Assembly: GCA_963662685.1 (NCBI GenBank)
Contig: OY759745.1
Coordinates: 17,752 to 81,751 of the forward strand
Direction: 5' to 3'
Source: Bacteroidales bacterium
Lineage (GTDB): Bacteria; Bacteroidota; Bacteroidia; Bacteroidales; VadinHA17
DNA length: 64,000 nt
In this document: piece by piece, positions 1 through 64,000 of the stretch
How positions within the stretch are numbered: the stretch's first letter is position 1
How the letters are laid out: each line of letters starts with the position of its first letter
The notes under the pieces: model-generated
Seen by the model: the letters and a program-made list of their open reading frames with translations, nothing else
Database searches by the model: none
What the model was told of the DNA's origin: nothing
Program-made: the position numbers and the translations under genes

Positions 1-1237
1 AATAGGCATTTTCACCATTATTCATTGGCTGAAAAAATTTATCATCGTCAGCCGTATTAATTGGAAATCCCATGTTACTGGGTTGTGACCAATCAGCATC
101 GGTTCTGCTGCTCTTAAAAATATCGTAGCCACCCATTGAGTTATGCCCCTCCGAACTGAAAAACAATTCAGAATCATTCTCAGTTATAAAGGGAGTGTCT
201 TCATTAAAAGGAGTGTTGATTGTCGGTCCCAGATTTACGGCAGGACCCCAATCTCCTTTTGCGGTTCTTTCGGAAACATATATATCAAGATTCCCGTAAC
301 CTCCTGTCCTGTTGCTTGTAAAATAAAGCTTGGTGCCGTCAAATGATATTGATGCGTGAGACTCAAAATATTTAGTGTTGATATTTTTGTTAAGCTTGGC
401 AATCGGAGTCCATTTCCCGTCTACATACCTTGATGAATAAATTGCTCCGTCATAGTCATCTGTTTTATATAGAAACAGTTCCGTTCCATCACTGTTCAAA
501 GAACACGACGAACAATCTGTTCCGGCGTTTAGTTCATCGTTGATCGGTATGGATGGAGTCCATCCACCATTCTCCTTCCTGGAGAAGAAAATAGTATTCT
601 CTATACCAATCTTCTCTGTATATACCAGTGTATTACCATCATAACTAACAGCAGGATTTTCATTCATAGCGCCACCGACCACATTTGCGCCCAGCATCTC
701 TTCCAAAAAGCTTACCGGGACTTTTCTGAACTGGATCGCATTTTCGCACGCATCAATGAGTTGATATATGTAGCCGACATTTTCCATCTCGCCGTATTCA
801 TCATTATCTCTGATGATAGCCTCAAATTTTTCCAGCATACTCAGCGCCATCTCAAAATCATTATTGATCATATAAGCCCTTGCGAGGAAAAAGTACAGAT
901 CAAGAGGAGCGCTTGTCTCTTTATAAGATTCGGGATCACAGTCAGCGGAGATTCTTCCGGAAGCTTCCTGAAGATATGATATTGATTTTTCTTTCTCTCC
1001 GGGAATATTCAGATAGCAATTACCGATTTTGTATTTGATGTTCATATTATCTGGATTATCAATAAGCATATATAACTGTTGTGCCAGTTCATATTCCTCA
1101 TAGATATAGTAAGATTCAGCCTGAAGAAAAATATCCTTTACCTCTTCTTCTGACTGCGCTGTACATACGGTTCCTATCAATATCATGGATAATAGTGAAC
1201 AAAAAAACCTCTTTGTTTTATATATAAAATAAACCAT
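1..1237 (-). CDS. Secreted TPR + PD40/TolB-like beta-propeller repeat protein; the C-terminal part lies outside the window
   Basis: Not in the ORF track because it runs off the window edge. Manual minus-strand translation from the ATG (CAT at 1235-1237) gives MVYFIYKTKRFFCSLLSMILIGTVCTAQSEEE..., a signal peptide. A TPR-like helical part follows (YYIYEEYELAQQLY, FFLARAYMINNDFEMAL). Repeated PD40-type blades come next (SLNSDGTELFLYK; SISFDGTKLYFTSNRTGGYGNLDIYVS; ITENDSELFFSSEGHNSMGGYDIF). The frame stays open to position 1. Confidence 0.65.
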   Translation of the reverse strand, partial: MVYFIYKTKRFFCSLLSMILIGTVCTAQSEEEVKDIFLQAESYYIYEEYELAQQLYMLIDNPDNMNIKYKIGNCYLNIPGEKEKSISYLQEASGRISADCDPESYKETSAPLDLYFFLARAYMINNDFEMALSMLEKFEAIIRDNDEYGEMENVGYIYQLIDACENAIQFRKVPVSFLEEMLGANVVGGAMNENPAVSYDGNTLVYTEKIGIENTIFFSRKENGGWTPSIPINDELNAGTDCSSCSLNSDGTELFLYKTDDYDGAIYSSRYVDGKWTPIAKLNKNINTKYFESHASISFDGTKLYFTSNRTGGYGNLDIYVSERTAKGDWGPAVNLGPTINTPFNEDTPFITENDSELFFSSEGHNSMGGYDIFKSSRTDADWSQPSNMGFPINTADDDKFFQPMNNGENAY

Positions 1238-1315
1238 CTCAAAAAGTATTTATATAAGTATTTCCGCACGTCACGGACAGATAACCAACAACGACACATA
1301 CCCCTCCTTCATGGA

Positions 1316-1750
1316 TTATTTAACAAGCGATACCACACCAACGCCAGATCCTTTCTTGGTCCCTGTAAAATCAAAGCTTATCTGGTATATCCCACTTTTA
1401 TTACAAATAAAATCCACTGTACTGTAAGCTTTGCCGGTTTTAGCATCATATGAAGTTAAAACCAGCTTACTGTCATCATTATCCAGATTAAGTATCATCT
1501 GCTCGGGAGAATCATCAGTAGTACACATGGTAAACCTGTATTTCATGTCCTTCCAGAGTGATATATTTGCCTTGTACCTGAATTCGTTCCCACCATTATA
1601 TTCACCAAGTATTATCATGTAATCCTTGATGTACTTGGCGTCACTTCCAGCATTCTCCATACATTTACTGATAAGTAATTCGGTCGTTTGACAATAAGAT
1701 AACTGTCCCAATGCCAATATTGCCAATAATGTAAAAAGTAGTTTTTTCAT
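1316..1750 (-). CDS. Small secreted protein with a PPC-like (pre-peptidase C-terminal-like) beta-sandwich pattern; paralog of 30309-30821
   Basis: The 144-aa ORF has a signal peptide (MKKLLFTLLAILALGQLSYCQ). Its C-terminal blocks YRFTMC...ILNLDNDDSKLVLTS...FICNKSGIYQISFDF...GSGVGVVSL align by eye with 30309-30821. Confidence 0.6.
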   Translation of the reverse strand: MKKLLFTLLAILALGQLSYCQTTELLISKCMENAGSDAKYIKDYMIILGEYNGGNEFRYKANISLWKDMKYRFTMCTTDDSPEQMILNLDNDDSKLVLTSYDAKTGKAYSTVDFICNKSGIYQISFDFTGTKKGSGVGVVSLVK

Positions 1751-1885
1751 ATCATCTTATTTTGATTTCCATGTTTTGATAATAGGCATGTTATTAAAAG
1801 CTGTTCCCTTTATTGGTGCCATAACTCCAGAATCTGGGTAAAAACTGTTTGTCATATCATTAATTGCATATTTTATTTATATGGA

Positions 1886-4800
1886 TTACCCATTGTTCTT
1901 CATCCTGCCCAAACCTGAGATCAGCTTTCCCAATAAATCATAATACAGCGTTATAAAAAGGATCATGGACATAATCCATATTACTATCAAATTGAAAACA
2001 AGTGTGCTCACCTGCTCTCCTGCCACATATTTGTTAGGAGCGAAAAAATGGGATCTAAGTGAGAATAGTCCCGGCTCAGAGGGATTCAGAAAAATTGGCT
2101 CAAAATTCCGAAACAGATAATCCCCTTCTCTCTTGATTTTGTCGGTAACAGTAGCCTTTCTGACAATATCAGAAAGGAACTCGTTGTAATAACTTTCACG
2201 GAATTGAACATACCCACCATTACCGGAATACTCATTCTGAAGAAACTCAATAAGTTCATTCTTTTTCTTATTTGCCGCATTATAAACCTTTACATACTTC
2301 TCATCTAAAGCGGCCAAATAAGAGAGAGCCTCATTTCCCGCACTTCCATCAAATCCATCCGGATCAAATGATTTAATGTCTATAACCGGTATATCATCAT
2401 TACGTTGAATCAGGGTAATAAATTCATTCCTCAGAAGGTCAAGGTCATTGTTAAATCCAGCATCAACTCTTTTACCAACAGCGTTTACGGCAGATACAGA
2501 TCTGTTAATGATTTTCTGCAATTCCGGAATATAAAAGGATTGGAAATAATATGCTTCACTCTCGATCTGTTCTATTTCAAAAAAGTTCTGTTCATACCTG
2601 TTACTCCGGAACTGAGTAACCGCAAGAGCCTCATAAGACCATCTTGATGCCATAATATCAGATAGAACCGGTGTGGTGTTTTTGTTTCCTCCAAATGATT
2701 TACTGATCTTATCGAAATTGAACATAGCTCCACCCAGGGCCATTTGGGGTATCACGAGTAATGGTATAAGAATATAGATCGTTACCGCTGAATCAAATGC
2801 CGATGATATATTCAATCCCAGCATATTAGCGAAACATGACACCGAAAACAATACAATCCAGTATTCAAATGACAATCCTTTTATTTCAAGTATTGTATTG
2901 CCAACAAATACAAAAATAACCATTTGTATGGCGGACAGAGTGAACAGTATCACTATTTTTGATAGTATATAACTCAATCTGGATAGATTCAGAAATCTCT
3001 CCCTTTTCAGTATTTTTCTGTCCTTGAATATCTCTTCGGCACTCACTGACAAACCAATAAACAGAGCTATAATTATGCTCATAAAAATATAAGGAGGAAT
3101 ATTCTCATTTTCGCTGAAGACATAATGATTTCTGTTATCTGGGATATATTTAATGATCATGGTCAGAAAAACAGCCATTATCGGAGCCTCAAGGAGGCTT
3201 ATAAGCACATATTGCAGGTTACTTATTTTAGAAAGGACATCTCTCTTAATAAACAAACCCGTTTGTTTGAATTTACCGGGGATTTTGAATGTTTTAGGCG
3301 GTAAAGCTTTTGTCTCTTCAACATTCTTTATTCTGAAATTGTTCAAGAACAACCGGTTCCATTCATCAGGTTCTTTGATCCTGTGTTCCGTGAACTGGCC
3401 GAATTCATCCACTTCTCTCGATTCAATTATGTTAAATAACAGTTCAGGATTAACATTTCCGCAAGCATAACACTCTCCCACCTCAGAATTTACCTGCTGT
3501 GCCTCCTTTTTGAAATACATTACAGATTCTATAGGATTACCATAATAAATGGGGTATCCTCCCCTATCAAGAAGCAGCAGGCTGTCAAACATTTTAAATA
3601 TATCTGAAGAAGGCTGGTGAATAACAACAAATACCAGTTTCATCTGAAGTGATATTTCTTTGAGTAAATCCATGACATTCTCTGAATCCCTGGAAGAAAG
3701 ACCCGAAGTCGGTTCATCAACAAAAAGAACCGAAGGTTCCCTGATAATTTCAAGAGCTATGTTCAATCTCTTTCTCTGCCCTCCGCTTATTTTCTTATTA
3801 AGAGGACCTCCGACCTTGATATCCTTGATATCCAGAAGTCCAAGCGTTGAAAGTGTTTTGTTGACGAGTTCGGTAATCCCGCCATCATCCAGATTACTGA
3901 AACACAATTTTGAGTTATAATAAAGATTTTCGAATACCGTAAGATCTTCGATCAAAAGATCATCCTGGGATATATACCCGATCATACTTTTTGTCTCGTC
4001 TATATTTCTATGTATGTCCAGACCATTTAATACAACACTTCCTTCGCAAGGTTTTTCAATTCCTGACAGCACATTTAGAAGTGTTGTTTTGCCCGATCCA
4101 CTGGCTCCCATGATGCCAATAAGACCAAATTCTTCTGAAATATTGATTTTTTTGAGACCAATGACACCATTGGGAAACCTGTATACCAAATTGTTGGCCT
4201 TAAAAGAGAGCATGTTCTTACTCTCAGTCCGGAGAAACCTTGAAACAACATCATTATAATATACAGTTCCTTTGGGCATCCTTATGGTACTTCCATTGGG
4301 AAACAGGTATATTTTGTTGGTGTTGAACAACTGCCCGTTCAAAAAGATTTCGCTTGATCCGTTATATTTGACAAAGTAGAGATCGGCGCTTTTTATACGC
4401 ATGAAAACCATAGAATTATCAAATAAAATATGATCTTTGACATACATATCTCCATCAAGACCTTCGATGTCAGATGTATTGTTACGGATTATCAATATCT
4501 CACGGAGGTTTACCTGGTCCGGCCTTATGTTTCTGATAAAACCATTGATCAGGTTAAGTTCTTCTGTTTTGATATTGAATACCTCAGATACAGTGGATAT
4601 GATTCCTATACGCTGCCCTGTAAAAGACTGTTCGGTCATAAGCATTTCATAAAGCCTGATAAGCACTATTACTTTTTGCCCATGGGTCAGTGTTTTATTT
4701 ATTTTACGACATATTGCCAGAGTCTTGACAGAATCTTTTACAGTGGTTAGCCTGCCAACACTTTTCTCTGGTTCCTTTTTGGCATGAGACTCGTCATCAA

Positions 4801-4963
4801 CTTTGCTGTCATACAGAGAGAGATACTCCTGCACTTTCTGGTCATTCAACTGCGTTGAAAGAAAGGTCTCGACAAACTTCCTTTGGTTGACCGTAGAGCC
4901 ATCGTCCTGTTTGGAAATGATAGCGAACAACTGCATCAGTGCTTTTAATATCTCTTCGCTCAT
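1886..4963 (-). CDS. ABC transporter, fused ATPase + ABC-2-type permease (ABCG-like), with an N-terminal TerB-like helical region and an FHA-like domain
   Basis: ATPase motifs: Walker A GASGSGKTTLLNVLSG, signature ISGGQRKRLNIA, Walker B VLFVDEPTSGLS. Multiple TM helices follow the NBD. The N-terminal ~270 aa contain VKYNGSSEIFLNGQLF...LFPNGSTIRMPKGTVYY, which resembles the FHA core (STNGTxVNG...GDxIxIG). The FHA call is a weaker inference. Confidence 0.85.
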   Translation of the reverse strand: MSEEILKALMQLFAIISKQDDGSTVNQRKFVETFLSTQLNDQKVQEYLSLYDSKVDDESHAKKEPEKSVGRLTTVKDSVKTLAICRKINKTLTHGQKVIVLIRLYEMLMTEQSFTGQRIGIISTVSEVFNIKTEELNLINGFIRNIRPDQVNLREILIIRNNTSDIEGLDGDMYVKDHILFDNSMVFMRIKSADLYFVKYNGSSEIFLNGQLFNTNKIYLFPNGSTIRMPKGTVYYNDVVSRFLRTESKNMLSFKANNLVYRFPNGVIGLKKINISEEFGLIGIMGASGSGKTTLLNVLSGIEKPCEGSVVLNGLDIHRNIDETKSMIGYISQDDLLIEDLTVFENLYYNSKLCFSNLDDGGITELVNKTLSTLGLLDIKDIKVGGPLNKKISGGQRKRLNIALEIIREPSVLFVDEPTSGLSSRDSENVMDLLKEISLQMKLVFVVIHQPSSDIFKMFDSLLLLDRGGYPIYYGNPIESVMYFKKEAQQVNSEVGECYACGNVNPELLFNIIESREVDEFGQFTEHRIKEPDEWNRLFLNNFRIKNVEETKALPPKTFKIPGKFKQTGLFIKRDVLSKISNLQYVLISLLEAPIMAVFLTMIIKYIPDNRNHYVFSENENIPPYIFMSIIIALFIGLSVSAEEIFKDRKILKRERFLNLSRLSYILSKIVILFTLSAIQMVIFVFVGNTILEIKGLSFEYWIVLFSVSCFANMLGLNISSAFDSAVTIYILIPLLVIPQMALGGAMFNFDKISKSFGGNKNTTPVLSDIMASRWSYEALAVTQFRSNRYEQNFFEIEQIESEAYYFQSFYIPELQKIINRSVSAVNAVGKRVDAGFNNDLDLLRNEFITLIQRNDDIPVIDIKSFDPDGFDGSAGNEALSYLAALDEKYVKVYNAANKKKNELIEFLQNEYSGNGGYVQFRESYYNEFLSDIVRKATVTDKIKREGDYLFRNFEPIFLNPSEPGLFSLRSHFFAPNKYVAGEQVSTLVFNLIVIWIMSMILFITLYYDLLGKLISGLGRMKNNG

Positions 4964-5050
4964 TTTTTGCTTTCTTAATTATTTGATAAATCCTGGTCTC
5001 AGGTTTTAGTTTTAAGTCCGTAATGTTTTATTTTCCGAACAGCTTTTTTA

Positions 5051-5434
5051 TTAAGCCGGAGAGTAGGGAATCAAATCAAAAGGAACCTCTACTATTTCCG
5101 AATATTCTTCACCAGCCTCCTGCATGTCAGTGTCTGACTCAGGATAGTGCCATATAACCTTTATATCAGAACCTGAATCCTTTATATCCTCAAGTTTCAG
5201 AAAAATATCAAGTAATAATTTTGACGACGCTGTATTAAAATATTCAAGTTTTATAGAAAGCTCCATTGTTGTTATTGGATTGTCCATCAATTCGTCAAAC
5301 CAATCCATAATCGGTTTATAAAATAATACCACATCTTCCGGAAGAGATCTTCCGGATATTTCAAAAACCCTGTTCTCCCTGTCCAGAACGACATTGGGAG
5401 TATCCTCCGTGGAGGCAATGTTTATTGTTTCCAT
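5051..5434 (-). CDS. siaC: SiaC-like regulatory phosphoprotein (DUF1987 family)
   Basis: The 127-aa ORF begins TPNVVLDRENRVFEISGRSLPEDVVLFYKPIMDWFDEL and carries LEYFNTASSKLLLDIF, with a Thr at residue 68. It sits in an operon with a PP2C phosphatase and SiaB-like kinases. Confidence 0.75.
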   Translation of the reverse strand: METINIASTEDTPNVVLDRENRVFEISGRSLPEDVVLFYKPIMDWFDELMDNPITTMELSIKLEYFNTASSKLLLDIFLKLEDIKDSGSDIKVIWHYPESDTDMQEAGEEYSEIVEVPFDLIPYSPA

Positions 5435-5451
5435 ATTGTGTGTTATATTGA

Positions 5452-6027
5452 TTATTTGTTCACGCTTATCATCAATGAAAATGTCGAGACATGGTCGTCA
5501 ATCCCCTCAATCATATAATCAAGCTTATTCTCTGATTTTCTGGCTATGTCAATTAACCCTATACCCGCTCCGGCCTTTTCTGAAAAAGAGTTGCCCAGCC
5601 TTGCCTCTTTGTACAGTTTTTTTAATCCATCCTTATCAAGACTGTTTATATGATCGATTCTTTCGCTTATCCATGATACTTTACTGTTCAGGATCAGATT
5701 ACTGGATATCAAGATATAGCAGTCAGATGTAACGCCTATCATGAAAACCGAGGAAGATGCGTTAGGTACAAGATCATAGTTTATTTTGTTTTTACTGATA
5801 TTCTGTAATACTTCAACCATTATATTGAATACCTTTCGTCTGGTATTATCCTCAACATTATCGGCTTTGAACTTCCTTTCGATAAACGACAACAGGGTCT
5901 TATTCAGTTCCTGCGAGAATTCTCCCGAATAAGCCAGCATAACATCCTTATCGTTTATCAGCTTGTAAAAACTATATATTGATGTTATCTGTCTGTTGCT
6001 TGATGTTACTTTTATTTCATTTTCCAT
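5452..6027 (-). CDS. SiaB-like Ser/Thr kinase (GHKL/anti-sigma-kinase-like ATPase), copy 2
   Basis: The 191-aa ORF has the N-terminal block MLAYSGEFSQELNKTLL and a C-terminal G-box-like KAGAGIGLIDIARKS. It is a paralog of 6040-6597. Confidence 0.7.
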   Translation of the reverse strand: MENEIKVTSSNRQITSIYSFYKLINDKDVMLAYSGEFSQELNKTLLSFIERKFKADNVEDNTRRKVFNIMVEVLQNISKNKINYDLVPNASSSVFMIGVTSDCYILISSNLILNSKVSWISERIDHINSLDKDGLKKLYKEARLGNSFSEKAGAGIGLIDIARKSENKLDYMIEGIDDHVSTFSLMISVNK

Positions 6028-6039
6028 TGCTTATCCTGA

Positions 6040-6597
6040 TTAATAATCAACCCTTGTGCTCAATGAGAAGAAAAAATGTTCTCCGTCTATCTTTTCAAAC
6101 GCGAAATCAATGGCGTTTCCGGTTTTTCTCGCTATTTGGATGAGGCCCAGGCCAAATCCAGATTTACCGGCAACGGTATCATGCTTCAAAAGATTTTTGC
6201 CAAACTCCTTGAGTTCATCTTCGTCCATCATGTTAATCCTTGCCAGCTTATCTTTGAGATCAATCACCTTTTGACGGACAATAACGTTACCACTGTTAAT
6301 GACATATCCATCTTCATTTTTACCTATCATAAAAAGATTTGAGCGACTGTATTTATCTTTCTCACTATGTTGGGTTATGTTCTGCAAACATTCGACCATT
6401 ACCGAAAATACCCTGGCCTTTGTCGTGTGGCTTGAATTAGAATGATTTAACTTGCTCTCTGTAAGATTCAGGAGCGCTATTACGATATCCTGTGACATCT
6501 CTCCCCTGTAACATAGCATAAGCCTGTCATTGTTCATATGGTCTCTTACCGCATTGACATAGCCAAGGTCTGACTGATTTATATCCCCCATTTTCAT
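6040..6597 (-). CDS. SiaB-like Ser/Thr kinase (GHKL/anti-sigma-kinase-like ATPase), copy 1
   Basis: The 185-aa ORF has MLCYRGEMSQDIVIALL and KSGFGLGLIQIARKTG. Its start overlaps the stop of the PP2C gene by 4 nt (6594-6597). Confidence 0.7.
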   Translation of the reverse strand: MKMGDINQSDLGYVNAVRDHMNNDRLMLCYRGEMSQDIVIALLNLTESKLNHSNSSHTTKARVFSVMVECLQNITQHSEKDKYSRSNLFMIGKNEDGYVINSGNVIVRQKVIDLKDKLARINMMDEDELKEFGKNLLKHDTVAGKSGFGLGLIQIARKTGNAIDFAFEKIDGEHFFFSLSTRVDY

Positions 6598-9203
6598 ATT
6601 TTTATTCCTATTACTAATACATCATCCATTTGCTTATGGTCTCCTCGCCAGACCTGATATGTTTCTCTGAAAAGAGAGCCTATCTGGAAAATGCTCAAAT
6701 GAGCGTTGTCCCGTATCATGTTGGCAACCGCGTTACTGCCAAATTTCATGTTACCGGTAGGCCCGCCAAACTGATCAGGATACCCGTCAGTCATAAAAAA
6801 AAGAGAGTCACCTTGTTTTAGCTTAATAGTCGTGTTTCCAAAATCCTTTCTGTTCCTGTACTGTGTACTTCCAACCGGAAACCTGTCGCCTTTGACAATA
6901 GTCATGGAGCCGTTACTGACATGATATAAAGGCCGGTGAGCCCCACAAAAGTCCAGAATTTTAGTCTTAAGGTTTATCCTGCAAAGAGCAGCATCCATAC
7001 CATCATTTATCCTGCACCCCTCTTCCGACTGTTTCAATCTGTCAACAACATTGACATGAAGCATGTTAAGCAATTCCCCAGCGTTTAAATCTTCATTTTT
7101 CTGGATGATAATATCCTGCAGGAAATATCCGATAACTGACATAAGCGCCCCCGGAACGCCATGTCCGGTACAATCCATAGCACCAACATAAACGCAATCT
7201 CCTTTTTCGAATAACCAGGGGTAGTCCCCACTGACCACATCCTTTGGCTGGTATATCATAAATGAGTTGGGCAATATCCCGCGAAGATCCTTTTCATCCG
7301 GCATCAAGGCACTCTGAATGTTTAACGCGTAATTGATACTGTCACTTATACTTTTCTGTTTTTTTCTGATCAGTTCCTCTCTGGCTTTCGCTTCAGTGAT
7401 ATCATGACAAGCGAACAACACTGATTCAGGCTCATTATTTTCATTAAATTCCGGTATCGCGTTAACATTCATTATTATCTCTCCATCCGGAGAAGGGAAA
7501 ATCATTTCAACACTCTTATTCTTACTACTGGCGGACACCTCTTTCAATAAATCCTTCAAGGTATCTATAACTCCTGAAGACAATTCAGTTGAAGTAATAG
7601 GTTTGTTGATATAATTATCTTTTTTGATCCCGGTATACCTCTCTATGACAGGATTTATATAGGTACAACGGCTGAATATGTCGAGTCTGATGATCAGGTC
7701 AGAACTGTTTTCTGATAGTGCCTGCATTTTTGCCCTGATGCGTTGTTCCCTGGCCGCTATTCGCTGTTCGGAAATATCTCTTGAATTAATTATGTAACCT
7801 TTAATGACTTCATCCGACAACAGGTTTTTTCCTTTCGCTTCCATCCAGAGTACTTCTCCGCCTTTTTTTAAATACCTGTACTGAGTAGTGTGTTCCCTTT
7901 CCGGAAACGATCTCATCTCATCCATTAGCCGCCTTATTCTTTCAGTATCGAGAGGGTGAACATTCTCGGTTTCATCCTTACCGAGTAATTCCTCCGGAAA
8001 GTACCCCGTGATAGCCCTAATAGACGGACTTACATACCTGATCTTTCTCCCAGCGGAAAATATTATAATTACTTCATTAGCGTTCTCCAGCAGTATTTGT
8101 GAGCGTTTGTTCGTATTATGGACCTCTTTGACCTGTTCCCCAAGTTTTATATTGGATCTTTTAAGCTCTGCCTGCGTTTTGACCAGATCTTCAGCATTTC
8201 TCATCAATTGTTTTTTTTGCAGGATCAATTCATTGCTCATCGTTTCCGACTCTTTCAGCAAATCGTAGGTTATGAGATTCACTTTCGCGTTCTGGACTGT
8301 TCTGGCAATTATTTTGGACACCTCCTCAATCTTACAGCAATCCAGTGGAGAGAATTTTCTGAATGAAGCTAGTTCTATTACACCAACAACATTGTCTTCC
8401 GCCAATAATGGAGATATCAGTATAGATTTTGGTTTGGCGTGTCCCAACAATCCCGATTTGATGGTAGCGTAATCTTCGGGTATCTCAGTTCTTACAATGA
8501 GTTCCCTCTCAAGTGCGGTCTGGCCAATAAGCCCCTGTCCGAATTTAAACCCGGCCCGCAGATATCTCTTGCGATCATAGGCATAACTAGCCTTTAGTTT
8601 TATTATATCATCTCCATTATCATCCTGTTCCACTAAATAAAAAGCTCCCTGCACCGTACCATCAAGTCTGTTGACCAGAAAAGAGATTGTATCATCACAA
8701 AGTTTATCAAGCCCTTCCCTTGATTGCAGGAGAAGTCCTATTTCACTAGCTATCCTGCTCACTTCATTCCTTTCATACTCTTTTCTTGATGTCGAAATAA
8801 TACTCTTGCGCATAGACTCAAGTGACTCCGCGAGAACTTTCTCTCCATTGACCGGGACATATCCGCAATCAAGGTTTCCCTTCTCAATCTGGTTCGCGAA
8901 CGTCATTAACCTTGTCTGCATAGTCTCATAATCTGAAACATGCTTTCTTTTTTGATCTTCCTCTTTTATTTTCCGCACCCCGGAGACCGCACCCAAGAGA
9001 CCGGAAAAAAGAGGAATAAGGTTCAGTGAGTATAGAATATTATAAGTGTTGACCAGACTTTTGTAATTACCTGATGATATTGAAAGATGTGCGGGAACCA
9101 ATGCCGCGGAAAGCGCTATAAGTCTTACTATTAAACCCGCCGAGGTGAATAACAGTATATAGCTGACAATGATTTTTATCCTTTTGACATCTTCTGAGCT
9201 CAT
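6594..9203 (-). CDS. Membrane-anchored GAF-PAS-PAS-PP2C (SpoIIE-type) protein phosphatase, SiaA/RsbU-like
   Basis: N-terminal TM helices are present. GAF block: GQTALERELIVRTEIPEDYATIKSGLLGHAKPKSILISPLL...VIELASFRKF. A coiled coil and two PAS-like segments follow. C-terminal PP2C motifs: GDYPWLF...VGAMDCTGHGVPGALMS, NDGMDAALCRI, LFFMTDGYPDQFGG, DDVLVIGIKI. Confidence 0.85.
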   Translation of the reverse strand: MSSEDVKRIKIIVSYILLFTSAGLIVRLIALSAALVPAHLSISSGNYKSLVNTYNILYSLNLIPLFSGLLGAVSGVRKIKEEDQKRKHVSDYETMQTRLMTFANQIEKGNLDCGYVPVNGEKVLAESLESMRKSIISTSRKEYERNEVSRIASEIGLLLQSREGLDKLCDDTISFLVNRLDGTVQGAFYLVEQDDNGDDIIKLKASYAYDRKRYLRAGFKFGQGLIGQTALERELIVRTEIPEDYATIKSGLLGHAKPKSILISPLLAEDNVVGVIELASFRKFSPLDCCKIEEVSKIIARTVQNAKVNLITYDLLKESETMSNELILQKKQLMRNAEDLVKTQAELKRSNIKLGEQVKEVHNTNKRSQILLENANEVIIIFSAGRKIRYVSPSIRAITGYFPEELLGKDETENVHPLDTERIRRLMDEMRSFPEREHTTQYRYLKKGGEVLWMEAKGKNLLSDEVIKGYIINSRDISEQRIAAREQRIRAKMQALSENSSDLIIRLDIFSRCTYINPVIERYTGIKKDNYINKPITSTELSSGVIDTLKDLLKEVSASSKNKSVEMIFPSPDGEIIMNVNAIPEFNENNEPESVLFACHDITEAKAREELIRKKQKSISDSINYALNIQSALMPDEKDLRGILPNSFMIYQPKDVVSGDYPWLFEKGDCVYVGAMDCTGHGVPGALMSVIGYFLQDIIIQKNEDLNAGELLNMLHVNVVDRLKQSEEGCRINDGMDAALCRINLKTKILDFCGAHRPLYHVSNGSMTIVKGDRFPVGSTQYRNRKDFGNTTIKLKQGDSLFFMTDGYPDQFGGPTGNMKFGSNAVANMIRDNAHLSIFQIGSLFRETYQVWRGDHKQMDDVLVIGIKI

Positions 9204-9212
9204 AATAGTAAA

Positions 9213-9806
9213 TCAATTATTTGATTTGTTTATCAGAATTAATATCTGATTCGCTATCATTGGCGAAATCATTTCAAAAAAGGCCGCATCATTATCATCA
9301 AACCTTCTAAATGAAGCAAGTTCAATAACAGCCAGTACCTTATCATCACTCTTAACAGGGAATGCGATTAATGATGCGGGATATGCCTTTCCTAAACCTG
9401 ATGTTATCTTAAAACAGTCATCAGGAATCTCTGATATATTAATTAGTCGACCATCTTTTGCCACCTGCCCGGGAATCCCTTCTCCTATTTCCAAAATATC
9501 TATAATATTATCCGGATCCGGTGTTGCGTAACCAGACAAAAACTTCAGCACCGGCTCGCCGTTATGGTCTGAGTTTATGTAAAAGGCGCCCTGGGATATC
9601 TCTTTCTCTTTTGAGAGTGCCGACAACAGCACAAAAGAGTAACTGACTATACTGTTTCCGTCATAATGACAGTTATTTATGAAAGCATCGGATATAGCAA
9701 CAATCCGTTCTTCAAGATTTTCTTCTCTTGTGCTTTTCGATACGATTGTTCCTTTATCGGAATTCATAGCTTTCTTCTTTTTCAGGAACTCAATCATGGC
9801 ATTCAT
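9213..9806 (-). CDS. Stand-alone GAF-domain protein
   Basis: The 197-aa ORF carries GQVAKDGRLINISEIPDDCFKITSGLGKAYPASLIAFPV...VIELASFRRF. This is the same GAF subtype as in 6594-9203 and 27340-29304. Its start overlaps the upstream cheB-like stop by 17 nt. Confidence 0.7.
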   Translation of the reverse strand: MNAMIEFLKKKKAMNSDKGTIVSKSTREENLEERIVAISDAFINNCHYDGNSIVSYSFVLLSALSKEKEISQGAFYINSDHNGEPVLKFLSGYATPDPDNIIDILEIGEGIPGQVAKDGRLINISEIPDDCFKITSGLGKAYPASLIAFPVKSDDKVLAVIELASFRRFDDNDAAFFEMISPMIANQILILINKSNN

Positions 9807-10383
9807 TTTTCAGTTTGTGTATAAAACCTGATATTTCCATATCAGTAAGCACCTCGTGTGGGGTAAAATATTTAAAGACCTCATTGGGCATAGTTCTAAA
9901 GCTTGCGTTATCAGGACTCTGAACTATGGTATACGCACCGTTCCGGTATGCGCTAAACAGCCCTCTGGCACCATCTGAATTGGCACCGGAAAGAATAATG
10001 CCGATCATATTGTTCCTTGCGGCATAACCAGCTGTCATAAATGTAAGATCAAGAGACGGCCGCGAATAGTTAATATCGGGCTCTGTTGAAAGAGCGATTT
10101 TATAACCGGGCTCCACTAACATATGATAATTTGCCGGACTCAGATAAGCAACTCCAGGTTCAATAGTTGTCTTGTCAAGCGGTTCCATTATACGTACCGC
10201 TGACCCTCGGTTCAATGATTCGACAAATCCATTTCTGAATTCCTTGAGCCTGTGCAGACAAAAAAGCAGTGGAAACGGAAAGTTATCGGGAATAGATGAG
10301 AGAATTTTCTGCACCACGGGAAAACTTCCCGCGGATCCCCCTATAACTATTATTTTCATTTTTTCTTTCATTATTTCTCGCAT
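9790..10383 (-). CDS. cheB: CheB-type protein-glutamate methylesterase, catalytic domain only (no receiver domain)
   Basis: A Ser/His/Asp triad context is present: KIIVIGGSAGSFPVVQKIL, LFCLHRL, ILSGANSDGARG. The ORF-track start at 10509 would overlap cheR by 100 nt, so I prefer the internal start MREIMKEKMKIIVIGG at 10383, 26 nt after the cheR stop. Confidence 0.8.
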   Translation of the reverse strand: MREIMKEKMKIIVIGGSAGSFPVVQKILSSIPDNFPFPLLFCLHRLKEFRNGFVESLNRGSAVRIMEPLDKTTIEPGVAYLSPANYHMLVEPGYKIALSTEPDINYSRPSLDLTFMTAGYAARNNMIGIILSGANSDGARGLFSAYRNGAYTIVQSPDNASFRTMPNEVFKYFTPHEVLTDMEISGFIHKLKNECHD

Positions 10384-10408
10384 AAATCCGGTTTGCCGGC
10401 ACAAATAT

Positions 10409-11242
10409 TCAGCCTGCCTTTCTTTTATATATTTTCTCTTCGAAATTTTCTTCAGTAAAATACCTGGCTGCTCTGCACCAACCAATAGACTCCTTTGACC
10501 CCAAACCAAGAAAAGAATCAGGAAGCAACGCTCTACTGAACTTATATATCACTCTATCCTGAAAATCAGAATTGAAATAAATAAGAACATTCCTGCACAA
10601 AATCAGATCATACGATTCTAATGCATTGTTCTGGACAAGATTATGATACCTGAATTCAGTATTTGACAGCAAACCTTTGTTGAAATGAACCGTATTCCCA
10701 ACATGCATATAATAATCACTTAGTTTACGGTTGCCTCCATATTTAACATAGTTACTTTCATAGAGATCCATGTTTTTGACCGGACACTCTCCATGTCGCG
10801 CTATATCAAGTACGTTCCTGTTCAAATCAGTTGCCAGAATTCTTGCCTTGTCCAACATCCCGGACTCCTCAAGTATGATTGCCATAGTATAAACTTCCTC
10901 TCCGGTAGAACATGCCGTTAACCATATATTTAGTTGCCGTCTCTCCTTCAATTGCGGTAGTATTCTGTCTCTTAAGTGAGTCCAAAAAGAGGGATCCCTG
11001 AACATTTCCGTTACGTTAACGGTAATCTGCCACACAAGTTGATCAGCATAGTCTCTGTCAAACCTGACCATCTCTGTCAATGACTTTATTGTCGGAATCT
11101 TATTAATCTCCATGAATCTTACTATTCTGCGTTTGTAAGAAGAAAAAGCATAACCGCCGAAATCAATCCCTGTTGCTTCTCTCAAAGCATCCGAAACCTT
11201 ATGCAAGTCTCCCAACTCAATATTTTTCACCATTGAATCCAA
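10409..11242 (-). CDS. cheR: CheR-type protein-glutamate O-methyltransferase (second copy)
   Basis: TEMFRDPSFW, WLTACSTGEEVYTMAIIL and DLILCRNVLIYFN are classic CheR SAM-MTase motifs. Confidence 0.9.
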   Translation of the reverse strand: MDSMVKNIELGDLHKVSDALREATGIDFGGYAFSSYKRRIVRFMEINKIPTIKSLTEMVRFDRDYADQLVWQITVNVTEMFRDPSFWTHLRDRILPQLKERRQLNIWLTACSTGEEVYTMAIILEESGMLDKARILATDLNRNVLDIARHGECPVKNMDLYESNYVKYGGNRKLSDYYMHVGNTVHFNKGLLSNTEFRYHNLVQNNALESYDLILCRNVLIYFNSDFQDRVIYKFSRALLPDSFLGLGSKESIGWCRAARYFTEENFEEKIYKRKAG

Positions 11243-11392
11243 TTTTCTTCAAGAAAGCCAAACACAAAAAACAATGTCTTCATCCGTCCAATGATTCATA
11301 AGTATGAACCCTGTTATTACAAAAATAGTTTTAGATATATGCTGGCTTAAGAGAGATGTCACGTGAAATATGTCCCTGTTATACCCGTTTAA

Positions 11393-11412
11393 CCCAGGTA
11401 TTTTTACCTGGG
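11393..11412. promoter_or_regulatory. Perfect 20-bp palindrome CCCAGGTA-TTTT-TACCTGGG (core CAGGTA-N4-TACCTG), candidate operator about 160 bp upstream of cheR2
   Basis: Read directly at 11393-11412. The same 16-bp core recurs at 19062-19077 and 30950-30965, each in the non-coding region heading a minus-strand gene block. Confidence 0.45.
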
Positions 11413-11517
11413 AATAAGGGTGTTTTTTCTTGTGTGCTGGTTCCAATAAGAGGTTATCTTTACCGTTACGTTTTGTTATTTTAAATGACACTAAAAATTT
11501 AGGGTTAGATTTATTGA

Positions 11518-11549
11518 ATAGGAGGAATACTGTTTTAGTTTCCTCCTAT
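11518..11549. terminator. 10-bp perfect inverted repeat (ATAGGAGGAA / TTCCTCCTAT, 12-nt loop); possible terminator between the MCP/CheW/CheR block and the cheR2 block
   Basis: Read directly. It lies about 190 nt downstream of the stop at 11739, inside a roughly 500-bp non-coding gap. The flanking T-run is weak in either orientation, hence the low confidence. Confidence 0.3.
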
Positions 11550-11738
11550 ATTGTTTTCACTATCAAGCATATAAGCAATCCAATACCGGGATCAGAATCC
11601 AGATCACTTAAAAAAAGTTTAAATTGTTATCGGCATTGCCTCTATGATCGGAAAAACAATAAAAAACTCGCTTTTATACGTTGTGGATTAATTGTATTAC
11701 TGATTTGTGAACGATCATCCACAATCTTTGGCGGCCGT

Positions 11739-12767
11739 TCAGGATATTGGTTCCTTTACCGCATTTATCCTCATGGTTATGTTATCTATATCCTTAACAA
11801 GATCATAAACCATAAGAAAATGTTTATTTATATTTGTCTGCTCTTTGGATGGTTTAGCGGTAATTCCCTCCAGCTTTCCTCCTTTATCAAGAAAATCTAT
11901 TATTTGCCGCAATGATGTACATATCCTGAGAAAAAGATCTTCATTGCCGTCACCGGTATCACGCATTCCAATAAGATCTATAACCACGTTCTGTATTGTA
12001 TTGGTCGTCGCGGATTCGAGTTCCTGTTCCAGGGAGACAAATATTTCATCATCAAGCGATAAGCTAAGTATCTCAAGCTGAAGATGCTTTATTCTTAGCA
12101 CCTTCTTATATAATTCGACTATTCTTGAGGAACAGAAAAAAATTGATTCGAGGACTTTATCTCCGTCAGGTATATCAATAATCAATAATTCCTTGTCAAC
12201 AAAAAAAACCAACGGCTCATACGTACTACCCTGGATCACATCAGAGTAGTCAATTATAATTTTGTTCCATATTCTCGCGTAACGTTCAAAATCGTTGATA
12301 GTGTTAACCTTTGTTTTTCCCTCGAACATAACAGCCAGAAGAGATTTATCATCAATAGTATCAGTTTTGATTGCAAAATCTTTGAGTAGCTCCGTGTTCA
12401 TGCCTCCAAACCTCCGCAATTCAGAGGCCATTGCTTTTATCTGTTTTAACAATACCACTGGATTGATACTATTCTCTTCAAAATGTGAAGTCAGTTTACT
12501 GGCACCTCTTTTCCCTGTTACACCATGTTCATCAATTTTATTGAGCATTACAGTATTTAAATAAGAGCCGTCAGAGAGCTCCATCCCAAGCAAATCTTCA
12601 ATAAGCTGGCTTTTGTTTTTTTCAATCTCGGCAGTAACATCATTACCTTCTGAATTGGCCGCCAAATCCAACAATTCCATTAACGTTTCAAACTTCCGCA
12701 CAAGCTGTCTTGATTCTATCTCTGTTTTAAGATGATCTATCAGATCAATTGTTGTCTGTATTCGCAT
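11739..12767 (-). CDS. Hypothetical soluble protein, unrecognised family (paralog A); directly follows cheR
   Basis: The 342-aa ORF has no signal peptide or TM helix and no motif I can assign. It is a full-length paralog of 20226-21278. Shared blocks: TIDLIDH.K..IES.QLV.KF, G.RGA..L.H.FE.N, ERYARIW.KII.DYS, I.IP.GD..LESI, YKK.LRI..LQLE, DLF...SL.QI.DF.DKGGK.E. Confidence 0.8.
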   Translation of the reverse strand: MRIQTTIDLIDHLKTEIESRQLVRKFETLMELLDLAANSEGNDVTAEIEKNKSQLIEDLLGMELSDGSYLNTVMLNKIDEHGVTGKRGASKLTSHFEENSINPVVLLKQIKAMASELRRFGGMNTELLKDFAIKTDTIDDKSLLAVMFEGKTKVNTINDFERYARIWNKIIIDYSDVIQGSTYEPLVFFVDKELLIIDIPDGDKVLESIFFCSSRIVELYKKVLRIKHLQLEILSLSLDDEIFVSLEQELESATTNTIQNVVIDLIGMRDTGDGNEDLFLRICTSLRQIIDFLDKGGKLEGITAKPSKEQTNINKHFLMVYDLVKDIDNITMRINAVKEPIS

Positions 12768-12859
12768 ATTAAATATTTTGTATCATCGATTACTTTATGA
12801 TAAATCATTATCCACAAACCAACCGGACTTAAAGAATCATAAATATGTCCACCTCATCA

Positions 12860-13687
12860 TTAATACTTGAGAAATATCGTTGACCGGACCTGATCAAGCG
12901 GGACATCCATATTTGTTATCGATTCCGAATGACCCAGAAAAAAATGGCCACCTGCGCCGAGTTTCCCACATAGCTTGTTTATTACCGCCTCCTGTGTATC
13001 ACGATCAAAATATATCAGCACATTACGACAGAAAATAACATCAAACGGACCCTGAATATTATAATATCCCGACATGAAGTTTAAGCTTTTGAAATCAACT
13101 CTCGACCTGAGTTCAGGGACTATCCTTACAGTTTTCTCCTGCTTATCCTTACTCCGCAGAAAATACTTCTTTTTATAGTATTCTTCGACCTGTGCGATTT
13201 TTTCTTCTGGATATATAGCAACAGTCCCCCTCTGAATCATCCTGTTAGAGATATCTGTTGCCGTAATATGAAAATCAAAATCGCTGCATTTATTTTTAAA
13301 TTCCTGTAAAATCATGGCGATAGTGTATGCCTCCTCACCACTGGAACATCCCGCCGACCATACCCGCATGAATTTCTTACCGTATTCTTTATAAAATACC
13401 GGTAGCAGTTGTTCCGTCAAATAATCAAAATGAACCGGCTCCCTGAAAAAATCAGTTTTGTTAGTTGTGATTATATCCGTCATCAGTACCTTCTCGGCAG
13501 TGCCCTCTCTACTGAACACGAAATCAAGATAATCACTGAAGGAGTGTTTTTGAAGTTCCCTCAAACGGCGTTGTAACCTGCCCTGAAGCATTATCCGTTT
13601 AACATCCGGCATTTTGATCCCCAGTTCTTCCGTAATATATGCCGCCAGTCTTCTAAACTCCTTATCACCTAACTCGATCTGGTTCAT
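12860..13687 (-). CDS. cheR: CheR protein-glutamate O-methyltransferase
   Basis: TDFFREPVHF, VWSAGCSSGEEAYTIAMIL and DVIFCRNVLIYFD. Confidence 0.9.
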   Translation of the reverse strand: MNQIELGDKEFRRLAAYITEELGIKMPDVKRIMLQGRLQRRLRELQKHSFSDYLDFVFSREGTAEKVLMTDIITTNKTDFFREPVHFDYLTEQLLPVFYKEYGKKFMRVWSAGCSSGEEAYTIAMILQEFKNKCSDFDFHITATDISNRMIQRGTVAIYPEEKIAQVEEYYKKKYFLRSKDKQEKTVRIVPELRSRVDFKSLNFMSGYYNIQGPFDVIFCRNVLIYFDRDTQEAVINKLCGKLGAGGHFFLGHSESITNMDVPLDQVRSTIFLKY

Positions 13688-13797
13688 TTTGATATATCGG
13701 TAAATTCAGGGCACCGCCCATTGATCTCCACTCATATCCAACCGCATAACCCCGGCGCCCTGAGAACCTACTTAAAAAAATCCAACCCGACAACTCA

Positions 13798-15786
13798 TCA
13801 AAATTTCTCATAATCTTCATTAAGAGGGTCATTACCACTAATATTAACGGCACGGCCATGTTTCCTTTTCTGATCCTTTCCGCACACATTCCCATCGTTA
13901 TCCAGCCCAATAATCCTCTGTTTATCATCTGTTGATGCATTGTCTGCCATTTTTTTCCGAAATTCACCCGGAAGGCTGAAAAAAGAGACATTATCAAGAA
14001 GTTTTTCCGACTGTATAGCCAACGCTTCTGAACTGGTAGCGACCTCTTCAGAAGCGGAGGCGTTCTGTTGCGTCACCTGGTTCAGTTGCTGGATCGCACT
14101 GTTAACCTGTTCACTTCCAGAATTCTGTTCAGTACTCGCGGCAGCGATCTCCTGAACCAGTCTTGCCGTCTTTTCGATATCCGGTATTATCGATTCCATG
14201 AGTTCACCGGCCTCCTTTGTCATCTTAAGTGATCTTTTTGAGAGATTATCTATCTCCACCGCGGAAACCTGGCTCCTCTCCGCCAGACGTCTTACCTCGG
14301 TAGCCACTACAGCGAAACCTTTGCCGTGTTCTCCCGCCCTTGCCGCCTCAACGGCGGCATTCAAAGCCAGAATATTTGTTTCACGGGCAATCTCTCCAAT
14401 TATTGATACCTTATTTGCTATCTCTTCAACATTAATCAAGGTATTTCTTGCGGCAGCGGCAACGTTTTTTATCCCGTCAGCGGCTTTAACCGCAATTAAC
14501 CGGGTCTCCTGGGCGTTCTCCATATTCTGCTGAATATTGGCCGCCATCTCTTCCATTGACGATGATATCTCCTCAACTGACGAAGCCTGTTCAGATGCTC
14601 TCTGGCTCATCTCCTGTGAGGTAGAACTTAGTTGCTGACTGGAACCGGACATATTTTCCGCAACCATCTGAAATTCCGAGATAACCCTAGCTACAGAGCT
14701 TGCCATTTCCGAGAAAGATTGCATCAAATCATCATTTTCTGACCGTTTCCGCAAATCAACGGTCAGGTCGCCATGCGCTATCAATCTCGCCTTTTCCGTA
14801 ATCTCATCCAGGGTTTGAATCAACTGGTTCACGTTATTCTTGATCGCGTTAAAATCACCTTTATACTCTTCAATTATTTCTTCGGGAATATCGCCTATCG
14901 AAATCTTTTCAACATAGTTAGCGGATACTTTAAGGGGATTTACCAACGCATCAAGAACATCATTTAACCCGACCGTTATTTCGCGAAACTCAAAATTGGT
15001 AGTTCCCGTGTCAATTCGTGAATCAAGGTTACCGTTCAAAGCATCATCAACCAGCTTCTTAATCTGAAGTACAATGGATTTTATTATACCATTGATATTC
15101 GCAGATATCCATAATCCAACAATTATCGCGAACAAAATCCCGGCTATTATACTAATGATCAAAAATACAGTAACATTTTTCACATCTGAAACGGCGGATA
15201 TACTGGCATTTTCAGCATTACGTACCTGCATTTCTGATATTTTCTGAACATCTTCTTCACAAAGAGCCAAAACCGTACTAACCTCACTATTATAATACAC
15301 AAAAAGCTGGTAATCAAGAGTAATGCACCTAATATCTTCATTATCCAAACCCTCATCCATCATATCAGTTCTTGTATTATAATAATGGGTATATGTCTCC
15401 CCAATTGTCCTCCATGTATTAAGGTTTGAAATGAAAGAATCCCATAAAGCCTGCTCACTGGCATCCTTTTCGAACGTATTAAATTTTTCAATCTGTTCAT
15501 CCATCTCTTTCAGACGGTTCTGAATCCTGTCGGCCATTTCCCTTCTTTCCTGAACGCTATATCCATTGTTTAATAGCGCATATTCATCTGATTTGATATC
15601 TGTTTGCAGAAACTGTATCCTCGAAATAGTCTGCAGTGAGGGAATAGACTTGGACAACATCGAATCCTGGGCATCCATTGAAGTATTCATTCCTTTATAG
15701 CCAACAAAACCAACCAATATGATAATAATTGACAGGAACAAAAAACTGGTATAAAGCTTTATACGTATTGATAAATTATTCAACAT
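13798..15786 (-). CDS. Methyl-accepting chemotaxis protein (four-helix-bundle-type periplasmic sensor, HAMP, MA domain)
   Basis: The hairpin-tip signature is [41 protein letters not shown]. There are two TM segments and HAMP-like regions. The C-terminal tail is ...NEDYEKF. Confidence 0.95.
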
Positions 15787-15788
15787 AA

Positions 15789-16319
15789 CTATTGTTCTCC
15801 TGGTTTTAAATCTTTGGATTTACCGTCTAAATCTGCTTGGTTCAGCGCCTCATTGAAATCGATAATTTCCTCTGTAGCGAATACTTTATCGATATTCAGA
15901 ATCATAATGAAATTAGAGTCGCATCTTTTCATGCCACTTATGAATCCCGCATTATACTTTGTACCAATTGAAGGGGAGTCAACTATTTCCTCGTCCCTGA
16001 ACTCCAGCACTTCTTTGACCGCATCAACCAACACGCCTACCATCAGTTCTTCATTATTCTTGTTAATGCTCAAAACTATTATGCTGGAATCAACAGTTAT
16101 CTCGTTTTCCCTGAGTCCGAATTTTATCCTCATATCGACAACGGGAAGCACATTACCTCGCAAGTTTATTACGCCTTTCATATAGTCTGGCGATTTAGGC
16201 ACTTTAGTTATAGGACTCATCTCCAGGATATTTAAAACCTTGGATACATTGATCGCAAAAACTTCTTCTCCCAGTTTAAATGAAAGATATGTTTGTATAG
16301 CAGTTTGTTCTGTATTCAT
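15789..16319 (-). CDS. cheW: CheW coupling protein
   Basis: [23 protein letters not shown]...[19 protein letters not shown], a typical CheW fold signature. Its stop is 2 nt from the MCP start. Confidence 0.9.
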
Positions 16320-16369
16320 AACTTCTGTAATTGTTTGATCTTACACACAGGTATATATTCGGTAACTCT

Positions 16370-16825
16370 TTATAGAGAAAATGTAATAGGAATCATATAC
16401 CATACAGGGACGGGGACCCCGTCTTTTTTGCCCGGAATAAAGTTGTTCATTGTCTGTATAATCCTCATAGCTTCTTTATCAAGATCAGTATCGACACTTT
16501 TAAGAACACTGACCATTGTCACACTACCTTTAGCGGTTACGCAAAACTTAACAACAACCTTGCCCTGTATTCCTCTCTCCATTGCCCTGACCGGATATTT
16601 AATATTATTGCTGATGTAATCAACCATAGCGGAATTGCCGCCAGGGTACATTGGCATCTCTTCCACTGCTACATACGGTTCTATATCCGCTCCACCAGCA
16701 GCATTGCTCCCAGAGGAATTCTGTCCATTCATCACATTATTGAATAGAATTCCCGAAGTAATAACTAGCACTATGATTCTTAAGAATCGTAGATTTTTTT
16801 CATTGTAATAAAAATGATGTTTCAT
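16370..16825 (-). CDS. TonB C-terminal-domain protein (single TM anchor plus TonB_C)
   Basis: VEEMPMYPGGNSAMVDYISNNIKYPVRAMERGIQGKVVVKFCVTAKGSV...IPGKKDGVPVPVWYMIPITFSL is a TonB_C pattern. I prefer the ATG at 16825 (MKHHFYY...) over the GTG at 16864. Confidence 0.75.
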   Translation of the reverse strand: MKHHFYYNEKNLRFLRIIVLVITSGILFNNVMNGQNSSGSNAAGGADIEPYVAVEEMPMYPGGNSAMVDYISNNIKYPVRAMERGIQGKVVVKFCVTAKGSVTMVSVLKSVDTDLDKEAMRIIQTMNNFIPGKKDGVPVPVWYMIPITFSL

Positions 16826-16966
16826 CAGAATATAATTTAATTTTAATTGACTGAAGGAACCCACATGTCTCTTATCAGACGCATCAGTTCATGCGCGAAA
16901 TCTACATTTGGGTTATATAAAATGGAATTAATTGTTCATAGTTTCAAAAATACCTTTCAGAGAAAA

Positions 16967-18844
16967 CTAAAACCTCTCATAATTAGCGTCATGGGCATCT
17001 TTGTTCATGTTGATGGTAACGCCCCGTTTTGCTTTGTTTGAGGACCCGTTTGGTTTAGAATGTTTTTTATCCGGCAAGTTATTGTTGGCTATATTGACAT
17101 TCGCTCCCATTTTAAGACCATGTCGCTCCATAGAAACCATTTCTGATTTCAGTTTAAAGAAAGAGATCATTTCCAGTAGTTGTTGTGCCTGGCTTGCCAG
17201 TTCTTCTGAACTTGTTGCCATCTCTTCTGAAGCGGCGGCATTTTGCTGGGTAACCTGGTTAAGTTGCTGAATGGCGCTGTTTACCTGGTTAGCGCCGGAG
17301 TTTTGCTCAATACTTGCGGCAGCGATCTCCTGAACAAGCTTAGCCGTTTTTCCGATCTCAGGAGCGATAGCTCCAAGCAGTTTCACTGATTCCTCGGTAG
17401 CATTGACACTATTTTTAGTCAGGTTATCAATTTCAACGGCTGATAACTGGCTTCTTTCCGCAAGTTTCCTCACCTCAGCGGCCACAACCGCGAATCCCTT
17501 TCCGTGCTCTCCGGCCCTTGCCGCTTCAACTGCGGCATTAAGAGCCAGAATATTCGTCTGACGGGCTATTTCTCCAATAATCGACACCTTGTCGGCTATA
17601 TCTCTCATATAGTTCAAAGTCTGGTCAGAAGCCTCTTTTACCTTGCTTATGCCCTCAGACGCATTAAAGGCTATCTTTTCTGTCTGTTGGGCGTTCTCCG
17701 TATTTTGTTGAATATTGGCAGCCATCTCTTCCATTGAAGAAGAAACCTCTTCGGCTGAAGAGGCTTGTTCAGATGCGCCCTGACTGAGCTCTTGTGAAGT
17801 GGAACTCATCTGTTCACTTGAAGCTGAAATATTGTTGGCGGCCGATTGGAATTCAGTAATAATCCTGGCCGTAGATTTAACCATATCGGTCAACGACTGT
17901 AAAAGATGATCATTATCAGAACGCTTTTTAAGATCTACAGTCAGGTCACCAGAGGCGACCATTTTTGCTTTTACCACAATATCGTTCAGAGTATTTATGA
18001 GAAGATTCAAATTACTGATAATTATATTAATATCTCCTTTATACTTATCAGTAATCACAGATGGCATATCACCTATAGAAATCTTTGAAATATAGTCAGC
18101 CGCAAGATCTAACGGTGTAACAAGCGAATCAACGACATTATTAAGGCCCTTTGTTATGCCCCTGAATTCAAAGTTTGTCCTCATAACATCGGCCCTTATT
18201 TTAAGGTTCCCGTCCAGAACACCGTCAACAACATCTTTTATCTGATTGTTTACTGCAGTAATATTGTTTTGAATGGACCTTCCAAGAACAAGACCAAGAA
18301 TTATAGCCAGGGCCACTCCAATTAATATAGCGACAACCGTAGCGTTTCTTGTTACGTTTATCACATGGAGAAGATCATCCTCATATATAGTTGTGGATAC
18401 ATACCACTCGGCCGGCTCGTAATAAGTGAAATGCTGGTATTTTATACGTCCTTCCCATTCATACGTGATCTTTCCTTCACCCATAGCGATCATCTCTTTA
18501 AAAAAGTCCTCGTTAGCTATATTATCGCCCTCACTGGTCGGATGAATTATAAACGTCCCGCCTTTATCTACAACATAGCCATAACCATTCGTATAAAACT
18601 TTTTCTCGTTGAAAATTTCTTTTAAAACTGTGAGGTCACTGTCCCTGTGTATACCAATCTGCAAATCGATCATCTGTTTCATATCGGACACCTGTTCAAA
18701 GAGTCTGTCATCAGAGTCGGATATTACGGATTTCCTTTGATTCCTAATGGAATATAACCCAAAGATTATCAATATTACACAAACAGCGAGACTTAGGGTA
18801 ACACTGAGTTTAGCACCTGTAGTCAGATCATTGATTTTTTTCAT
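16967..18844 (-). CDS. Methyl-accepting chemotaxis protein (single-Cache-like periplasmic sensor, HAMP, MA domain)
   Basis: Cache-like [20 protein letters not shown]. Signalling tip [42 protein letters not shown]-terminal tail ...DANYERF. I prefer the ATG at 18844 (MKKINDL...) over the TTG at 18871. Confidence 0.95.
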
Positions 18845-19061
18845 TTTTACATGCTTAAAAGTTTCAAACAATTATGGTCTTGATATTTAGATTTACTTAA
18901 TCACTGAAAATTAAGACAACAGCATTACCATATCCAGTACCGTATTGGGTTTTATGATCCATCTCTTTCCCGTTTTTCAGCAATATCAAATGTAGTTAAG
19001 AACAAACTCCAGTTTTAGAGAATTGTCACCTGAAATACTTCCAGGTTACACCTGTTTATCT

Positions 19062-19077
19062 CAGGTATTTTTACCTG
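19062..19077. promoter_or_regulatory. Palindrome CAGGTA-TTTT-TACCTG, candidate operator about 200 bp upstream of the MCP gene, with extra half-sites nearby
   Basis: Read directly. Additional ACCTG/CAGGT half-sites lie at 19028-19032, 19042-19046 and 19050-19054. A candidate -7 box (TACATTTG on the minus strand) lies at 18987-18994. Confidence 0.45.
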
Positions 19078-19130
19078 TGACAACTGGTGGTTTACTCTTA
19101 CATATTACGATTGTATCAGGCTGGGAACCA

Positions 19131-20207
19131 TTAAACTCCCGACAGTACTAAAGGTATTTTATCCAATGGCAGGATTCTGCAAACAGAATTGAGCTTAATT
19201 GCTTCCTTTGGCATTCCGAAGACAACACAACTTTCCTCGTCCTGGGCGACGGTAAGTGCACCCGCTTCTTTCATCTCAAGTAATCCCCTGGCACCATCAT
19301 CCCCCATTCCTGTCATTATTATGCCTATAGCGTTTGCTCCGGCGAACTGGGCCGCTGATCTGAACAGTACATCAACGGAAGGCCTGTGCCTGTTAACCAG
19401 GGGACCGTCAGTGATCTTAACATAATATCTGGCACCACTTCTTTTAACAAGCATATGCTTGTTTCCCGGAGCGATCAGGGTGTGCCCCCTTAAAATGCTA
19501 TCCCCGTCTTCAGCTTCTTTGACATTGATCCTGCATGACTGGTTCAATCTGTTAGCAAATGATTTGGTAAACATTTCAGGCATGTGCTGGACAATAACGA
19601 TACCAGGAGAATCAGAAGGCAAAGCTTCAAGAAATCGGGCAATAGCCTCTGTTCCTCCTGTTGAAGCGCCAACAACCACGACTTTCTCGGTTGTTTTGAT
19701 CATACTCTGTTTTCTCATGGAAGACAATACTACATCAGCGCTATATTTTGGAGGAACCGTAACGGGAATCTGACCGAAAGCATATTTCAGTTTCTTTTGT
19801 CTGCCTTTTGTCATCGCGGCAGCCCTGACAGCATCGCATAATACGATCTTCGACTCCTCAAAAAATTCCTTTGTGGCAAGTTGCGGTTTTGTTATTATCT
19901 CAACAGCGCCAAGCTCCATAGCTCTCATAGCTGTTTCAGTACCACTGGCTGTAAGACTCGATATTATCACCACCGGAATAGGATGTTGGGTCATAATTTT
20001 TCTGAGAAAAGTAATACCATCCATCCTTGGCATCTCAATATCAAGAGTTATCACGTCAGGTACTTCTTCTTTGATTATATGCGCCGCACGATAAGGATCT
20101 GAGGCTGTATCCAAAACCTCAAGCATAGGGTCAGATATGAATATTTCCTTTAATACCTGGCGTACCAGCGCTGAATCATCAACTATCAGTACTTTGATTT
20201 TCTTCAA
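19131..20207 (-). CDS. cheB: CheB methylesterase, full length (REC + catalytic domain)
   Basis: REC motifs: [29 protein letters not shown]. Catalytic motifs: [30 protein letters not shown]. The start is TTG: an in-frame TAG lies 2 codons upstream, and the next Met would truncate the REC domain. Confidence 0.9.
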
Positions 20208-20225
20208 AACTATTTTATTAACAGA

Positions 20226-21278
20226 TTATTCCTCCTTAGAAACAACTCCAGTTCCACCTATTATATCACATATTTTGAAAGAAACATTATCTATCTCATC
20301 AACAAGATGGTATGCCGTAAGAAACAGTTTATTACCCTTGGCAAGGGCTTCAGAATCTTTTGAAGAAACGCATTCTATTTTTCCTCCCTTATCAATAAAA
20401 TCAAGGATCTGTCCCAAAGATGACATTATACTTACAAAAAGGTCGTCGTTGTCAGTCACATCATTAATATCGTTCATATTCATCAGCTCGGCGACAACTT
20501 TCCTTGATGTTTTTTCAACAATGGTTTTGGCCTCGAATTCCAAAGCCTCATAAATTTTGTCGTCAAGAGCAAGAACAACGGCTTCAAGCTGAAGCTTCCT
20601 TATTCTTAATATCTTTTTGTACGCATCTATAATGCTAGTCGCGCCATAAGATATGGATTCAAGAATACTGTCTCCTCCAGGTATCTCAATAACCATATAT
20701 TCCTTATCAAGGTATCGTATTTTTGGTTTGATCTCAGATGCGCTGATCAAACAGGAGTAATCCCGTATAATCTTGTCCCATATCCTCGCATATCTCTCTA
20801 TATCACCGATAGAGTTGATACCCGCGCTTCCCTCAAATATCAAAGTCAACAAGGATTTGCCATTATCCGGTTCCTTTTCGTCAACAAACAGCTTTAACAG
20901 GTCAGTATCGGTATGTTTCAACTTGTTGATCTCATCTATCATTATTGTGATCTGCTGTAATAATCCCGCAGGATTAGTCCTGTTGGTCTCAAAAATATGA
21001 ACAAGATTCCTGGCGCCCCTTTCACCAACGACTCCATATTTATCGATTTTAGCCAGCATCCTGAATCGTGAATACAACCAGTCAGCTGACTCGATACCCG
21101 TCAAGTCGTCGATCAATCCTGCTTTAGATTTTTCAATATCAACAATAAGATTTTCACTTCCAGACTTGGATATCATCCGAACCATTTCCAGCAGTCCGTC
21201 AAATTTTGAAACAAGTTGTTTCGATTCTATCTGCCTTTTTATGTGATCAATTAGATCAATGGTCGCTTGTGCCAGCAT
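20226..21278 (-). CDS. Hypothetical soluble protein, unrecognised family (paralog B); between cheD and cheB
   Basis: Paralog of 11739-12767. The ATG at 21278 (MLAQATIDLIDH...) aligns with the paralog A N-terminus (MRIQTTIDLIDH...). The track start at 21323 is a TTG. The gene overlaps the cheD 3' end by 23 nt. Confidence 0.8.
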   Translation of the reverse strand: MLAQATIDLIDHIKRQIESKQLVSKFDGLLEMVRMISKSGSENLIVDIEKSKAGLIDDLTGIESADWLYSRFRMLAKIDKYGVVGERGARNLVHIFETNRTNPAGLLQQITIMIDEINKLKHTDTDLLKLFVDEKEPDNGKSLLTLIFEGSAGINSIGDIERYARIWDKIIRDYSCLISASEIKPKIRYLDKEYMVIEIPGGDSILESISYGATSIIDAYKKILRIRKLQLEAVVLALDDKIYEALEFEAKTIVEKTSRKVVAELMNMNDINDVTDNDDLFVSIMSSLGQILDFIDKGGKIECVSSKDSEALAKGNKLFLTAYHLVDEIDNVSFKICDIIGGTGVVSKEE

Positions 21279-21762
21279 AATATATATTTTGTATCTGTTT
21301 TTCGATATATCTGTGAATAACAACGCCCTTACAAGTATCGAAAGCTATTTTTCTCCCTTGGGCGCCCCCTGTACACGCCCCGGCAATCCTGATATTATAC
21401 TGCTTGAGCGTTTCCATGGCGACTTCAATATTTCTTTCTCCGATGTTAAACTGTGAGGCCATTGTCTGCAGTACTTCTCCTCCTCCAAAAACCTTTGCTA
21501 TTATGTTCCTCCTGTCACATCCAATCTCAAGCATCTTATCTAGCAGTTTTATTATAGCTATGTTTCCAAACTTGGGAGACGCAAGTCCCTGCCCATTCCA
21601 GAGAGGCAGCATATAATGGTTAATTCCGCCATATTCAAGTATTGGATCCCACAAACAAACCGACACGCATGAACCTAATATAGTGGTAACCATGGTCGGC
21701 TTCTTTGAGGCAAACAGTGTCGATGGAAAAAGAAAATGATCTGTATAATCGACCCGTTCCAT
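21256..21762 (-). CDS. cheD: CheD chemoreceptor glutamine deamidase
   Basis: MVTTILGSCVSVCLWDPILEYGGINHYMLP...KVFGGG...IGERNIE, the CheD signature with catalytic Cys/His context. Confidence 0.85.
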   Translation of the reverse strand: MERVDYTDHFLFPSTLFASKKPTMVTTILGSCVSVCLWDPILEYGGINHYMLPLWNGQGLASPKFGNIAIIKLLDKMLEIGCDRRNIIAKVFGGGEVLQTMASQFNIGERNIEVAMETLKQYNIRIAGACTGGAQGRKIAFDTCKGVVIHRYIEKQIQNIYYAGTSDH

Positions 21763-22643
21763 CAGAAAACCTCATTACGTGACGAAATCTCCGAGCCCTC
21801 TTCCCCAAAAAGATCATAGATACTTGTAACGTCCGCAGCTTCAGGGATATATAATCTGAATTCTGACCCCTGTCCGATATGGCTTGTCAACGATATGTTG
21901 CCATCAAGCAGTTCTGTCAGCGACCTGACTATCGCCAATCCGAGACCATGCCCCCTGTTCAGAGAATTTATCCTGTCGTCGACCCTCTTGAACCTGTCAA
22001 AAATCAGCTCTTTATTATCCTCCTCAATACCAATTCCGTCATCCCTTACAGCTACCATTATTCCTTCGCCACATTTTTCCATATTAACACTGACACGCCC
22101 GTTTTCAGTATATTTTACGGCATTACTTATTAGATTGGAGATAATAAGCTTTATTTTTTCTTCATCGATATAAAAAAAACTGTCAGGTAAACCTTTCGCC
22201 AGTACCAGGGAGACGTTCCTGCTGTCCGCTTCATGCCTGAAAGAGTCCATAATATTGTTAATAATCTCTACAATATTAACTTTTGACGCCTCTATATATA
22301 GTTCCCCTGCCTCAATCTTTGCACTGGCAAAAATATTTTTAAGCTGAAAATCAAGGCTGAAAGCTTCATCATAGATCAATCTGATCATATTGTATACTTT
22401 CTCCGGGACTAAACTCTTCATCATCAAGAGGTTTCTCGATAAGCCCAATATTGATGCGAAGGGATTGATTATCTCATTTGTTATGCTGGAAATAAAATGA
22501 GTCTTAAGTGCCTCTGATTCTACTAATTTTTCATTGGCGCTGACAAGCTCCTTTGACAATTCCTGTTGCTCCAAGAGCATATTTTTATACTCGCTGAACC
22601 TGCGTTCAAGTTCGTTCAATAGCTGTTCCTCCGAGATTTTCAT
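21762..22643 (-). CDS. Cytoplasmic histidine-kinase-like protein (coiled coil, DHp, HATPase_c) with the phospho-acceptor His replaced by Asn
   Basis: The H-box region KTHFISSITNEIINPFASILG aligns in register with the canonical [21 protein letters not shown], giving H->N. The CA domain looks intact: N-box NLISNAVKYT, G1 DDGIGI, F IFDRFKRV, G2 GHGLGLAIV. The C-terminus is ...SRNEVF. Confidence 0.8.
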   Translation of the reverse strand: MKISEEQLLNELERRFSEYKNMLLEQQELSKELVSANEKLVESEALKTHFISSITNEIINPFASILGLSRNLLMMKSLVPEKVYNMIRLIYDEAFSLDFQLKNIFASAKIEAGELYIEASKVNIVEIINNIMDSFRHEADSRNVSLVLAKGLPDSFFYIDEEKIKLIISNLISNAVKYTENGRVSVNMEKCGEGIMVAVRDDGIGIEEDNKELIFDRFKRVDDRINSLNRGHGLGLAIVRSLTELLDGNISLTSHIGQGSEFRLYIPEAADVTSIYDLFGEEGSEISSRNEVF

Positions 22644-22673
22644 TATTGTATATATTAGATATTTAATACCGCA

Positions 22674-24707
22674 TCATTCTCTATATGAAAACGAACTGAT
22701 TATTTTATTGGGGTCCAGCAATAGGGCAACGGTTCCATCACCCAGAATAGTAGCCCCAGAAATCAGTTCCTGTTGTTTGTACATCAAACCGAGAGTCTTC
22801 AGAACCGCCTGATATTCACCAATAACGTGATCCACTGCCAGTCCAAAAAAAGTATCCCCCTGTCTTATCACTACAACTTCCTCATTAGCAGGAGACTCGG
22901 TTTTGATATTGAACTCTTTCCTAAGATATATGAAAGGTATATGTCCGTCATTGACATAAATAAGATTATTGACCGGGTTTATCAGTTCCTGGTGTTTAAA
23001 CTCCATGCACTTGTTAACAAAATTCAGGGGAATAACAAAAAACGAGTTATCTATACTTACAAGGAGCCCATCAATAATTGAAAGAGTCAATGGAAGTTTT
23101 AATATTATGGTCGTTCCTTTGTCAATTTCGGATTTTATTTCCACTTCCCCCCTGAGTTCGGATATTTTTCTCTTAACCACATCCATACCCACGCCCCTGC
23201 CTGAAATTTTCGTTATGCTTTCGGAAGTAGAAAAACCCGGAAGGAAAATAAAATCCAAAATATCCTTGCCGGCCACATCCTCATCAGAAGAAATAAGGCC
23301 TGAATCCAATGCGCGTTTTTTTATTCTTACCGGATCTATTCCTTTTCCATCGTCGGAGATCTCCATAATAACGTTAGCCCCAGAATAATAAGCTTTCAGT
23401 CTTATTTCTCCACGTTGAGGTTTACCCTTTTCCTTCCTGACTTCAGGGCATTCAATACCATGATCAATACTGTTCCTAATAATATGCATTATAGGGTCCA
23501 CCAATCCTTCTATCATATTTTTGTCCATTTCAGTATCGGTTCCTTCTGTCTGAAAGGCGATATCTTTGTTCATCTCATTTGACAACTCCCTTACCAGGCG
23601 TTGAAAACGGGTAACCATATTTTCAACAGGAATAAGCCTAATGCCAAAAGTATTATCCCTCAACCGGCGGGTGATCTTTTCGATATCCTCAGAAAGCTGC
23701 ATCAGTTCTTTATTATCAATACGCTCTGAAACAAGGGAAAGTCCGGCCTGACGTGTTACCAACTCACTTACAAGATTGATAAGTTCATCCAGCTTATCTG
23801 AAGAAACGCGTATGCTTGATATATTATTTTCTCTGATCGCCCTCTGGACTTTTTCAGTATGCTCCTCTGGTACCGGACCAACTTTATTAGGTTTGCGTCC
23901 CTCCGCGATACCTTCAATATCTGATACCTGTATCTTGTCTGAAGTAACCGCCGCATCGAGAAGCTTAATGAATTCCTCATCAGACAAAAGATCCTTGTCG
24001 CTTATCTTCTTAATCAACAGATTACAATCAAGATCCACAAAAATGAAAACATCCCGTATATCCTTCTCCGACACCTCGGTTGACAGAACAATTACCCAGG
24101 ACACATAACATGAATGGACGTCGAGTTCCGCGAAATCAGGTATTTTCGCAAGTCCCGGAATCACCCTGGATGTTCCTAGAGTTGTCAGTTCCTTAACGGT
24201 AAGTAACGGATTCGTACCATTTTTCAAAATATCTTTTTTCGGTTCAAAGCAGATATAATATGTTGACTTCCCCCCCATGATGGTACCGGATGTTTTTTCA
24301 TTGCTTTCATTTCCTTCATCATTTCCGGTATTTGGGCCCAATAGTCCGGCTATAGACTTCAACAACATCTCATGATTATCCAAAGTCTCAGGGGACAACT
24401 TATCATCCTCACTAAGCAGAACTTTAATATGGTCAATCGATTTAAATGTAATGTCCATAAAATGGTCGGTTACAATATCCTGACCACTTCTTATCCTGTC
24501 AAAGGCGGATTCCATCTGGTGGGTAAAAAAATCAATCTTATCAAAACCAAACATAGCGCTGGCGCCCTTAAGTGAATGCATTGCCCTGAAGATAACTTCA
24601 ATATGCTCTTCATTAGTAGGATCTTCGCTAAGTTTAAGAGAGGATTTTTCTAGATCCAGAATAAGATCAAGAGCCTCTTCAATAAATTTGTACTTGAATT
24701 GTTCCAT
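22674..24707 (-). CDS. cheA: CheA histidine kinase
   Basis: Hpt H-box AMHSLKGASAMFGF. Kinase motifs: HIIRNSIDHGIE, DDGKGID, GRGVGMDVV. A C-terminal CheW-like domain is present. Confidence 0.95.
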   Translation of the reverse strand: MEQFKYKFIEEALDLILDLEKSSLKLSEDPTNEEHIEVIFRAMHSLKGASAMFGFDKIDFFTHQMESAFDRIRSGQDIVTDHFMDITFKSIDHIKVLLSEDDKLSPETLDNHEMLLKSIAGLLGPNTGNDEGNESNEKTSGTIMGGKSTYYICFEPKKDILKNGTNPLLTVKELTTLGTSRVIPGLAKIPDFAELDVHSCYVSWVIVLSTEVSEKDIRDVFIFVDLDCNLLIKKISDKDLLSDEEFIKLLDAAVTSDKIQVSDIEGIAEGRKPNKVGPVPEEHTEKVQRAIRENNISSIRVSSDKLDELINLVSELVTRQAGLSLVSERIDNKELMQLSEDIEKITRRLRDNTFGIRLIPVENMVTRFQRLVRELSNEMNKDIAFQTEGTDTEMDKNMIEGLVDPIMHIIRNSIDHGIECPEVRKEKGKPQRGEIRLKAYYSGANVIMEISDDGKGIDPVRIKKRALDSGLISSDEDVAGKDILDFIFLPGFSTSESITKISGRGVGMDVVKRKISELRGEVEIKSEIDKGTTIILKLPLTLSIIDGLLVSIDNSFFVIPLNFVNKCMEFKHQELINPVNNLIYVNDGHIPFIYLRKEFNIKTESPANEEVVVIRQGDTFFGLAVDHVIGEYQAVLKTLGLMYKQQELISGATILGDGTVALLLDPNKIISSFSYRE

Positions 24708-24814
24708 TATAAGTTTCTATTCCTCAAAGTGACTAATGCGTTAAAATGTCCACATACTGATCTGTCTCCGGGTAACACTATTGAATGCGTTTCAGATCAG
24801 TTGATCATTTTGGT

Positions 24815-25180
24815 TCAGTTAAGCACCTTGTAAATAGCGCTTATAAGCTTGGCGGGTACAAAAGGTTTAATGATCCACCCAGTAGCACCGGCATCCCTGG
24901 CTTCAAGTTTCTTTTCCACCTGAGATTCGGTGGTAAGGAACAAAATAGGAATCAGCTTATAGTTCTCGTTATTTCTAACTGCCTTAATCAGCTCAATACC
25001 ATTCATAACTGGCATGTGTAAATCAGTTATAATAAGATCAATCTTATCGCCGTTAAGGAATTTAAGAGCGTCGTGTCCGTTAATCCCCACTTTTACCTTG
25101 AACCCCTCGTTCTCTAGAGTAAAAGAGACCACTTCTCTTATACTCTCTGAATCATCTACGATTAAAATAGTTCGTTCCAT
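24815..25180 (-). CDS. cheY: CheY single-domain response regulator
   Basis: ILIVDDSE, IITDLHMPVMNG, LFLTTES and WIIKPF: all receiver signature residues are present. Confidence 0.9.
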   Translation of the reverse strand: MERTILIVDDSESIREVVSFTLENEGFKVKVGINGHDALKFLNGDKIDLIITDLHMPVMNGIELIKAVRNNENYKLIPILFLTTESQVEKKLEARDAGATGWIIKPFVPAKLISAIYKVLN

Positions 25181-25198
25181 GTTTGAAGTAATATATTA

Positions 25199-25525
25199 TT
25201 ATTGCCTAATGTTTATCATGTCCCCAAATCCGGTATTACACATAAGATCAACCACATAAATTTCATCATCGCAATTAATCAACAACGATTGCCCCATATC
25301 TGCCAACTTTTTTCGATATGAGTAAAGCACCTGTATGCTGGTCAGGTCATATGAATCTATATTTCTAAGGTCAATTACGACATTGCTCCCATCCGGGTTC
25401 AACGATTCAAGGGCATGTTTCAGATTAATTATTTCCTTTACTGCGATATCGCCCTCAAGTTTAATATGATAAAGGTTATCGCTTTCATTTGTACCCGATT
25501 GTATTTTGAATCCTGTATTACTCAT
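25199..25525 (-). CDS. STAS-domain protein (anti-sigma-antagonist-like)
   Basis: The 108-aa ORF has the pattern IKLEGDIAVKEI...VVIDLRNIDSYDLTSIQVLYSYRKKL. The Ser in IDS sits at the position phosphorylated in SpoIIAA/RsbV-type proteins. Confidence 0.7.
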   Translation of the reverse strand: MSNTGFKIQSGTNESDNLYHIKLEGDIAVKEIINLKHALESLNPDGSNVVIDLRNIDSYDLTSIQVLYSYRKKLADMGQSLLINCDDEIYVVDLMCNTGFGDMINIRQ

Positions 25526-25537
25526 GTTTACATATAA

Positions 25538-27322
25538 TTAAAACAGCTCTATATCATAATCATCCGTATTATCCTTCGCGGAAATGCTATCGGTGAAACC
25601 ATCGTTTATAACCTGATCATGAACAATCCTTTCGCTAGCTACCGTATAAAACACTTCCATCTCTTTGAGATTCTTCTCTTTCAGACTTTTACAACTACTT
25701 TCCCCATCTTTTTTCAACCGATAGTTAATCATATCTAACTTGCCAATAATATTAGCCAGAAGTTTTTCGAATAATTCATTATAATCGGCCTGGTTCAATA
25801 TGTTCTTCAGACGATCCATAACGTCTTTCTTGATGCTTCCATTCTCAACTATAACTGCATCCATATTTTTGCCTTCAACATCAAGCTGATCAAGTACTTT
25901 ACTGACTTTGACCATGACTTTTATCTGTTCTTCTTCAAGAGAGGTCCTAAAACCCGAATTATCGAACTTAACCTGGAATGCTTCCGATAATCCTCTAAAC
26001 TCTGACAATTCCTTCTCCATTTCAGAATTTTTTTCGAAAATATCTCCGATCAATGATGCTATTTGAACCACTATATTGGGCTTTTCTGCAGCATTATTCC
26101 TTGAAAAAACACTTATAGGTATTCCCGGTTCAAGATTTTTCAAAGGCCTAGTCAATGATTTATTCGCTTTATCGCAAACCTTATCGACCAAACCCCTAAT
26201 ACTAAGCAAGTCAGCATTAAATATATTCGAATTGTATTCATCAAGAACCATAAGGAACCTGTCGAGCCGACCTTTCACGACATTTAATAGAGTTGTCCCG
26301 GAATCGGATTCATCCAGAGAAAATTCATGCGAAACCGTTGATACCATAGTAATATCACCAGCAATCTTCTGGAAATTCCGGGAAATGACATCAAGGGCAT
26401 TCTGATACTCCTTTGAGATAAGAATCAGTTGAGCCGACTGGAGTCCGGAAAGGTCGGCTATAAGCGACAATATATCATCATCATCGCTGATAATTATGTC
26501 GCCGCCATGTTCATCAAGCTTAGCCACCAGTTTCGCCGTGATTTTCTCGTGCGACTCATGGATATGCTCTATTTTCTGCCTTATTATATCATGATACTGC
26601 AGGTGCTTGATAATATTGGCAATAGAATCTGTCGTACTTTTCAACTTTTCCCTGATTTCTGGAACATACATCCTTGATTCCATCTTTTTCTTTTTTATCA
26701 ATGAAATAGACGATTTCAGTTCTTCAAAAAAAACCGCATTTATGGCAATACATTTTTGTGAATGCGACCTTACGGCATCGTTCAGAGTTTCCAGTTTTTT
26801 TCTGACAATAACAGTATGCTCATCGAGTACCGTCAAACAGGCAAGAATACCGTCAACATACTTTTCCCATCTGTTTATTTCACCCAAAGCAATAACCGAC
26901 AGCTCCTCGTTTCTTGAAATGACTTTATAATTTGAGAACAGAAATTTCAGTGTCAGCATATCCTGCTTCATATTTCTTATCAGCAACAAAATACTATCAG
27001 CCTTAGCGTTAAGCTTTGACTCTGTCATAAGATTTACATCCAGTTCATTCTCGGTGCCAGATCTGAAATCAACATATTCATCAAATATGTCGTACAATTC
27101 GGATGAAAAAGAGTAATCACCGTTATCCGCTATCGAATCAAATATATGTGTCGCATTGGACGTAACTGTGTTATTCTTTTTAGAATAGTCTTTCAGAAAA
27201 CTATTTAAATGCATAAACACCTGCGATGAACTGTCATATAGTTCACGGATTATCAAGTCAATATCATGAAAGACTCCAAGAAGCTCTCCAATTTTAATAT
27301 ACCTGTCGTCCTGTTTCAACAT
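25538..27322 (-). CDS. Hypothetical 594-aa helical protein with an HDxxxQ motif and an acidic C-terminal tail
   Basis: The ORF has no TM helix or signal peptide. The central segment is IIKHLQYHDIIRQKIEHIHESHEKI and the C-terminus is ...KDNTDDYDIELF. It sits 12 nt upstream of the STAS gene. Confidence 0.8.
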   Translation of the reverse strand: MLKQDDRYIKIGELLGVFHDIDLIIRELYDSSSQVFMHLNSFLKDYSKKNNTVTSNATHIFDSIADNGDYSFSSELYDIFDEYVDFRSGTENELDVNLMTESKLNAKADSILLLIRNMKQDMLTLKFLFSNYKVISRNEELSVIALGEINRWEKYVDGILACLTVLDEHTVIVRKKLETLNDAVRSHSQKCIAINAVFFEELKSSISLIKKKKMESRMYVPEIREKLKSTTDSIANIIKHLQYHDIIRQKIEHIHESHEKITAKLVAKLDEHGGDIIISDDDDILSLIADLSGLQSAQLILISKEYQNALDVISRNFQKIAGDITMVSTVSHEFSLDESDSGTTLLNVVKGRLDRFLMVLDEYNSNIFNADLLSIRGLVDKVCDKANKSLTRPLKNLEPGIPISVFSRNNAAEKPNIVVQIASLIGDIFEKNSEMEKELSEFRGLSEAFQVKFDNSGFRTSLEEEQIKVMVKVSKVLDQLDVEGKNMDAVIVENGSIKKDVMDRLKNILNQADYNELFEKLLANIIGKLDMINYRLKKDGESSCKSLKEKNLKEMEVFYTVASERIVHDQVINDGFTDSISAKDNTDDYDIELF

Positions 27323-27339
27323 ATATGCTTGTCTTTTTA

Positions 27340-29304
27340 CTAAAAGAGATCTACCGATATCTGTTGGGCGAAAATCGTGAATGTCTCATTGTTTCCTACC
27401 TTCGCCCTTGTTAATGTGACCAGCATGTCATAATCCCTGCCGTCTTCACTGACCCAGCTTACCTCAGTCCTTACACCCAACTCCCTTTGTTCTCCGTTTA
27501 TTCCCGAATATGCGGTATATGAACCGTTCTTCTGTTCGAGTTTAAGCGGAATGATATCCTCTATCATTCTGCCCATGATGGTACTGCGCTGAATGCCCCA
27601 GGTCTCTTCGGCAGTTTTATTGAAATATTCTATCTTGCCTGTATGGTCAAAGCTTATCACACTATCAACACACCCCTCAAGAATAGCGATATTTTTTGCC
27701 TTTTCCGTCTCTATATCAATGATCTTTTTCTTAAGTCCGGTACTCGCCTCTTCTAATTTTTCGCTCAGGTTCTGTTTAATATCTTCAAGCTCACGAGTAT
27801 ATACCTGAAGTTTATCTCCCTGCATCCTGAGTTCCTCTGCCTGTCTCTTCGTCTCCAGTTCAACGTTCTTTTTCTCAGTAATATCAGTAGCCAGGGCAAT
27901 CACCTTATATGGTATACCATCCTTATTCAACGCTGGTGTATAAGACGCATTCAGCCATATCTCACGACCGGTTCTGGTCACTCTCTTGAAATCGCCACTT
28001 TGAAGCTTTCCAGTGACCAACTGTTTCCAGAATTCGTTATAAAATTCTATTGGTTCATTGGATTTGTCCGCGAATATCCTGTCTGTCTGGTTTACTATCT
28101 CTTCAATGGAATACCCCATCATGTCAAGAAACTTATTGTTGGCGTCAATTATCCTTCCCGACATATCGAATTCAACAGTAGCGATGGTATTGTTTATGGC
28201 AGTGAAAATACCGATTCTCTCAACTTCCCGCTGCTGCATCTCCTCCTGTGTAGCGTTCATCTCCTCCATGCTCTGACGCAACTCTTCCTCCTGTGTACGT
28301 AGCTCCTCGGTCAGCTTTTGGGAGTCCTGAAGCAACTTCTTTGTTTGCTTGTTGATGTTAGTCCGTGAGATGGTTGACGCGACAATCTCCGCCAGTCTCT
28401 CTACGAACTCTATTTCGAATGGTTCAAATTGTCTGAAAGAGGCAAACTCCATAACCCCAAAAAGCTCCTCGTTAAATAGTAACGGAACTATCAAAATGCT
28501 TGTAGGATTGGCATCTCCGAGCCCTGAAGTAATTTTTATAAAGCTATCAGGAACATCGATAAGATAGATCGTACCCTTCTCTATAGCAGCCTGTCCTATC
28601 AACCCTTCACCAATCTTAATTTTTTTGGAGATATATTTTTTTCTGTTCCATGCATAAACAGAAACCATCTCAAGAAAGGGGTCGTCCTTATTATCGTTAT
28701 TAAAAAGATACATTGCCCCCTGATTTACGGCAAGGTATTTGATCAGATCCGACAGAAACCTATCAAACAAGACTTTAAGATCGTCAACATTATCCCTCAA
28801 TATGGCTCCAAACCTGGCAATACCTTCTGTTGACCATTGTGCCCGGGCATCTTCTGTCACAAGCTTGTGGAGTTTATCCCTCATACCCTTAATTGAGTAT
28901 CCCAACTTATCATCTTCACTCAATACAACATATTCTATATTGAAATTTCCGTCGCCAATCTTTTCCAGAAAATCGGCCTGTTCAAACTGATTCTTAACGA
29001 TCAAGTTGATATATTGAGAGATATTGCCAAACTCATCCTTGCTTTCAAGTTTTATCTTGGCGTCAAGATCGCCTACCGAGATCATCCGCAACACTCTCTC
29101 TATCTCCTTGACAGGAATATAAATGTATCTGTGTATAATTCTGTATACAAGGTACAATGCGATCATCCATATTGCCAGCACTATTATTAAAGACGAAACC
29201 TGTCCGTAAATTGCCGGCAGGGAGATATTTCTAAGAACGAACACAACACCACTGATAATAATAACCAGTAATAATGCCAATATTAGATTGATCTTCGATC
29301 GCAT
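27340..29304 (-). CDS. Membrane sensor: 2 TM, HAMP, GAF, coiled coil, PAS, PAS, with no recognisable output domain
   Basis: HAMP: PVKEIERVLRMISVGDLDAKI. GAF: GQAAIEKGTIYLIDVPDSFIKITSGLGDANPTSILIVPLL...VMEFASFRQF. Two PAS-like segments follow. The protein ends right after the second PAS (...QQISVDLF). Confidence 0.8.
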   Translation of the reverse strand: MRSKINLILALLLVIIISGVVFVLRNISLPAIYGQVSSLIIVLAIWMIALYLVYRIIHRYIYIPVKEIERVLRMISVGDLDAKIKLESKDEFGNISQYINLIVKNQFEQADFLEKIGDGNFNIEYVVLSEDDKLGYSIKGMRDKLHKLVTEDARAQWSTEGIARFGAILRDNVDDLKVLFDRFLSDLIKYLAVNQGAMYLFNNDNKDDPFLEMVSVYAWNRKKYISKKIKIGEGLIGQAAIEKGTIYLIDVPDSFIKITSGLGDANPTSILIVPLLFNEELFGVMEFASFRQFEPFEIEFVERLAEIVASTISRTNINKQTKKLLQDSQKLTEELRTQEEELRQSMEEMNATQEEMQQREVERIGIFTAINNTIATVEFDMSGRIIDANNKFLDMMGYSIEEIVNQTDRIFADKSNEPIEFYNEFWKQLVTGKLQSGDFKRVTRTGREIWLNASYTPALNKDGIPYKVIALATDITEKKNVELETKRQAEELRMQGDKLQVYTRELEDIKQNLSEKLEEASTGLKKKIIDIETEKAKNIAILEGCVDSVISFDHTGKIEYFNKTAEETWGIQRSTIMGRMIEDIIPLKLEQKNGSYTAYSGINGEQRELGVRTEVSWVSEDGRDYDMLVTLTRAKVGNNETFTIFAQQISVDLF

Positions 29305-29366
29305 TCCGGATATTGTTAACTCATTAATAAATTAACGTTGCACGCTGTTTATGAATTACCAAATAT

Positions 29367-30272
29367 TTATTGATTGTAAATGAGCCGGGAACGTATTTCC
29401 CTTACAAGATTAGCGACTTCATCAACCTGTTCGTACGAGATCATGGCCTTTGAAGTACTTTTATCTACTATCACCAGCCTGCCATCAATCTCAACAGCCT
29501 CTGGCTCCCGATATTCATATGATATTGTTATTTCAGAGTAAAGATACTTAAGGTCGTTCATATCAGCCAGAATATCTATGAAATAACTATCTTCCGAGTA
29601 AGCCGATAGCCCCAGGATAAGTTGGTCTATAATAGCTTTCTGATGACCAATCCATTGCATGATATCGTCATTATTCCGTATCATATAATTCTGAGACGCG
29701 ATGTAAAGACCCTCAAGCCACGTACCAAAAACCATCAATATACTCATGTTACTTCTTTTCTTGGAACGCAGGAAAGAATCCATGTTATTGAAATTAATGG
29801 TTGTCAGATAAATGAGAGAATCCATCTGGGAACTGTTCGATGCCATCCGTTTGATTGTCGCGAAATCAAAAAACTGGCCTATATCTATATCGTCCGCCAG
29901 TTTTTGAATAGTGCCCAGATAGTTTATCATCAAATATGTCTTTTCATAAATATTGATATATCCCATATCAGCGCTGTAAACGCCAAGTCCCAGGGCTTTG
30001 GACATATCGTTGGTATAAAGCTGAATGTTATCAATATCATTAAGAAACTCCTCCTCAAAATCAATCCCGTTGTGCTCAAGAACCATCGCAATCTCTATAG
30101 GAGATGGAATTGATTCTATTATTTCATTCATAGATTCTTCCGAAATCTCCAGATTCTCAGATTCTTCAGCGAGTAAGGAATCGATGGAGAGTTTATCATT
30201 ATTTGCTTGTCTCCCTCCACATGCTGATAACAAAATAGCTATAGCGACTAAAAAAACGATTTTTATCTTCAT
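29367..30272 (-). CDS. Hypothetical lipoprotein
   Basis: The lipobox MKIKIVFLVAIAILLSAC appears if translation starts at the ATG at 30272; the track start at 30302 adds 10 aa. I recognise no family. Confidence 0.65.
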   Translation of the reverse strand: MKIKIVFLVAIAILLSACGGRQANNDKLSIDSLLAEESENLEISEESMNEIIESIPSPIEIAMVLEHNGIDFEEEFLNDIDNIQLYTNDMSKALGLGVYSADMGYINIYEKTYLMINYLGTIQKLADDIDIGQFFDFATIKRMASNSSQMDSLIYLTTINFNNMDSFLRSKKRSNMSILMVFGTWLEGLYIASQNYMIRNNDDIMQWIGHQKAIIDQLILGLSAYSEDSYFIDILADMNDLKYLYSEITISYEYREPEAVEIDGRLVIVDKSTSKAMISYEQVDEVANLVREIRSRLIYNQ

Positions 30273-30308
30273 GAATATATAATTTGAAATTTCCGAAACC
30301 ATTTTTAT

Positions 30309-30821
30309 TTATTGTTTTATTCCAAGGATGCACATCCCACATCCTGATTTTGAATTCTTAAACTGTACCCTCATGTAATAAAGTCCTGTAGCCGAGCATA
30401 AAAACTTCAGATTCGAAAAAACCTCGCCATCTTCCCGGCAAGTAGAGGCTATAAGCCTGTCTTCCCGGTCATAAAGATTGATTATAATATTAGCACTGCT
30501 CTCCTCCTTCCCTTCACACGCTATAATTATATACTCCGCTCCTTCACTGAATACATAATAGAGTTCAGACTTATCCATTTTTCTCTTACTGGAAACAAAT
30601 GATTGAATATAGTGGTACTCCTCCAGATTGACGGAACAGCTATGTAGAAATGCCCCCGTATCACACTGCCCATATGAAGTATATGAAAAAAGAAAGGCAC
30701 ACATAAATACACAGATTGTATATAAACATCCCCGGCTTTTATCCAAATACCCTCTATTCAATGAATAACTCTCCATGTATTTAATTTTCATCTCAGATTT
30801 TTTTCGCATAAATTTTGGCAT
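30309..30821 (-). CDS. Small secreted PPC-like protein, paralog of 1316-1750 (start codon uncertain)
   Basis: Hydrophobic leader ...CVFMCAFLFSYTSYGQ. Blocks YIIIACEG...IIINLYDREDRLIAST...FLCSATGLYYMRVQF...GCGMCILGI align by eye with 1316-1750. Confidence 0.55.
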   Translation of the reverse strand: MPKFMRKKSEMKIKYMESYSLNRGYLDKSRGCLYTICVFMCAFLFSYTSYGQCDTGAFLHSCSVNLEEYHYIQSFVSSKRKMDKSELYYVFSEGAEYIIIACEGKEESSANIIINLYDREDRLIASTCREDGEVFSNLKFLCSATGLYYMRVQFKNSKSGCGMCILGIKQ

Positions 30822-30949
30822 TACAATAATGTAAGCTAATCACAAACATGTCAAAATTAGTCCCTATGTATTCTATTCATAGAGGAGAATACACTCGATT
30901 TAAAAAAACCATCACCTAATTAATTAACCGTATATATACTGGAGATTTC

Positions 30950-30965
30950 CAGGTAATAATACCTG
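30950..30965. promoter_or_regulatory. Palindrome CAGGTA-ATAA-TACCTG, candidate operator about 135 bp upstream of the first gene of the supercluster
   Basis: Read directly. A candidate -7 box (TAATTTTG on the minus strand) lies at 30852-30859. Confidence 0.4.
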
Positions 30966-31099
30966 TCATGTCCGCTACATTATGAAATAGGAGTAATACG
31001 TAACAATATAGAGTTACTAGTCACTAAAACAGAATTCCAGAAGTGGGTGACGTGAATCAAATAAAAAAAGGAAAGGCTAACCCTAGTCTGTAAAATTTA

Positions 31100-31762
31100 C
31101 TATCTAATGTCAACAAGCCTGTTTTTAACGGCATAAATTACCAGCCCCAGCGAGTCTTTAACTCCAACCTTATTTATCATTATAGATTTATAATTCTCCA
31201 GGGTACGTTGGCTTATTGACAGGTCTTTTGAGATTTCCGCATTCGTTTTTCCCAGGCAGATCATCTTTAGTATTGACTGTTCCATCATATTCATTCTTAC
31301 GAATGTTTTGTTTTGCGTGGCTACCTCTGAAACAGGGCCCTGTTTCTTGGATATTAATTTATGTATAAGTTTCGGGGAAAAGTATTGTTCGCCTTTTACC
31401 ACTGATCGAATTGCCCTGAACAGTTCTTCCTTTCCTGAATCTTTCAAGATATATCCGGAAATGCCAGATGAGACTAATCGGTCATAGTACTCTTTATCAC
31501 TTAACATAGACAGTACTATTATCTTAAGTTCTGGTTGTTTCTTCAGTGCGGCCTCAATAGCTTCAACTCCGTTCATTCCCGGCATCATAATGTCCATCAA
31601 GACAACGTTCACTTTAACTGTATCGATCATGTCGAGAAAATCATTGCCATTAGTAGCCTCACCAACAACTTCAATATCTTTTGAGTTGGAGAATACAACC
31701 ATCATAACTTCCCGAAACAACTTATGATCATCGACAATTATTACTTTAATATTATTTTCCAT
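31100..31762 (-). CDS. NarL/FixJ-family response regulator (REC + LuxR-type HTH), orphan
   Basis: REC motifs: VIIVDDHKLFRE, VLMDIMMPGMNG, ILKD. C-terminal HTH: EISKDLSISQRTLENYKSIMINKVG. The ATG at 31762 (MENNIKV...) is preferred. Confidence 0.85.
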   Translation of the reverse strand: MENNIKVIIVDDHKLFREVMMVVFSNSKDIEVVGEATNGNDFLDMIDTVKVNVVLMDIMMPGMNGVEAIEAALKKQPELKIIVLSMLSDKEYYDRLVSSGISGYILKDSGKEELFRAIRSVVKGEQYFSPKLIHKLISKKQGPVSEVATQNKTFVRMNMMEQSILKMICLGKTNAEISKDLSISQRTLENYKSIMINKVGVKDSLGLVIYAVKNRLVDIR

Positions 31763-32455
31763 TTGAATATCATTCATAATATGTATAAAACCAATCACAT
31801 AACCTTAAGCATCAGTATTAACTCTTTAGTCCGGACAAAAACACGAAAACCCAAAGAATAAAATCGCTGTCATCAGATATGATCGGGCAACGATCATACC
31901 AGGAACAGACATACGCTTTACTCGCCTATCCCCCGTTCAGACTTTTCAACGGAAAAAACCAGATCGTGTTCCGAAAATTTTGTTCTTTGTTCTCATAAAA
32001 TACAAACTTTTGATAAACAACAATACTTTATAGGAGTAAAATGTTTATATCTGTTTTACGTGACAATATCAGTAGTTTCAGCGCCAATCCCAGTTTAAAA
32101 CTTAGAATATAGAGCTATAAATTAGTTGCATTAACTGTTCCATTTAGTATTGCTATCAGCAACTTAATCCAATTATTACAAGTTTTTGTTATTCAAAATT
32201 AGCATATTAGGGCTATCAACAACCACAGGATTACCCCCTTTTTTCATGCTTTTATTACTTGATTATTTTTACAATGCACCAGTAAAATCACTGATGAAGC
32301 CTCTCCTGACCCAAGAGAAAGCAAGAGACAGACATATACACTATTGTCTCCGTTCTTTCATTTCAGCCCACCTACTCCCGCAACAAATAAAGAATTCCTA
32401 ACTATAAAAATAACTAAGCACAAATTTTTTGAATGCGGTACATATAACAATTATG

Positions 32456-33127
32456 CTAGAATAGTGAAATATTTACATATTTATTCTTAATGGCGTACAT
32501 CACCAAACTGATTGAATTCTTAACACCTGTCTTGCTCAACAAATTAGACTTGTGTCCTTCTATTGTTCTTAAGCTAAGGCATAACTTATCAGATATCTCA
32601 CTATTTGATAAACCCTGGCATATAAGGTTCAATATCTCAGTCTCACGATTGGTCAGCTTGACTTTATCATTTTCCTGGTCACTCTTGTTTGTTTTTCCCT
32701 TATCCAAAGAGACAAGAATATGATGTAGTATTTTTTGTGAAAAATAATTTTCTCCCGAAACCACGGTTTCCATAGCCTCAATAAGCTCATCTTTGCCCGA
32801 ATCTTTTAACACGTAACCGGAAACACCAGCCTGAACCGCCTTATAATAATAATCCTCATCACAGAACATCGTAAGAGCGATTACCTTCAGATCCGGATTT
32901 TTCGTAAGCGCTCGTTTAGTCGCTTCAATCCCATCAATATTCGGCATAGAAATATCCATTATTACTATATCAGCATCCAACTCTTCTATCTGCTTCAGAA
33001 ACGCTTTACCATTAGATGCCTCACCTACAACTTCAAAATTTTTTAACTTAGAAATCATAAATGCCAACCCTTCCCTGAATATCTTATGATCATCCACCAA
33101 TATTATCTTAACTTTATCCTTAGTCAT
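32456..33127 (-). CDS. NarL/FixJ-family response regulator (REC + LuxR-type HTH), orphan
   Basis: REC motifs: IILVDDHKIFRE, VIMDISMPNIDG, YVLKD. HTH: EISDKLCLSLRTIEGHKSNLLSKTG. Confidence 0.9.
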   Translation of the reverse strand: MTKDKVKIILVDDHKIFREGLAFMISKLKNFEVVGEASNGKAFLKQIEELDADIVIMDISMPNIDGIEATKRALTKNPDLKVIALTMFCDEDYYYKAVQAGVSGYVLKDSGKDELIEAMETVVSGENYFSQKILHHILVSLDKGKTNKSDQENDKVKLTNRETEILNLICQGLSNSEISDKLCLSLRTIEGHKSNLLSKTGVKNSISLVMYAIKNKYVNISLF

Positions 33128-33507
33128 GTAACAAATGTATCAAATATCAAAAAATAACTATAATGAAAACTGTCTTTATCTCCTCTTTAAAATCTCCACC
33201 AGTATCTGTATTGTAATATAAACCACATGAAAATATGCCTGCTATTGGAATTTTAGTTCAATATGATAGAAACTATTCATTTCTATTAATCAGGCAAAAG
33301 CCATCAAATATATTTGTTATTTACAAAGATGTTCATTTATGAAACGACAAGTAATGCCTCGATATGGTATAAATCCATTATCATGTACACGTCACTCGGG
33401 CATAAGCCAACTCATAACAGTAAAATTTCAAACTTCATCAACACTACAATAAAACAACAACAAAGATTATACAGACACATAAAATATCACGCAATATAAA
33501 AACCAAT

Positions 33508-33759
33508 TCAATTCCTGTTAAAAATATGTCGATCGTGTTTCATCCGGTCTTTCAGAAGGTTCTCCCTGTATTCGCGCAAAAATGGAGAAGTGATCGTACT
33601 TGCCGGTTTGTACCTATTCTTTAGATAATAATCCGAGACATCCTCATATCCATAACAACCATATCTTTTGGTGGGCGTACAGGATATAATGCCCTCTATT
33701 AATATCGGCAGTGATATCAGCGCAATTGCCAGCATTTTTGAAATTGTTTTATTTCTCAT
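33508..33759 (-). CDS. Possible small lipoprotein (83 aa)
   Basis: It has a hydrophobic leader with Cys (LAIALISLPILIEGIISC). There is no homology evidence, and it is isolated in an AT-rich region. Confidence 0.3.
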   Translation of the reverse strand: MRNKTISKMLAIALISLPILIEGIISCTPTKRYGCYGYEDVSDYYLKNRYKPASTITSPFLREYRENLLKDRMKHDRHIFNRN

Positions 33760-34157
33760 AACAATAATGAATTAGTGGTTACGTTTTGTTAGTTCAGTGC
33801 GAGCGTGATAATGACGAAAATTAAAATTAGACGTTCAACCACTATTTTAATCTACGTGTGGACACGTGATTTATATACATGAAACACGTGATTTTCTTAT
33901 CGGCATTCACTTAAAAAACATAGATTTTTCGTGTATCTATCCTGGTAAAGATTACACAAACCACTGAAATTAGACAACTTACAATACAATCAGCAACTAC
34001 GATTCCAATTGACTCCATAAACCGCGGTGTTTAACAATTTTTTATCTTATTTGACGTTTACTGGGTATAAAGATCAATCCCTTCAGGCGATAAACAGATA
34101 CCACAAATGACAATTGTTCTCAGTATAAAAATATTTGAAACGATTTTATAGGTTTAT

Positions 34158-34188
34158 TTTGTAGATCCAAAATTGTAATTTATATTTG
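34158..34188 (+). promoter_or_regulatory. Bacteroidota-type promoter for tRNA-Val (-33 TTTG, -7 TATATTTG)
   Basis: TTTG lies at 34158-34161 and TATATTTG at 34181-34188, 19 nt apart. The -7 box ends 13 nt before the tRNA 5' end. Confidence 0.55.
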
Positions 34189-34200
34189 CAGCCGATTTGA

Positions 34201-34275
34201 GGGCGATTAGCTCAGTTGGTTCAGAGCATCTGCCTTACAAGCAGAGGGTCGGCGGTTCGACCCCGTCATCGCCCA
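34201..34275 (+). tRNA. tRNA-Val (anticodon TAC)
   Basis: Manual cloverleaf: acceptor GGGCGAT/ATCGCCC, D-arm GCTC/GAGC, anticodon stem TCTGC/GCAGA with loop CTTACAA, T-arm GGCGG-TTCGACC-CCGTC, discriminator A. CCA is not encoded. Confidence 0.9.
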
Positions 34276-34278
34276 CAA

Positions 34279-34316
34279 AAAGGAGGCTATCGAATACAAT
34301 GGCCTCCTTTTTTTTA
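34279..34316 (+). terminator. Rho-independent terminator after tRNA-Val
   Basis: The stem AAAGGAGGC / GCCTCCTTT carries a 14-nt loop and runs straight into a run of eleven T (34308-34318). Confidence 0.75.
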
Positions 34317-34359
34317 TCGTTGATTATTTCTATATTAGCGAGACTATTTAAGCCATCAA

Positions 34360-34746
34360 ATGAACGAACTACATAGAAAACTCAACTATAAAGGGCAGAA
34401 CAGAATAGCAATTCTTTACGCCAACGAATATTACGAAAAGAAATTTGCGGCTTTATTTGGCAATAACGTAAAAATCGACACCGATATAGATCTCAGGTTC
34501 CCGTACGACTTTATGATAGTATTTGTGGATTCATCCATTGAGATCAAGAAGTTAACACAAAAACTATTACACAACTTGGTTTATGATGGTATAATCTGGT
34601 TTTGCATTCCGGCGCATAATAAAGGTTTATCGGTAAGCAGAGGATGGAAGAGCCTTTTTGATGCAGGGATGAGCCGGAAAAATGTTGTTGATATAGACGA
34701 CGAAAAAGTAGCTATTGAATTTCTGAATCCGGGATTCAAAGGCTAG
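34360..34746 (+). CDS. Hypothetical protein (128 aa)
   Basis: ORF track only; I recognise no motif with confidence. Confidence 0.5.
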   Translation: MNELHRKLNYKGQNRIAILYANEYYEKKFAALFGNNVKIDTDIDLRFPYDFMIVFVDSSIEIKKLTQKLLHNLVYDGIIWFCIPAHNKGLSVSRGWKSLFDAGMSRKNVVDIDDEKVAIEFLNPGFKG

Positions 34747-34747
34747 G

Positions 34748-35359
34748 TCAGTTTTTTTTCCTCGCTTTAAATCCCTTATAGATCAGATATATCACGAACA
34801 GGATACCCACAAAAATCATTATCTCCTTTAAATAAGGAAATATCTTGTCCTTTATTCCATACATAAAATAGCCTATAACAGCGAGTAAAATATTCCAAAT
34901 CAGTGCTCCAGCGAGAGTATAGAGAGAAAAATCCCTCAATCCCATCTTAGACAAACCAGCGGGAATAGATATTAACTGCCTTACAGCTGGAACAAGTCTG
35001 CCAATGAAGGTGGAAACCTTTCCGTTTTTAATAAAATAGTTTTCAGCATGTTCTACCTTCTCCCTTGAGAGAAGACACATCTTTCCAAGAGTAGATTCAG
35101 AGAACCTGTAGATAATGGGTCTGCCAAGCCATACTGACAAAAAATAATTTATATATGCGCCCAAAAGAGCTCCGACAGTACCTAAAAGCACTACAAGAAA
35201 AACATTAAGGTCTCCTTCAGCCGCCTTATAAGCGGCAAATGGAATCACTACTTCTGACGGGAACGGAATAAAAGAACTTTCAATTGTCATTAACAACATT
35301 ATCGAAAGGTAATTCAGGTTGGCCATATACCAGTCGATTACTGTGTGAAAAATATCCAT
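34748..35359 (-). CDS. DedA/SNARE-associated family membrane protein
   Basis: LLMTIESSFIPFPSEVV and GRLVPAVRQLISIPAG are DedA signatures. The ATG at 35359 is preferred because the track start at 35455 overlaps the upstream gene. Confidence 0.8.
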   Translation of the reverse strand: MDIFHTVIDWYMANLNYLSIMLLMTIESSFIPFPSEVVIPFAAYKAAEGDLNVFLVVLLGTVGALLGAYINYFLSVWLGRPIIYRFSESTLGKMCLLSREKVEHAENYFIKNGKVSTFIGRLVPAVRQLISIPAGLSKMGLRDFSLYTLAGALIWNILLAVIGYFMYGIKDKIFPYLKEIMIFVGILFVIYLIYKGFKARKKN

Positions 35360-35451
35360 ATTACAATTATGCTTGAAACGGCTCAAATATAAATCATTTA
35401 TTTGATGCTTCCATAATGTTTTCCTGCACAGGAGAGGGAAAATAGTATCTA

Positions 35452-37026
35452 TCAAAAGGGAAAATCATCCAAACCTGACCGCACCGGCTCTTCATTCTCG
35501 GGTCTTCTTGAAGTCTTATGAACAGGAGAACCATCAACATATATGGCCTTATAAGGAGTCATAGGACAGGAATACTCACAATGACCGCAACCAATGCACA
35601 GTGATGGATCCACTTCAGGAATAAGCAGGTTGCCCTCATAGGGAATCAGGTAAACAGCCTTAGTAGGACAACTCTCAGAGCAGGCACCACAAGCTGTCTT
35701 TTCAATTTTAACAATACAATTGTCTTTTATAAAATGTGATATCCCGATCTGGGTGCTTTTCTTCGCTTCAACAGTAAGTAAAGATAAAGCATTAGTAGGG
35801 CAAACCTCAGAACAGGCGGCACAATCATAATCGCAGAAACCTTTTCCGTAGTTCATCACAGGTTGCATCATTCCCCATATCCCATACTCTTTCAGAGAAG
35901 GCCGCAATACATTTGTGGGGCATATACTGATACATAAAGAACATGCGGTACATTTCGCATTAAAACTCTCGAAATCACCTGAGCCAGGAGGCATAACAGG
36001 GAAACTCCTCTCCTCCTCCACTGTCGATTCAATTGTTGGGATAATATTGGCTTCCTGTGCCCTAACCGTTGAAGGAATACCGATAGCGAAAGCTACAGAA
36101 CCGGCAACAAACTTACGTCTGTCCATGCCTTCGCCACCACCATCCTTTGAAGGCGGCATCTCTTTTTTTAGGCTCAAGAATCCAAACGAAATAGCTTTTT
36201 CGGGACAGGTTTTTATACAATTAAAACAATTCACGCACCTGGAAAGATCCACCTCATTTTTCATAAAGTCGATACAGGATGATTTGCATGAGACGGCGCA
36301 TCTGCCGCATCTGGAGCATTTTGACTTATCAAATTTAATTCTGAAAAGTGAAATCTTAGCGATTAATCCAAGAAATGTTCCAACCGGACAAATTGTATTA
36401 CAATACAATCTTCCTTTGGTAAACGACATTATACCTACAATAATAAAAAACAGACCGGGTATTATATATGCGGACAGCCGATAGCCTACCACATTGACCC
36501 TGGCTATTGAATAGAGATCAAATTTTTCCAGGAGTGACGCTAACAGATTATTGAACAGGGAAACTAAAGGCTGCACAAAAAACAATACTCCTCTACCGAA
36601 AATGCTGTATGGATCGAGAAGAGTCAACAAATAGCCGCTTGAAAAAATGGTCATTATCAGGACAGCGGCAAGTAACGTATAACGAACAATAGTATGAGGT
36701 TTGCGATAACCGAAACGCCTGAATTTTTTTTTAAATCTTCCACCAATCCTACTATTAATATCCTGCGCTATACCCAGAGGGCATAAAAAAGAACAGTACG
36801 TCTTTCCTGTCACAAACGTCAGTACCAACACTATCAGAAAAGAGGCAGAAAGTATAGTGCCCGTATCAAAATACTTAATTACCGAAGGTACAAATTGAAC
36901 AGACAGTAGTATTTCTATCCATCTCTCCGGAATAAGATGCTTTAAATCAACAAACACCAACAAGAAACAAATAAAAACTATTCCTGAAAAGATGGTACGG
37001 AACAACTTAAGCAAGCTACGCCTCAT
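35452..37026 (-). CDS. Membrane poly-ferredoxin (NapH/MauN-like N-terminal membrane part plus multiple 4Fe-4S motifs)
   Basis: Cys motifs: CPLGIAQD, CNTICPVGTF, CSRCGRCAVSC, CVNCFNCIKTCP, CTACSLCISICP, CAACSEVCP, CGACSESCP, CIGCGHCEYSCP. An internal twin-Arg-like segment (MDRRKFVAGSVAF) is present. Confidence 0.8.
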   Translation of the reverse strand: MRRSLLKLFRTIFSGIVFICFLLVFVDLKHLIPERWIEILLSVQFVPSVIKYFDTGTILSASFLIVLVLTFVTGKTYCSFLCPLGIAQDINSRIGGRFKKKFRRFGYRKPHTIVRYTLLAAVLIMTIFSSGYLLTLLDPYSIFGRGVLFFVQPLVSLFNNLLASLLEKFDLYSIARVNVVGYRLSAYIIPGLFFIIVGIMSFTKGRLYCNTICPVGTFLGLIAKISLFRIKFDKSKCSRCGRCAVSCKSSCIDFMKNEVDLSRCVNCFNCIKTCPEKAISFGFLSLKKEMPPSKDGGGEGMDRRKFVAGSVAFAIGIPSTVRAQEANIIPTIESTVEEERSFPVMPPGSGDFESFNAKCTACSLCISICPTNVLRPSLKEYGIWGMMQPVMNYGKGFCDYDCAACSEVCPTNALSLLTVEAKKSTQIGISHFIKDNCIVKIEKTACGACSESCPTKAVYLIPYEGNLLIPEVDPSLCIGCGHCEYSCPMTPYKAIYVDGSPVHKTSRRPENEEPVRSGLDDFPF

Positions 37027-37031
37027 CGGGT

Positions 37032-37955
37032 CTACATTTTTATTCTGTTTATTTCTAGAGTATCAAGGTTCATATTCCCGACACCCATATCATGGGCTAA
37101 AGGAATATAACCGACATCTTTGGGGTCCAAACCCAGCATCAAGGCGCCAGCGGCATCAGCCGCTACCCAGTCTGTTGATAAAATTTGCGATTTCATCAAC
37201 ACCAGATCTTCTTTAGAAATGCCACGCGGTCCGTTCTTCACCATAACATTGTAGCAGTCAACCACGTTCAATACCGGTTTTTTCTGGTATAAGGCATAAT
37301 CCGCTATACACTGGTTTATATCATTAGCATGCCAGAAATCGCGATCCCAGACAACCCCCATCATATTTTGCAAAGATGCGGTCATCAGCGTAGAGTTATG
37401 ATTTTTCAAAACAGGTACATTAATAAAAATATCTGTTTCCAATAGTTGTTGGTGCACTTTTACGGTCTTAAGCTTCACCCCTCCTGCAATTTCGATATCC
37501 TCATAATACTTTTCGGTATTGGCCGGTACAATCTTACCTCCAGCATCCTTAACGGCCTTTTCTATACCAGAATTTTTATAGCAATCAGACCAGTTATCAT
37601 ATGAATGATCAAAGACGTACACATCTTTAGCACCAGCCTTGAAACAATGCTCAATGATTCTTTTCACAAGGGCAGGGTTGGTATTAGCCGCCAGTTCGGG
37701 AACAACATCCCATCCAATATCAGGTTTTACCAAAATCTTCTGGCCCTTTGATACGAATGCCCCCATACCGCCAAGTTGCTGTATTCCCAAATCGAACATA
37801 GCCTCTGGCTCTCCGTTCATTAGAGCGATCAAATCATATTTTGAAGCGTAGGAAACACTTCCGGACAAGCCTGTCACGGATCCAAGACCAAGAACAGTAC
37901 CGGTAGCCATTCCGGCAATCGTAGATTTTTTCAGAAAATCTCTTCTATTCATCAC
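37032..37955 (-). CDS. TAT-exported DUF362-like protein
   Basis: Twin-arginine signal MMNRRDFLKKSTIAGMATG. The DUF362 assignment comes from my recollection of the family pattern and is the weaker part. Confidence 0.55.
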   Translation of the reverse strand: MMNRRDFLKKSTIAGMATGTVLGLGSVTGLSGSVSYASKYDLIALMNGEPEAMFDLGIQQLGGMGAFVSKGQKILVKPDIGWDVVPELAANTNPALVKRIIEHCFKAGAKDVYVFDHSYDNWSDCYKNSGIEKAVKDAGGKIVPANTEKYYEDIEIAGGVKLKTVKVHQQLLETDIFINVPVLKNHNSTLMTASLQNMMGVVWDRDFWHANDINQCIADYALYQKKPVLNVVDCYNVMVKNGPRGISKEDLVLMKSQILSTDWVAADAAGALMLGLDPKDVGYIPLAHDMGVGNMNLDTLEINRIKM

Positions 37956-38070
37956 GTGCCAACTATTAGCTTTACAAAGTTACAACATTTTTATTTATAA
38001 TATTAGATTTTGAACGTTAAGGGGTATTATTATCAGATATTACCTATCTTTATCTGACAAAAAATTAAGT

Positions 38071-39243
38071 ATGAGAATTCTTTACTACGACTGTTTTTCG
38101 GGCATTAGCGGCGACATGAACCTTGGGGCGATGATTGATTTGGGCGTTGACAAGAAATATCTTTTGGATCAGTTAAACAGTCTTTGGTTGGAAGGTTGGG
38201 AATTAATCGTGGAAAAAGATCAACGGCATGGAATTACGGGAACAAAAGTAACTGTAAAACAGACAAAACATGAGCATATTCACAGGCATTTATCAGATAT
38301 TGAAAAGATAATAGACGGATCGGGATTAAAAGCCGAAGACAAGACCTTAAGCAGGAAAATATTCGAAGCAGTAGCTCAAGCCGAAGCTAAAGTGCATAAT
38401 GTGCCGGTTGACAAGATACATTTTCATGAGGTAGGTGCCATCGATTCTATCATTGACATTGTCGGTGCCGCAATCTGCTTCAATTCTCTTGGTATTGATG
38501 AGGTACATGTTTCTGCAGTAGAATTAGGAAGAGGTTCGGTGAAATGCGCTCACGGCATTTTGCCTGTACCGACCCCCGCCACCGTGGAAATCATAAAGGG
38601 AATACCTGTATCCAAAGATGGTGTGAATTTTGAAGCGACTACACCGACAGGTGCCGCTATAATCGCTACCCTGGGCAATTGTTTCGAAGAAAAGGGATCA
38701 TTTAAAATAGAAAAATGCGGGTATGGAATAGGACAAAGAGAAAATCCGGAGAGACCAAACATATTACGTCTCTTTATCGGGGAATCGGATGAGTCGTCAT
38801 CCGTAGATAACGCGATACAGATAGAATGCAATATTGATGACATGAATCCTGAATGGTATGGATACATTTCCGGACGTCTCTTCGATTCCGGTGCCTCAGA
38901 TGTTTTTTACTCCAGCATTACGATGAAGAAAGGAAGACCATCCATGTTACTAAGTGTCATTTGCGCAAAAGAGAAAGAAAAGGAGCTTAAAGAGATTATT
39001 TTTACGGAAACGACTACTCTGGGCGTAAGGATTTTCCCTTTCAGAAAAGAGACATTAGCCAGAAAATTTGAGAGAGTTAATACTCCTTTGGGTCCGGTAA
39101 GAATTAAAAGATCGTTTCTGGATGGGCGGTTAGTTACAGAAAAACCTGAGTATGAAGATTGTAAAAAAATAGCGAAAGAGAAAGAATTGCCATTAAAAAA
39201 AGTGTATGACGGCATACTGTCGTTCATAAAAAAGGATGTATGA
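38071..39243 (+). CDS. larC: LarC nickel-insertion protein (nickel-pincer nucleotide cofactor biosynthesis)
   Basis: MRILYYDCFSGISGDMNLGAMIDLGV and HFHEVGAIDSIIDIVG are the DUF111/LarC signature. Confidence 0.85.
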   Translation: MRILYYDCFSGISGDMNLGAMIDLGVDKKYLLDQLNSLWLEGWELIVEKDQRHGITGTKVTVKQTKHEHIHRHLSDIEKIIDGSGLKAEDKTLSRKIFEAVAQAEAKVHNVPVDKIHFHEVGAIDSIIDIVGAAICFNSLGIDEVHVSAVELGRGSVKCAHGILPVPTPATVEIIKGIPVSKDGVNFEATTPTGAAIIATLGNCFEEKGSFKIEKCGYGIGQRENPERPNILRLFIGESDESSSVDNAIQIECNIDDMNPEWYGYISGRLFDSGASDVFYSSITMKKGRPSMLLSVICAKEKEKELKEIIFTETTTLGVRIFPFRKETLARKFERVNTPLGPVRIKRSFLDGRLVTEKPEYEDCKKIAKEKELPLKKVYDGILSFIKKDV

Positions 39244-40061
39244 GCAATAACAACAAGCTATCTAGATTTGATGAGTTGATAAGAAAGTCGGGAAAGACGG
39301 CAATAGCTTTCTCCGGCGGAGTTGATAGTTCTTTTCTGCTGCACAGGGCGAGTAATATCGGGGGAGATAAAATTGTCGCCGTCACTGTCAACACACCCTA
39401 CATGTCATCTCGTGAAACCGAAGATGCCGTAGAGTTCACAAAGCAACATGAGATACTTCATAAAATAATAAATATACCTATCCCGGCAAATATTAGGTAC
39501 AACCCTGCCGACAGATGCTATTTGTGCAAAAAAACAATCTTCGGACATATAACAAAATATGCTAATGAAAATGGTTTCTCCTCTGTATTTGATGGCACTA
39601 ACGGGGACGACATTCTGGAAATAAGGCCCGGAATAAAGGCGCTTCATGAACTGAACATAATAAGTCCACTGGCCGAAGCCGGTATGACAAAAAAGGATAT
39701 CAGAAAATACGCTAAAAAAGTAAATCTATCAATTTGGTCTAAACCCGCTATGAGCTGCCTTATGACCAGAATACCGCACGACACTGAAATCACCGAAAAA
39801 ATTTTGGAAATGATAACAAAGTCTGAGGCTGTTCTGTTTGATTCCGGATACCCGGGTTCAAGGGTAAGGATACATGGCGACGTGGCCAGGGTAGAATGTA
39901 TTCAGGGCTACATGAAAAAACTGATATCAGATCCTGACCGGGAAAAAATAGTTTATAAAATCAAAGAAGCGGGTTTCGCCTTCGTCTCATTGGATATGGA
40001 GGGATACCGCAGCGGAAGTATGGATATACCATTTAACAAATTTAACAACAATGACAAATAA
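39240..40061 (+). CDS. larE: LarE ATP-dependent sacrificial sulfur transferase
   Basis: PP-loop AFSGGVDSSFL, a Cys-containing segment MSCLMTRIP, and a 4-nt overlap with larC. Confidence 0.85.
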   Translation: MSNNNKLSRFDELIRKSGKTAIAFSGGVDSSFLLHRASNIGGDKIVAVTVNTPYMSSRETEDAVEFTKQHEILHKIINIPIPANIRYNPADRCYLCKKTIFGHITKYANENGFSSVFDGTNGDDILEIRPGIKALHELNIISPLAEAGMTKKDIRKYAKKVNLSIWSKPAMSCLMTRIPHDTEITEKILEMITKSEAVLFDSGYPGSRVRIHGDVARVECIQGYMKKLISDPDREKIVYKIKEAGFAFVSLDMEGYRSGSMDIPFNKFNNNDK

Positions 40062-40800
40062 AGAGTTAACGATAATACTGGAAGAGGTTAAACAAGGGTC
40101 AAGAAGTATTGAATCTGTTGTTGACATGTTAAAAAATTATCCATACGCCGAACTGGGTTTTGCCAAAATAGATCATCACAGGGAGTTGAGAACCGGTTAT
40201 CCCGAAATAATATACTGTGCCGGGAAAACAGTTAAACAGGTAACTGACATCTTTTTCCACATGGCCGGGAGTGAAAACAATATCGTTGGCACAAGAGCCA
40301 CTTCCGAAATGTTTAATATGGTCAGGGACATGTTACCCAAAGCGGTCTTTTATGAGACCGCGAGAATTATCTCGGTAAAAAACAAAAATCCAGAAAAACC
40401 ATCTTCTTTGATCGGTGTAATAACTGCCGGAACATCAGACATGCCTGTCGCTGAAGAAGCGGCAGTAACCTCGGAGCTATTGGGTAACGATGTCATCCGG
40501 ATCTATGATGCGGGAGTATCAGGAATTCACAGGTTATTCGACAAATTAGACGAAATAAGAAAATGTAAAGTTTTGATTGTCATCGCCGGGATGGAAGGAG
40601 CATTGGCCAGTGTAGTGGGCGGATTGGTAGATGTTCCTGTCATCGCGGTTCCTACAAGCATTGGCTACGGCGCCAACCTTGGTGGAATATCCGCACTTCT
40701 GGCCATGCTAACCAGTTGTTCTGCCGGAGTTACGGTTGTTAATATTGACAATGGGTTCGGAGCCGGTTTTACAGCCAGCTTGATAAACAAATTACGTTAG
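40051..40800 (+). CDS. larB: LarB (pyridinium-3,5-biscarboxylic acid mononucleotide synthase, AIR-carboxylase-like)
   Basis: GVITAGTSDMPVAEEA and IAGMEGALASVVGG. It overlaps the larE end. Confidence 0.85.
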   Translation: MTNKELTIILEEVKQGSRSIESVVDMLKNYPYAELGFAKIDHHRELRTGYPEIIYCAGKTVKQVTDIFFHMAGSENNIVGTRATSEMFNMVRDMLPKAVFYETARIISVKNKNPEKPSSLIGVITAGTSDMPVAEEAAVTSELLGNDVIRIYDAGVSGIHRLFDKLDEIRKCKVLIVIAGMEGALASVVGGLVDVPVIAVPTSIGYGANLGGISALLAMLTSCSAGVTVVNIDNGFGAGFTASLINKLR

Positions 40801-40810
40801 AGACTGAGTA

Positions 40811-41431
40811 ATGAACGGATTTCTTTTTTCCACATCTTATCTTCCTCCAATTGAATACATACATAAGATGACAGAAGCAGGGGAGATTTGGATCGAAACG
40901 AACGAAAACTATATCAAACAGAGTTACCGCAACAGGTGTTACATACTTTCAGCCAACGGGCCCCAGGCTTTGACTGTACCTGTTTTGCTCGGCAGTTTTC
41001 ACAAAACGGCCATAAAGGATATCAGGATAGACTACTCCAAAAGATGGCAGCAGGTACATTTAAAGGCAATTGTTTCAGCTTACAACAACGCTCCTTATTT
41101 TCAGTACTACTACGAAGAGATCGAAAAAACTATTATGAGGGGAACTGAATTCCTGATCGATCTCAACACAAAATTATTGAATATACTGCTACACTCTATG
41201 CGGATAGACAATACAGTAAGGTTCACCGAGAAATTTATTGCCACCGAAGAGAGTCCGGATGATTTCCGTTACAGCATATCTCCAAAAAACAAATCTGCAT
41301 ATACATATCCTGAGTATATACATGTATTTCCGTATAAAAATAATATTCACGGATTGAGCGTAATAGATCTTCTCTTTAATAATGGACCCGACTCATTGGG
41401 AATGCTTCGGATCAGGAAGCAGAGTCAATAA
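40811..41431 (+). CDS. WbqC-family protein
   Basis: SYLPPIEYIHKM and NYIKQSYRNRCYI are typical of the WbqC family. Confidence 0.65.
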   Translation: MNGFLFSTSYLPPIEYIHKMTEAGEIWIETNENYIKQSYRNRCYILSANGPQALTVPVLLGSFHKTAIKDIRIDYSKRWQQVHLKAIVSAYNNAPYFQYYYEEIEKTIMRGTEFLIDLNTKLLNILLHSMRIDNTVRFTEKFIATEESPDDFRYSISPKNKSAYTYPEYIHVFPYKNNIHGLSVIDLLFNNGPDSLGMLRIRKQSQ

Positions 41432-41455
41432 CGTTTAATAAGGCGTTATAAATGT

Positions 41456-42982
41456 CTAAAACCTGAAACCAAACGTAAGTGAAAAATTATTTGTCGTATA
41501 GTCTATATCAGCAATAGATGTCTCTGTCGGCGCGGTATATAAAATATATGTCTGCGGAGCAAACAGGGAAGAATAGCCAAAGTCGATCACAAATCTGCCC
41601 GTACGCAGGCCTACACCTCCAGCAATCATATTTTTCGATTTTCCGGAATTGTAATCCCCCTCTTCCCAAGGTGAACCGTAATATGCGTAACCTCCCCTTA
41701 AATAAAGCATAGAAACCCTGAATTCGGCTCCTACCCTAAAGTTGTTAGCCATCCTGAGATAGTTCCTGATATCAGTGTTGTGTTCAGTATAGTCGTATCC
41801 ATCACCTGTTTCTGAAAACCTGGCACCACCATAGTCTACCAACTCATAGTCCATGCTGACCATTCCAAAATCAGCAATCTGGTATGCCGCTCCGAACATT
41901 GCGCGCGAAGGGGTTTTTAGTTTGTATTCATACCTAGAAGTATTGTTCGAAACACTGTAACTGGTATTGCTCCTTCTGCCGGTAACACCGGTAAAATAAG
42001 TAGACATATTATCCGAAACATACTCTTCAACCCTGTAGATTGTTGGTGTATGGTAGGCGAACGCCAGTCGAAGCGACTCCACTGGTTTATATATCGCTCC
42101 AAATTTAAAATTAAAGCCGCTGGCAGAGTTGGAATATGTAAGCGTATAGTTGAAACTAGAGAGCAAAGAAGATAAGCCAAGATCTTCCGGAACGGTCTCA
42201 CTATGCTGATATGTATTGCTATACTCAAAGCTCGCGAAACCCAAGGTTGCCCCCAAATAAAGCTTATTGGAAATATTGGCTCCAACGGAGAAAGCGTTTT
42301 CCCTGGAGTATCCTTTGGATGAGATTAACCGTTTTATCGTCTGCCCGTACACAGGGTCCTCTCCCCCATAATTAGAGAAAGCCGATCCATAGGTAGTATA
42401 TTGATTCGACACAGTATCGATCAGATATGAATTCCATGCCAGATATGTGTCGGGTACGTTTGATGCCAGTTCATCTGAATAGTATCCGCCTCCATCAGGA
42501 TAACCATTAGAGGCGACATCGGTCCAATAGTCGGCCATAGAACTGTTATTACCTATACCTTTAACAATAGCCGATTGGTCATAGTTATTCGTCATATTCA
42601 ATGAATAACCAAAATTCAGGGCAACCAGGCCACTCTCTCTGTTCGAAAACGACATGGAAGAGACAACACCTAACTGAGATAAATTAAAACCAATCATCTC
42701 GTCTTCAGTGTTATTATTTTTAAAATAACTCATAGATTTACTACTATTCAACATCGGAGTAAAGGTAAATTCCGAAGAACGGTATACACCAAGTCCGGCC
42801 GGGTTCTGACTCAAGGAAGAAAGGTCCCCTCCCAGTGCGGTAAAGGCTCCCGCCATTGAGTTAAACCTGGCCGTACCACTCTGAATCTGCTCAGAATATC
42901 TCAGGGCATCGTCAATATTCTGTGATATAGCGGAAACTGTAACCGACAACAATATTACCGATACAAATATTATCTTTTTCAT
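41456..42982 (-). CDS. FadL/TodX-like outer-membrane beta-barrel protein
   Basis: Signal peptide MKKIIFVSVILLSVTVSAISQ, an N-terminal hatch-like SQNPAGLGVY, alternating beta-strand pattern, and a C-terminal ...FGFRF. The ATG at 42982 is preferred. Confidence 0.65.
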   Translation of the reverse strand: MKKIIFVSVILLSVTVSAISQNIDDALRYSEQIQSGTARFNSMAGAFTALGGDLSSLSQNPAGLGVYRSSEFTFTPMLNSSKSMSYFKNNNTEDEMIGFNLSQLGVVSSMSFSNRESGLVALNFGYSLNMTNNYDQSAIVKGIGNNSSMADYWTDVASNGYPDGGGYYSDELASNVPDTYLAWNSYLIDTVSNQYTTYGSAFSNYGGEDPVYGQTIKRLISSKGYSRENAFSVGANISNKLYLGATLGFASFEYSNTYQHSETVPEDLGLSSLLSSFNYTLTYSNSASGFNFKFGAIYKPVESLRLAFAYHTPTIYRVEEYVSDNMSTYFTGVTGRRSNTSYSVSNNTSRYEYKLKTPSRAMFGAAYQIADFGMVSMDYELVDYGGARFSETGDGYDYTEHNTDIRNYLRMANNFRVGAEFRVSMLYLRGGYAYYGSPWEEGDYNSGKSKNMIAGGVGLRTGRFVIDFGYSSLFAPQTYILYTAPTETSIADIDYTTNNFSLTFGFRF

Positions 42983-43084
42983 CTGTCTGGAATTTTTTAT
43001 TTTCTGAATGTTCCGGAAGTTTACATACATTCAGGAATTCACTTAATTTTTTAATCAATTCTTTCTGTACACGAGCCTGTAATT

Positions 43085-44428
43085 CTAACGTCTGCCACCC
43101 GATGATGAACTTCCACTGGATGATCTTGAGGAAGAGGAAGAGGAAGAAGAGGATGACCGTGAAGAAGAGGATGATGGGGCTATCGATCTCGACGAAGAAG
43201 ATGGGACCGATATCCTGCTTCCCGCACTTGAAGGAACTGATGATCTGTTCGATACGGACGGTACTGAAGACCTGCTGGAACTTCCCGAAGGCAATGAATA
43301 GGAATTCGATGAAGAACTGCTCCTTGTAGAGGTATTGTTAGTACTCCGGTTCACTGAAGGTAGCGTCACATTTGAATTGGTATTTGTACTCGACCGTGTA
43401 GTCGTTGTATTATACGACGGTCTGGTGGTCGTTCTGTTATTACTATACGTTGGAGTATATGTCCTGTTAACAGAGTTATATTGAGGACGGGTAACCGTCT
43501 CACTGTTACTGGTCGATGGATTGACAGTAGTAGTGGTGGGCACTGAACTCCTGGTAGCTGTCGTTGTATTCGTGCTCCTGTTTTCAGTAGCGCTCCTCGC
43601 AGTACTGGTTGATTGTGTCCTGCTAACAGTAGATGCTGCTGTACGGTTTGTTGATGAAACGCTCCTCTCGGAAACGGAACCGGAGCCTGCGGTAGCAGTT
43701 GGAGCGACTGTCCTCCTTGCGGTTGAAAGAGGCGTTCTTGAGGAAGAAAGAGACCTGCTCGCCGCAAGGTTGCTGCTACGCATCGAGGAAATAGCTCCTG
43801 TGCCGGCCGTACTGCTTGTCGACAGGTTACTTATACGATCCCGTCTGCCATATTGAACATTTTCAACATAAAATATGTTTACAGGTCTGTACGAGTAGTA
43901 GTAAGGATAGTAATAATCGTAACGATACCAGTACGGGTTATAATATCCGGAATAGCCATAGTAACTTGAATACGGATAATAGTAATCATAGTAGAAAGGA
44001 TCATAATAATATGGATAGTTCCAGCTATAATAGAGAGAACTTCTCCAATATGGATAAAAATAGTTCCCATGGAACATTGTTATCCTGTTGGCGTACGAAA
44101 AATTATCAGCCGCACTTTCGTAATAGTTGTTGTTTACATAAGTGGTGTGGCCATTTTCATCAACGTATACCTCATCGTATCCCAAAGCATCATAATACTC
44201 ATCCGACACCAGGGTGTCGGCCGTATATTTATTATTATAATATTCAGAAGATTGAAGGGTACGATCCCTGTCCTTATCGGTAACAACGGACGCAGAGCTT
44301 ACCACCTGTTTCTGGGAGGGACGATAATAGAGATCGTCAAACTCTCCCCCGCTCTGAACATACATGCTCGTGGAGCAAGATGTTGCGACAAACAAGGCTA
44401 AAACTGGTATGTACTTAATCGCTTTCAT
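43085..44428 (-). CDS. Lipoprotein with a Tyr-rich N-terminal half and a Ser/Thr/Arg/Asn-rich low-complexity tail
   Basis: Lipobox LALFVATSC. Tyr-rich stretch: YYYPYSSYYGYSGYYNPYWYRYDYYYPYYYSYRP. About 250 aa of S/T/R/N-rich sequence follow, ending ...SSSSSSSSSSRSSSGSSSSGGRR. Confidence 0.75.
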   Translation of the reverse strand: MKAIKYIPVLALFVATSCSTSMYVQSGGEFDDLYYRPSQKQVVSSASVVTDKDRDRTLQSSEYYNNKYTADTLVSDEYYDALGYDEVYVDENGHTTYVNNNYYESAADNFSYANRITMFHGNYFYPYWRSSLYYSWNYPYYYDPFYYDYYYPYSSYYGYSGYYNPYWYRYDYYYPYYYSYRPVNIFYVENVQYGRRDRISNLSTSSTAGTGAISSMRSSNLAASRSLSSSRTPLSTARRTVAPTATAGSGSVSERSVSSTNRTAASTVSRTQSTSTARSATENRSTNTTTATRSSVPTTTTVNPSTSNSETVTRPQYNSVNRTYTPTYSNNRTTTRPSYNTTTTRSSTNTNSNVTLPSVNRSTNNTSTRSSSSSNSYSLPSGSSSRSSVPSVSNRSSVPSSAGSRISVPSSSSRSIAPSSSSSRSSSSSSSSSSRSSSGSSSSGGRR

Positions 44429-44706
44429 CGAAGTATAATTTATTTTAACTGCCTTTTAAACCTCCTTACCGATCCACTTAATATAGTTTTAAATCCAAGT
44501 ACGAAAGTTTAATTTCACTATTCCTAAATTTTTAAAAGCAAAAATTGTACCAAAGAGCTACCACAAACACTTAAAAAGAATGATTGAGCCCTTAAATTTA
44601 ACGGCTCAATCACCCCGGCATCTTATTTCTCTCCAACCTGGCACATAGACCCCTTTTACATCCAGGCAATCAGAGCAATTCCTTGCCGTAAAGATGTGTC
44701 ATTCTA

Positions 44707-45906
44707 TTACCTGGTTCTGGTTGACTCCCGGGAAGAAGTACTACTTGTCGATGAATTACTTCCTCTGCGGGAAGCAGGTGTGGATCCCGAAGATGATGAA
44801 CCGCTGTTTCCCGAACTAGAGGAAGATCTCCTGGTAGTAGTTGTACTTCTGCTGTCGGATGAAGAACCTCCAGCCGTCGAGCCAGTATTTTTTGATGTTG
44901 ATCTGGTTATTATTCTGCTTATTATAGAAGAGTTTCCGGTATTGTTAGATGAATTTCCTACTGAAGCAGGTTGTGTCGCTCTCCTGTTTGTAGTGGTAGT
45001 AGAGCTTCCCGAACTTCTGGTAGTTGTAGTCTGAGAACTCCTGCTGACATTTGGTGTGGTCGTTACGTTACCAGCACTTCTTGCGGAAGAAGAAGATTGT
45101 GTACTTCTGGTCGTCGCTGTTGAAGTAGTGGTGCTGCCCGCACTCCTGGTTGTTTGTGTTTGAGTAGCTGTCCTGTTAGTGGATGTCGATCCTGTAGTAG
45201 TTCTTCTTCCACCTGACTGTACTGAAACTGATTCCCTGCTGTTAACTGAATTGACTGCCTGCGTATTTCTTGGAGCGCTACTGCTTGCCGGTGCGGAAGA
45301 GACCTGTCCTGTCCCGTTTCTCCCCTGGGATGCGTTACCGGAAAGGACTGACCTGGTATATCTTGTTGGCGGTTCCGGCGCTTTGGACGTATACCTGACC
45401 GAAGGGGTATTGGTATAATGAACTCCATGTACAATAACGGGTTGCTCGTAGTAGTGCCTGTTCCATGTGTAGTAAGTTTTTGTCTTTACCTTTACCCTTA
45501 CAACTACCGGGGAGTAGGCCCTATAATAATAAGGGTCATAGTAAGGATCATAAAATCCGTAGTTATAACCGTAGTTATAACCGTAGCTATAGCCATAATT
45601 ATTACCATAATAACCGATCGCGAATACCGGATATCCGGTAAAGCCTACACCAACAACATCGTTACCGTATATGCTTACTCCCCATGTATAAGGAGAGTAT
45701 GTATACCAGTAAGACTCCGTATACATTGGCGAATAAAACGAAAACGTCGTATAAGATTTGTGAAACCTCATTATTCTGGAAGAATACGAATAATCATATA
45801 TATGGTTCGGCGACATCACTCCCACATATTCCACTCTTTGCGCCCTGGCGGCACCTCCTATCAGCATCAGAGCGGCTATCATTGTTATGTAATTTTTTGC
45901 TTTCAT
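44707..45906 (-). CDS. Secreted protein with a Tyr/Gly/Asn-rich N-terminal half and a Ser/Thr/Arg-rich low-complexity tail
   Basis: Signal peptide MIAALMLIGGAARAQ. Tyr-rich stretch: GYYGNNYGYSYGYNYGYNYGFYDPYYDPYYYRAY. A long S/T/R-rich tail follows. The architecture matches 43085-44428. Confidence 0.75.
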   Translation of the reverse strand: MKAKNYITMIAALMLIGGAARAQRVEYVGVMSPNHIYDYSYSSRIMRFHKSYTTFSFYSPMYTESYWYTYSPYTWGVSIYGNDVVGVGFTGYPVFAIGYYGNNYGYSYGYNYGYNYGFYDPYYDPYYYRAYSPVVVRVKVKTKTYYTWNRHYYEQPVIVHGVHYTNTPSVRYTSKAPEPPTRYTRSVLSGNASQGRNGTGQVSSAPASSSAPRNTQAVNSVNSRESVSVQSGGRRTTTGSTSTNRTATQTQTTRSAGSTTTSTATTRSTQSSSSARSAGNVTTTPNVSRSSQTTTTRSSGSSTTTTNRRATQPASVGNSSNNTGNSSIISRIITRSTSKNTGSTAGGSSSDSRSTTTTRRSSSSSGNSGSSSSGSTPASRRGSNSSTSSTSSRESTRTR

Positions 45907-46010
45907 GGCTCACCTCCTGTTTTGTTTAAGTTTTTGCCTATTTTTGTGACCTTGATTATTTCGCGATCTTAACGATCCAAAAAGAATAAAACAAATACTG
46001 TACCAAAATA

Positions 46011-47486
46011 ATGGCAAAATTTCTTACAAACAAGGAAGAGAATTACTCTCAGTGGTATAACGATCTGGTTATAAAGGCAGATATGGCCGAAAATTCGGCC
46101 GTACGAGGTTGTATGGTTATTAAACCTTACGGTTACGCGATATGGGAAAAAGTTCAATCTGAACTCGACAAGATGTTCAAAGCGACTGGCCATGTTAACG
46201 CTTATTTTCCCCTTTTCATCCCAAAATCTTTTCTGAGCAGGGAGGCCGACCATGTTGAGGGTTTCGCTAAAGAATGCGCCGTTGTCACGCATTACAGGCT
46301 CAAAAACGACGAAAACGGACGGGGTGTGGTTGTTGATCCCGCAGCTAAGTTGGAAGAAGAACTGATAGTCAGGCCAACATCCGAAACAATAATATGGAAC
46401 TCATACAAAAACTGGGTACACTCATACAGGGATCTTCCCTTACTGATTAATCAATGGGCAAATGTAGTTCGATGGGAAATGAGAACCCGTCTGTTTCTAC
46501 GTACAGCTGAGTTCCTGTGGCAGGAAGGACATACAGCCCACGCCACGCAAGAAGAGGCAATTGAAGAGACTCAAAAAATGATAAATGTGTATGCGGAATT
46601 CGCTGAAAATTTCATGGCTATTCCTGTAATAAAAGGCGTTAAAACAGCCAGTGAACGTTTCGCTGGAGCGCTAGATACATACACAATAGAGACTTTAATG
46701 CAGGATGGCAAGGCGCTTCAGGCCGGAACCAGCCATTTTCTCGGACAAAATTTCGCTAAAGCGTTCGATGTGCAGTTCACAGACAAATCAGGAAAGCTGG
46801 ACTATGTATGGGCAACATCGTGGGGAGTATCGACCAGACTGATAGGAGCGTTGATAATGGCACACTCTGATAACAACGGACTGGTACTTCCTCCAAATCT
46901 AGCACCCATACAGGTTGTAATTGTCCCTATATTCAAAAATCCGGAACAACTCAACGCCATCTCAAAGGAGGCAGACAAGATAAAGACCGGACTTGAATCC
47001 CTTGGTATCTCGGTAAAATATGACGACAGGGACAATAACACTCCGGGCTTTAAGTTCGCCGACTATGAACTTAAAGGTGTACCTGTTAGACTTGCCATTG
47101 GTCCACGCGATCTCGAAAACGGCACTGTTGAAGTAGCACGGAGAGATACTCTTACAAAAGAGGTGGTAAGCATGCAGGCAATCACTAATTACATCCGGGA
47201 TCTACTCAGAGAAATACAGGAGAATATTTTTAGCAAAGCCCTTAAATTCAGGAAAGAAAATATTAGTTATGTAGATTCATGGGAAGAGTTCGTAGATACC
47301 CTGAACAAAAAAGGAGGATTCATTTATGCTCATTGGGATGGAACTCCCGCAACCGAAGAAAAGATCAAGGAAATGACAAAAGCGACTATAAGGTGCATAC
47401 CTCTCGACTCGAAAGAAGAGGAGGGCAAGTGCATTCTCACGGGAAAACCATCAACCAAGAGAGTTCTGTTCGCCAGAGCGTATTAA
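46011..47486 (+). CDS. proS: Prolyl-tRNA synthetase (archaeal/eukaryotic-like type)
   Basis: [42 protein letters not shown] and [16 protein letters not shown] are class II ProRS motifs. Confidence 0.95.
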
Positions 47487-47594
47487 CATCATTTCCATTG
47501 TATCGTTATCAGGAATAAAAACTTTACAAACTTTTTTTTAATTTTAGCCGTTGAATTTCAGTTATCCAAAAGTAATATTTGTTGACGGTTAAGA

Positions 47595-49577
47595 TTGATT
47601 TATCGTTTTTGCATATCGTGTAGACGGGTTGTCGCGTTTTCCCTCTTTTTTTCGTTTCATCCGTTATTATTCACCGTATCCGCTCAGAGTACATGGAATA
47701 ACGTTGATAGCGGCACAAATAATAATATGGAAGGAATAAACCTGCCTGAAAATGACAGTTGTTTTATTATCAACAATATTCATGTACCCCCTCTTTTCAA
47801 AGAACCGGTAGCTGACCTTAGTCCTGTTGCCAACTTTTCTTCGTACAATACGATACAGCTATTTGATTCCCTGAAGAATGGCGCATCAAACAATACTGTA
47901 ACGAAAACGTTGTATAATCTGCTTGTTGTCTCCGAGCAACCAGGATTCTATAAATCGGTTAACAACGCCAGCAACGAAGAGTTCAATGTACATAACGGAA
48001 AAATTATCAGAAATATCAGTGTTCACGCACTAGGGCCCTATGGTCTTGACCTGACAAATATAGATATTTCGAATATCTATCAAAGCGATAATCTTTTTAA
48101 CAAAACCCATATCAACACAAAAGAAAGGAAAATAAAAGACCAGCTTTTCTTCTCCTCTGGAGATGCGGTCGATCCAATGAAGATCAGTGATAACGAACGC
48201 ACAATAAGAGACCTTCCATATATATACGACTGCAGGATAGTCCTTGTCACCTGTGCGGACAATATGGTTGACGTCGTTGTTCTGACAAAAGATGTCTACT
48301 CGCTCGGGCTATCCGTAAAAAACTACGGTACTTACACACAAGGAACTGCTTCGGTTTTTGAAAAAAATGTTTTGGGATTGGGCCATGAACTCAGCATTAA
48401 AATCCCTTATGACGCAATGGACTTAAACAACGTTAAACTTGGGAAAGGATTCAGTTATAATATAAATAATCTGTTCAAAACATTCGCCAATCTTAGAATG
48501 TCGTTTACAGACAGTATGAATATCGAAACCTACGGCGTTTCTTTAGCAAGGGGCTTTTATAATTATGCCGCTAAATATGCTGGTGGAATTTCATTATCCA
48601 GACGACAGATCAAAGAAGAACAATTATCTTTTTCTTATCCACAATATGGGAAATACGACACAAGGGATATATGGCTGTCAAGGTCATTTCTTGTTGAGGA
48701 TGAACCTGCGACAAGAATTGTACTTGGGGCCCGTTACATATATAACGATGCGATACAACGTCCCGAGATTGAACCACAATCCCACCAGTACTACCAAAAC
48801 TACCAATCAGTAATGGGATCCATTACGCTTTCTTCGCAGCGTTACCATAAAAACAATCTCATATATGCGTATGGAAGAACAGAAGATATACCATATGGAG
48901 GACAATTTACCTTTACGACGGGTAAAGAATTTGGGGAGTTCAAAGACAGGTATTATACGGGCATCACCATATCATTCGGGCAACCTATAGGAACCCTTGG
49001 TTATTTTCACTCCACGATGGGACTCGCATCATATAGCTATCAGGGTGATTGGGAACAAGGTGTATTGATAGCTGATATCAACTATATATCCAATCTTTAC
49101 TATCTTGGGGCATTCAGGATGAGAAATTTCTTAAGATTTGAACTAGTCAACGGGATCAACCGGTATCGTGATGAGTATCTTGGATTCGTGAGCGAAGATG
49201 GATTTTCAGGATTCAGGAACGATTCTATATCAGGGACTAACCGACTGAAACTAAGCTTTGAATCGGTTGTATTTGGTCCAAGGTCCTGGATGGGATTCAG
49301 ATTCGCCTACTTTGCTTTTGGCGACGTAGGATATCTTTTTGAGCCAGGAGAAGAGTTATACAACGGTAATATCCTTTCAAGTATTGGCTTGGGAATAAGG
49401 CTTAGAAACGACAATCTCGTTTTGAATACTATATCTATAAGATTATCTTACTACCCCACAATCCCAGATTATTCCAATTACAGAAATACAATACTTTCAG
49501 GAGAACATCTATTAAAACCTGACAATTTTGAGCCAATACCTCCTAGTGTTATTCCTTATTACTCAAGACAGCGATGA
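47595..49577 (+). CDS. Putative Omp85/BamA-like outer-membrane protein (TTG start, uncertain)
   Basis: Signal-like N-terminus ...FSLFFSFHPLLFTVSAQS. The C-terminal half is beta-strand-rich with aromatic alternation. The start codon at 47595 is TTG and the first in-frame ATG is far downstream. Confidence 0.45.
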   Translation: MIYRFCISCRRVVAFSLFFSFHPLLFTVSAQSTWNNVDSGTNNNMEGINLPENDSCFIINNIHVPPLFKEPVADLSPVANFSSYNTIQLFDSLKNGASNNTVTKTLYNLLVVSEQPGFYKSVNNASNEEFNVHNGKIIRNISVHALGPYGLDLTNIDISNIYQSDNLFNKTHINTKERKIKDQLFFSSGDAVDPMKISDNERTIRDLPYIYDCRIVLVTCADNMVDVVVLTKDVYSLGLSVKNYGTYTQGTASVFEKNVLGLGHELSIKIPYDAMDLNNVKLGKGFSYNINNLFKTFANLRMSFTDSMNIETYGVSLARGFYNYAAKYAGGISLSRRQIKEEQLSFSYPQYGKYDTRDIWLSRSFLVEDEPATRIVLGARYIYNDAIQRPEIEPQSHQYYQNYQSVMGSITLSSQRYHKNNLIYAYGRTEDIPYGGQFTFTTGKEFGEFKDRYYTGITISFGQPIGTLGYFHSTMGLASYSYQGDWEQGVLIADINYISNLYYLGAFRMRNFLRFELVNGINRYRDEYLGFVSEDGFSGFRNDSISGTNRLKLSFESVVFGPRSWMGFRFAYFAFGDVGYLFEPGEELYNGNILSSIGLGIRLRNDNLVLNTISIRLSYYPTIPDYSNYRNTILSGEHLLKPDNFEPIPPSVIPYYSRQR

Positions 49578-50893
49578 TAAAAGAGTTCAATAGATATATT
49601 GACACAAACAACCTGTTCGATAAAGATTCGAAGATTCTATTGACCGTCAGCGGTGGAATAGATTCAACGGTAATGGCCTACCTGACAGTAAAAAGTGGCT
49701 ATTATGCTGCCATTGCCCATTGCAATTTTGGTCTTAGGGGTAAAGAATCGGACAAGGACGAGCTATTCGTAAAATCCTTCGCATCAAATCTTTCAATCGA
49801 TTTCCACACGGTAAGGTTTGAAACTTACAGGTTCGCGAAAGAGAACAAAGTATCAATACAAGTAGCCGCAAGAAACTTAAGGTATAACTGGTTCGAAAAA
49901 CTCAGAGAAGAAATTGGATTCGACTATATTGCCGTTGCGCACAATCTGAACGATAATGTTGAGACAATACTGTTTAATCTTACAAGGGGCACAGGAATAA
50001 CGGGTCTCTCAGGAATCCGGTTAACAAATGGCAGGATTATCCGTCCCCTGTTATTCGCATCAAGGGAGTCGATCAAAGAATACGCCAGCCGGGAAAATAT
50101 ACAATTCAGAGATGATCACACTAACAGTGAGACTAAATATAGCAGGAACAAGATCAGACATCTTGTCGTTCCGGTTTTAAAGGAGATAAACCCCGCACTG
50201 GAATCAACAATTACCGAAACAGGAAACAGACTACAGGAAATTCAGGAGTATTTTGAAGGAAAGATTGAAGAAGAGAAAAAAAGATATCTTCTGCGGGAAG
50301 AAAAAGGTTTATCAATAAAAATCGAAGACATCAGACAAGTATTTTCTAACCGTTCCGTTGCTTACTGTTTTTTTAAAGAGTTTGGAATCACACCTTCACT
50401 GTTAAATGATTTACAACAAATTATCGATTCATCCAGTGGCAAACAACTCTATACCTCCTCACATCGCATTGTAAGGGACAGGGATTATATCTTCATAATA
50501 CCTGATGTCAATAAAGAGTCGCAGCAGTTTACAATAACAAAGGTTAGCGAATTCAATGCTTTGAAGTTTATAAAAGCGAAAACCGTTGTCATCGGCAAGG
50601 ATTTCAGGATTCATCATGAGAGGGAATTCGCTACCCTTGATTTATCTCTTCTTAAATTTCCTCTTATTTTGAGAACATGGAAAAGCGGAGACTTTTTTTT
50701 CCCTTTTGGCATGAAAGGAAAAAAGAAAATAAGCGACTATCTTACGGATAACAAATACCCGGTTATTACCAAAGAACGGGCTATGGTACTTGTCAGTGGC
50801 AACGACATTGTTTGGCTGGTAGGAGAAAGAATCGACAACCGTTTTGGCCTGTCGGATAAAAGCAAAGAGGCTCTTGTGTTACGATTTTATTGA
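49574..50893 (+). CDS. tilS: tRNA(Ile)-lysidine synthetase
   Basis: PP-loop LLTVSGGIDSTV, then AHCNFGLRG and VAHNLNDNVETILFNLTRG. Confidence 0.9.
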   Translation: MIKEFNRYIDTNNLFDKDSKILLTVSGGIDSTVMAYLTVKSGYYAAIAHCNFGLRGKESDKDELFVKSFASNLSIDFHTVRFETYRFAKENKVSIQVAARNLRYNWFEKLREEIGFDYIAVAHNLNDNVETILFNLTRGTGITGLSGIRLTNGRIIRPLLFASRESIKEYASRENIQFRDDHTNSETKYSRNKIRHLVVPVLKEINPALESTITETGNRLQEIQEYFEGKIEEEKKRYLLREEKGLSIKIEDIRQVFSNRSVAYCFFKEFGITPSLLNDLQQIIDSSSGKQLYTSSHRIVRDRDYIFIIPDVNKESQQFTITKVSEFNALKFIKAKTVVIGKDFRIHHEREFATLDLSLLKFPLILRTWKSGDFFFPFGMKGKKKISDYLTDNKYPVITKERAMVLVSGNDIVWLVGERIDNRFGLSDKSKEALVLRFY

Positions 50894-51856
50894 CAAAAGA
50901 TCAGCTAACGCGATATATATTGCCGATTCCAGAACAACAGGTATCCTAAGAGCTATACATGCATCATGGCGACCTTTTGCTTCAAATGGTTCCACTTTAT
51001 GGGTGGCCAGATTAAAGCTATTCTGGGTTACACTAATTGAAGAAGTAGGTTTAACCGCTACTCTGAATATGATTTCGTTTCCATTGGTTATGCCACCATT
51101 TATACCTCCGGCGTTGTTAGTTAGAGTAGTGCCCTCTCCATCTATCAAAGAATCATTATGCTTTGATCCATTCATTGTTGCCGCAGCGAATCCTGAACCG
51201 AATTCAATCCCTTTTGTCGCTGGAACAGAAAAAACCAGATGGGAAATAGCTGATTCAACAGAATAGAAAAAAGGTTCACCCAGACCTACCGGAACACCGG
51301 TAACACGACATTCAATAAGCCCACCAAGTGAATCTCCCGCATCAACAGCTTCTTCAATCGCTTTTTCTATATCGGTTCTACCTCCCACGGATAAAATCGA
51401 GGATTGAACTTTTATTTCCGAACCAACAATTTTTTTAGCAAGCACACCGGCTACAACAAGACCGTAGGTAATTCTTCCCGAGAAGTGTCCACTCCCCCTC
51501 ATATCGGCATATCCCGAAAACTTTTTTAACGCGACGAAGTCTGCGTGACCCGGACGGGGAATATCCTTAAACGTATCGTAGTCGGATGAAACTGTATTTT
51601 TATTTCTTGTACCGATCGCGATTGGGAATCCTGTTGTAACACCATTGTAAATACCGCTTAAAATCTCAGGCAGGTCGGGTTCTGCCCTTGGCGTTGTGCC
51701 CTTTCTTGTGCCGCCCCTTCTACGGGATAAAGCTTCAGAAAAATCTTCCTGGCTAACATGTATCCCGGCAGGACACCCATCAATCACGATTCCAACAAAG
51801 GGTCCGTGTGATTCTCCAAAAATTGAGACCTTAAATTTTATTCCGTATGTATTCAT
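50879..51856 (-). CDS. aroC: Chorismate synthase
   Basis: FKVSIFGESHGPFVGIVIDGCPAG, RPGHADF and GRHDACI. It overlaps the 3' end of convergent tilS by 15 nt. Confidence 0.9.
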   Translation of the reverse strand: MNTYGIKFKVSIFGESHGPFVGIVIDGCPAGIHVSQEDFSEALSRRRGGTRKGTTPRAEPDLPEILSGIYNGVTTGFPIAIGTRNKNTVSSDYDTFKDIPRPGHADFVALKKFSGYADMRGSGHFSGRITYGLVVAGVLAKKIVGSEIKVQSSILSVGGRTDIEKAIEEAVDAGDSLGGLIECRVTGVPVGLGEPFFYSVESAISHLVFSVPATKGIEFGSGFAAATMNGSKHNDSLIDGEGTTLTNNAGGINGGITNGNEIIFRVAVKPTSSISVTQNSFNLATHKVEPFEAKGRHDACIALRIPVVLESAIYIALADLLSIKS

Positions 51857-52896
51857 TTTTCCTTGTTTTTTAAAAATCTGGAATAAAAACCTACCAACTC
51901 ATCTATCGAGATTTTTTCGATCACAGATTTTCCGACATCCTCTATCAAAACAAAATGGATACCATTACCCGATTTTTTCTTGTCCCTTGAGATCAGTTCC
52001 CGCATATTTTCTGCCGTAATCTCATATTCGGGCACAATATCATAAAGTTCAAGTAAATTAAGTGCCCTATTCATTACCTCCTGGCTGAGTAAACCCTTTT
52101 CAAAAGATAAATGTATAGCAAGTTCCATGCCCGCGGCGACAGCGAATCCGTGCTGAAAATGGTTAGCCATCTCTATGGGGTGACCATAAGTATGTCCAAA
52201 ATTAAGCACCCGTCGGATACCGGCCTCTTTTTCGTCTTCAGCGACTACCGATGCCTTGAATTTTATTGTCCGTGATACCGCACTTGTTAGTAGTTCTTTA
52301 TCCCTGTCAAAAAAAGCTGCTTGATTTTTTTCGGTGATTTCAATCAAATCGGCATCACCAATAAAACCTATTTTAAGCATCTCGGCCAAACCCGACAAAT
52401 ACTCATTATCAGGCAATGTTCCTAACATAGTTGTATCACAGATTACGAACTCAGGCTGTCTGAACGTACCAATAACATTTTTGTAAAGTCCCGCATCAAC
52501 ACCGTTTTTCCCACCAACGCTGGCATCGATTTGAGATAGAAGAGAAGATGAGACAAAACCAAACCTGATCCCCCTCAGGTAAATAGAAGCGACAAAACCC
52601 GCGATATCACAAACAACCCCACCGCCTATACCCAAAATAAAACATGAACGATCCGCTCCCAACTTTAAAAGCTCATCAACTATTCTTCCTGCCATCGATA
52701 ATGTTTTACTTCCCTCTCCCGGAGGTATTTTTATTACAGGGAAATCAGGAAAATCGGGACCGTATATATCATATACATTATCATCGGTCAAAATTACCAC
52801 ACCACTCCCGGGCAACATTTTAACCACCGCCTGCCATTTCCCTCCCACAACTATAGCTGAAACTGAACTTTCAGTGTTGATTACAATCTTTTCCAT
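51853..52896 (-). CDS. aroB: 3-dehydroquinate synthase
   Basis: LGIGGGVVCDIAGFVAS and NFGHTYGHPIE. It has a 4-nt overlap with aroC. Confidence 0.9.
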   Translation of the reverse strand: MEKIVINTESSVSAIVVGGKWQAVVKMLPGSGVVILTDDNVYDIYGPDFPDFPVIKIPPGEGSKTLSMAGRIVDELLKLGADRSCFILGIGGGVVCDIAGFVASIYLRGIRFGFVSSSLLSQIDASVGGKNGVDAGLYKNVIGTFRQPEFVICDTTMLGTLPDNEYLSGLAEMLKIGFIGDADLIEITEKNQAAFFDRDKELLTSAVSRTIKFKASVVAEDEKEAGIRRVLNFGHTYGHPIEMANHFQHGFAVAAGMELAIHLSFEKGLLSQEVMNRALNLLELYDIVPEYEITAENMRELISRDKKKSGNGIHFVLIEDVGKSVIEKISIDELVGFYSRFLKNKEK

Positions 52897-52948
52897 TCTA
52901 AAAATAAAAACGTAAAAATAACTATCTTTCGCGCATTTCCATCTATTT

Positions 52949-53587
52949 ATGACTTTAAAAGAGAGATACGATTTTGTAATTAGGTATTTTGAAGAGACGA
53001 GACCTGTCGCCGAAACTGAACTAAATTACAATAATCCATTTGAACTGACAGTCGCTGTAATCCTTTCGGCCCAATGTACAGATAAGAGGGTCAACAGTAT
53101 AACTCCGGTACTTTTTAAAAGATTCCCTGATCCCGCAACCATGGCGAAAGCCGATCCTTCGGAGATATTTGAGTCCATTAAGTCGTGCTCTTACCCCAAT
53201 AGTAAAGCAAAATACCTTTCGGGTATGTCCAGAATGTTAATAACTGAGTTCTATGGAATTGTACCATCTGAAAGAAACGACTTGGAGCGCCTTCCGGGAG
53301 TAGGAAGAAAAACCGCAAACGTAATTTCTTCTGTCGTTTTCAAAAAACCTTATATGGCTGTCGACACTCATGTATTCAGGGTATCCGCTAGAATAGGCCT
53401 GACCAACAACGTAAAAAACCCCTTGGAAGCGGAAATACAACTCACAAAACATTTTCCCGAAAAAATAATGGTTAAGGCGCATCATTGGCTGATACTACAT
53501 GGAAGATATGTATGTAAAGCTAAAAAACCAGAATGTGACAACTGTGGATTGGCAAAATGTTGTAAATTTTATCTGGAAACCCGTTAA
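52949..53587 (+). CDS. nth: Endonuclease III
   Basis: HhH-GPD motif LPGVGRKTANV and the 4Fe-4S cluster loop CKAKKPECDNCGLAKCC. Confidence 0.9.
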   Translation: MTLKERYDFVIRYFEETRPVAETELNYNNPFELTVAVILSAQCTDKRVNSITPVLFKRFPDPATMAKADPSEIFESIKSCSYPNSKAKYLSGMSRMLITEFYGIVPSERNDLERLPGVGRKTANVISSVVFKKPYMAVDTHVFRVSARIGLTNNVKNPLEAEIQLTKHFPEKIMVKAHHWLILHGRYVCKAKKPECDNCGLAKCCKFYLETR

Positions 53588-53674
53588 AAAAAACATATCT
53601 TTATCATCTTCAAATAATTTAACCACAGGCGAAACAACTTGACTCTGAAAAGCGGCCTCTTTAAGATAATCAAA

Positions 53675-56077
53675 ATGATCAGGAGAATCTTCAATAAAAA
53701 AAAGACCACCTCACAACAGGATGCAGTTTTCAATAATTTCGAAAAACTATTTCCCAGTGTCCTCTTCGAGATAAATGTCGATGGAAAATTTGAATACCTA
53801 AACTATCATGGTCGAATATTTTTCGGGCTATCTGATGCCGACCTTAAAAAAGGTATATCCATTGAAGACGTATTTCCTGATCATTACAAGAGAATACATA
53901 AAAAACTAAGTTATATAAAAGGCCCTGACGATATTTCTTCTGAAGAATATCTGATTAAAAACGCTGACGGAAAACAAATAACCTGTCTTTTCAAAACCTC
54001 CGGGATTTTTTCAGGGAACAGGCTTACGGGATATCGGGGTATAATAACGGACATAAGCAAACAGAAAGACACCGAAAACCAAATAATTAAGGAGAAAGCT
54101 TTTTTTAAAAGTATGTTTGATTACTCTCCTGAAGCGACAGCTATAATAGACACAACTGGGATAATAATAAGGATCAACCTTGAATTTACCAAGCTGTTTG
54201 GATTTTCGGCCGATATGGCGCTAAACATGAATATATCAGAACTGATATTGCCTTTGGATAACAGAAATGATTCAATAAGCCCTGATCTGCTTCCAAAAAC
54301 AGAAAAAGAGACGGTCCTGATGGATATGTCCGGTAAGCGTTTAAACATTAATCTATCCGCTGCTGTTGTAACTGTTGACAATAAGGATATCGCATACATA
54401 CTTTCATTCAGAAACATATCACAGGAGAGAATTCTACACATGTTGCAGGAAGCTGTATACAATATCTCATCTTTAGTACTTGATCTGCCTTCTATCAATG
54501 ATATTTATCCGATAATTTGCCGTGAACTGAACAATGTATGGCACTCTGAAAACTTCTTTATTGCGATTACCGATGAAAATAAAGATACCCTTACTCTGCC
54601 TTATTTCATCGACGAAAAAGATGAATTCAAAACGATTCCCAGAAATAAGACATTGACGGGCTGGCTTATTGGAACCAAACAACCGGTAATACTAAAAAAA
54701 ACGGACATTCTCAAACTTGAAAAACAGGGGCTTATTGACCAGGTAGGATCTGACTGTGAAGTATGGATGGGGGCACCTATTGAAGTCGGTGACCGGATCA
54801 TTGGGGCAATATGCATCCAGGACTATAAAGACGAGAACCGTTATTCCGAAAAGGATCTCGGATTACTTGACTATGCGGCTAAACATGTTGCCATAGCCAT
54901 TGACAGGAGGATGCTGCTCGACAGTATGAAAGACGCAAAAAAACTGGCAGAAAATACAGCGAGCAGCAAACAGACGTTTCTGTCGACTATGAGCCACGAA
55001 ATCAGAACCCCCTTGAATGAAGTTATCGGTATAGCTAACATTTTATTGCAGGAGAATCTAAGACCTGATCATATAGACTATATCAGATCCCTTCTATTCT
55101 CAAGCAACCATCTATTGACATTAGTCAACGATGTCTTGGATTTCAGTAAAATAGATGCCGGCAGGATAGATTTTGAGAATATTCCCTTTAGTTTAAAAAA
55201 TTACCTGGATGATCTTAAAAAAGCTTATGCGATAAGAGCAAATACCAAACATCTGAAGTTTGAGCTTATAAAAGGGAATTCCATCCCTGAGTATGTTATT
55301 GGCGACCAGGTCAGACTTAACCAGATCATATCCAATCTGTTCTCCAACTCACTAAAATTCACAAGAGAGGGTGGTATTAGGATAATAGTGAATGAGAAAA
55401 CCAGAACAGATAACAAATCTACTATTGAATTCAGGATTGAAGATACCGGTATAGGCATTCAATCCGACAAACTGAATTCTATTTTTGAAACCTTTACCCA
55501 GGCTTCAAAAAGCACAACCAGGCAATATGGAGGTTCAGGATTGGGGCTTACAATTTCGAAAAGGATAGTAGAACTCCTGGGAGGAACCCTGAAGGTCGAC
55601 TCTTCATATGGTAAAGGATCATCGTTCTACTTCAAGTTGGAGTTCAGGCTTCCATCAAACATCGAAAGTGGCGAAAAAACAATCGTTGAAAATCCCGAAT
55701 TACTGATGGGAAAGAGAATACTTATAGCTGAAGATAACAATATTAACTTTATGGTGGCCAATAAGATTCTCTCAGCAAGAGGGCTCGTCGTATCCCACGC
55801 CGAAAACGGCAGGAAAGCTGTTGAAATGGTAGAGAAGCAATATTTTGACCTGGTGCTGATGGACCTTCATATGCCTGAGATGGACGGCATTGAAGCGACA
55901 AAAATAATACGTAACTCGCAAGACATTAAAATCAATAATATTCCTATTGTAGCTCTTACAGCGGTAGCTTTATCGGATTGTAAAGAAAGGATAGCCGATA
56001 TCAGATTTGATGGCTATATACTCAAACCTTTCAAACCAGAGAGTCTTTTTGGGACTATTACACGTCTCTTATCGTAA
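53675..56077 (+). CDS. Hybrid sensor histidine kinase (PAS, PAS, GAF, HisKA, HATPase_c, REC)
   Basis: Canonical H-box FLSTMSHEIRTPLN. Kinase motifs: NLFSNSLKFT, DTGIGI, GGSGLGLTI. C-terminal REC: ILIAEDNNIN, VLMDLHMPEMDG, ILKPF. The ATG at 53675 is preferred over the TTG at 53639. Confidence 0.9.
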   Translation: MIRRIFNKKKTTSQQDAVFNNFEKLFPSVLFEINVDGKFEYLNYHGRIFFGLSDADLKKGISIEDVFPDHYKRIHKKLSYIKGPDDISSEEYLIKNADGKQITCLFKTSGIFSGNRLTGYRGIITDISKQKDTENQIIKEKAFFKSMFDYSPEATAIIDTTGIIIRINLEFTKLFGFSADMALNMNISELILPLDNRNDSISPDLLPKTEKETVLMDMSGKRLNINLSAAVVTVDNKDIAYILSFRNISQERILHMLQEAVYNISSLVLDLPSINDIYPIICRELNNVWHSENFFIAITDENKDTLTLPYFIDEKDEFKTIPRNKTLTGWLIGTKQPVILKKTDILKLEKQGLIDQVGSDCEVWMGAPIEVGDRIIGAICIQDYKDENRYSEKDLGLLDYAAKHVAIAIDRRMLLDSMKDAKKLAENTASSKQTFLSTMSHEIRTPLNEVIGIANILLQENLRPDHIDYIRSLLFSSNHLLTLVNDVLDFSKIDAGRIDFENIPFSLKNYLDDLKKAYAIRANTKHLKFELIKGNSIPEYVIGDQVRLNQIISNLFSNSLKFTREGGIRIIVNEKTRTDNKSTIEFRIEDTGIGIQSDKLNSIFETFTQASKSTTRQYGGSGLGLTISKRIVELLGGTLKVDSSYGKGSSFYFKLEFRLPSNIESGEKTIVENPELLMGKRILIAEDNNINFMVANKILSARGLVVSHAENGRKAVEMVEKQYFDLVLMDLHMPEMDGIEATKIIRNSQDIKINNIPIVALTAVALSDCKERIADIRFDGYILKPFKPESLFGTITRLLS

Positions 56078-56107
56078 TAACGATAGGGCCTTATGAAGCG
56101 GGAAAGT

Positions 56108-57322
56108 TTACTCACAATTCCTCTCCAAAAGGAAAGAGGCTCTGTCATCACCCATTTTCTGCGCCATTTTCAAACAAAAACAACCAGTATCTTCCTGTCT
56201 GAGATTTAAATGTGATATTCCCTTGTTTAGCCAGCTTTCAGAATTATCAGGATTTAGGTCAAGGGCCATGCCATAGTCATTAGCCGCTAGCTCCCATGAT
56301 TTTACCATAAAATATGTATCGGCCCTGTCAATATAAAACCGTGGTTCACCGCTATTTGCTTCCAGACATTTCGAATAATACCGAAGGGCACTGTTATAAT
56401 TACCCGCAGCCCTTTCAATTGAGCCTCCGAGACTCAAAGCATCAGTGTCTGAAGGGTATAAAGACAAATAAAGATCAACATAAGAGGCAGCCTCATCATA
56501 ATCCAGCCCACCTTTATAGCATTCGGCCAGTTTAAGTAAAATAATGGCATCCGCATCACCCACCTTAAGCAAACCCAGATAATTCATTGCCGCGCCCGCA
56601 TAATCTCCATTGGCGAAACTGGCATCGGCCAGGAGTCTGACATAATCGGCATTAGCCGGTTCCTCTTGAACCAACGGAGCCATAATTGTCGTTGCTTCAC
56701 GGTATTGTCCCGATGCATATTTAATATATCCTTCAATATAAGTCAATTTATTATCTTCAGCATAATCACTTTTTAGTTCGTTTAATATATCCATAGTTTC
56801 ACCGGTACGACCCAAGGAAATGTAATACTCAATTTCCGAAATTGATTTCTCAATTCTTGAGTACCACTCTTTTTTGATAAACTGTTTCCACTCCTGACTA
56901 TTTGATATCCTGCTAAGATCCTGATCCAGTAAAACCTCTTTTTCTCTCATCTTGTAGCCTGAACCCATATTTTTCTCAAGATAGCCAATAGCCGTAGCAG
57001 CATCACCTTTTAGAGCATAAACCCTGGCCAGACCGAAACTTGCCGCACCTGGTGAAATATTATCGGCCTCCACTAAATCGCTTATTGCCTTATCCAACTG
57101 ACCTAATGACATATAAACCTCGGCTCTTTCAAGATACAGTCCGGTAGTCTTATCGGCAGCAATAGCCGATGAAAGAATATTTATCGCTTCTCCGGTTTTT
57201 TTATTTTCCAATAAGGCCTGGGCTTTCAATATATCCAAAGGAATATCCTGTCCGCATGAATAATATTGGGAAACCATAATAGCCAATAAAAAAACAGAAC
57301 AATATTTAAGAAATCCTTTCAC
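56108..57322 (-). CDS. TPR-repeat protein (secreted)
   Basis: A signal peptide is followed by repeated TPR-like A..Y...G....A helical pairs throughout. Confidence 0.75.
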   Translation of the reverse strand: MKGFLKYCSVFLLAIMVSQYYSCGQDIPLDILKAQALLENKKTGEAINILSSAIAADKTTGLYLERAEVYMSLGQLDKAISDLVEADNISPGAASFGLARVYALKGDAATAIGYLEKNMGSGYKMREKEVLLDQDLSRISNSQEWKQFIKKEWYSRIEKSISEIEYYISLGRTGETMDILNELKSDYAEDNKLTYIEGYIKYASGQYREATTIMAPLVQEEPANADYVRLLADASFANGDYAGAAMNYLGLLKVGDADAIILLKLAECYKGGLDYDEAASYVDLYLSLYPSDTDALSLGGSIERAAGNYNSALRYYSKCLEANSGEPRFYIDRADTYFMVKSWELAANDYGMALDLNPDNSESWLNKGISHLNLRQEDTGCFCLKMAQKMGDDRASFLLERNCE

Positions 57323-57332
57323 CTTTATTAAT

Positions 57333-59945
57333 TCAATAGATAATATCTTCGTTCGATGCTCCTTTTTCTGTCATAATATGTATAAATCCTGAAAGATGGA
57401 ACTGTTCCAATCCGGTTATCCTCCATTCAAACACATCACAATTATAAAAATATACCCCCGGAGGGACAACACTGCCTTTATACTCTCCGTCCCAGTTCAA
57501 TTTAGGTTCCTCTGTGCTGAAGATCAAAACACCGGTCCTGCTATACAACTTAAAGTCAACTCTGTCCACCAATCCTGAAGCCTTGGCAACCAGATAATCA
57601 TTCTTCCCGTCTCCGTTAGGCGAAAAAACATTCGGTATCTCATAAAAGTTACACGAATCAACGCATACCATTGTCGACTTAACGCTCTCATTACCCGCTA
57701 AGTCAACAGTTGTTACCGCATAACAACCTGAAATTGTCTCTTCTGTCAGTTGGTGAATATACGCAAAAGTGTCGCCATCCGTAATTGTCGTCAACAAGTT
57801 CAATATCTCATCGTTTATGCCTTTATAGTAAATATTATATCCGGCAGCATCAGCATCACAATCAATCCCTGGTTCAACGCTCCATTCAATATTATTATAA
57901 AGGTCGGTGCAATTACTCAATACTTTGATAGAAGGAGGGCATGGCGCCTCATTATCTTCAGGAATTACGGTTACCTCTTCCGACCAGTTTACCAAGTTTT
58001 TAGGCATCATGTCAAACGGATACGAACCGGTTGATCTGACCTTATATTTGTATTGTTGTCCGTTTATGAGTCCATTATCCGTATATGATAAAGTAATTGT
58101 CGTCCCAATTGAGTCCCATAATGATGATAGGGGATTATACCTGAAGATGTCGTACCTTTCGTTTAACCAGGGAACATTTTTGCTCATAGTGAGCTTCGAC
58201 TTAAAATCTCCGGGCGCACCATCCAGAAACAATGAAGAAGCATAACCAGGTTCACCCACCAAAAACTCCCATCCCGGTGTAAGATTCCACAATTCCACTT
58301 TATAGTTATATCCTGTTTCATTTGTATTTAAAGATACGTCTGTATAAGTAGTATCATTTAAATCTGTTGTAGGTATTGATGTAAATTGCGAGAAGTCAAC
58401 ACCGCTAACCCCCTCTGCTCTGAATAATCTGTACTCATACGGACCATTAGCATGCGGAATTGTATCCAATTTGTCCGGTTTTCTCCAGACAAGCAGTATA
58501 TAACCGTTTTCGTTATCGCTTTCAACTACAGATACGTTACGCATAACAGGCACACCCGATACCAAAGTTGTGGACAGTTCATCTGAGGGTTTGCTCTCAG
58601 TACCATTCGGGTATACGGCCACAACGCGATATGCGTACTCTTTACCAAATTCGAGACCTTCATCTCCTCCCAGATCCAAAAAAGATACCGTTGAACTACC
58701 AGCAGCATACCCTACCATTTCAAATCCTGTAGATTCAGGCAAACCAGTTGTACAGTCATCTGCCTCATAACCAGAGATCCCTTCACGTCTGTAGATATGA
58801 AATCCGGCTATTACTCCAGTTCCATAGTTCTCCCAGGCAATCCTTATGCTTTTGCCCTCAGGAGTAACGGTATTTAGCACCGGAGAAGGCGCCATAACCT
58901 TTATGGTAAACTCTTTCAAATCAACAAGGTTTACATCAGAGTTATTATCGTCAACCTTCATAAGCACGGAGTAGGGCTGACTTCTCACAGCTTCATGGCA
59001 TGGTGTCCAGTCAAAAACCGATGTTACAGTACCTACCCCGGAAGACTCATCGCATGAGGCCGGACAACCGGATAAACATAGAAGTCCCGATGTAGCCGAT
59101 AATGTAATGTTATCTTCATTGGGGTCAGTTGCCGTTATAGGAATAGAGAGAGTCTCACCCACTTCAACACAGATATCGTCAGGAATCTCTATCTCCGGGG
59201 GTTCATTATCTGTCTCATAAACATCTATCTGCATATCCCGTATCACCACGCCAATTTTTTTACCGTCGCGCCACTCCTGTATTTCAATGGCAACATTGTA
59301 TTTTCCCACATTTTCAGGGCTATCCCAAACCAGATCTCCCGTAACCGGATCAAGAGTAAATGAATTTGACGCCGGAGGAAGCGTGTAATTCTCAATAGGA
59401 TCTCCATCAATACTGGTGCAAGCTGTCAGTTCATAAGAGAGGCTGTCCCCATCTTCATCAAATGCTCCCGGATTATGGACAAAAACATAACCAACAGCTG
59501 CTTTGTCGAATGGTACGTTAAGCAACTCCGGGGCATTATTCCCTCCCATAGTAGTGTTAACAGTCAATACTGATGTAATAGAAAAAACCACGTTTACAGA
59601 GTTGGGAATATTCTCAACACCCAGATTTCTGTTGGGATCCTGAACCAGAAGCTTATATATACCGGGACCAGGAAATGTGTGTGTAGCCACATATACGTTT
59701 TTTCTATAATAATTTGGGAGTTCTGTTTTTGTTACTCTGGGTGCTATGGTTATACTGTTATCTCCCCAGGAAATTTCGAGTTCATCCCTGTCAGCGGCAC
59801 TTAATGTATATGTATAGGTCGTAATGGTTACCTCATAAGTCAGTGCGGAAATTTGACGGTATGTTATCTCTCCCGCCCGGTTATGAGTGGCCGAAAGAAT
59901 TATAGTATCAACCATAAATAGTACCAGAAAAAATAACTTTTTCAT
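57333..59945 (-). CDS. Large surface protein with a T9SS type-B (gliding-motility-associated, CHU_C) C-terminal sorting domain
   Basis: The C-terminal IPNVFSPNGDGKNDYLV...YSRTGVLIF...WDG is the type-B sorting-domain signature. A signal peptide is present at the N-terminus. Confidence 0.85.
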   Translation of the reverse strand: MKKLFFLVLFMVDTIILSATHNRAGEITYRQISALTYEVTITTYTYTLSAADRDELEISWGDNSITIAPRVTKTELPNYYRKNVYVATHTFPGPGIYKLLVQDPNRNLGVENIPNSVNVVFSITSVLTVNTTMGGNNAPELLNVPFDKAAVGYVFVHNPGAFDEDGDSLSYELTACTSIDGDPIENYTLPPASNSFTLDPVTGDLVWDSPENVGKYNVAIEIQEWRDGKKIGVVIRDMQIDVYETDNEPPEIEIPDDICVEVGETLSIPITATDPNEDNITLSATSGLLCLSGCPASCDESSGVGTVTSVFDWTPCHEAVRSQPYSVLMKVDDNNSDVNLVDLKEFTIKVMAPSPVLNTVTPEGKSIRIAWENYGTGVIAGFHIYRREGISGYEADDCTTGLPESTGFEMVGYAAGSSTVSFLDLGGDEGLEFGKEYAYRVVAVYPNGTESKPSDELSTTLVSGVPVMRNVSVVESDNENGYILLVWRKPDKLDTIPHANGPYEYRLFRAEGVSGVDFSQFTSIPTTDLNDTTYTDVSLNTNETGYNYKVELWNLTPGWEFLVGEPGYASSLFLDGAPGDFKSKLTMSKNVPWLNERYDIFRYNPLSSLWDSIGTTITLSYTDNGLINGQQYKYKVRSTGSYPFDMMPKNLVNWSEEVTVIPEDNEAPCPPSIKVLSNCTDLYNNIEWSVEPGIDCDADAAGYNIYYKGINDEILNLLTTITDGDTFAYIHQLTEETISGCYAVTTVDLAGNESVKSTMVCVDSCNFYEIPNVFSPNGDGKNDYLVAKASGLVDRVDFKLYSRTGVLIFSTEEPKLNWDGEYKGSVVPPGVYFYNCDVFEWRITGLEQFHLSGFIHIMTEKGASNEDIIY

Positions 59946-59955
59946 CTATCTGACT

Positions 59956-60429
59956 TTATAAAGAGAAATCCTTCTCCCTGAATTCCGGCGTAAATTTGAT
60001 CCCTTCTTCACGATCGTCTAACCTGACTATGGTCATATTTGATTGATCGGCGTAAAGATCGGTCAAAAAAGCCACATACAGGTATATTGATTTACCTCCA
60101 TTTTCTACCGGGTAAACGAGATTAACCTCCATTTCATTGTCTTCAATGCCTAAATTAACGATCTTCCCTTCCAGATTTCTTCCATCAACAACAAGTTTAA
60201 GCCGGTCTGATATATACGAGAGCAGTTTTTCTGGAGGGAAAACCGACTTCTCGGCGTACAGTTGAAGATCCTGGTCTTCATCAAATAATCTGTAATCCAG
60301 CAAAAAATCATCAAAATACAACTTAACAAAAACCTCCATCGTACCAGAACCACTGTCATGGCCGATACTAATCATACCTACATGTACGGGATGCAGCAAC
60401 AAAAAAAACGGTATAAAAAGAAAACGCAT
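59956..60429 (-). CDS. Hypothetical protein (157 aa, N-terminal hydrophobic leader)
   Basis: ORF track only. It is tightly packed between pyk and the T9SS cargo gene. Confidence 0.55.
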   Translation of the reverse strand: MRFLFIPFFLLLHPVHVGMISIGHDSGSGTMEVFVKLYFDDFLLDYRLFDEDQDLQLYAEKSVFPPEKLLSYISDRLKLVVDGRNLEGKIVNLGIEDNEMEVNLVYPVENGGKSIYLYVAFLTDLYADQSNMTIVRLDDREEGIKFTPEFREKDFSL

Positions 60430-60432
60430 TTT

Positions 60433-61866
60433 TCAGTCTTCTGTAATGCTTACCCTGTCTTTCAGATAATGAACAGTACCCACCTCAATAAACGAGAATC
60501 CGGATGTCCCGGAGAAATTTCCCGCCAACACCACAACAAGATCATCATCCTTGAGTCCTGTAGGTGTTAAAAGATTCTTCAAGGCCACATGCATAAACTT
60601 GTCAATGGAATCGTTACGTTCCTGATAACTTGGATATACACCATAAGATAAAGCCAGTTCACGCATGGTTTTCTTGGAATAACACTGAGCAAGCACAAGA
60701 TTGTACCCCCTAAAGGATGCCATATCTCTAATAGTCTTGCCCTCAACAGTATCAGCTATAATACCTTTGGCACCCAGTCTTACGGAGGTTTTTACCGCAA
60801 CTTTCGCAAGGTACCCTGATACCTCTCCAATAGTATTTATATATGCGGTATCCAAGAATTTCTCTTTGTTTTGTTCAACCTCCAGGGCAACCTTTGTCAT
60901 AGTTCTGACCGCTTCAACAGGGTATTTTCCGTAAGCCGTCTCCCCGCTGAGCATAATAGCATCTGTCTGAGAGTAAATAGCGCTGGCTATATCGCTTACC
61001 TCTGCCCTTGTAGGACGGGGATTGTTGATCATGGAATGGAGCATCTGGGTAGCTACTATCACCGGCTTGCGGCAATAAATACAGCGGGATATTATCATCC
61101 TCTGGATAGAAGGTATTTTCTCATATGGAATTTCAATTGCGAGATCACCTCGTGCCACCATAATCCCGTATACCTCCTCAAGAATGTCGGCCAGGTTATC
61201 AACCCCTTCCTGATTTTCTATCTTCGCTATTACTTTTATATTGCCACCTAAATCTCTTATTATGTTCTGTACATCGATGGCATCCTGGGCCGAGCGGACA
61301 AAAGAATGGGCGATAAAGTCGATATTGTTATCCACCGCAAATTTCAGAAACTGTTTATCCCTTTCGGAAACTGACGGGAGGTCGATCTTGACTCCCGGAA
61401 TATTTACACTTTTTCTGGAACCTATTACACCATCGTTTTCTGCCCTGCAAACAAGAGAGTTCCCTTTTCTCTCCATAACCTTAAGCTCAATATCCCCATC
61501 ATCTATCAACACCCTTGATCCTATCGGCACCACAGCCGCAAAACTCTTAAAACTGACAAAAACCTCGGTACCAACCGATTTTTTTTCGGGATCTCCTGTA
61601 ACGTTAAGCAAACTGTTCCTGGCCACGGTCAAAGGCTCATCACTACTCATTGTCCTGATTTCAGGACCCTTAGTATCTATCAGTATCGCTATTTTTTCAG
61701 AAACCGTACGAACATTATCTATTATCATTTTCGCCCCTTCCTGATTCAGGTGAGCGGAGTTGATCCTTACAACGTTCATACCGGCCTTAAATAACTCCCT
61801 TATAAATTCAACCTCACAGTTTTTATCAGATATTGTGGCTACGATTTTCGTTCTCTTACTTTTCAT
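60433..61866 (-). CDS. pyk: Pyruvate kinase
   Basis: KIVATISDKN..., GMNVVRINSAH, IAKIEN, MVARGDLAIEIP and ATQMLHSM. Confidence 0.95.
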   Translation of the reverse strand: MKSKRTKIVATISDKNCEVEFIRELFKAGMNVVRINSAHLNQEGAKMIIDNVRTVSEKIAILIDTKGPEIRTMSSDEPLTVARNSLLNVTGDPEKKSVGTEVFVSFKSFAAVVPIGSRVLIDDGDIELKVMERKGNSLVCRAENDGVIGSRKSVNIPGVKIDLPSVSERDKQFLKFAVDNNIDFIAHSFVRSAQDAIDVQNIIRDLGGNIKVIAKIENQEGVDNLADILEEVYGIMVARGDLAIEIPYEKIPSIQRMIISRCIYCRKPVIVATQMLHSMINNPRPTRAEVSDIASAIYSQTDAIMLSGETAYGKYPVEAVRTMTKVALEVEQNKEKFLDTAYINTIGEVSGYLAKVAVKTSVRLGAKGIIADTVEGKTIRDMASFRGYNLVLAQCYSKKTMRELALSYGVYPSYQERNDSIDKFMHVALKNLLTPTGLKDDDLVVVLAGNFSGTSGFSFIEVGTVHYLKDRVSITED

Positions 61867-62001
61867 CAGAATAGAATTTAAATTTATACTGTAAAATTAA
61901 CCCCGGAAGATCCAGTATAGCTACACCCACGTGTACTACTGACAATCATCATTCGTATTGATTTAAACACGCATATGGGACTCATAATGACCGGTTTTCC
62001 T

Positions 62002-62430
62002 CTAATTATCAATTTTCACCAACAGAGCTTCAACCGCCAGCCGGTAACTGTCTAGTCCGAATCCGGCTATACTCCCTATGCAGTTTTTTGCTATCAAACT
62101 GACATGGCGATACTCTTCGCGGGCATGGACATTGGTGATATGAACCTCTACGACAGGAGATTCTACCGATGATAACGCATCCGCTAAAGCTACAGAAGTA
62201 TGGGTATACCCTCCGGCATTCAGGATGATGCCATCAACCGCGAATCCCTTGTCTTGTATTTCATTAATAAGTTCGCCTTCAACATTAGACTGGAAATAAC
62301 TGAACTCAATTTCGGAATACACATTCTTCATCTCCCCATAAAACTCTTCGAAAGAGTTTGTTCCATATTTTTCCGGCTCCCTAACGCCCAGAAGATTTAA
62401 GTTGGGGCCATTGATTATCGCTATTTTCAT
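62002..62430 (-). CDS. aroQ: Type II 3-dehydroquinate dehydratase
   Basis: MKIAIINGPNLNLLGVREPEKYG and ILNAGGYTHTSVAL. The ATG at 62430 is preferred. Confidence 0.9.
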   Translation of the reverse strand: MKIAIINGPNLNLLGVREPEKYGTNSFEEFYGEMKNVYSEIEFSYFQSNVEGELINEIQDKGFAVDGIILNAGGYTHTSVALADALSSVESPVVEVHITNVHAREEYRHVSLIAKNCIGSIAGFGLDSYRLAVEALLVKIDN

Positions 62431-62618
62431 TAGAACAGAATTTAATTTTATAGTGAAAGATGAGTCCAATAAAGTCCAGATTGTCTAAGTCCACACTGTT
62501 TCCGGATTATATCCATCTTTATACATTTTTTGGTACAACAAAAAGAACTTCCGTTTTATTATCTGACAACAAAAGTAACTATTTTAGCCAAAATATTATA
62601 TAATCATTGTATTCTGCC

Positions 62619-63515
62619 ATGAGTTTGACATGGGAAAGAGCGAAAAAGGATTTTGAAACCTACCTAAGGCTGGAGAAATCATTATCGGTCAATAGTATAG
62701 ATGCCTACTTAAGAGATGTTGAAAAACTTGCATCATATCTCACTGAGACAGGTATTGAGAAGGAACCAGTAGAAATAGACTACGAAGAGATAAGGAATTT
62801 CATATTTTGGTACGGTAAGAATAACGAAAACGCCAGAACACAATCCAGAACGATATCAGGAATAAAAGCTTTTTACAGGTTTCTTGTTCTGGAGGGAGAG
62901 GTTGAAAACAATCCGGCCACACTTATCGAATCTCCAAGAATAGGATTCAAAATTCCCCAGGTATTGTCAGAACATGAAATTGAAAATATTCTTGGCGCTA
63001 TTGACCTCTCAAAACATGAGGGCCACAGGAACAAAGCGATCATTGAAACTCTTTATGGCTGTGGCCTGAGAGTGTCGGAACTGGTAAACCTGAAAATAAC
63101 TGACATCCATTTAAAGGAGAAATTTATCGTCGTAATAGGTAAAGGAGACAAACAAAGACTGGTTCCAATGGGCGAAAAAGCTATTCAGGCTATTCTGTTA
63201 TATTTTGAGAAAAGAAATACGAACAGGGTTATCGACGAAAATATAGTATTTCTCAACCGAAGAGGCAGAAAACTAACAAGAGCGATGATATTCACCATTA
63301 TAAAGGAATCAGCCCAATCCGCCGGCATCAAAAAGAATATCAGTCCCCATACCTTCCGGCACTCATTCGCCACCCATCTCGTTGAGCATGGCGCAGACCT
63401 CAGGGCGGTTCAGGAGATGCTGGGACATGAATCCATAACCACCACGGAGATATATACGCATGTCGACCGTACTTATCTCAGGGACACATTGATCATGTTC
63501 CATCCCAGGGCTTAA
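62619..63515 (+). CDS. xerD: Tyrosine recombinase XerD (chromosome dimer resolution type)
   Basis: The catalytic R..HxxR..Y context is present: GLRVSEL, HTFRHSFATHL, GHESITTTEIYTH. There are no flanking phage or IS genes. Confidence 0.85.
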   Translation: MSLTWERAKKDFETYLRLEKSLSVNSIDAYLRDVEKLASYLTETGIEKEPVEIDYEEIRNFIFWYGKNNENARTQSRTISGIKAFYRFLVLEGEVENNPATLIESPRIGFKIPQVLSEHEIENILGAIDLSKHEGHRNKAIIETLYGCGLRVSELVNLKITDIHLKEKFIVVIGKGDKQRLVPMGEKAIQAILLYFEKRNTNRVIDENIVFLNRRGRKLTRAMIFTIIKESAQSAGIKKNISPHTFRHSFATHLVEHGADLRAVQEMLGHESITTTEIYTHVDRTYLRDTLIMFHPRA

Positions 63516-63758
63516 CAGATAGTTCTTGAAAATGATACGGAAAATTATCAACAGAAAGATAAAACTCACCGTGACATAACAGACCGTTTAAACAAAGATT
63601 ATCAGCCTAAAATGCACTAAGATGCCAAATAAACAGAGTTTCACATTATTTAGTAAATAGCATGAGAATTCTCCTTTTATTTTCATAATAAATATTCTAT
63701 ATTTGCGCTCTATTTTGCTAAACGTTTATATTTCAAATAATTTCAAAACAATAAAATT

Positions 63759-64000
63759 ATGTCACAAGTTAAAAGAGTTTATTCATTTGGCAAGAAGGAT
63801 GCTGAAGGTAAGGCAGATATGAAGAACCTTCTTGGTGGAAAAGGCGCGAACCTGGCGGAAATGTGTCTATTGGGGTTGCCTGTTCCTGCCGGTTTCACTA
63901 TCACTACCGATTCCTGCATGGAATATTACAAAAACAACAGCACCCTTTCCAAAGAGTTGATGGACGAAGTTTGGGCCGCGATGACAAAAACTGAAGAGAC
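63759..64000 (+). CDS. ppdK: Pyruvate phosphate dikinase, N-terminal fragment (continues beyond the window)
   Basis: Manual translation from the ATG at 63759 gives MSQVKRVYSFGKKDAEGKADMKNLLGGKGANLAEMCLLGLPVPAGFTITT. A candidate -7 box TATATTTG lies at 63698-63705. Confidence 0.8.
   Translation, partial: MSQVKRVYSFGKKDAEGKADMKNLLGGKGANLAEMCLLGLPVPAGFTITTDSCMEYYKNNSTLSKELMDEVWAAMTKTEE

What the first reader, a model, noticed from the sequence alone, without database searches (positions are those of the whole stretch)
1316..30965. About 30 kb single-strand chemosensory + partner-switch + exporter supercluster in a Bacteroidota-type genome
Seen: every credible ORF from 30821 down to 1316 is on the minus strand. 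Spacers are mostly under 100 nt, and there are several overlaps or near-abutments (6594/6597, 9790/9806, 21256/21278, 21762, 15786/15789). Only two larger non-coding gaps occur (18845-19130 and 11243-11738), which gives three apparent units. The content is a complete Che core (2 MCP, CheW, CheA, CheY, CheR, CheB, CheD). Added to it are STAS, a HAMP-GAF-PAS sensor, a 594-aa HDxxxQ protein, a His-less kinase, two unknown paralogs and TonB-C. After those come a second CheR, a REC-less CheB, GAF, a PP2C, 2 SiaB-like kinases, a SiaC-like protein and an ABC exporter. Established: this gene set defines a chemosensory pathway, and Bacteroidota are non-flagellated gliders in which Che pathways are uncommon. 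No flagellar, pilus or CheC/X/Z genes are in the window. Inference: this is an alternative-function chemosensory pathway whose read-out is a Ser/Thr partner switch and possibly an exporter. At least six members have no assignable family, so the combination looks undescribed.
Basis: partly seen in the sequence, partly recalled or inferred. Interest (0 to 1): 0.85.

Follow-up and report, generated by a model that had tools for sequence, protein, structure and literature searches.

The report
Chemosensory cluster wired to SiaABC-like switch
A roughly 32-kb, one-strand gene cluster conserved in about 20 uncultured Bacteroidales species joins a complete chemotaxis-type sensing pathway to a SiaABC-type phosphorylation switch and an ABC transporter, which suggests a chemosensory array that controls a membrane pump rather than a motor.

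Summary
Every credible gene from 30821 to 1316 is on the minus strand, with the stated overlaps and two larger gaps. The domain calls hold: 2 MCP, CheW, CheA, CheY, CheR, CheB, CheD, STAS, HAMP-GAF-PAS, TonB_C, a second CheR, a REC-less CheB, GAF, PP2C, 2 SiaB-family kinases, SiaC and an ABCG-like transporter. Six ORFs have no family.

In 15 of 18 informative species-level loci, all MAGs, the Che genes lie directly upstream of CheR2-(CheB2)-GAF-PP2C-SiaB-SiaB-SiaC-ABC.

Three further links tie the parts together:
- A shared GAF module in three proteins.
- A palindrome, CAGGTA-N4-TACCTG, in front of all three units and in relatives.
- Conserved LuxR-type regulators upstream, so the cluster extends to about 33127.

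The combination is not wholly undescribed. Gammaproteobacterial F7 clusters carry STAS and a Ser phosphatase. In P. aeruginosa, siaABCD (PA0169-72) abuts cheB (PA0173).

New here:
- An ABC transporter sits in SiaD's place.
- A second CheR/CheB pair is present.
- The histidine kinase has its canonical His replaced by Asn.
- The 594-aa protein belongs to a large uncharacterised family.

Signal flow is inferred, not shown. I rate this a new variant of a known kind.

The parts
32456..33127 (-). LuxR/GerE-type response regulator (LuxR2). It is a conserved upstream member of the neighbourhood.
   Evidence: Pfam Response_reg plus GerE. Orthologs at 65-69% identity sit upstream of the u170-u311-HGP654-u594 genes in L082, L093, L097, L101 and L104.
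31100..31798 (-). Second LuxR/GerE-type response regulator.
   Evidence: Pfam Response_reg plus GerE. L082 also carries two such genes.
30950..30965 (.). Palindrome CAGGTAATAATACCTG, 5' of unit 1.
   Evidence: One of only 3 matches to CAGGTA-N4-TACCTG in the window, against 0.07 expected. Variants lie upstream of u170, HGP654 or LuxR2 in L085, L097, L088, L098, L087, L096 and L082.
30309..30821 (-). 170-aa protein of unknown family with a hydrophobic N-terminal segment, possibly exported (u170). It is a weak paralog of u144.
   Evidence: No Pfam or NCBIfam match. BLASTP against u144 gives E 1e-8 over 64 aa. Orthologs at 42-46% identity occupy the same position in six loci.
29367..30302 (-). 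311-aa lipoprotein-like protein of unknown family (u311).
   Evidence: No family match; there is a Cys after the hydrophobic N-terminus. Orthologs at 48-61% identity are syntenic.
27340..29304 (-). TM-HAMP-GAF-PAS sensor (HGP654), with a possible second PAS domain seen only in relatives. It has no catalytic output domain and ends in ..ISVDLF.
   Evidence: Pfam HAMP, GAF and PAS. Its linker-GAF-coiled-coil module is 32% identical to that of the PP2C protein (E 1e-39). The C-terminus ..IS[VIM]DLF is kept in 18 of 19 clade-A orthologs; L082 ends ..ISVDFF.
25538..27322 (-). 594-aa all-helical protein (u594). It is the signature accessory protein of this Che type. It carries the invariant motif LQYHDIIRQKIEH and an acidic C-terminus ending ..ELF.
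   Evidence: 71 homologs and no Pfam match. Invariant columns are listed. AF2 model: pLDDT 77, helical, with a disordered tail at 578-594. No fold match (TM <= 0.3). 481 representative clusters at E <= 1e-30. It always lies just upstream of STAS-CheY-CheA.
25199..25525 (-). Single-domain STAS protein.
   Evidence: Pfam STAS. A 100-130-aa ORF lies between u594 and CheY in the large majority of 49 candidate loci, and it shares the motif D-[LIV]-[ST]-x-x-Q.
24815..25180 (-). CheY, a single-domain receiver.
   Evidence: Pfam Response_reg, 97 bits. Orthologs are 68-88% identical.
22674..24707 (-). CheA (P1 Hpt, P3, P4, P5).
   Evidence: Pfam. The best matches among solved structures are E. coli and T. 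maritima CheA.
21762..22643 (-). Soluble HisKA-type kinase (HKn) whose canonical His is replaced by Asn.
   Evidence: Pfam HATPase_c 95 bits, HisKA weak. The H-box reads K-[ST]-H-F-[IV]-x-[NS]-[IV]-[TA]-N-E-I-x-N-P-F in all 17 sequences; the His at -7 and the N, G1, F and G2 boxes are kept. The C-terminal Phe is conserved.
21256..21762 (-). CheD.
   Evidence: Pfam CheD, 85 bits.
20226..21278 (-). 350-aa protein of unknown family (u350).
   Evidence: 46% identical to u342. Only 3 database proteins were found. Homologs at 24-58% identity lie between CheD and CheB in L001-L006, L020 and L094 only.
19131..20207 (-). CheB (REC plus methylesterase).
   Evidence: Pfam.
19062..19077 (.). Palindrome CAGGTATTTTTACCTG in the gap 5' of unit 2.
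16967..18871 (-). Membrane MCP with a Cache sensor and two HAMP domains. It ends in NYERF.
   Evidence: Pfam. C-terminus.
16370..16864 (-). TonB C-terminal domain protein. It appears to be an insertion specific to this window.
   Evidence: Pfam TonB_C, 77 bits. No homolog in any related locus.
15789..16319 (-). CheW.
   Evidence: Pfam CheW, 122 bits.
13798..15786 (-). Membrane MCP with a 4HB sensor and two HAMP domains, heptad class 34H. It ends in DYEKF.
   Evidence: Pfam. Alignment to Tsr (36H) shows one 7-residue deletion on each arm.
12860..13687 (-). CheR.
   Evidence: Pfam CheR plus CheR_N.
11739..12767 (-). 342-aa paralog of u350 (u342).
11395..11410 (.). Palindrome CAGGTATTTTTACCTG in the gap 5' of unit 3.
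   Evidence: The same element lies in the CheB-CheR2 gap of L002 and L016 (exact) and of L005 and L020 (one mismatch).
10409..11242 (-). Second CheR (CheR2).
   Evidence: Pfam CheR, 129 bits. The SAM-binding motif ACSTGEE is present. CheR2 is kept even in the L010-L012 lineage, which lacks adjacent Che core genes.
9790..10380 (-). CheB-type methylesterase without a receiver domain (CheB2). The start is probably an internal ATG.
   Evidence: Pfam CheB_methylest, 137 bits, with no REC. The Ser/His/Asp triad motifs GGSAGS, LHR and NSDG are present.
9213..9806 (-). Stand-alone GAF protein (GAF197).
   Evidence: Pfam GAF. 39% identical to the GAF of the PP2C protein.
6594..9203 (-). SiaA-like phosphatase: TM-GAF-PAS-PAS-PP2C (SpoIIE family).
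   Evidence: Pfam. The only solved-structure match of its PP2C domain is P. aeruginosa SiaA, 6K4E (E 5e-30). About 90 orthologs at 49-72% identity.
6040..6597 (-). SiaB-family kinase 1.
   Evidence: NF038262, 154 bits. The only solved-structure match is chain A of 6KKO, the P. aeruginosa SiaB-SiaC complex (E 2e-15). The depositor label on that chain is 'putative serine phosphatase'; I read it as SiaB from its 181-aa length and from being co-deposited with the DUF1987 SiaC chains.
5452..6027 (-). SiaB-family kinase 2.
   Evidence: DUF6272, 124 bits. 37% identical to kinase 1. The two are fused into one ORF in L016, L017 and L021.
5051..5434 (-). SiaC-family phosphoprotein.
   Evidence: PF09345, 134 bits. 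Matches P. aeruginosa SiaC, 6KKO_C / 7E6G (E 4e-14), and the Thr of SiaC's LNTSS motif aligns. That this Thr is the phosphorylated T68 is from memory. YFNTASSK is invariant in all 21 sequences aligned: the window plus 20 loci, of which L001 and L002 are the same genome.
1886..4963 (-). ABCG-like half-transporter (NBD plus ABC-2 membrane domain) with a roughly 270-aa N-terminal extension. The extension is a TerB-like helical domain followed by a beta-rich domain.
   Evidence: Pfam ABC_tran and ABC2_membrane; TIGR00955, 227 bits, below its cutoff. TerB hits in 12 of 13 orthologs, best E 1e-5. It directly follows SiaC in every relative locus whose contig reaches that far; in L009 it is fragmented.
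1316..1750 (-). 144-aa protein of unknown family with a signal-peptide-like N-terminus (u144).
   Evidence: No family match. Orthologs at 48-72% identity follow the ABC gene in L002, L005 and L006.
2..1249 (-). PD40/TolB-like beta-propeller protein that runs off the window. It is syntenic only in the closest relatives, so membership of the system is doubtful.
   Evidence: Pfam PD40. 64-74% identical genes follow u144 in L002, L005 and L006.

Best explanation
This is one integrated, co-regulated signalling regulon. It is a non-motor chemosensory pathway whose downstream effector module is a SiaABC-type threonine-phosphorylation partner switch acting on an ABC transporter.

Shown:
- The gene content.
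- The conserved order across many species.
- The homology of the switch proteins to P. aeruginosa SiaA, SiaB and SiaC.
- The shared GAF module.
- The shared palindrome.

Inferred mechanism:
1. Two membrane MCPs (class 34H, C-terminal x[YF]E[KR]F tether), CheW and CheA form an array. CheR, CheB and CheD adapt it.
2. CheA phosphorylates CheY and CheB. No motor is present.
3. Three proteins found in every variant of this Che type modulate or relay CheY~P: the 594-aa helical protein, the STAS protein, and the kinase whose canonical His is Asn. That kinase keeps the E-x-x-N phosphatase motif and its ATP-binding boxes, and I take it to be a CheY~P phosphatase or sink.
4. The signal reaches the membrane GAF-PAS-PAS-PP2C protein (SiaA-like). 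The route is through the family of paralogous GAF modules (HAMP-GAF-PAS sensor, stand-alone GAF, PP2C sensor), through reversible methylation by the second, receiver-less CheR2/CheB2 pair, or both.
5. The PP2C and the two SiaB-like kinases set the phosphorylation state of the invariant Thr of the SiaC-like protein.
6. As in Pseudomonas, where unphosphorylated SiaC binds and activates its neighbour SiaD, SiaC here binds the neighbouring protein. That neighbour is the TerB-like/beta N-terminal extension of an ABCG-like transporter, so SiaC switches export on or off.
7. All three transcription units carry the same palindromic operator. It is probably bound by the conserved LuxR-type response regulator encoded upstream.
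For: Synteny:
- A second complete genome, L001/L002 (71% PP2C identity), has the whole set in compact order: HAMP-GAF-PAS, u594, STAS, CheY, CheA, CheW, MCP, CheR, kinase, CheD, u350, CheB | CheR2, CheB2, GAF, PP2C, SiaB x2, SiaC, ABC.
- 20 species-representative MAG loci carry the 869-aa PP2C ortholog.
- In all 15 loci whose contig reaches upstream into coding sequence, Che genes (usually CheR, kinase, CheD and CheB) precede CheR2-(CheB2)-GAF-PP2C-SiaB-SiaB-SiaC-ABC.
- Contig-length matches add three metagenome contigs that carry both u594 and the PP2C.

Sia homology:
- The PP2C, SiaB-like and SiaC-like proteins each hit only the P. aeruginosa SiaA, SiaB or SiaC structures in the PDB.
- YFNTASSK is invariant in all 21 sequences aligned. 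It aligns with the Thr of LNTSS in P. aeruginosa SiaC.
- The SiaC literature proposes that DUF1987 proteins modulate adjacent proteins (PMC8457831).

Links between the parts:
- The GAF module is shared by HGP654 (in the Che part) and by PP2C and GAF197 (in the Sia part).
- The palindrome CAGGTA-N4-TACCTG occurs 3 times in 64 kb (0.07 expected), once 5' of each unit.
- In 2.09 Mb of related loci there are 8 exact hits and 9 one-mismatch hits. Seven of the 8 exact hits (6 distinct sites, since L001 and L002 overlap) and 7 of the 9 one-mismatch hits lie in intergenic DNA upstream of cluster genes, including CheR2, HGP654, u170 and LuxR2.
- The LuxR-type regulator is conserved upstream at 65-69% identity.
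- An ABCG-like 1012-aa homolog is also linked to the distant clade-B version of this Che type (L083, L122).

Precedent:
- F7 stage-1 clusters read STAS-cheY-cheA-cheW-cheW-aer2-cheR-cheD-cheB-mcpA-STAS-Ser phosphatase (PMC7184735).
- The Shewanella che1 locus carries the CrsR/CrsA partner switch (PMC9855816).
- P. aeruginosa siaABCD is PA0172-PA0169 (PMC10714779), next to cheB PA0173 and PA0178/79 (PMC5812489).
Against: - No experiment or expression data exist. All organisms are uncultured MAGs.
- No protein with an obvious CheY-receiving or CheA-receiving domain sits in the Sia part. The PP2C has no REC domain, unlike CrsR-type phosphatases, so the physical link from Che to the switch is unknown.
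- One lineage (L010-L012) has hemerythrin x2-CheR2-GAF-PP2C-SiaB-SiaB-SiaC-ABC with no Che core in the 1.2-3.3 kb available upstream. Unit 3 can therefore stand alone.
- Clade-B relatives of the Che part (L084, L113, L133 and others) show no PP2C, SiaB or SiaC within 10 kb. The Che type does not require the switch.
- The N-terminal extension of the ABC protein could not be modelled (pLDDT 40) and has no FHA or other phosphopeptide-binding signature.
- The Ser directly after the conserved Asp, where anti-sigma antagonists are phosphorylated (from memory), is not conserved in the STAS family here.
Confidence: 0.55

Rival explanations
1. The Che core steers surface (gliding/T9SS-linked) or other motility in a classical tactic way. 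The Sia-like/ABC unit is a separate envelope or biofilm regulator that merely shares a regulon or island with it.
For: - The MCPs are ordinary membrane receptors with periplasmic Cache and 4HB domains and pentapeptide-like tails.
- A T9SS cargo gene is in the window.
- Unit 3 exists without adjacent Che genes in L010-L012.
- The Che type exists without Sia genes in clade B.
Against: - No gliding, pilus or flagellar gene lies in the cluster or the window.
- The order Che-then-Sia-then-ABC is kept across proteins that have diverged to 48-72% identity.
- GAF modules and the palindrome are shared across the units.
- No known CheY target of gliding machinery exists (my knowledge).
Confidence: 0.2
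2. The primary output is transcriptional. The variant kinase, autophosphorylating on the relocated His, or CheA itself, phosphorylates the conserved LuxR-type response regulators. These bind the palindrome and control the cluster and other genes. The Sia/ABC module is then one regulated target rather than a post-translational read-out.
For: - LuxR-type RRs are conserved directly upstream.
- The palindrome lies upstream of every unit, and upstream of LuxR2 itself in L082.
- The kinase keeps an invariant His at -7 and all ATP-binding boxes.
- Kinases inside non-motility Che clusters are known, for example CheS3 (PMC3868531) and CrdS (PMC3147164).
Against: - The canonical phospho-acceptor His is Asn in all 17 sequences.
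- Binding of the LuxR proteins to the palindrome is untested.
- This reading does not explain why a SiaABC-type switch, which acts post-translationally in Pseudomonas, is always attached in clade A.
Confidence: 0.15
3. The adjacency is a signalling-gene 'island' without functional coupling, so the three units work independently.
For: - Two gaps of 286 and 496 nt split the region into three units.
- Gene content varies. The TonB_C gene and the second MCP-CheW-CheR block are rearranged relative to L001. Insertions occur between CheB and CheR2 in L006 and L016.
Against: - Order is conserved in 15 of 18 informative species-level loci.
- There are shared cis elements and shared GAF paralogs.
- The same Che-next-to-Sia arrangement occurs in a different phylum (PMC10714779, PMC5812489).
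Confidence: 0.1

Closest known systems
P. aeruginosa SiaABCD partner switch (PA0172-PA0169) together with the adjacent Che2 cluster (PA0173-PA0180)
   Same: - The PP2C, SiaB-family kinase and SiaC-family phosphoprotein are homologous. Each is the only PDB hit.
- The Thr of SiaC's LNTSS motif is kept. That this is the phosphorylated T68 is from memory.
- The switch genes follow a cheB gene directly (locus tags in PMC10714779 and PMC5812489).
- SiaC acts on the protein encoded next to it (PMC8457831).
   Different: - The neighbour of SiaC is an ABCG-like transporter with a TerB-like N-terminal extension, not a diguanylate cyclase.
- There are two SiaB paralogs, sometimes fused.
- The phosphatase sensor is TM-GAF-PAS-PAS.
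- CheR2, a REC-less CheB2 and a stand-alone GAF are inserted between the Che and Sia parts.
- No functional Che2-Sia link was found in the literature searched.
- The relative orientation of the Pseudomonas genes is from memory, not checked.
Ancestral (stage 1/2) F7 chemosensory clusters of gammaproteobacteria: V. cholerae cluster III, P. aeruginosa Che2, S. oneidensis Che1 with CrsR/CrsA
   Same: - The gene order STAS-cheY-cheA-cheW-MCP-cheR-cheD-cheB plus a serine phosphatase is the same (PMC7184735).
- CheD is present.
- The receptors bear a pentapeptide (PMC7698151 for Che2; here).
- The function is non-motility or unknown, with a partner-switch link (PMC9855816).
   Different: - The MCPs here are 34H membrane receptors, not 36H cytoplasmic Aer2-like receptors.
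- Extra conserved genes are present: u594, the kinase with Asn at the canonical His position, HGP654 and u350.
- The phosphatase has no receiver domain.
- The phylum is different.
- The CheA class was not assigned, because no class HMMs were available.
Non-motility (ACF-type) Che pathways with embedded kinases: R. centenum Che3/CheS3 and M. xanthus Che3/CrdS-CrdA
   Same: These are Che cores with an extra histidine-kinase-like protein and non-flagellar outputs (PMC3868531, PMC3147164).
   Different: Those kinases have a normal phospho-acceptor His and known response-regulator partners, and their output is developmental gene regulation. They have no SiaABC-type switch and no transporter.
CheZ (CheY~P phosphatase), as a functional analogy for u594
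   Same: Both have long helical bundles, an Asp-x-x-x-Gln motif (D245/Q249, invariant), and a disordered acidic C-terminal peptide ending in Phe. The CheZ features are from my knowledge of E. coli CheZ.
   Different: u594 is three times larger and has no fold match.

Membership tests
Chemosensory (Che) pathway | CheA with P1 (Hpt), dimerisation, HATPase and CheW-like domains | tested here: met
   Pfam Hpt, H-kinase_dim, HATPase_c and CheW. PDB CheA hits up to E 6e-97.
Chemosensory (Che) pathway | MCP signalling domain proteins, CheW, and CheR plus CheB adaptation enzymes | tested here: met
   MCPsignal 121 and 114 bits, CheW 122 bits, CheR 204 bits, CheB 235 bits, CheD 85 bits.
Chemosensory class F7 (Wuichet-Zhulin scheme) | CheA/CheB/CheR grouping with F7 by class HMMs or phylogeny | not testable with these tools
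   No class HMMs or reference proteobacterial sequences were available. Only the gene order could be compared (against PMC7184735).
Chemosensory class F7 (Wuichet-Zhulin scheme) | Associated receptors of heptad class 36H | tested here: not met
   Relative to Tsr (36H), the MCP lacks 7 residues on each arm, which makes it 34H.
SiaABC-type partner switch | SiaC/DUF1987 phosphoprotein with the conserved Thr | tested here: met
   PF09345, 134 bits. Aligns to P. aeruginosa SiaC with the Thr of LNTSS conserved (the T68 numbering is from memory). YFNTASSK is invariant in all 21 sequences aligned. The score is below the NCBIfam SiaC equivalog cutoff (87 against 150 bits), so this is family level, not an ortholog.
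SiaABC-type partner switch | SiaB-family kinase | tested here: met
   NF038262 subfamily, 154 bits against a cutoff of 85. The SiaB equivalog scores 87 bits, below its cutoff of 225. The PDB hit is 6KKO chain A, taken to be SiaB, at E 2e-15.
SiaABC-type partner switch | PP2C (SpoIIE-family) phosphatase related to SiaA, encoded just upstream | tested here: met
   SpoIIE, 58 bits. The only PDB hit is the SiaA PP2C domain, 6K4E, at E 5e-30.
SiaABC-type partner switch | Output is the diguanylate cyclase SiaD encoded next to SiaC | tested here: not met
   The gene after SiaC is an ABC_tran plus ABC2_membrane protein in every relative locus whose contig reaches that far. No GGDEF domain occurs in the cluster.
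SiaABC-type partner switch | Thr phosphorylation of SiaC by SiaB and dephosphorylation by SiaA | not testable with these tools
   This needs biochemistry.
HisKA-type histidine kinase (for the 293-aa protein) | Phospho-acceptor His in the H-box (H-E-x-x-T/N) | tested here: not met
   The canonical position is Asn in 17 of 17 sequences, with an invariant His 7 residues upstream.
HisKA-type histidine kinase (for the 293-aa protein) | Catalytic ATP-binding domain with N, G1, F and G2 boxes | tested here: met
   HATPase_c, 95 bits. All boxes are conserved.
CheZ (for the 594-aa protein) | Sequence or profile similarity to the CheZ family | tested here: not met
   No Pfam CheZ hit at E <= 10. hhalign probability 0.2%. 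No CheZ among the PDB profile or fold hits shown.
Anti-sigma-antagonist STAS (for the 108-aa protein) | STAS fold | tested here: met
   PF01740, 25.4 bits against a cutoff of 22.6. The L083 ortholog also hits STAS.
Anti-sigma-antagonist STAS (for the 108-aa protein) | Conserved phosphorylatable Ser directly after the conserved Asp (feature recalled from SpoIIAA/RsbV) | tested here: inconclusive
   The window has D-S, but most family members have D-[LIV]-[ST].
ABCG/ABC-2 exporter | NBD followed by an ABC-2 type membrane domain in one polypeptide | tested here: met
   ABC_tran 99 bits at residues 280-420, ABC2_membrane 69 bits at 567-755. TIGR00955 scores 227 bits, below its cutoff. The direction of transport was not tested.

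The most novel reading that the evidence does not exclude
A chemoreceptor array controls a membrane transporter post-translationally through a SiaABC-type Thr-phospho switch. A second, receiver-less CheR2/CheB2 pair methylates and demethylates non-MCP sensor proteins: the GAF-coiled-coil modules of the PP2C protein and of the HAMP-GAF-PAS protein. Those proteins, like u594, would be docked through conserved C-terminal hydrophobic-acidic-(Leu/Phe)-Phe peptides analogous to the MCP pentapeptide. If this is right, the ancestral output of this Che lineage, including the still unexplained Che2/F7 systems that sit next to siaABCD in Pseudomonas, would be a Ser/Thr partner switch rather than a motor.
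Probability: 0.25. Interest if true: 0.85.

Novelty: new variant of a known kind. Interest (0 to 1): 0.68.

Why it matters
- The function of ancestral F7-type Che systems in Vibrio, Pseudomonas and Shewanella is described as still unknown (PMC7184735).
- Finding the same Che-then-SiaABC arrangement conserved in a distant phylum, with a different effector in SiaD's place, argues that the partner switch is the pathway's output.
- It gives a directly testable prediction in a tractable organism: does Che2 control SiaC phosphorylation in P. aeruginosa?
- It extends the idea that SiaC/DUF1987 proteins regulate whatever is encoded next to them (PMC8457831) from a cyclase to a transporter.
- It flags a large uncharacterised protein family, u594, with at least 481 clusters at 50% identity, as a core accessory of a Bacteroidota chemosensory type.
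- It also flags a kinase family with a relocated His.

Tried and rejected
1. u594 as a CheZ homolog. There was no Pfam hit at E <= 10, hhalign gave probability 0.2%, and PDB sequence and fold searches returned only generic coiled-coil matches. It is kept only as a motif-level analogy.
2. u594 as an HD-domain phosphohydrolase. The only signal was a sub-threshold HD hit (E 0.03, 15 bits), so I rejected it.
3. FHA-type phospho-Thr reader in the ABC N-terminus. There was no FHA hit in Pfam or in the PDB profile search.
4. Bacteroidetes-type promoter pattern TTTG-N17-23-TANNTTTG. It gave no hit in the cluster and is not enriched.
5. Rfam. Nothing but tRNA-Val was found, so there is no known riboswitch or leader in the gaps.
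6. Exact-sequence look-up of the window's 342-aa protein. It is not on record, so the source genome was not identified. The closest genome is OY764960.1, a Bacteroidales MAG.
7. CheA class assignment. This was not possible. PDB comparison (E. coli 329 bits against T. maritima 275 bits, with different coverage) is not decisive.
8. Wuichet and Zhulin 2010 could not be opened.
9. Idea that the ABC N-terminal extension occurs only where SiaC is present. I dropped it, because the clade-B ABC homolog (L083) also has about 290 residues before its degenerate NBD.
10. The 80-aa ORF at 11249-11491. It has no family match and overlaps the conserved non-coding element, so I treat it as spurious.

Full report
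**1. Observation**

From 30821 down to 1316, every ORF with a family match lies on the minus strand. Junctions are tight:
- SiaB1/PP2C overlap by 4 nt.
- CheD overlaps the 350-aa ORF by about 23 nt.
- The kinase and CheD share 1 nt.
- MCP and CheW are 2 nt apart.

Only two long gaps occur, 18845-19130 and 11243-11738.

Gene order, 5' to 3' on the minus strand:

| Block | Genes |
|---|---|
| Unit 1 | u170, u311, TM-HAMP-GAF-PAS (HGP654), u594, STAS, CheY, CheA, HisKA-like kinase, CheD, u350, CheB |
| gap | |
| Unit 2 | MCP(Cache), TonB_C, CheW, MCP(4HB), CheR, u342 |
| gap | |
| Unit 3 | CheR2, CheB2 (no REC), GAF197, TM-GAF-PAS-PAS-PP2C, SiaB-family kinase x2, SiaC-family protein, ABCG-like transporter, u144 |

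Six proteins (u170, u311, u594, u350, u342, u144) match no Pfam or NCBIfam family. u350 and u342 are paralogs (46% identity). u170 and u144, at the two ends, are weak paralogs (E 1e-8).

The rest of the window holds housekeeping genes, LarBCE-like genes and a T9SS CHU_C cargo protein. It has no flagellar or pilus genes.

**2. Is the combination conserved?**

The u342/u350 family is extremely rare, with 3 proteins in the 5.8-billion-protein index. One of them led to a 4.27-Mb Bacteroidales MAG chromosome (L001/L002, OY764960.1). It carries the whole set in a more compact order: HGP654, u594, STAS, CheY, CheA, CheW, MCP, CheR, kinase, CheD, u350, CheB | CheR2, CheB2, GAF, PP2C, SiaB, SiaB, SiaC, ABC, u144.

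The PP2C protein has about 90 full-length orthologs at 49-72% identity. A scan of one genome per GTDB species found 20 loci with such an ortholog, all in Bacteroidales or Bacteroidota MAGs. I mapped every window protein onto these loci with BLASTP:
- In all 15 loci whose contig extends upstream, Che genes (usually CheR, kinase, CheD and CheB) directly precede CheR2-(CheB2)-GAF-PP2C-SiaB-SiaB-SiaC-ABC.
- The ABC gene follows SiaC wherever the contig allows. In L009 it is fragmented.

The exception is one lineage (L010-L012). There, two hemerythrin-like genes and a porin precede CheR2-GAF-PP2C-SiaB-SiaB-SiaC-ABC, with no Che core in the 1.2-3.3 kb available. Unit 3 is therefore a separable module, and it keeps CheR2 even there.

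**3. The Che part belongs to a wider, uncharacterised Che type**

u594 has 71 indexed homologs. In an exhaustive profile search it has 481 representative clusters at E <= 1e-30. Contexts from three look-ups and a metagenome scan fall into two groups.

- **Clade A** (u594 at 32% identity or more): LuxR-type RR, u170, u311, HGP654, u594, STAS, CheY, CheA...
- **Clade B** (u594 at 25-29% identity): RR, u594, STAS, CheY, CheA, CheW, CheR, kinase, CheD, CheB, GAF-PAS protein.
  - An ABCG-like 1012-aa homolog lies nearby in L083 and L122.
  - L084 has a ParA-like gene and no Sia genes.

So u594, the STAS protein and the variant kinase are core accessories of this Che type. The Sia switch is a clade-A addition.

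**4. Anatomy of individual parts**

- **MCPs.** Aligned with Tsr (36H), each arm lacks 7 residues, so the class is 34H. They end in x[YF]E[KR][FY]. This fits the C-terminal pentapeptide tether that is reported to be frequent in Bacteroidetes receptors (PMC7390727).
- **Kinase.** The canonical H-box His is Asn in all 17 sequences (motif K-[ST]-H-F-[IV]-x-[NS]-[IV]-[TA]-N-E-I-x-N-P-F), and an invariant His sits 7 residues upstream. The E-x-x-N motif and the N, G1, F and G2 boxes are intact. 'His-less' is therefore only partly right.
- **u594.** The AF2 model (pLDDT 77) is all-helical with a disordered tail and has no informative fold match. The invariant motif is Q-Y-H-D-I-I-R-Q-K-I-E-H. The C-terminus [DE]-x-[LIV]-E-[LF]-F is kept in about 70 of 75 homologs down to 24% identity.
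- **HGP654.** It ends in IS[VIM]DLF in 18 of 19 clade-A orthologs (L082 has ..ISVDFF) and in EVELF in clade B. The kinase also ends in Phe. Four families of the system thus carry conserved C-terminal peptides ending in Phe. This is suggestive of docking peptides, which is an inference.
- **GAF modules.** HGP654 and the PP2C protein share a paralogous linker-GAF-coiled-coil module (32% identity, E 1e-39). GAF197 belongs to the same GAF type (39%).
- **CheR2 and CheB2.** Both retain their catalytic motifs, read directly from the sequences.
- **Sia proteins.** The PP2C domain, SiaB1 and SiaC each hit only P. aeruginosa SiaA (6K4E, E 5e-30), the SiaB chain of 6KKO (2e-15) and SiaC (6KKO/7E6G, 4e-14) among all PDB sequences. 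The Thr of SiaC's LNTSS motif aligns (that it is the phosphorylated T68 is from memory). The surrounding YFNTASSK is invariant in all 21 sequences aligned. The two SiaB paralogs (37% identity) are fused in three loci.
- **ABC protein.** It is an NBD plus ABC-2 membrane half-transporter with a conserved N-terminal extension of about 270 residues. The first roughly 145 residues are TerB-like (12 of 13 orthologs, best E 1e-5). The beta-rich remainder is unassigned.

**5. A shared cis element**

Both large gaps and the region 5' of u170 contain the perfect palindrome CAGGTA-N4-TACCTG. There are 3 occurrences in 64 kb against 0.07 expected, and 0 of 100 shuffles reached 3. Similar downstream CAGGTG repeats follow it.

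In 2.09 Mb of related loci there are 8 exact and 9 one-mismatch occurrences. Seven of the 8 exact hits (6 distinct sites, since L001 and L002 overlap) and 7 of the 9 one-mismatch hits lie in intergenic DNA upstream of cluster genes. These include CheR2 in L002, L016, L005 and L020; HGP654 in L088, L098, L087 and L096; u170 in L085 and L097; and LuxR2 in L082.

This supports co-regulation of all three units. The conserved LuxR-type regulators are the obvious candidate binders, which is an inference.

**6. Comparison with known systems**

- Ortega et al. describe the oldest (stage 1) F7 clusters as STAS, cheY, cheA, two cheW, aer2, cheR, cheD, cheB, mcpA, STAS, serine phosphatase, with unknown function (PMC7184735). 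This is essentially the order seen in L001.
- The Shewanella che1 locus carries the CrsR/CrsA partner switch for RpoS (PMC9855816).
- In P. aeruginosa, siaA-D are PA0172-PA0169 (PMC10714779). cheB is PA0173, with PA0178/PA0179 as the kinase/regulator pair (PMC5812489). The Sia switch therefore abuts the Che2 cluster there too.
- I found no paper linking Che2 and Sia functionally, none describing DUF6272 or SiaC-family proteins with Che genes, and none describing this Bacteroidota system.
- SiaC is proposed to regulate whichever protein is encoded next to it (PMC8457831).

**7. Most likely mechanism**

This is one regulon in which a non-motor Che array feeds a SiaABC-type Thr-phospho switch. 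Its SiaC-like protein regulates the adjacent ABCG-like transporter through the transporter's N-terminal extension.

Shown: gene content, synteny, homology to SiaABC, shared GAF modules, shared palindrome.

Inferred: the direction of signal flow; the coupling step (GAF modules and/or CheR2/CheB2 methylation); the roles of u594 and the kinase in handling CheY~P; SiaC binding to the ABC protein; and LuxR binding to the palindrome.

Confidence is about 0.55. The rivals are:
- motility control with an independent Sia/ABC neighbour (0.2);
- a mainly transcriptional output through the LuxR regulators (0.15);
- no functional coupling (0.1).

**8. Verdict**

Co-occurrence is demonstrated, but the read-out is inferred, and Che-plus-partner-switch clusters are not new in kind.

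New here:
- an ABC transporter in SiaD's position;
- the second, receiver-less CheR/CheB pair and the GAF trio;
- a kinase family with a relocated His;
- the large uncharacterised u594 family;
- the conserved C-terminal peptides;
- the palindromic operator.

I rate it a new variant of a known kind, with interest 0.68. The main reason for the interest is that it suggests a testable answer to what ancestral F7/Che2-type systems do.

Noticed in passing
window 30950-30965, 19062-19077, 11395-11410: The perfect palindrome CAGGTA-N4-TACCTG lies 5' of each of the three transcription units (3 hits against 0.07 expected). It is followed by CAGGTG-like repeats. It is conserved upstream of cluster genes in many related loci, so it is probably an operator.
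   Followed up: partly
window 31100-31798 and 32456-33127 (-): Two LuxR/GerE-type response regulators lie just upstream of the reported region. They belong to the conserved neighbourhood: orthologs at 65-69% identity occupy the same position in six other loci.
   Followed up: partly
C-termini of window 27340-29304, 25538-27322, 21762-22643, 16967-18871 and 13798-15786 (all -): Four protein families of the system end in conserved peptides terminating in Phe: HGP654 ..ISVDLF, u594 ..[DE]x[LIV]E[LF]F, kinase ..[VI]F, MCPs ..[YF]E[KR]F. They are possibly docking peptides for CheR, CheB or CheY.
   Followed up: partly
L010, L011, L012 (upstream of CheR2; L012:1955-2885): One lineage has two hemerythrin-like genes and a porin in place of the Che core. 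They sit in front of CheR2-GAF-PP2C-SiaB-SiaB-SiaC-ABC, and CheB2 is missing. Unit 3 can therefore stand alone yet keeps CheR2.
   Followed up: partly
L016, L017, L021 (gene after PP2C): The two SiaB-family kinases are read as a single ORF of about 385 aa, which suggests they act as a heterodimer. Assembly error was not excluded.
   Followed up: no
L121, L123, L124, L131, L153, L159: u594 homologs at about 27% identity sit in contexts where no Che genes were detected within 10 kb. The family may not be restricted to Che clusters.
   Followed up: no
window 2-1249 (-): A PD40/TolB-like beta-propeller gene runs off the left edge of the window. It follows u144 also in L002, L005 and L006, but homologs occur in unrelated Bacteroidota loci as well.
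   Followed up: partly
window 16370-16864 (-): The TonB_C gene between the Cache MCP and CheW has no counterpart in any related locus. The whole unit 2 (MCP-TonB_C-CheW-MCP-CheR-u342) looks like a rearranged, partly duplicated block relative to the compact order in L001. L020 also has two u350 copies flanking CheR.
   Followed up: partly
L084:11821-12579: In the most distant relative of this Che type, a ParA/MipZ-like ATPase sits between u594 and the STAS-position ORF. This is reminiscent of the ParC/PpfA-type array-positioning proteins of other Che systems (from memory).
   Followed up: no
L082:2539-3888: A tyrosine integrase and an HTH gene lie just upstream of the LuxR genes in the L006 genome. 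In the window a tRNA-Val (34201-34276) lies upstream of the LuxR genes. Possible mobility of the cluster was not examined.
   Followed up: no
window 38071-40800 (+): There are genes like LarC (Ni insertion), LarE (PP-loop/QueC-like) and LarB (AIR carboxylase-like), that is, a nickel-pincer cofactor set. They are unrelated to the finding.
   Followed up: no
window 11249-11491 (-): This 80-aa ORF has no family match and overlaps the conserved non-coding element in the gap upstream of CheR2. It is probably not a gene.
   Followed up: partly

Follow-up and report, generated by a model that had tools for sequence, protein, structure and literature searches.

Partner switches are known from the control of sigma factors and, more recently, of cyclases. 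The SiaABCD operon of Pseudomonas aeruginosa (PA0172-PA0169) encodes a PP2C phosphatase, the kinase SiaB and the phosphoprotein SiaC, followed by the GGDEF protein SiaD, a c-di-GMP cyclase, as output. The phosphosite of SiaC was mapped to T68, the Thr of the motif LYLNTSS (PMC7647112). Unphosphorylated SiaC is the form that binds the target, touching the stalk of SiaD through Y65, N67 and T68, and phosphorylation of T68 abolishes this binding (PMC8457831). The authors of the SiaC work suggested a role for DUF1987 proteins in modulating the proteins encoded next to them.

Other systems offer partial parallels. In E. coli MlaFEDB, the STAS protein MlaB regulates the ABC ATPase MlaF with a Thr at the interface, and this residue, at the start of helix α2, could control binding (PMC7367683). 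Rv1747 of Mycobacterium tuberculosis is a PknF-regulated exporter with the domain order FHA-FHA-NBD-TMD that is controlled by Ser/Thr phosphorylation (PMC3138270). In EssC and YscD, components of T7SS/T3SS, a non-phospho-binding FHA fold with divergent phosphopeptide loops stands at the N-terminal, cytoplasmic end of an export machine in the membrane.

Here we describe a SiaABC-like locus in a 64,000-nucleotide stretch of DNA from a Bacteroidales bacterium, hereafter the window. Similar to SiaABCD, it encodes a PP2C protein, SiaB and a SiaC with Thr68 in the same order and in one operon, and the catalytic residues as well as the Y65/N67/T68 interface are conserved. However, it has no SiaD/GGDEF output but an ABC exporter gene next in line, the kinase is duplicated in the lineage of the window, the module is embedded in a Bacteroidota Che cluster, and all three proteins score below the NCBIfam equivalog cutoffs. 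Like MlaB-MlaF, the locus pairs a small STAS-fold protein with an ABC transporter, but a kinase and a phosphatase are encoded next door, neither of which is known for MlaB, and the transporter is of the ABCG exporter type rather than the Mla class. With Rv1747 it shares an ABC-2/ABCG-like exporter that has an N-terminal region of predicted FHA fold. In contrast to the two canonical pThr-binding FHA domains and the Hanks-type kinase of Rv1747, it has a single degenerate FHA-like domain, preceded by a TerB-like one, a GHKL-type SiaB kinase and a STAS-like intermediary. EssC and YscD are comparable in fold and in the position of the domain, but show no sequence relationship and are not ABC transporters. 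The reading that we put forward, at slightly short of an even chance, is that a partner switch of the SiaABC type has the ABC exporter as its output, through binding of unphosphorylated SiaC to the cytoplasmic part of the exporter.

Gene organization of the locus

Five ORFs on the minus strand encode the PP2C protein, two SiaB kinases, the SiaC-like protein and the ABC transporter (Table 1), in the order given by an earlier reading of this DNA from the sequence only (the sequence-only reading). The stop codon of the SiaA-like gene and the start of the first SiaB gene overlap by 4 nt, and the later gaps are 12, 17 and 87 nt, the last of which separates the SiaC-like gene from the ABC gene. A terminator scan of this spacer gave no terminator-like site, and an Rfam scan of it was empty.

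The sequence-only reading had also stated that the window has no GGDEF gene. Both searches agree: a GG[DE]EF-type motif is absent from all window ORFs of at least 100 aa, and the GGDEF Pfam domain has zero matches among the 47 window ORFs scanned. The Hanks-type kinase domain likewise has zero matches among these 47 ORFs, and the cluster genes scanned include no gene for a sigma factor. The same supercluster also encodes several sensor proteins and two response regulators of the LuxR type.

Table 1. Features of the switch-exporter locus and its neighbours, in window coordinates
Feature	Position	Strand	Basis
144-aa secreted or lipoprotein-like small protein, downstream of ABC gene	1316..1750	-	synteny
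ABCG-type half-transporter, NBD then TMD, 1025 aa	1886..4963	-	ABC_tran, ABC2_membrane
~240-aa loop, TM5 region to last TM, aa 746-985	2009..2728	-	hydropathy
Nucleotide-binding domain (NBD), aa 255-480	3524..4201	-	Pfam, motif inspection
FHA-like β-sandwich (predicted), aa 156-247	4223..4498	-	AF2 and Foldseek
TerB-like all-helical domain, aa 1-145	4529..4963	-	AF2, PF05099 of homologues
SiaC-family (DUF1987, STAS-like) phosphoprotein	5051..5434	-	Pfam SiaC PF09345
SiaB-family Ser/Thr kinase, SiaC-adjoining copy	5452..6027	-	NF038262 151 bits (cutoff 85), DUF6272
SiaB-family Ser/Thr kinase, upstream copy	6040..6597	-	NF038262 154 bits (cutoff 85), DUF6272
SiaA-like sensor phosphatase, 869 aa	6594..9203	-	Pfam, NCBIfam, TM prediction, PDB match
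Stand-alone GAF protein, directly upstream of phosphatase	9213..9806	-	Pfam GAF_2
Receiver-less CheB methylesterase	9790..10509	-	Pfam
CheR methyltransferase	10409..11242	-	Pfam
311-aa lipoprotein	29367..30302	-	40% identity to Alkaliflexus 305-aa protein
170-aa small protein, paralogue of 144-aa protein	30309..30821	-	sequence comparison

Conservation of the gene arrangement

Patterns taken from the N-terminal helix of the ABC protein retrieved 80 related loci, labelled from several Bacteroidota groups; numbers with the prefix L denote related loci and more distant family members. In 76 of the 77 Bacteroidota loci with enough upstream DNA, the SiaC-like gene directly precedes the ABC gene, at a median distance of 38 nt. 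All 74 of 74 loci have at least one SiaB gene, 63 of 67 have a PP2C gene no more than 3.5 kb away, and ORFs of at least 150 aa in the 80 loci are free of a GG[DE]EF-type motif. The conserved neighbour is thus the ABC exporter and not a GGDEF protein, the possibility that the sequence-only reading had held against itself. Judging from these gene orders, conservation of the arrangement spans the phylum Bacteroidota, a point that the sequence-only reading had overlooked, as it had the TerB-like domain and the ~240-aa loop of the ABC protein. A one-genome-per-species collection yielded at least 587 matching stretches. Cultured carriers include Alkaliflexus imshenetskii DSM 15055, Carboxylicivirga marina and Shiella aurantiaca.

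Carboxylicivirga and Saccharicrinis keep the succession SiaB-SiaC-ABC-lipoprotein-small protein with unrelated genes upstream, and in the distant members L090 and L088 SiaB/SiaC likewise accompany the ABC gene. In a few members other genes adjoin the ABC gene and SiaC is absent from this place: a SiaA-like PP2C gene alone lies directly upstream in L083, two PP2C sensors adjoin it in L010, and a REC-HATPase_c protein is encoded directly upstream in L082.

Here and in many relatives, a chemosensory (Che) gene cluster has the switch at its downstream end, CheB being encoded upstream in 63 and CheR in 58 related loci, ahead of the GAF and PP2C genes. Homologues of the GAF protein occupy the equivalent position in related loci. 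On the other side, most loci encode a homologue of the 144-aa protein downstream of the ABC gene. The gene of the Alkaliflexus 305-aa protein sits just after the ABC gene, and several divergent family members have the lipoprotein gene next to the ABC gene. In most other genomes such a pair comes after the ABC gene, and the two genes at 29367-30821 are a displaced copy of it. The lipoprotein and the 144-aa protein gave no Pfam or PDB relative.

Phosphatase, kinases and phosphoprotein

The SiaA-like protein consists of two to three N-terminal TM segments followed by GAF, PAS, PAS and SpoIIE/PP2C domains. The sole PDB match of its PP2C part is P. aeruginosa SiaA (PaSiaA; 6k4e, E 6e-36), and the catalytic motifs SGDY, DCTGHGVPGA, TDGYPDQ and DDV are kept, including the metal-binding Asp residues. 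Compared to PaSiaA, which has a different N-terminal region, the GAF-PAS-PAS sensor region is distinct, and because of this difference the full-length NCBIfam SiaA equivalog model gives a score of 164 against a cutoff of 700.

Both kinases match the NCBIfam family SiaB_fam_kinase (NF038262) and Pfam DUF6272, and share 37% identity with each other. The upstream copy aligns with P. aeruginosa SiaB (PaSiaB; 6kko_A) at E 2e-15 and keeps the catalytic Glu69 and the QN motif; the SiaC-adjoining copy aligns with it at E 6e-10 and keeps Glu72 and the QN motif. By these residues both copies are catalytically intact. Their scores against the SiaB equivalog NF038264 are 87 and 77 (cutoff 225). The duplication occurs in 6 of 74 loci, confined to the sublineage of the window, and represents a single event, with the upstream copy falling in the "up" clade of this lineage-specific duplication.

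To our knowledge, SiaB kinases phosphorylate SiaC only. A STAS protein (25199-25525), put forward by the sequence-only reading as a candidate substrate of the second kinase copy, does keep the Ser of its IDS motif, as Ser58, but no link to either kinase emerged. It is encoded ~19 kb away from the SiaB kinases, and STAS, CheA and CheW had no matches in the related loci, with flanks of up to 10 kb. A 594-aa protein adjoining the STAS protein was considered as SiaB-like and rejected, given an E-value of only 0.064 and no confirmation by Pfam or NCBIfam.

The SiaC-like protein matches PF09345 with E 2e-39 (134 bits, cutoff 24.5); with 86.8 against a cutoff of 150 for the NCBIfam SiaC equivalog, it is a family member and not an equivalog. 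A gapless alignment with P. aeruginosa SiaC places Thr68 of LEYFNTASSK (codon at 5231-5233) opposite the mapped phosphosite, so that this residue was rightly singled out from the sequence as a SiaC-type phosphosite. Thr68 and the YFNTASSK motif, which retains Y65, N67 and T68, are unchanged in 76 of 76 orthologues. Altogether, the Pfam and NCBIfam matches, the alignments to PDB entries and the lack of GGDEF genes support the proposed SiaABC-like switch without a diguanylate cyclase.

The exporter and its N-terminal head

By its domain order, TMD family and ATPase motifs the ABC protein is an ABCG/ABC-2 type exporter. Its closest solved relatives are CDR1, Pdr5, ABCG2 and ABCG5, and Walker A/B, Q-loop, signature and H-loop are all intact. 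The ~240-aa loop is probably periplasmic; it is poorly conserved and matches no Pfam family at E=10.

The AlphaFold2 (AF2) model of residues 1-263 (pLDDT 86.5, pTM 0.83) has two parts. The first is an all-helical bundle, with helices at residues 3-144, beginning with the strongly conserved helix MSEEILKALMQLFAII.KQD.G. Most homologues carry a precomputed match to TerB (PF05099) and the orthologue in Alkaliflexus, at 25.0 bits, is just above the cutoff of 24.4, while the N-terminus of the window protein matches no Pfam family, TerB PF05099 included. The N-terminal helix is the best-conserved part of the N-terminal module; as patterns from this very helix retrieved the 80 loci, its conservation among them is inflated, and it was measured again on an independent set. 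When the alignment of the whole N-terminus was searched against the PDB, matches to the overhanging part of the NBD dominated and the result was uninformative.

The second part is predicted to adopt an FHA-like β-sandwich fold. Structural similarity search using Foldseek with this model and with a model of residues 150-250 alone (pLDDT 83.9) returned FHA domains as all of the top 50 matches, including that of EssC and that of DgcB (rmsd of 2.7 Å over 81 columns). For the isolated domain, the best matches have query-normalised TM-scores of 0.50-0.57 and E-values of only ~3e-3. The resemblance to FHA that had been noticed in this segment is therefore borne out as a fold. At the level of sequence, the HMM searches upheld the DUF1987/SiaC and SiaB-type assignments but not that of FHA: Pfam FHA (PF00498) gave no match at E=10 with the N-terminus, the isolated β domain or 32 family members. 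Among 1.84 billion protein representatives, a search with a profile built from the domain found 378 clusters; the 150 listed point to this ABC family alone, as the domain lies at about residues 140-270 of proteins of ~970-1160 aa or their fragments, and no canonical FHA proteins were reached among the matches listed.

The canonical residues for pThr binding also appear to be lacking. The strings first quoted as an FHA core (aa 200-211 and 220-230) do fall within an alignment to the scaffold SxNGTxLNG ... L..GD.I, in which the canonical Asn (SxNGT) maps to position 204, a variable D/E/Q/S. The N-terminal half of the domain cannot be aligned by sequence and has no conserved GR or SxxH motif. Alignment with Rad53 FHA1 and GarA, with GarA not significant, covered the C-terminal half only, so the mapping of GR/SxxH relies on the secondary-structure register.

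The TerB/FHA-like module is also present in members without nearby SiaB/SiaC (L082-L087, L089, L091 and L010), which argues that it is not a dedicated receptor for SiaC. The ABC gene of L010, which has no adjacent SiaC, retains 65 of 66 conserved module residues, and was thus uninformative as a pointer to the SiaC site.

How the switch may act on the exporter

The adjacency of the SiaC-like and ABC genes in 76 of 77 loci, together with the invariant Thr68 and YFNTASSK motif, makes a functional coupling of switch and exporter well supported. Such a coupling appears to be undescribed so far. Most likely the switch gates export, and it probably does not do so by classical phospho-threonine recognition.

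We propose that the membrane-bound GAF-PAS-PAS-PP2C phosphatase and the SiaB kinase(s) would set the phosphorylation of Thr68, a role shown by their homology to the Pseudomonas proteins. The SiaC-like protein would bind the cytoplasmic part of the adjacent exporter, with the helical TerB-like/FHA-like N-terminal head, a dedicated cytoplasmic module that is modelled with confidence, as the likeliest docking site. By analogy with Pseudomonas, from which the binding state is taken, the unphosphorylated protein would bind, as SiaC does on the helical stalk of SiaD, and phosphorylation would release it; binding and release would switch ATPase activity and export. Probable partners of the exporter are the conserved ~305-aa periplasmic lipoprotein and the small secreted protein. 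That the switch gates the exporter directly, with the STAS-like phosphoprotein docking on the head, we advance tentatively, as somewhat less than an even chance.

It seems rather unlikely that the exporter is not the output at all, being instead a flux-reporting co-sensor of the Bce type or merely co-expressed, with an unlinked target for SiaC. In such a case the target could be a sigma/anti-sigma factor or another enzyme. Synteny alone gives no direction and would look alike for an output and for a co-sensor, anti-sigma kinases are the targets of classical partner switches, some family members have no Sia genes, and the LuxR-type regulators and sensors of the supercluster would fit. However, the minimal unit SiaB-SiaC-ABC-lipoprotein-small protein holds no other candidate output, the scanned cluster genes include no sigma factor, and the adjacency is very tight.

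Distinctly unlikely, too, is direct binding of the SiaC-like protein to the NBD in the manner of MlaB-MlaF, the head serving autoinhibition, oligomerisation, ligand sensing or the like. SiaC is structurally STAS-like, the Thr at the equivalent position in MlaFB lies in the NBD interface, where a phosphomimetic weakens binding (PMC7367683), and the head is not specific to Sia-linked transporters. Nevertheless, MlaF contacts MlaB through a special C-terminal extension, and ABCG-type and Mla-type NBDs are distant.

The sequence-only reading had proposed that the FHA-like domain reads phospho-Thr68, so that phosphorylation would recruit SiaC rather than release it. The predicted fold and a weak link to the FHA domain of Mek1 (E 0.011, family profile against PDB sequences) speak for such a capture, FHA-regulated ABCG-like exporters do exist, as in Rv1747 (PMC3138270), and a non-canonical phosphate site could be made by the invariant or near-invariant K/R199, K/R228 and R/K189 together with S192. 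We consider it improbable all the same: the Asn position is variable, GR/SxxH are not conserved, the FHA HMM matches none of 32 members at E=10, the listed matches of the domain profile include no canonical FHA proteins, pT68 abolishes target binding in Pseudomonas (PMC8457831), and the domain persists in members without SiaB/SiaC. Having named a lack of pThr-binding residues as evidence against itself, the sequence-only reading fails in this part, and these observations favour binding of unphosphorylated SiaC over pThr capture by an FHA domain, the state that binds being assigned by analogy.

Least probable of all, the N-terminal module would itself be the substrate of kinase and phosphatase, with SiaC as a competitor or adaptor, for which the SiaC-less neighbourhoods of L083, L010 and L082, the phosphorylated regulatory module of Rv1747 (PMC3138270) and the near-invariant S192 and S237 could be cited, but the substrate range of SiaB kinases noted above, the position of these Ser in structured turns and the fragmentary contigs, which may hide SiaB/SiaC genes encoded elsewhere, tell against it.

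Implications

Direct gating of the exporter through the SiaC-like protein would, if true, make a transporter the direct target of a partner switch, a new output class. It would make real the phospho-regulated STAS-ABC control that has only been hypothesised for MlaB, and so answer the question raised by MlaFB, whether Ser/Thr phosphorylation of a STAS-fold protein regulates an ABC transporter. A further outcome is the definition of a regulatory head that is particular to this family and unannotated, combining a TerB-like with a degenerate FHA-like domain, and of two envelope partners that are likewise uncharacterised.

Since the switch stands at the downstream end of a Che cluster, it may be the non-motility output of the chemosensory pathway. 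In organisms without flagella the module frequently adjoins Che genes, and it may thereby show what their chemosensory pathways control, for example the export of surface or envelope components. If true, this would supply the output that has been missing for a chemosensory pathway widespread in non-flagellated Bacteroidota.

A SiaABC-type switch packed against an ABC exporter gene

The five ORFs that the sequence-only reading assigned to a SiaABC-like set and an ABC exporter have exactly the coordinates it gave, and are co-oriented and tightly packed on the minus strand, with a 4-nt overlap followed by gaps of 12, 17 and 87 nt. The PP2C domain of the phosphatase has P. aeruginosa SiaA (PDB 6k4e) as its sole PDB relative, with an E-value of 6e-36, and keeps the motifs carrying the catalytic Asp and Gly (residues according to PMC7647112). 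The two kinases score 154 and 151 bits against the NCBIfam SiaB-family model (cutoff 85), align to P. aeruginosa SiaB (6kko_A) and both retain the catalytic Glu. The SiaC-like protein aligns without gaps to P. aeruginosa SiaC, and Thr68 of its LEYFNTASSK segment falls on the experimentally mapped phosphosite. By homology, the kinase/phosphatase pair is predicted to act on Thr68 of this STAS-like protein. The SiaA-, SiaB- and SiaC-like proteins all miss the NCBIfam equivalog cutoffs; judged by sequence, they are family members rather than orthologues in function. No GGDEF motif or domain was found in the window by regular expression on all ORFs or by Pfam on 47 ORFs, which, together with the family matches and the Thr68 alignment, bears out a SiaABC-type set without GGDEF.

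Features of the switch-exporter region and its neighbours in the window
Feature	Position	Strand	Description
144-aa small protein	1316-1750		next to ABC gene
ABC exporter, 1025 aa	1886-4963	minus	NBD then ABC-2 type TMD; 87 nt downstream of SiaC-like gene
Exporter insert, aa 746-985	2009-2728	minus	~240 residues, between TM5 region and last TM helix
Exporter N-terminal helix, aa 1-22	4898-4963	minus	MSEEILKALMQLFAII.KQD.G
SiaC/DUF1987 family protein, 127 aa	5051-5434	minus	E 2e-39
SiaB-family kinase, 191 aa	5452-6027	minus	NCBIfam SiaB-family kinase model
SiaB-family kinase, 185 aa	6040-6597	minus	NCBIfam SiaB-family kinase model
SiaA-like phosphatase, 869 aa	6594-9203	minus	2-3 N-terminal TM segments, GAF, PAS, PAS, SpoIIE/PP2C
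GAF protein, CheB, CheR	9213-11242	minus	stand-alone GAF; CheB receiver-less
STAS protein	25199-25525
594-aa protein	25538-27322		adjoins STAS gene
311-aa lipoprotein and 170-aa protein	29367-30821		adjacent pair
Two LuxR-type response regulators	31100-33127		REC + GerE; upstream end of Che/Sia supercluster
Three co-oriented genes	38071-40800		Ni_insertion (PF01969), PP-loop ATP-binding, AIR-carboxylase families

Conservation of the switch-exporter arrangement

Scanning a collection with one genome per species gave at least 587 stretches that encode relatives of the exporter N-terminal module; the best 80 loci, almost all labelled Bacteroidota, were analysed. Of the 77 loci that extend 500 nt or more upstream of the ABC gene, 76 have a SiaC-like gene immediately before it (median gap 38 nt). 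One or more SiaB-like genes are present in 74/74, and a SiaA-like PP2C gene lies within 3.5 kb in 63/67. Thr68 and the motif YFNTASSK are invariant (76/76), and none of the 80 loci has a GGDEF ORF. In Carboxylicivirga and Saccharicrinis, the SiaB-SiaC-ABC genes persist with a 305-aa protein and a small protein amid unrelated upstream genes, which defines this unit as the core. The synteny evidence for coupling between switch and exporter is strong, and the mechanism is predicted. The stand-alone GAF protein, CheB and CheR are encoded directly upstream of the phosphatase in 58-63 related loci, many of which lack an adjacent MCP. In the window, these genes run on into a full Che cluster encoding CheA, CheW, CheY, CheB, CheD, two MCPs and the STAS protein.

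Only the window and its closest relatives (L001-L005, L059 and the metagenomic L081) have two SiaB genes. In the window and L001-L005, each copy forms its own clade, and the two clades are sisters, equidistant from the single-copy kinases, indicating a single duplication, after which both copies diverged. Both copies keep their catalytic residues. A heterodimeric kinase and a second substrate are equally plausible. The STAS protein, suggested earlier as that substrate, does keep the Ser of its IDS motif (Ser58). The adjoining 594-aa protein has no Pfam or NCBIfam match; its weak local likeness to the N-box region of a SiaB copy (tblastn E 0.064 at 26819-27028) finds no support from either database.

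Structure of the exporter and its cytoplasmic head

The ATPase motifs of the exporter are all intact, and its nearest solved relatives are ABCG/PDR transporters. The poorly conserved insert has no family match and is probably a periplasmic domain.

Residues 1-263 gave no Pfam match even at E=10. Most homologues match TerB (PF05099) in their first ~140 residues, the Alkaliflexus orthologue above the cutoff. The AlphaFold model of the head, built with 66 homologues (pLDDT 86.5, pTM 0.83), has a helical bundle (residues 3-144), a small β-sandwich (156-235) and a helix (236-247). Foldseek against the PDB returned FHA domains as all top 50 matches, whether the query was this model or an independently built one of the β domain only. 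For the isolated β domain, the best matches have query-normalised TM-scores of 0.50-0.57, including the FHA domains of Mek1 (0.56/0.55) and Bdellovibrio DgcB (0.56/0.55, RMSD of 2.7 Å over 81 columns), and Mek1 is also the only credible PDB match of its sequence profile (E 0.011).

The FHA-like core proposed by the sequence-only reading thus stands at the level of fold, whereas the residue evidence is against a working phospho-Thr pocket. Alignments to Mek1 and to Rad53 match the invariant N209-G210 of the family to the “LNG” that is structural in FHA domains. The “S/T-N-G-T” by which canonical FHA domains bind phosphopeptides corresponds to positions 202-206, occupied by G/S, a variable residue, D/E/Q/S, another variable residue and a hydrophobic one. 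The N-terminal half of the domain has no conserved GR or SxxH motif. Profile searches uphold the DUF1987 and SiaB-type assignments but not that of FHA, the Pfam FHA model matching 0/32 family members. A filter-free β-domain profile search of 1.84 billion proteins reached 378 clusters only; the 150 entries listed comprise fragments and full-length proteins of ~970-1160 aa, the domain starting at about residue 140 to 220 in the latter, with no canonical FHA protein among them. The domain conserves a set of residues of its own (R/K189, S192, K/R199, N209, G224, K/R228 and a YYSD motif), and we regard it as a degenerate FHA-like fold specific to this family.

The best-conserved element of the head is the N-terminal helix, conserved from the initiator Met onward. 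In a set retrieved independently, its mean top-residue frequency is 0.59, and that of the remainder of the module 0.41-0.42 (values from the 80 loci are inflated by the retrieval patterns). These 22 residues are a candidate docking or autoinhibitory helix.

Possible coupling of the switch to the exporter

We infer that the switch acts on the exporter encoded beside it. SiaC of Pseudomonas, when unphosphorylated, uses helices α2 and α3 to bind the helical stalk of SiaD; Y65, N67, T68 and S69 lie in the interface, and phosphorylation of T68 abolishes binding (PMC8457831). Given this precedent and the invariance of Y65, N67 and T68 in the SiaC-like proteins here, we favour a model in which the unphosphorylated SiaC-like protein would dock on the cytoplasmic head of the exporter and be released upon Thr68 phosphorylation. 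Alternatively, the SiaC-like protein might bind the NBD, as MlaB does with MlaF; the head itself might be the phospho-substrate; or the exporter might be a co-sensor rather than the output of the switch. A fourth alternative, capture of phospho-Thr68 by the FHA-like domain as first proposed, agrees with the fold but not with the variable residues at the canonical phosphopeptide-binding positions.

Genomic surroundings and distribution of the exporter family

The gene directly after the ABC gene in Alkaliflexus encodes a protein with 40% identity to the 311-aa lipoprotein, and the 170-aa protein encoded next to this lipoprotein has the 144-aa protein as a paralogue; neither the lipoprotein nor the 144-aa protein has a Pfam or PDB relative. 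From this displaced pair, the region of ~1.3 to 31 kb looks like one rearranged supercluster. The two LuxR-type regulators are possible transcriptional outputs. The genes at 38-41 kb, which we take to resemble LarC, LarE and LarB of nickel-pincer cofactor synthesis, are unrelated to the switch and exporter.

In L081, the closest metagenomic relative (5765-13078, on a 250-kb contig), the phosphatase and ABC genes are broken up into several ORFs and the kinase pair is fused into one 385-aa ORF, most likely through assembly frameshift errors; such breaks account for the numerous “partial” entries among the homologues that the protein search returned.

Full-text literature searches found neither this ABC family nor a link between a SiaABC-type switch and a transporter described; for DUF1987, the SiaC paper goes no further than suggesting that its members may modulate neighbouring proteins. 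The SiaABC-type system itself is already known, and its pairing with an ABC exporter appears to be new.

Twelve further family members, mostly divergent representatives from the profile search, have varied contexts. L090 has HAMP-PAS-PP2C, SiaB and SiaC genes directly upstream of the ABC gene, and L088 has SiaB and SiaC 2.5 kb downstream, whereas six of the twelve have no Sia genes in view. Directly upstream of the ABC gene, L083 (2359-5727) has a GAF-PAS-PP2C phosphatase alone, without SiaB or SiaC, and L082 (4875-5978) a REC-HATPase_c protein; in L010 (3973-10882), two Reg_prop/Y_Y_Y-PP2C sensors are next door, again without SiaB or SiaC. Across the family, a lipoprotein of ~305 aa is the most constant partner of the transporter. 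The contexts without Sia genes indicate that the TerB/FHA-like head is older and broader than the Sia connection, and hint that this head receives input from more than one kind of phospho-signalling system, with SiaB/SiaC a regulatory add-on that marks a large subfamily, including the window.

Follow-up and report, generated by a model that had tools for sequence, protein, structure and literature searches.

The window analyzed here (64,000 nucleotides of a Bacteroidales contig) carries three minus-strand blocks of chemosensory genes, each preceded by an exact copy of the palindrome CAGGTA-N4-TACCTG, raising the question of what this element does and which protein reads it. A pattern search of the window placed the copies at 11395, 19062, and 30950, and confirmed the positions and spacers (TTTT, TTTT, and ATAA, respectively) given in an initial annotation. 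The comparative evidence presented below suggests that the palindrome is probably the high-affinity distal unit of a phased array of NarL/FixJ-type regulator sites that activates four promoters.

The motif is rare, and 100 dinucleotide shuffles gave no copy of it. In the genome of 3,102,842 bp, four exact copies were found versus 0.16 expected by chance. The fourth copy (C1:1831704) lies inside a long ORF, as do all 13 of the one-mismatch copies, and the three palindromes of the window are the only intergenic exact copies in the genome, in line with the initial annotation, which had noticed the motif in none of the other intergenic regions it scanned. A weight-matrix scan of the genome assigned 23.8-24.7 bits to the window palindromes, compared to 19.6 bits for the runner-up, located in a gene, and 16.6 bits for the best intergenic match beyond these three. 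The consensus of 14 sites, CAGGTA-wwww-TACCTG, is a 6-4-6 inverted repeat of a size (14-20 bp) that would fit a head-to-head dimer of helix-turn-helix (HTH) proteins.

The surrounding sequence shows the palindrome to be part of a larger array, of which it forms the promoter-distal end; half-sites of the form CrGGTr repeat every 22-23 bp, and 37-39 bp separate the final one from the -7 box downstream. This periodicity, absent from the initial annotation, is locked to the -7 box at every site in the window. The -7 boxes themselves were found where they had been annotated, and are assigned solely from their consensus (TAnnTTTG) and conservation. The s3 array precedes unit A (30821 to 19131); all array elements and gene units described here are on the minus strand. 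Its distal palindrome, CAGGTATTATTACCTG in minus-strand reading (30950-30965), is followed with a period of 23 bp by CCAGTA (30937-30942, weak), TAGGTG (30913-30918), and CGAGTG (30892-30897), and by the -7 box TAATTTTG (30852-30859), which follows at 38 bp from the start of the proximal unit; these registers are filled in 7/7 s3-class promoters. A 23-bp period slightly exceeds two helical turns, a point against the phased-array reading. Unit A encodes 170-aa and 311-aa proteins, a HAMP-GAF-PAS sensor, a 594-aa protein, STAS, CheY, CheA, a histidine kinase (HK)-like protein, CheD, a 365-aa protein, and CheB.

The s2 array consists of the palindrome CAGGTAAAAATACCTG (19062-19077), CAGGTG at 19049-19054 and again at 19027-19032, and the -7 box TACATTTG (18987-18994); the two hexamers and an adjoining ACCTG account for the additional half-sites annotated near this palindrome. 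It precedes unit B (18871 to 11739), which encodes a methyl-accepting chemotaxis protein (MCP; Cache), TonB_C, CheW, a second MCP (4HB), CheR, and a 342-aa paralogue of the 365-aa protein of unit A. With its 342/365-aa gene duplicated, unit B gives the impression of a block that has moved. The s1 array precedes unit C (11242 to 1886), encoding CheR, a receiver-less CheB, a GAF protein, a GAF-PAS-PP2C phosphatase, two DUF6272 proteins, SiaC, and an ABC exporter. Its palindrome, again CAGGTAAAAATACCTG (11395-11410), had been described as a perfect 20-bp palindrome at 11393-11412; this region does form an inverted repeat with 8-bp arms, although its TTTT spacer is not self-complementary. CGGGTA (11382-11387) and CACGTG (11360-11365) follow, and exactly 67 nt separate the palindrome from the beginning of the -7 box TATTTTTG (11320-11327), a gap that measures 66 or 67 nt in six s1-class promoters. 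The s1 and s2 arrays of this genome are duplicates of each other. The distance from the palindromes to the first start codon, initially put at about 135-200 bp, ranges from 129 to approximately 215 nt and varies with the chosen start.

Where three promoters had been proposed to form the regulon, a fourth was found. A composite pattern of two half-sites and a -7 box, with the palindrome omitted, matched the genome only at s1, s2, and a new site, s4, and gave 0 matches on a reversed-genome control. The s4 array (33822-33913, minus strand) comprises a degenerate distal unit (approximately 33908-33913), CACGTG at 33885-33890 and at 33863-33868, and a -7-like box, TAATTTTA (33822-33829), which ends in A rather than G. 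Between this array and the regulator gene at 32456-33127 lies an 83-aa lipoprotein-like ORF (33508-33759, minus strand), and the location of s4 in front of this lipoprotein-regulator operon suggests autoregulation. Better-preserved s4 arrays occur in G012, G503, L189, and L194, where small ORFs hold the equivalent position; together with G000, that makes five in which an array stands before the operon of the regulator itself, and the L194 operon also includes a kinase gene.

Phylogenetic footprinting recovers the palindrome and half-site array at orthologous promoters in seven family species and five metagenome contigs, which supports the earlier proposal that the units form one regulon. Sites orthologous to the s3 palindrome are present in G475, G012, G580, G503, G571, G555, L189, L191, L192, and L194, and to the s1 palindrome in G475 (exact), G012, G555, and G580. 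When 16 promoters of 7 genomes are aligned on the -7 box, CrGGTr hexamers fall at -38, -60, and -82, with an extra register at -105 in s3-class promoters and the full palindrome as the distal unit; these promoters are related by descent, so that counts of "independent" sites overstate independence. Identity reaches 0.6-0.9 in functional columns versus approximately 0.25-0.45 elsewhere, and the intergenic surroundings are randomized. The TAnnTTTG element is kept at a fixed distance in 16/16 promoters, whereas a conserved -33 TTTG approximately 20 bp upstream of it was not found in this alignment; the lack of conservation at -33 fits dependence on an activator, short of proof.

The arrays co-occur with one regulator. 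Among 201 family genomes surveyed, orthologues of the regulator at 32456-33127 (at least 60% identity) are present in 7, all of which have arrays and six of which have the chemosensory cluster. The seventh, G503, has lost most of the cluster, of which the first two genes remain along with the regulator pair and arrays s3 and s4. These 7 coincide with the set of genomes that bear the cluster, whole or as a remnant, along with the arrays; the remaining family genomes carry just a paralogue of approximately 50% identity. In six of seven metagenome contigs with orthologues of 62-74% identity, the regulator directly adjoins the cluster, and arrays were found in 5/5 cluster-bearing contigs with DNA available. 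As a counterexample, contig L193 has no array or cluster within 6 kb, although the 62% orthologue encoded there carries an identical recognition helix. Overall, the regulator and cluster genes are linked in 12/13 loci examined, and the association persists as the regulator's position varies from upstream of unit A to downstream of the ABC gene.

Two genes on the minus strand, 32456-33127 and 31100-31798 (more likely to start at an ATG at 31762), encode NarL/FixJ-type response regulators with a receiver (REC) domain and a GerE HTH domain. Both match Pfam Response_reg and GerE, both retain the receiver residues (DD, D, T/S, and K, as read from sequence), and the nearest solved structures are VraR, NarL, DevR, and DesR (NarL structure 1A04 was matched at E 3e-32). 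The initial annotation had named these LuxR/NarL-type proteins as candidate binders, a proposal strengthened by gene linkage, the phyletic match, the arrays before the regulator's own operon, and site geometry. It had named both, and here they separate: the arrays have their conserved partner in 32456-33127, the leading candidate for their binder, and 31100-31798 is an accessory paralogue that differs in its recognition helix and is missing from several lineages. The recognition helix of 32456-33127, SLRT(I/V)EGHKSNL, is invariant across seven aligned family orthologues, nearly so in metagenome orthologues (one reads HKSKL), and unlike those of the genome's other GerE proteins. Both regulators are present, and either of them, or a heterodimer, may occupy the sites. 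Their description as orphans holds locally; however, orthologues of 32456-33127 usually adjoin a PAS-HisKA_3 kinase gene, and an unpaired 1145-aa multi-PAS HisKA_3 kinase is encoded at C1:13010-16447, just outside the window.

In the proposed mechanism, this kinase would be the candidate phosphodonor, and a phosphorylated regulator dimer, likeliest 32456-33127, would bind CAGGTA-N4-TACCTG, with the paralogue 31100-31798 possibly cooperating with or modulating it. Further dimers may then cooperatively fill two or three weaker units that follow at 22-23-bp intervals and in which only the CrGGTr half is present. The last of these ends by the -33 region, 37-39 bp upstream of TAnnTTTG, where the bound protein could contact RNA polymerase and activate transcription. 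The predicted targets are four promoters, those of the three chemosensory units and that of the small-ORF/regulator operon, implying positive autoregulation. Read this way, the arrays would be a clean gene switch of a conventional sort, found in uncultured Bacteroidales.

The same sites and binder could also serve a repressor or anti-activator, with the array acting as a roadblock or looping element, which we consider unlikely. NarL-family proteins are able to repress, the palindromes are strong sites that may be occupied in the resting state, and the results here fit either sign of regulation. Repressors, however, normally overlap the core promoter or start site, whereas the array is located wholly upstream of the core promoter (approximately -46 to -105) and its register relative to the -7 box is constant to 1-2 bp across at least 16 promoters; together with the absence of a conserved -33 element, this geometry is that of BvgA-type activation.

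Quite improbable is an operator for an unlinked factor, either of the Crp/Fnr type or another dimeric HTH protein reading CAGGT-N6-ACCTG, with the LuxR-type genes as mere passengers of the island. A 5-6-5 inverted repeat does suit several HTH families, and linkage and co-occurrence could stem from co-transfer of the island. Yet the cluster encodes no other DNA-binding domain in any of the genomes, in five lineages the regulator's operon is itself headed by an array, and G503 dropped most of the cluster and still retains regulators and arrays. In addition, NarL/FixJ dimers characteristically show a period of 22-23 bp per unit, and the association of regulator and cluster survives changes in regulator position.

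A role at the RNA level, as a hairpin acting as terminator, processing site, or stabilizer in a read-through transcript, is very hard to sustain. The gene preceding each copy on the same strand ends 54-330 nt upstream of it, and the transcript would fold a 6-8-bp hairpin (z = -3.1 to -4.5), but a T-run is absent after every copy and an Rfam search returned no match. Across 14 distinct orthologous sites, pairs are broken one-sidedly (14/84 pair cells) with no covariation, and 406/500 shuffles match the observed score; moreover, the element continues as direct half-site repeats, unable to pair. An intrinsic terminator or structured RNA was rejected on the missing T-run, covariation, and Rfam match. 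A reading of the repeats as functionless remnants of promoters duplicated inside the cluster is scarcely credible: identity between s1 and s2 is 86% in motif columns and 52% outside them, and unit B with its duplicated 342/365-aa gene looks relocated, but s3 and s4 have just the motif units in common with s1 and s2, and, opposite to what this explanation expects, orthologous promoters in other genera carry the motif, with units preserved between flanks at random-level identity.

A bolder extension of the activator array, which we regard as doubtful, is that the NarL-type system closes into a single circuit with the Che-like pathway, in which the regulators would be phosphorylated, besides by a HisKA_3 kinase, directly or indirectly by the cluster's CheA or its His-less kinase-like module. 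If so, a non-flagellated member of the Bacteroidales would use a Che-type pathway to control transcription of the pathway's own genes, a SiaABC-like switch, and an ABC exporter, constituting a chemosensory system with transcriptional output and positive feedback. The logic would be comparable to that of Myxococcus Che3/CrdA, with a NarL-type regulator used here instead.

Among known systems, Escherichia coli NarL and NarP recognize 7-2-7 operators with the heptamer consensus TACYYMT. The regulator family is the same, and the half-site TACCTG resembles the heptamer, as initially annotated, sharing TACYY with it; the arrangement, however, differs. The TAC ends point inward here (GTA-N4-TAC) and outward in NarL operators (TAC...N2...GTA), G takes the place of A/C at heptamer position 6, and phased secondary units are the rule here. 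With its TAC ends innermost, a 4-bp spacer, and only TACYY in common, the element is not a strict NarL 7-2-7 operator. A further comparison is with the boxes of the NarL-family regulator ComA of Bacillus subtilis, in which a 6-4-6 inverted repeat (RE1/RE2; TTGCGG-N4-CCGCAA) is accompanied by downstream half-sites (RE3/RE4) in direct orientation that activated promoters require. The two systems have in common the family of the regulator (here a candidate), the 6-4-6 palindrome, and the extra direct downstream half-sites, and differ in sequence and in the spacing of the extra half-sites.

BvgA, also of the NarL/FixJ family, binds the Bordetella Pfha promoter as three head-to-head dimers with centers 22 bp apart, the consensus inverted repeat lying furthest upstream and the proximal dimer abutting the -35 element (PMC7250471). 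As at the fha and ptx promoters, the strongest full palindrome is the most distal here, with weaker units approximately 22 bp apart (PMC7250471). The proximal site likewise abuts the -35/-33 region, with units here at approximately -38, -60, -82, and -105, and the BvgA system activates (PMC7250471). The half-site is CAGGTA versus the BvgA heptad (primary site TAAGAAATTTCCTA), the half-sites are arranged 6-4-6 where BvgA has abutting heptads, the period varies between 22 and 23 bp where that of BvgA is strictly 22, and the promoters are of the Bacteroidota -7/-33 type. The hallmarks of a BvgA-type phased array (a distal palindrome, approximately 22-bp spacing, and a proximal unit by -33) recur in 16 promoters, at which protein occupancy is a prediction. 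By analogy with the matching geometry of BvgA at the fha promoter, an activator array appears to be the best reading of these sites.

The genes of the region all lie on the minus strand. Unit A (30821 to 19131) encodes two small proteins, a HAMP-GAF-PAS sensor, a 594-aa protein without a Pfam domain (HisKA_3 was not matched in a relaxed Pfam search), STAS, CheY, CheA (22674-24707), an HK-like protein, CheD, a 365-aa protein, and CheB; unit B (18871 to 11739) encodes a Cache-MCP, TonB_C, CheW, a 4HB-MCP, CheR, and a 342-aa paralogue of the 365-aa protein; and unit C (11242 to 1886) encodes CheR, a receiver-less CheB, GAF and GAF-PAS-PP2C proteins, two DUF6272 proteins, SiaC, and an ABC exporter. 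Directly upstream of the units, also on the minus strand, are two REC+GerE response regulator genes (31100-31798 and 32456-33127), whose nearest solved structures are VraR, NarL, DevR, and DesR. A 311-aa protein without a Pfam domain (29367-30302) belongs to a family with five copies in the query genome; being multi-copy and found in 167 of the 401 genomes sampled from the order, it was rejected as a cluster marker.

The initial annotation had placed exact copies of the palindrome CAGGTA-N4-TACCTG at 11395, 19062, and 30950 (here s1, s2, and s3, in front of units C, B, and A), each upstream of a Bacteroidota -7 box, TAnnTTTG. A pattern count returned these three copies in the window, the -7 boxes are where they had been reported, and no copy occurred in any of 100 dinucleotide-shuffled windows. 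The enrichment that had been left to a genome-wide count is also present: in the single-contig genome (3,102,842 bp, 41.8% G+C; the window is 17752-81751) the palindrome occurs exactly four times, where 0.16 occurrences would be expected. The one exact copy beyond the window is within a long ORF, as are all 13 copies with a single mismatch; one of these 13, with a TTTT spacer (position 2909514 of the contig), was rejected because it is inside glutamate synthase. In a genome scan with a symmetrised weight matrix trained on 11 orthologous sites, the three window sites scored 23.8-24.7 bits, the runner-up (19.6 bits) was within a gene, and the best other intergenic match reached 16.6 bits; the intergenic matches at or below this score were discarded, having neither an array nor a -7 box at the proper distance. 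Background sites in the query genome occur about once per 180 kb with up to one mismatch and about once per 17 kb with up to two, which puts the probability of a chance match at about 0.001-0.015 for any one 250-bp spacer.

On the coding strand, hexamers of the CrGGTr type recur about 23 and 46 bp after the palindrome. When 16 promoters from seven genomes were aligned on the first T of TAnnTTTG, a hexamer was found at register -38 in all 16, with further fixed registers at -60, -82, and -105. In the s1 class (the spacer between CheB and the second CheR), register -82 coincides with the left arm of the palindrome, and in six promoters the -7 box begins 66 or 67 nt beyond the palindrome; in the s3 class (before the first unit), the palindrome is at -105, the -7 box begins about 90 nt beyond it, and the array is one unit longer. 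Several relatives, including G571 and metagenome contig L194, have a second full palindrome 23 bp from the first. From these fixed registers and spacings, the array repeats every 22-23 bp and consists of three or four units, of which the most distal is the best palindrome and the most proximal ends by the -33 region. Among the 16 anchored promoters, no TTTG is conserved at -33. A strict composite regular expression had no match in the relatives because spacings differ by 1-2 bp, and it was superseded by inspection anchored on the -7 box; a sigma-70 promoter and terminator scan gave counts no higher than those of shuffles. A CTC(T) motif about 4 nt 3′ of the proximal hexamer (11351-11358, 19017-19022, 30880-30886, and orthologues) is kept in most promoters and may be either a polymerase contact or the proximal unit's own second half in degenerate form. 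The evidence strongly supports a real cis-regulatory array that exceeds the one first pictured in size and regularity.

A composite pattern that omits the palindrome (two hexamers with 16-18 nt between them, followed 30-33 nt on by TAnnTTT[GA]) matched three sites in the whole genome: s1, s2, and 33822-33890, a newly detected site (s4), with no match in a reversed-genome control. The regulon originally proposed for three units is supported, and its predicted promoters number four. The new site precedes an 83-aa lipoprotein-like ORF (33508-33759), itself 5′ of the regulator gene 32456-33127. Arrays at this position are better kept in G012, G503, L189, and L194: in G503 the array has a complete palindrome, CAGGTGAATATACCTG, and in L194 an exact CAGGTATTTTTACCTG is followed by an operon of a small ORF, a HisKA_3 kinase, and the regulator. 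As read from the sequence, an array before the regulator operon is the signature of a predicted autoregulated two-component operon. Unusually long gene-free spacers flank the regulator genes (31798-32456, about 660 nt, and 33127-33508, about 380 nt), and neither contained an Rfam match, an array, or an ORF of at least 100 aa. A plus-strand tRNA gene (34201-34275), followed at once by a terminator-like hairpin with a 14-bp stem (34277-34312), is the upstream boundary of the regulator/chemosensory region.

Orthologous superclusters are found in G012 and G580 (same genus as the query), G475 (OY764960.1; another genus, 64-88% protein identity), and G555 and G571 (a third genus), and in all five the palindrome, with zero to two mismatches, is at the orthologous promoters. 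Across genera, promoter identity is 0.25-0.45 outside the motif columns, near random for the base composition, and 0.6-0.9 in the motif columns where the register is the same. Neither the palindrome nor nearby LuxR genes were found at the more distant CheA clusters of six genomes from other families (G028, G032, G034, G036, G039, and G040), and a contig search with the HAMP-GAF-PAS protein returned G475 and one distant match only.

Gene order varies among these clusters. In G475 and G012, an MCP-CheW-MCP-CheR block is within unit A, after CheA, and the 365-aa-type gene is single-copy; in the query genome (region 11739-21323) the block is a separate unit after CheB, the s2 and s1 arrays are about 86% identical in motif columns, indicating duplication of the unit B promoter array, and the 342-aa gene is a duplicate that has diverged from the 365-aa gene. 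Relocation and duplication therefore gave rise to unit B. In L189, an exact CAGGTAATTTTACCTG with two phased half-sites (18340-18420) lies between CheA and CheW, an internal array like s2 of the query and a weak pre-MCP site in G012 (at 14238 of its locus). In L190 (11959-18504), the GAF sensor, the 594-aa protein, and CheA are broken into many short ORFs, which probably reflects assembly frameshifts, not decay.

Orthologues of regulator 32456-33127 (at least 60% identity) occur in 7 of 201 genomes of the family (the query, G475, G012, G503, G555, G571, and G580); the others have solely a paralogue that is about 50% identical and, in the query genome, adjoins its own HisKA_3 kinase near 670 kb. 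The unit C PP2C marker is present in six of the seven and in none of the remaining surveyed family genomes. The seventh, G503, has lost nearly all of the chemosensory cluster and retains both regulator genes, the 170-aa first gene, a truncated 311-aa second gene, and arrays s3 and s4; this locus (contig C6, 7762-11480) is a naturally occurring cluster remnant. In a large protein collection, orthologues at this identity fall into more than 100 clusters, and among seven metagenome contigs inspected for neighbourhood, the regulator directly adjoins the same Che cluster in six, with arrays in all five Che-cluster contigs whose DNA was examined. A metagenome scan with the regulator alignment, which used generic receiver motifs, returned only paralogues of at most 51% identity. 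The recognition helix, SLRT(I/V)EGHKSNL, is identical in all seven family orthologues, near-invariant in metagenome copies (one has HKSKL), and distinct from the helices of the second regulator (SQRTLENYKSIM) and of the genome's five other GerE proteins. Contig L193, with a 62% orthologue, has no array and no Che genes within 6 kb; the same helix, an adjacent REC-PAS-HisKA_3 kinase, and then a Big_5-domain protein are found there (4488-8642); in that genome the regulator has been rewired, or else its regulon is at another place. The second regulator (31100-31798) is missing from L189, L190, L191, and L194 and poorly kept elsewhere (42-64%), and is thus considered accessory.

These associations suggest that the array is very probably the operator of the linked regulator or regulators, and that the 32456-33127 protein is likely the main binder. 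That the motif serves an unlinked transcription factor is improbable: apart from the generality of palindromes, nothing favors this reading. An RNA hairpin is less probable still, for although the palindrome would fold if transcribed, no T-run follows it, pairs at 14 orthologous sites are broken on one side without compensation and do no better than shuffles, and the sole Rfam match is the tRNA. The least credible origin, a duplication relic, is rejected because the array is conserved across genera. The array defines a predicted four-promoter regulon, probably of an unstudied NarL-type two-component system attached to the chemosensory supercluster.

The initial annotation called the regulators orphans, which holds in that no kinase is paired locally; orthologues of regulator 32456-33127, though, are usually next to HisKA_3 kinases. 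A (REC-)PAS-HisKA_3 kinase with the H-box FAQDLHDxLGPLLST is immediately 5′ of the regulator in G555, G571, G580, L190, L191, L193, and L194. The best query-genome match to these is an unpaired 1145-aa multi-PAS HisKA_3 kinase (contig positions 13010-16447; H-box SSELHDGIGPILST), located at the supercluster's far end, 1.3 kb to the left of the window; since its identity to the regulator-linked kinases is just 29-41%, it is no more than a candidate partner. Its upstream region contains no array, and a 287-aa PP2C (SpoIIE) gene adjoins it convergently.

To our knowledge, uncultured Bacteroidales of this group have no flagella. The predicted regulon joins the CheA/CheY core, receptors, adaptation enzymes, a SiaABC-like phospho-switch, and an ABC exporter. 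Together, its four promoters, their consensus site, and the exact spacing make up a cis-regulatory code, precise and open to testing, for a Bacteroidales chemosensory supercluster not studied before. With a regulator and a candidate kinase now named for purification, the cluster becomes experimentally tractable.

The mechanism of the array is conventional. The TACCTG half-site has TACYY in common with the NarL heptamer, as initially proposed; the arrangement is not 7-2-7, however, and the array was not assigned to that class because the TAC ends face inward and the spacer is 4 bp. The 6-4-6 palindrome with downstream direct half-sites also resembles ComA boxes. In geometry and phasing, the array resembles the sites of BvgA, a fellow member of this regulator family. 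Three BvgA dimers bind Pfha head to head, 22 bp apart (centre-to-centre) on one helix face, with the consensus inverted repeat most upstream and the proximal dimer abutting the -35 element; Pptx has six such weak units, also at a 22-bp spacing (PMC7250471). If the array works likewise, the regulator, once phosphorylated, would bind the palindrome first, and weaker units would then fill cooperatively down to the polymerase, activating the three Che units and the regulator's own operon. Activation is thus the probable mode, preferred to repression because of the strict -7-box register and the lack of a -33 element. The arrays also show a BvgA-style layout of distal strong and phased weak sites in use with predicted Bacteroidota -7 promoters.
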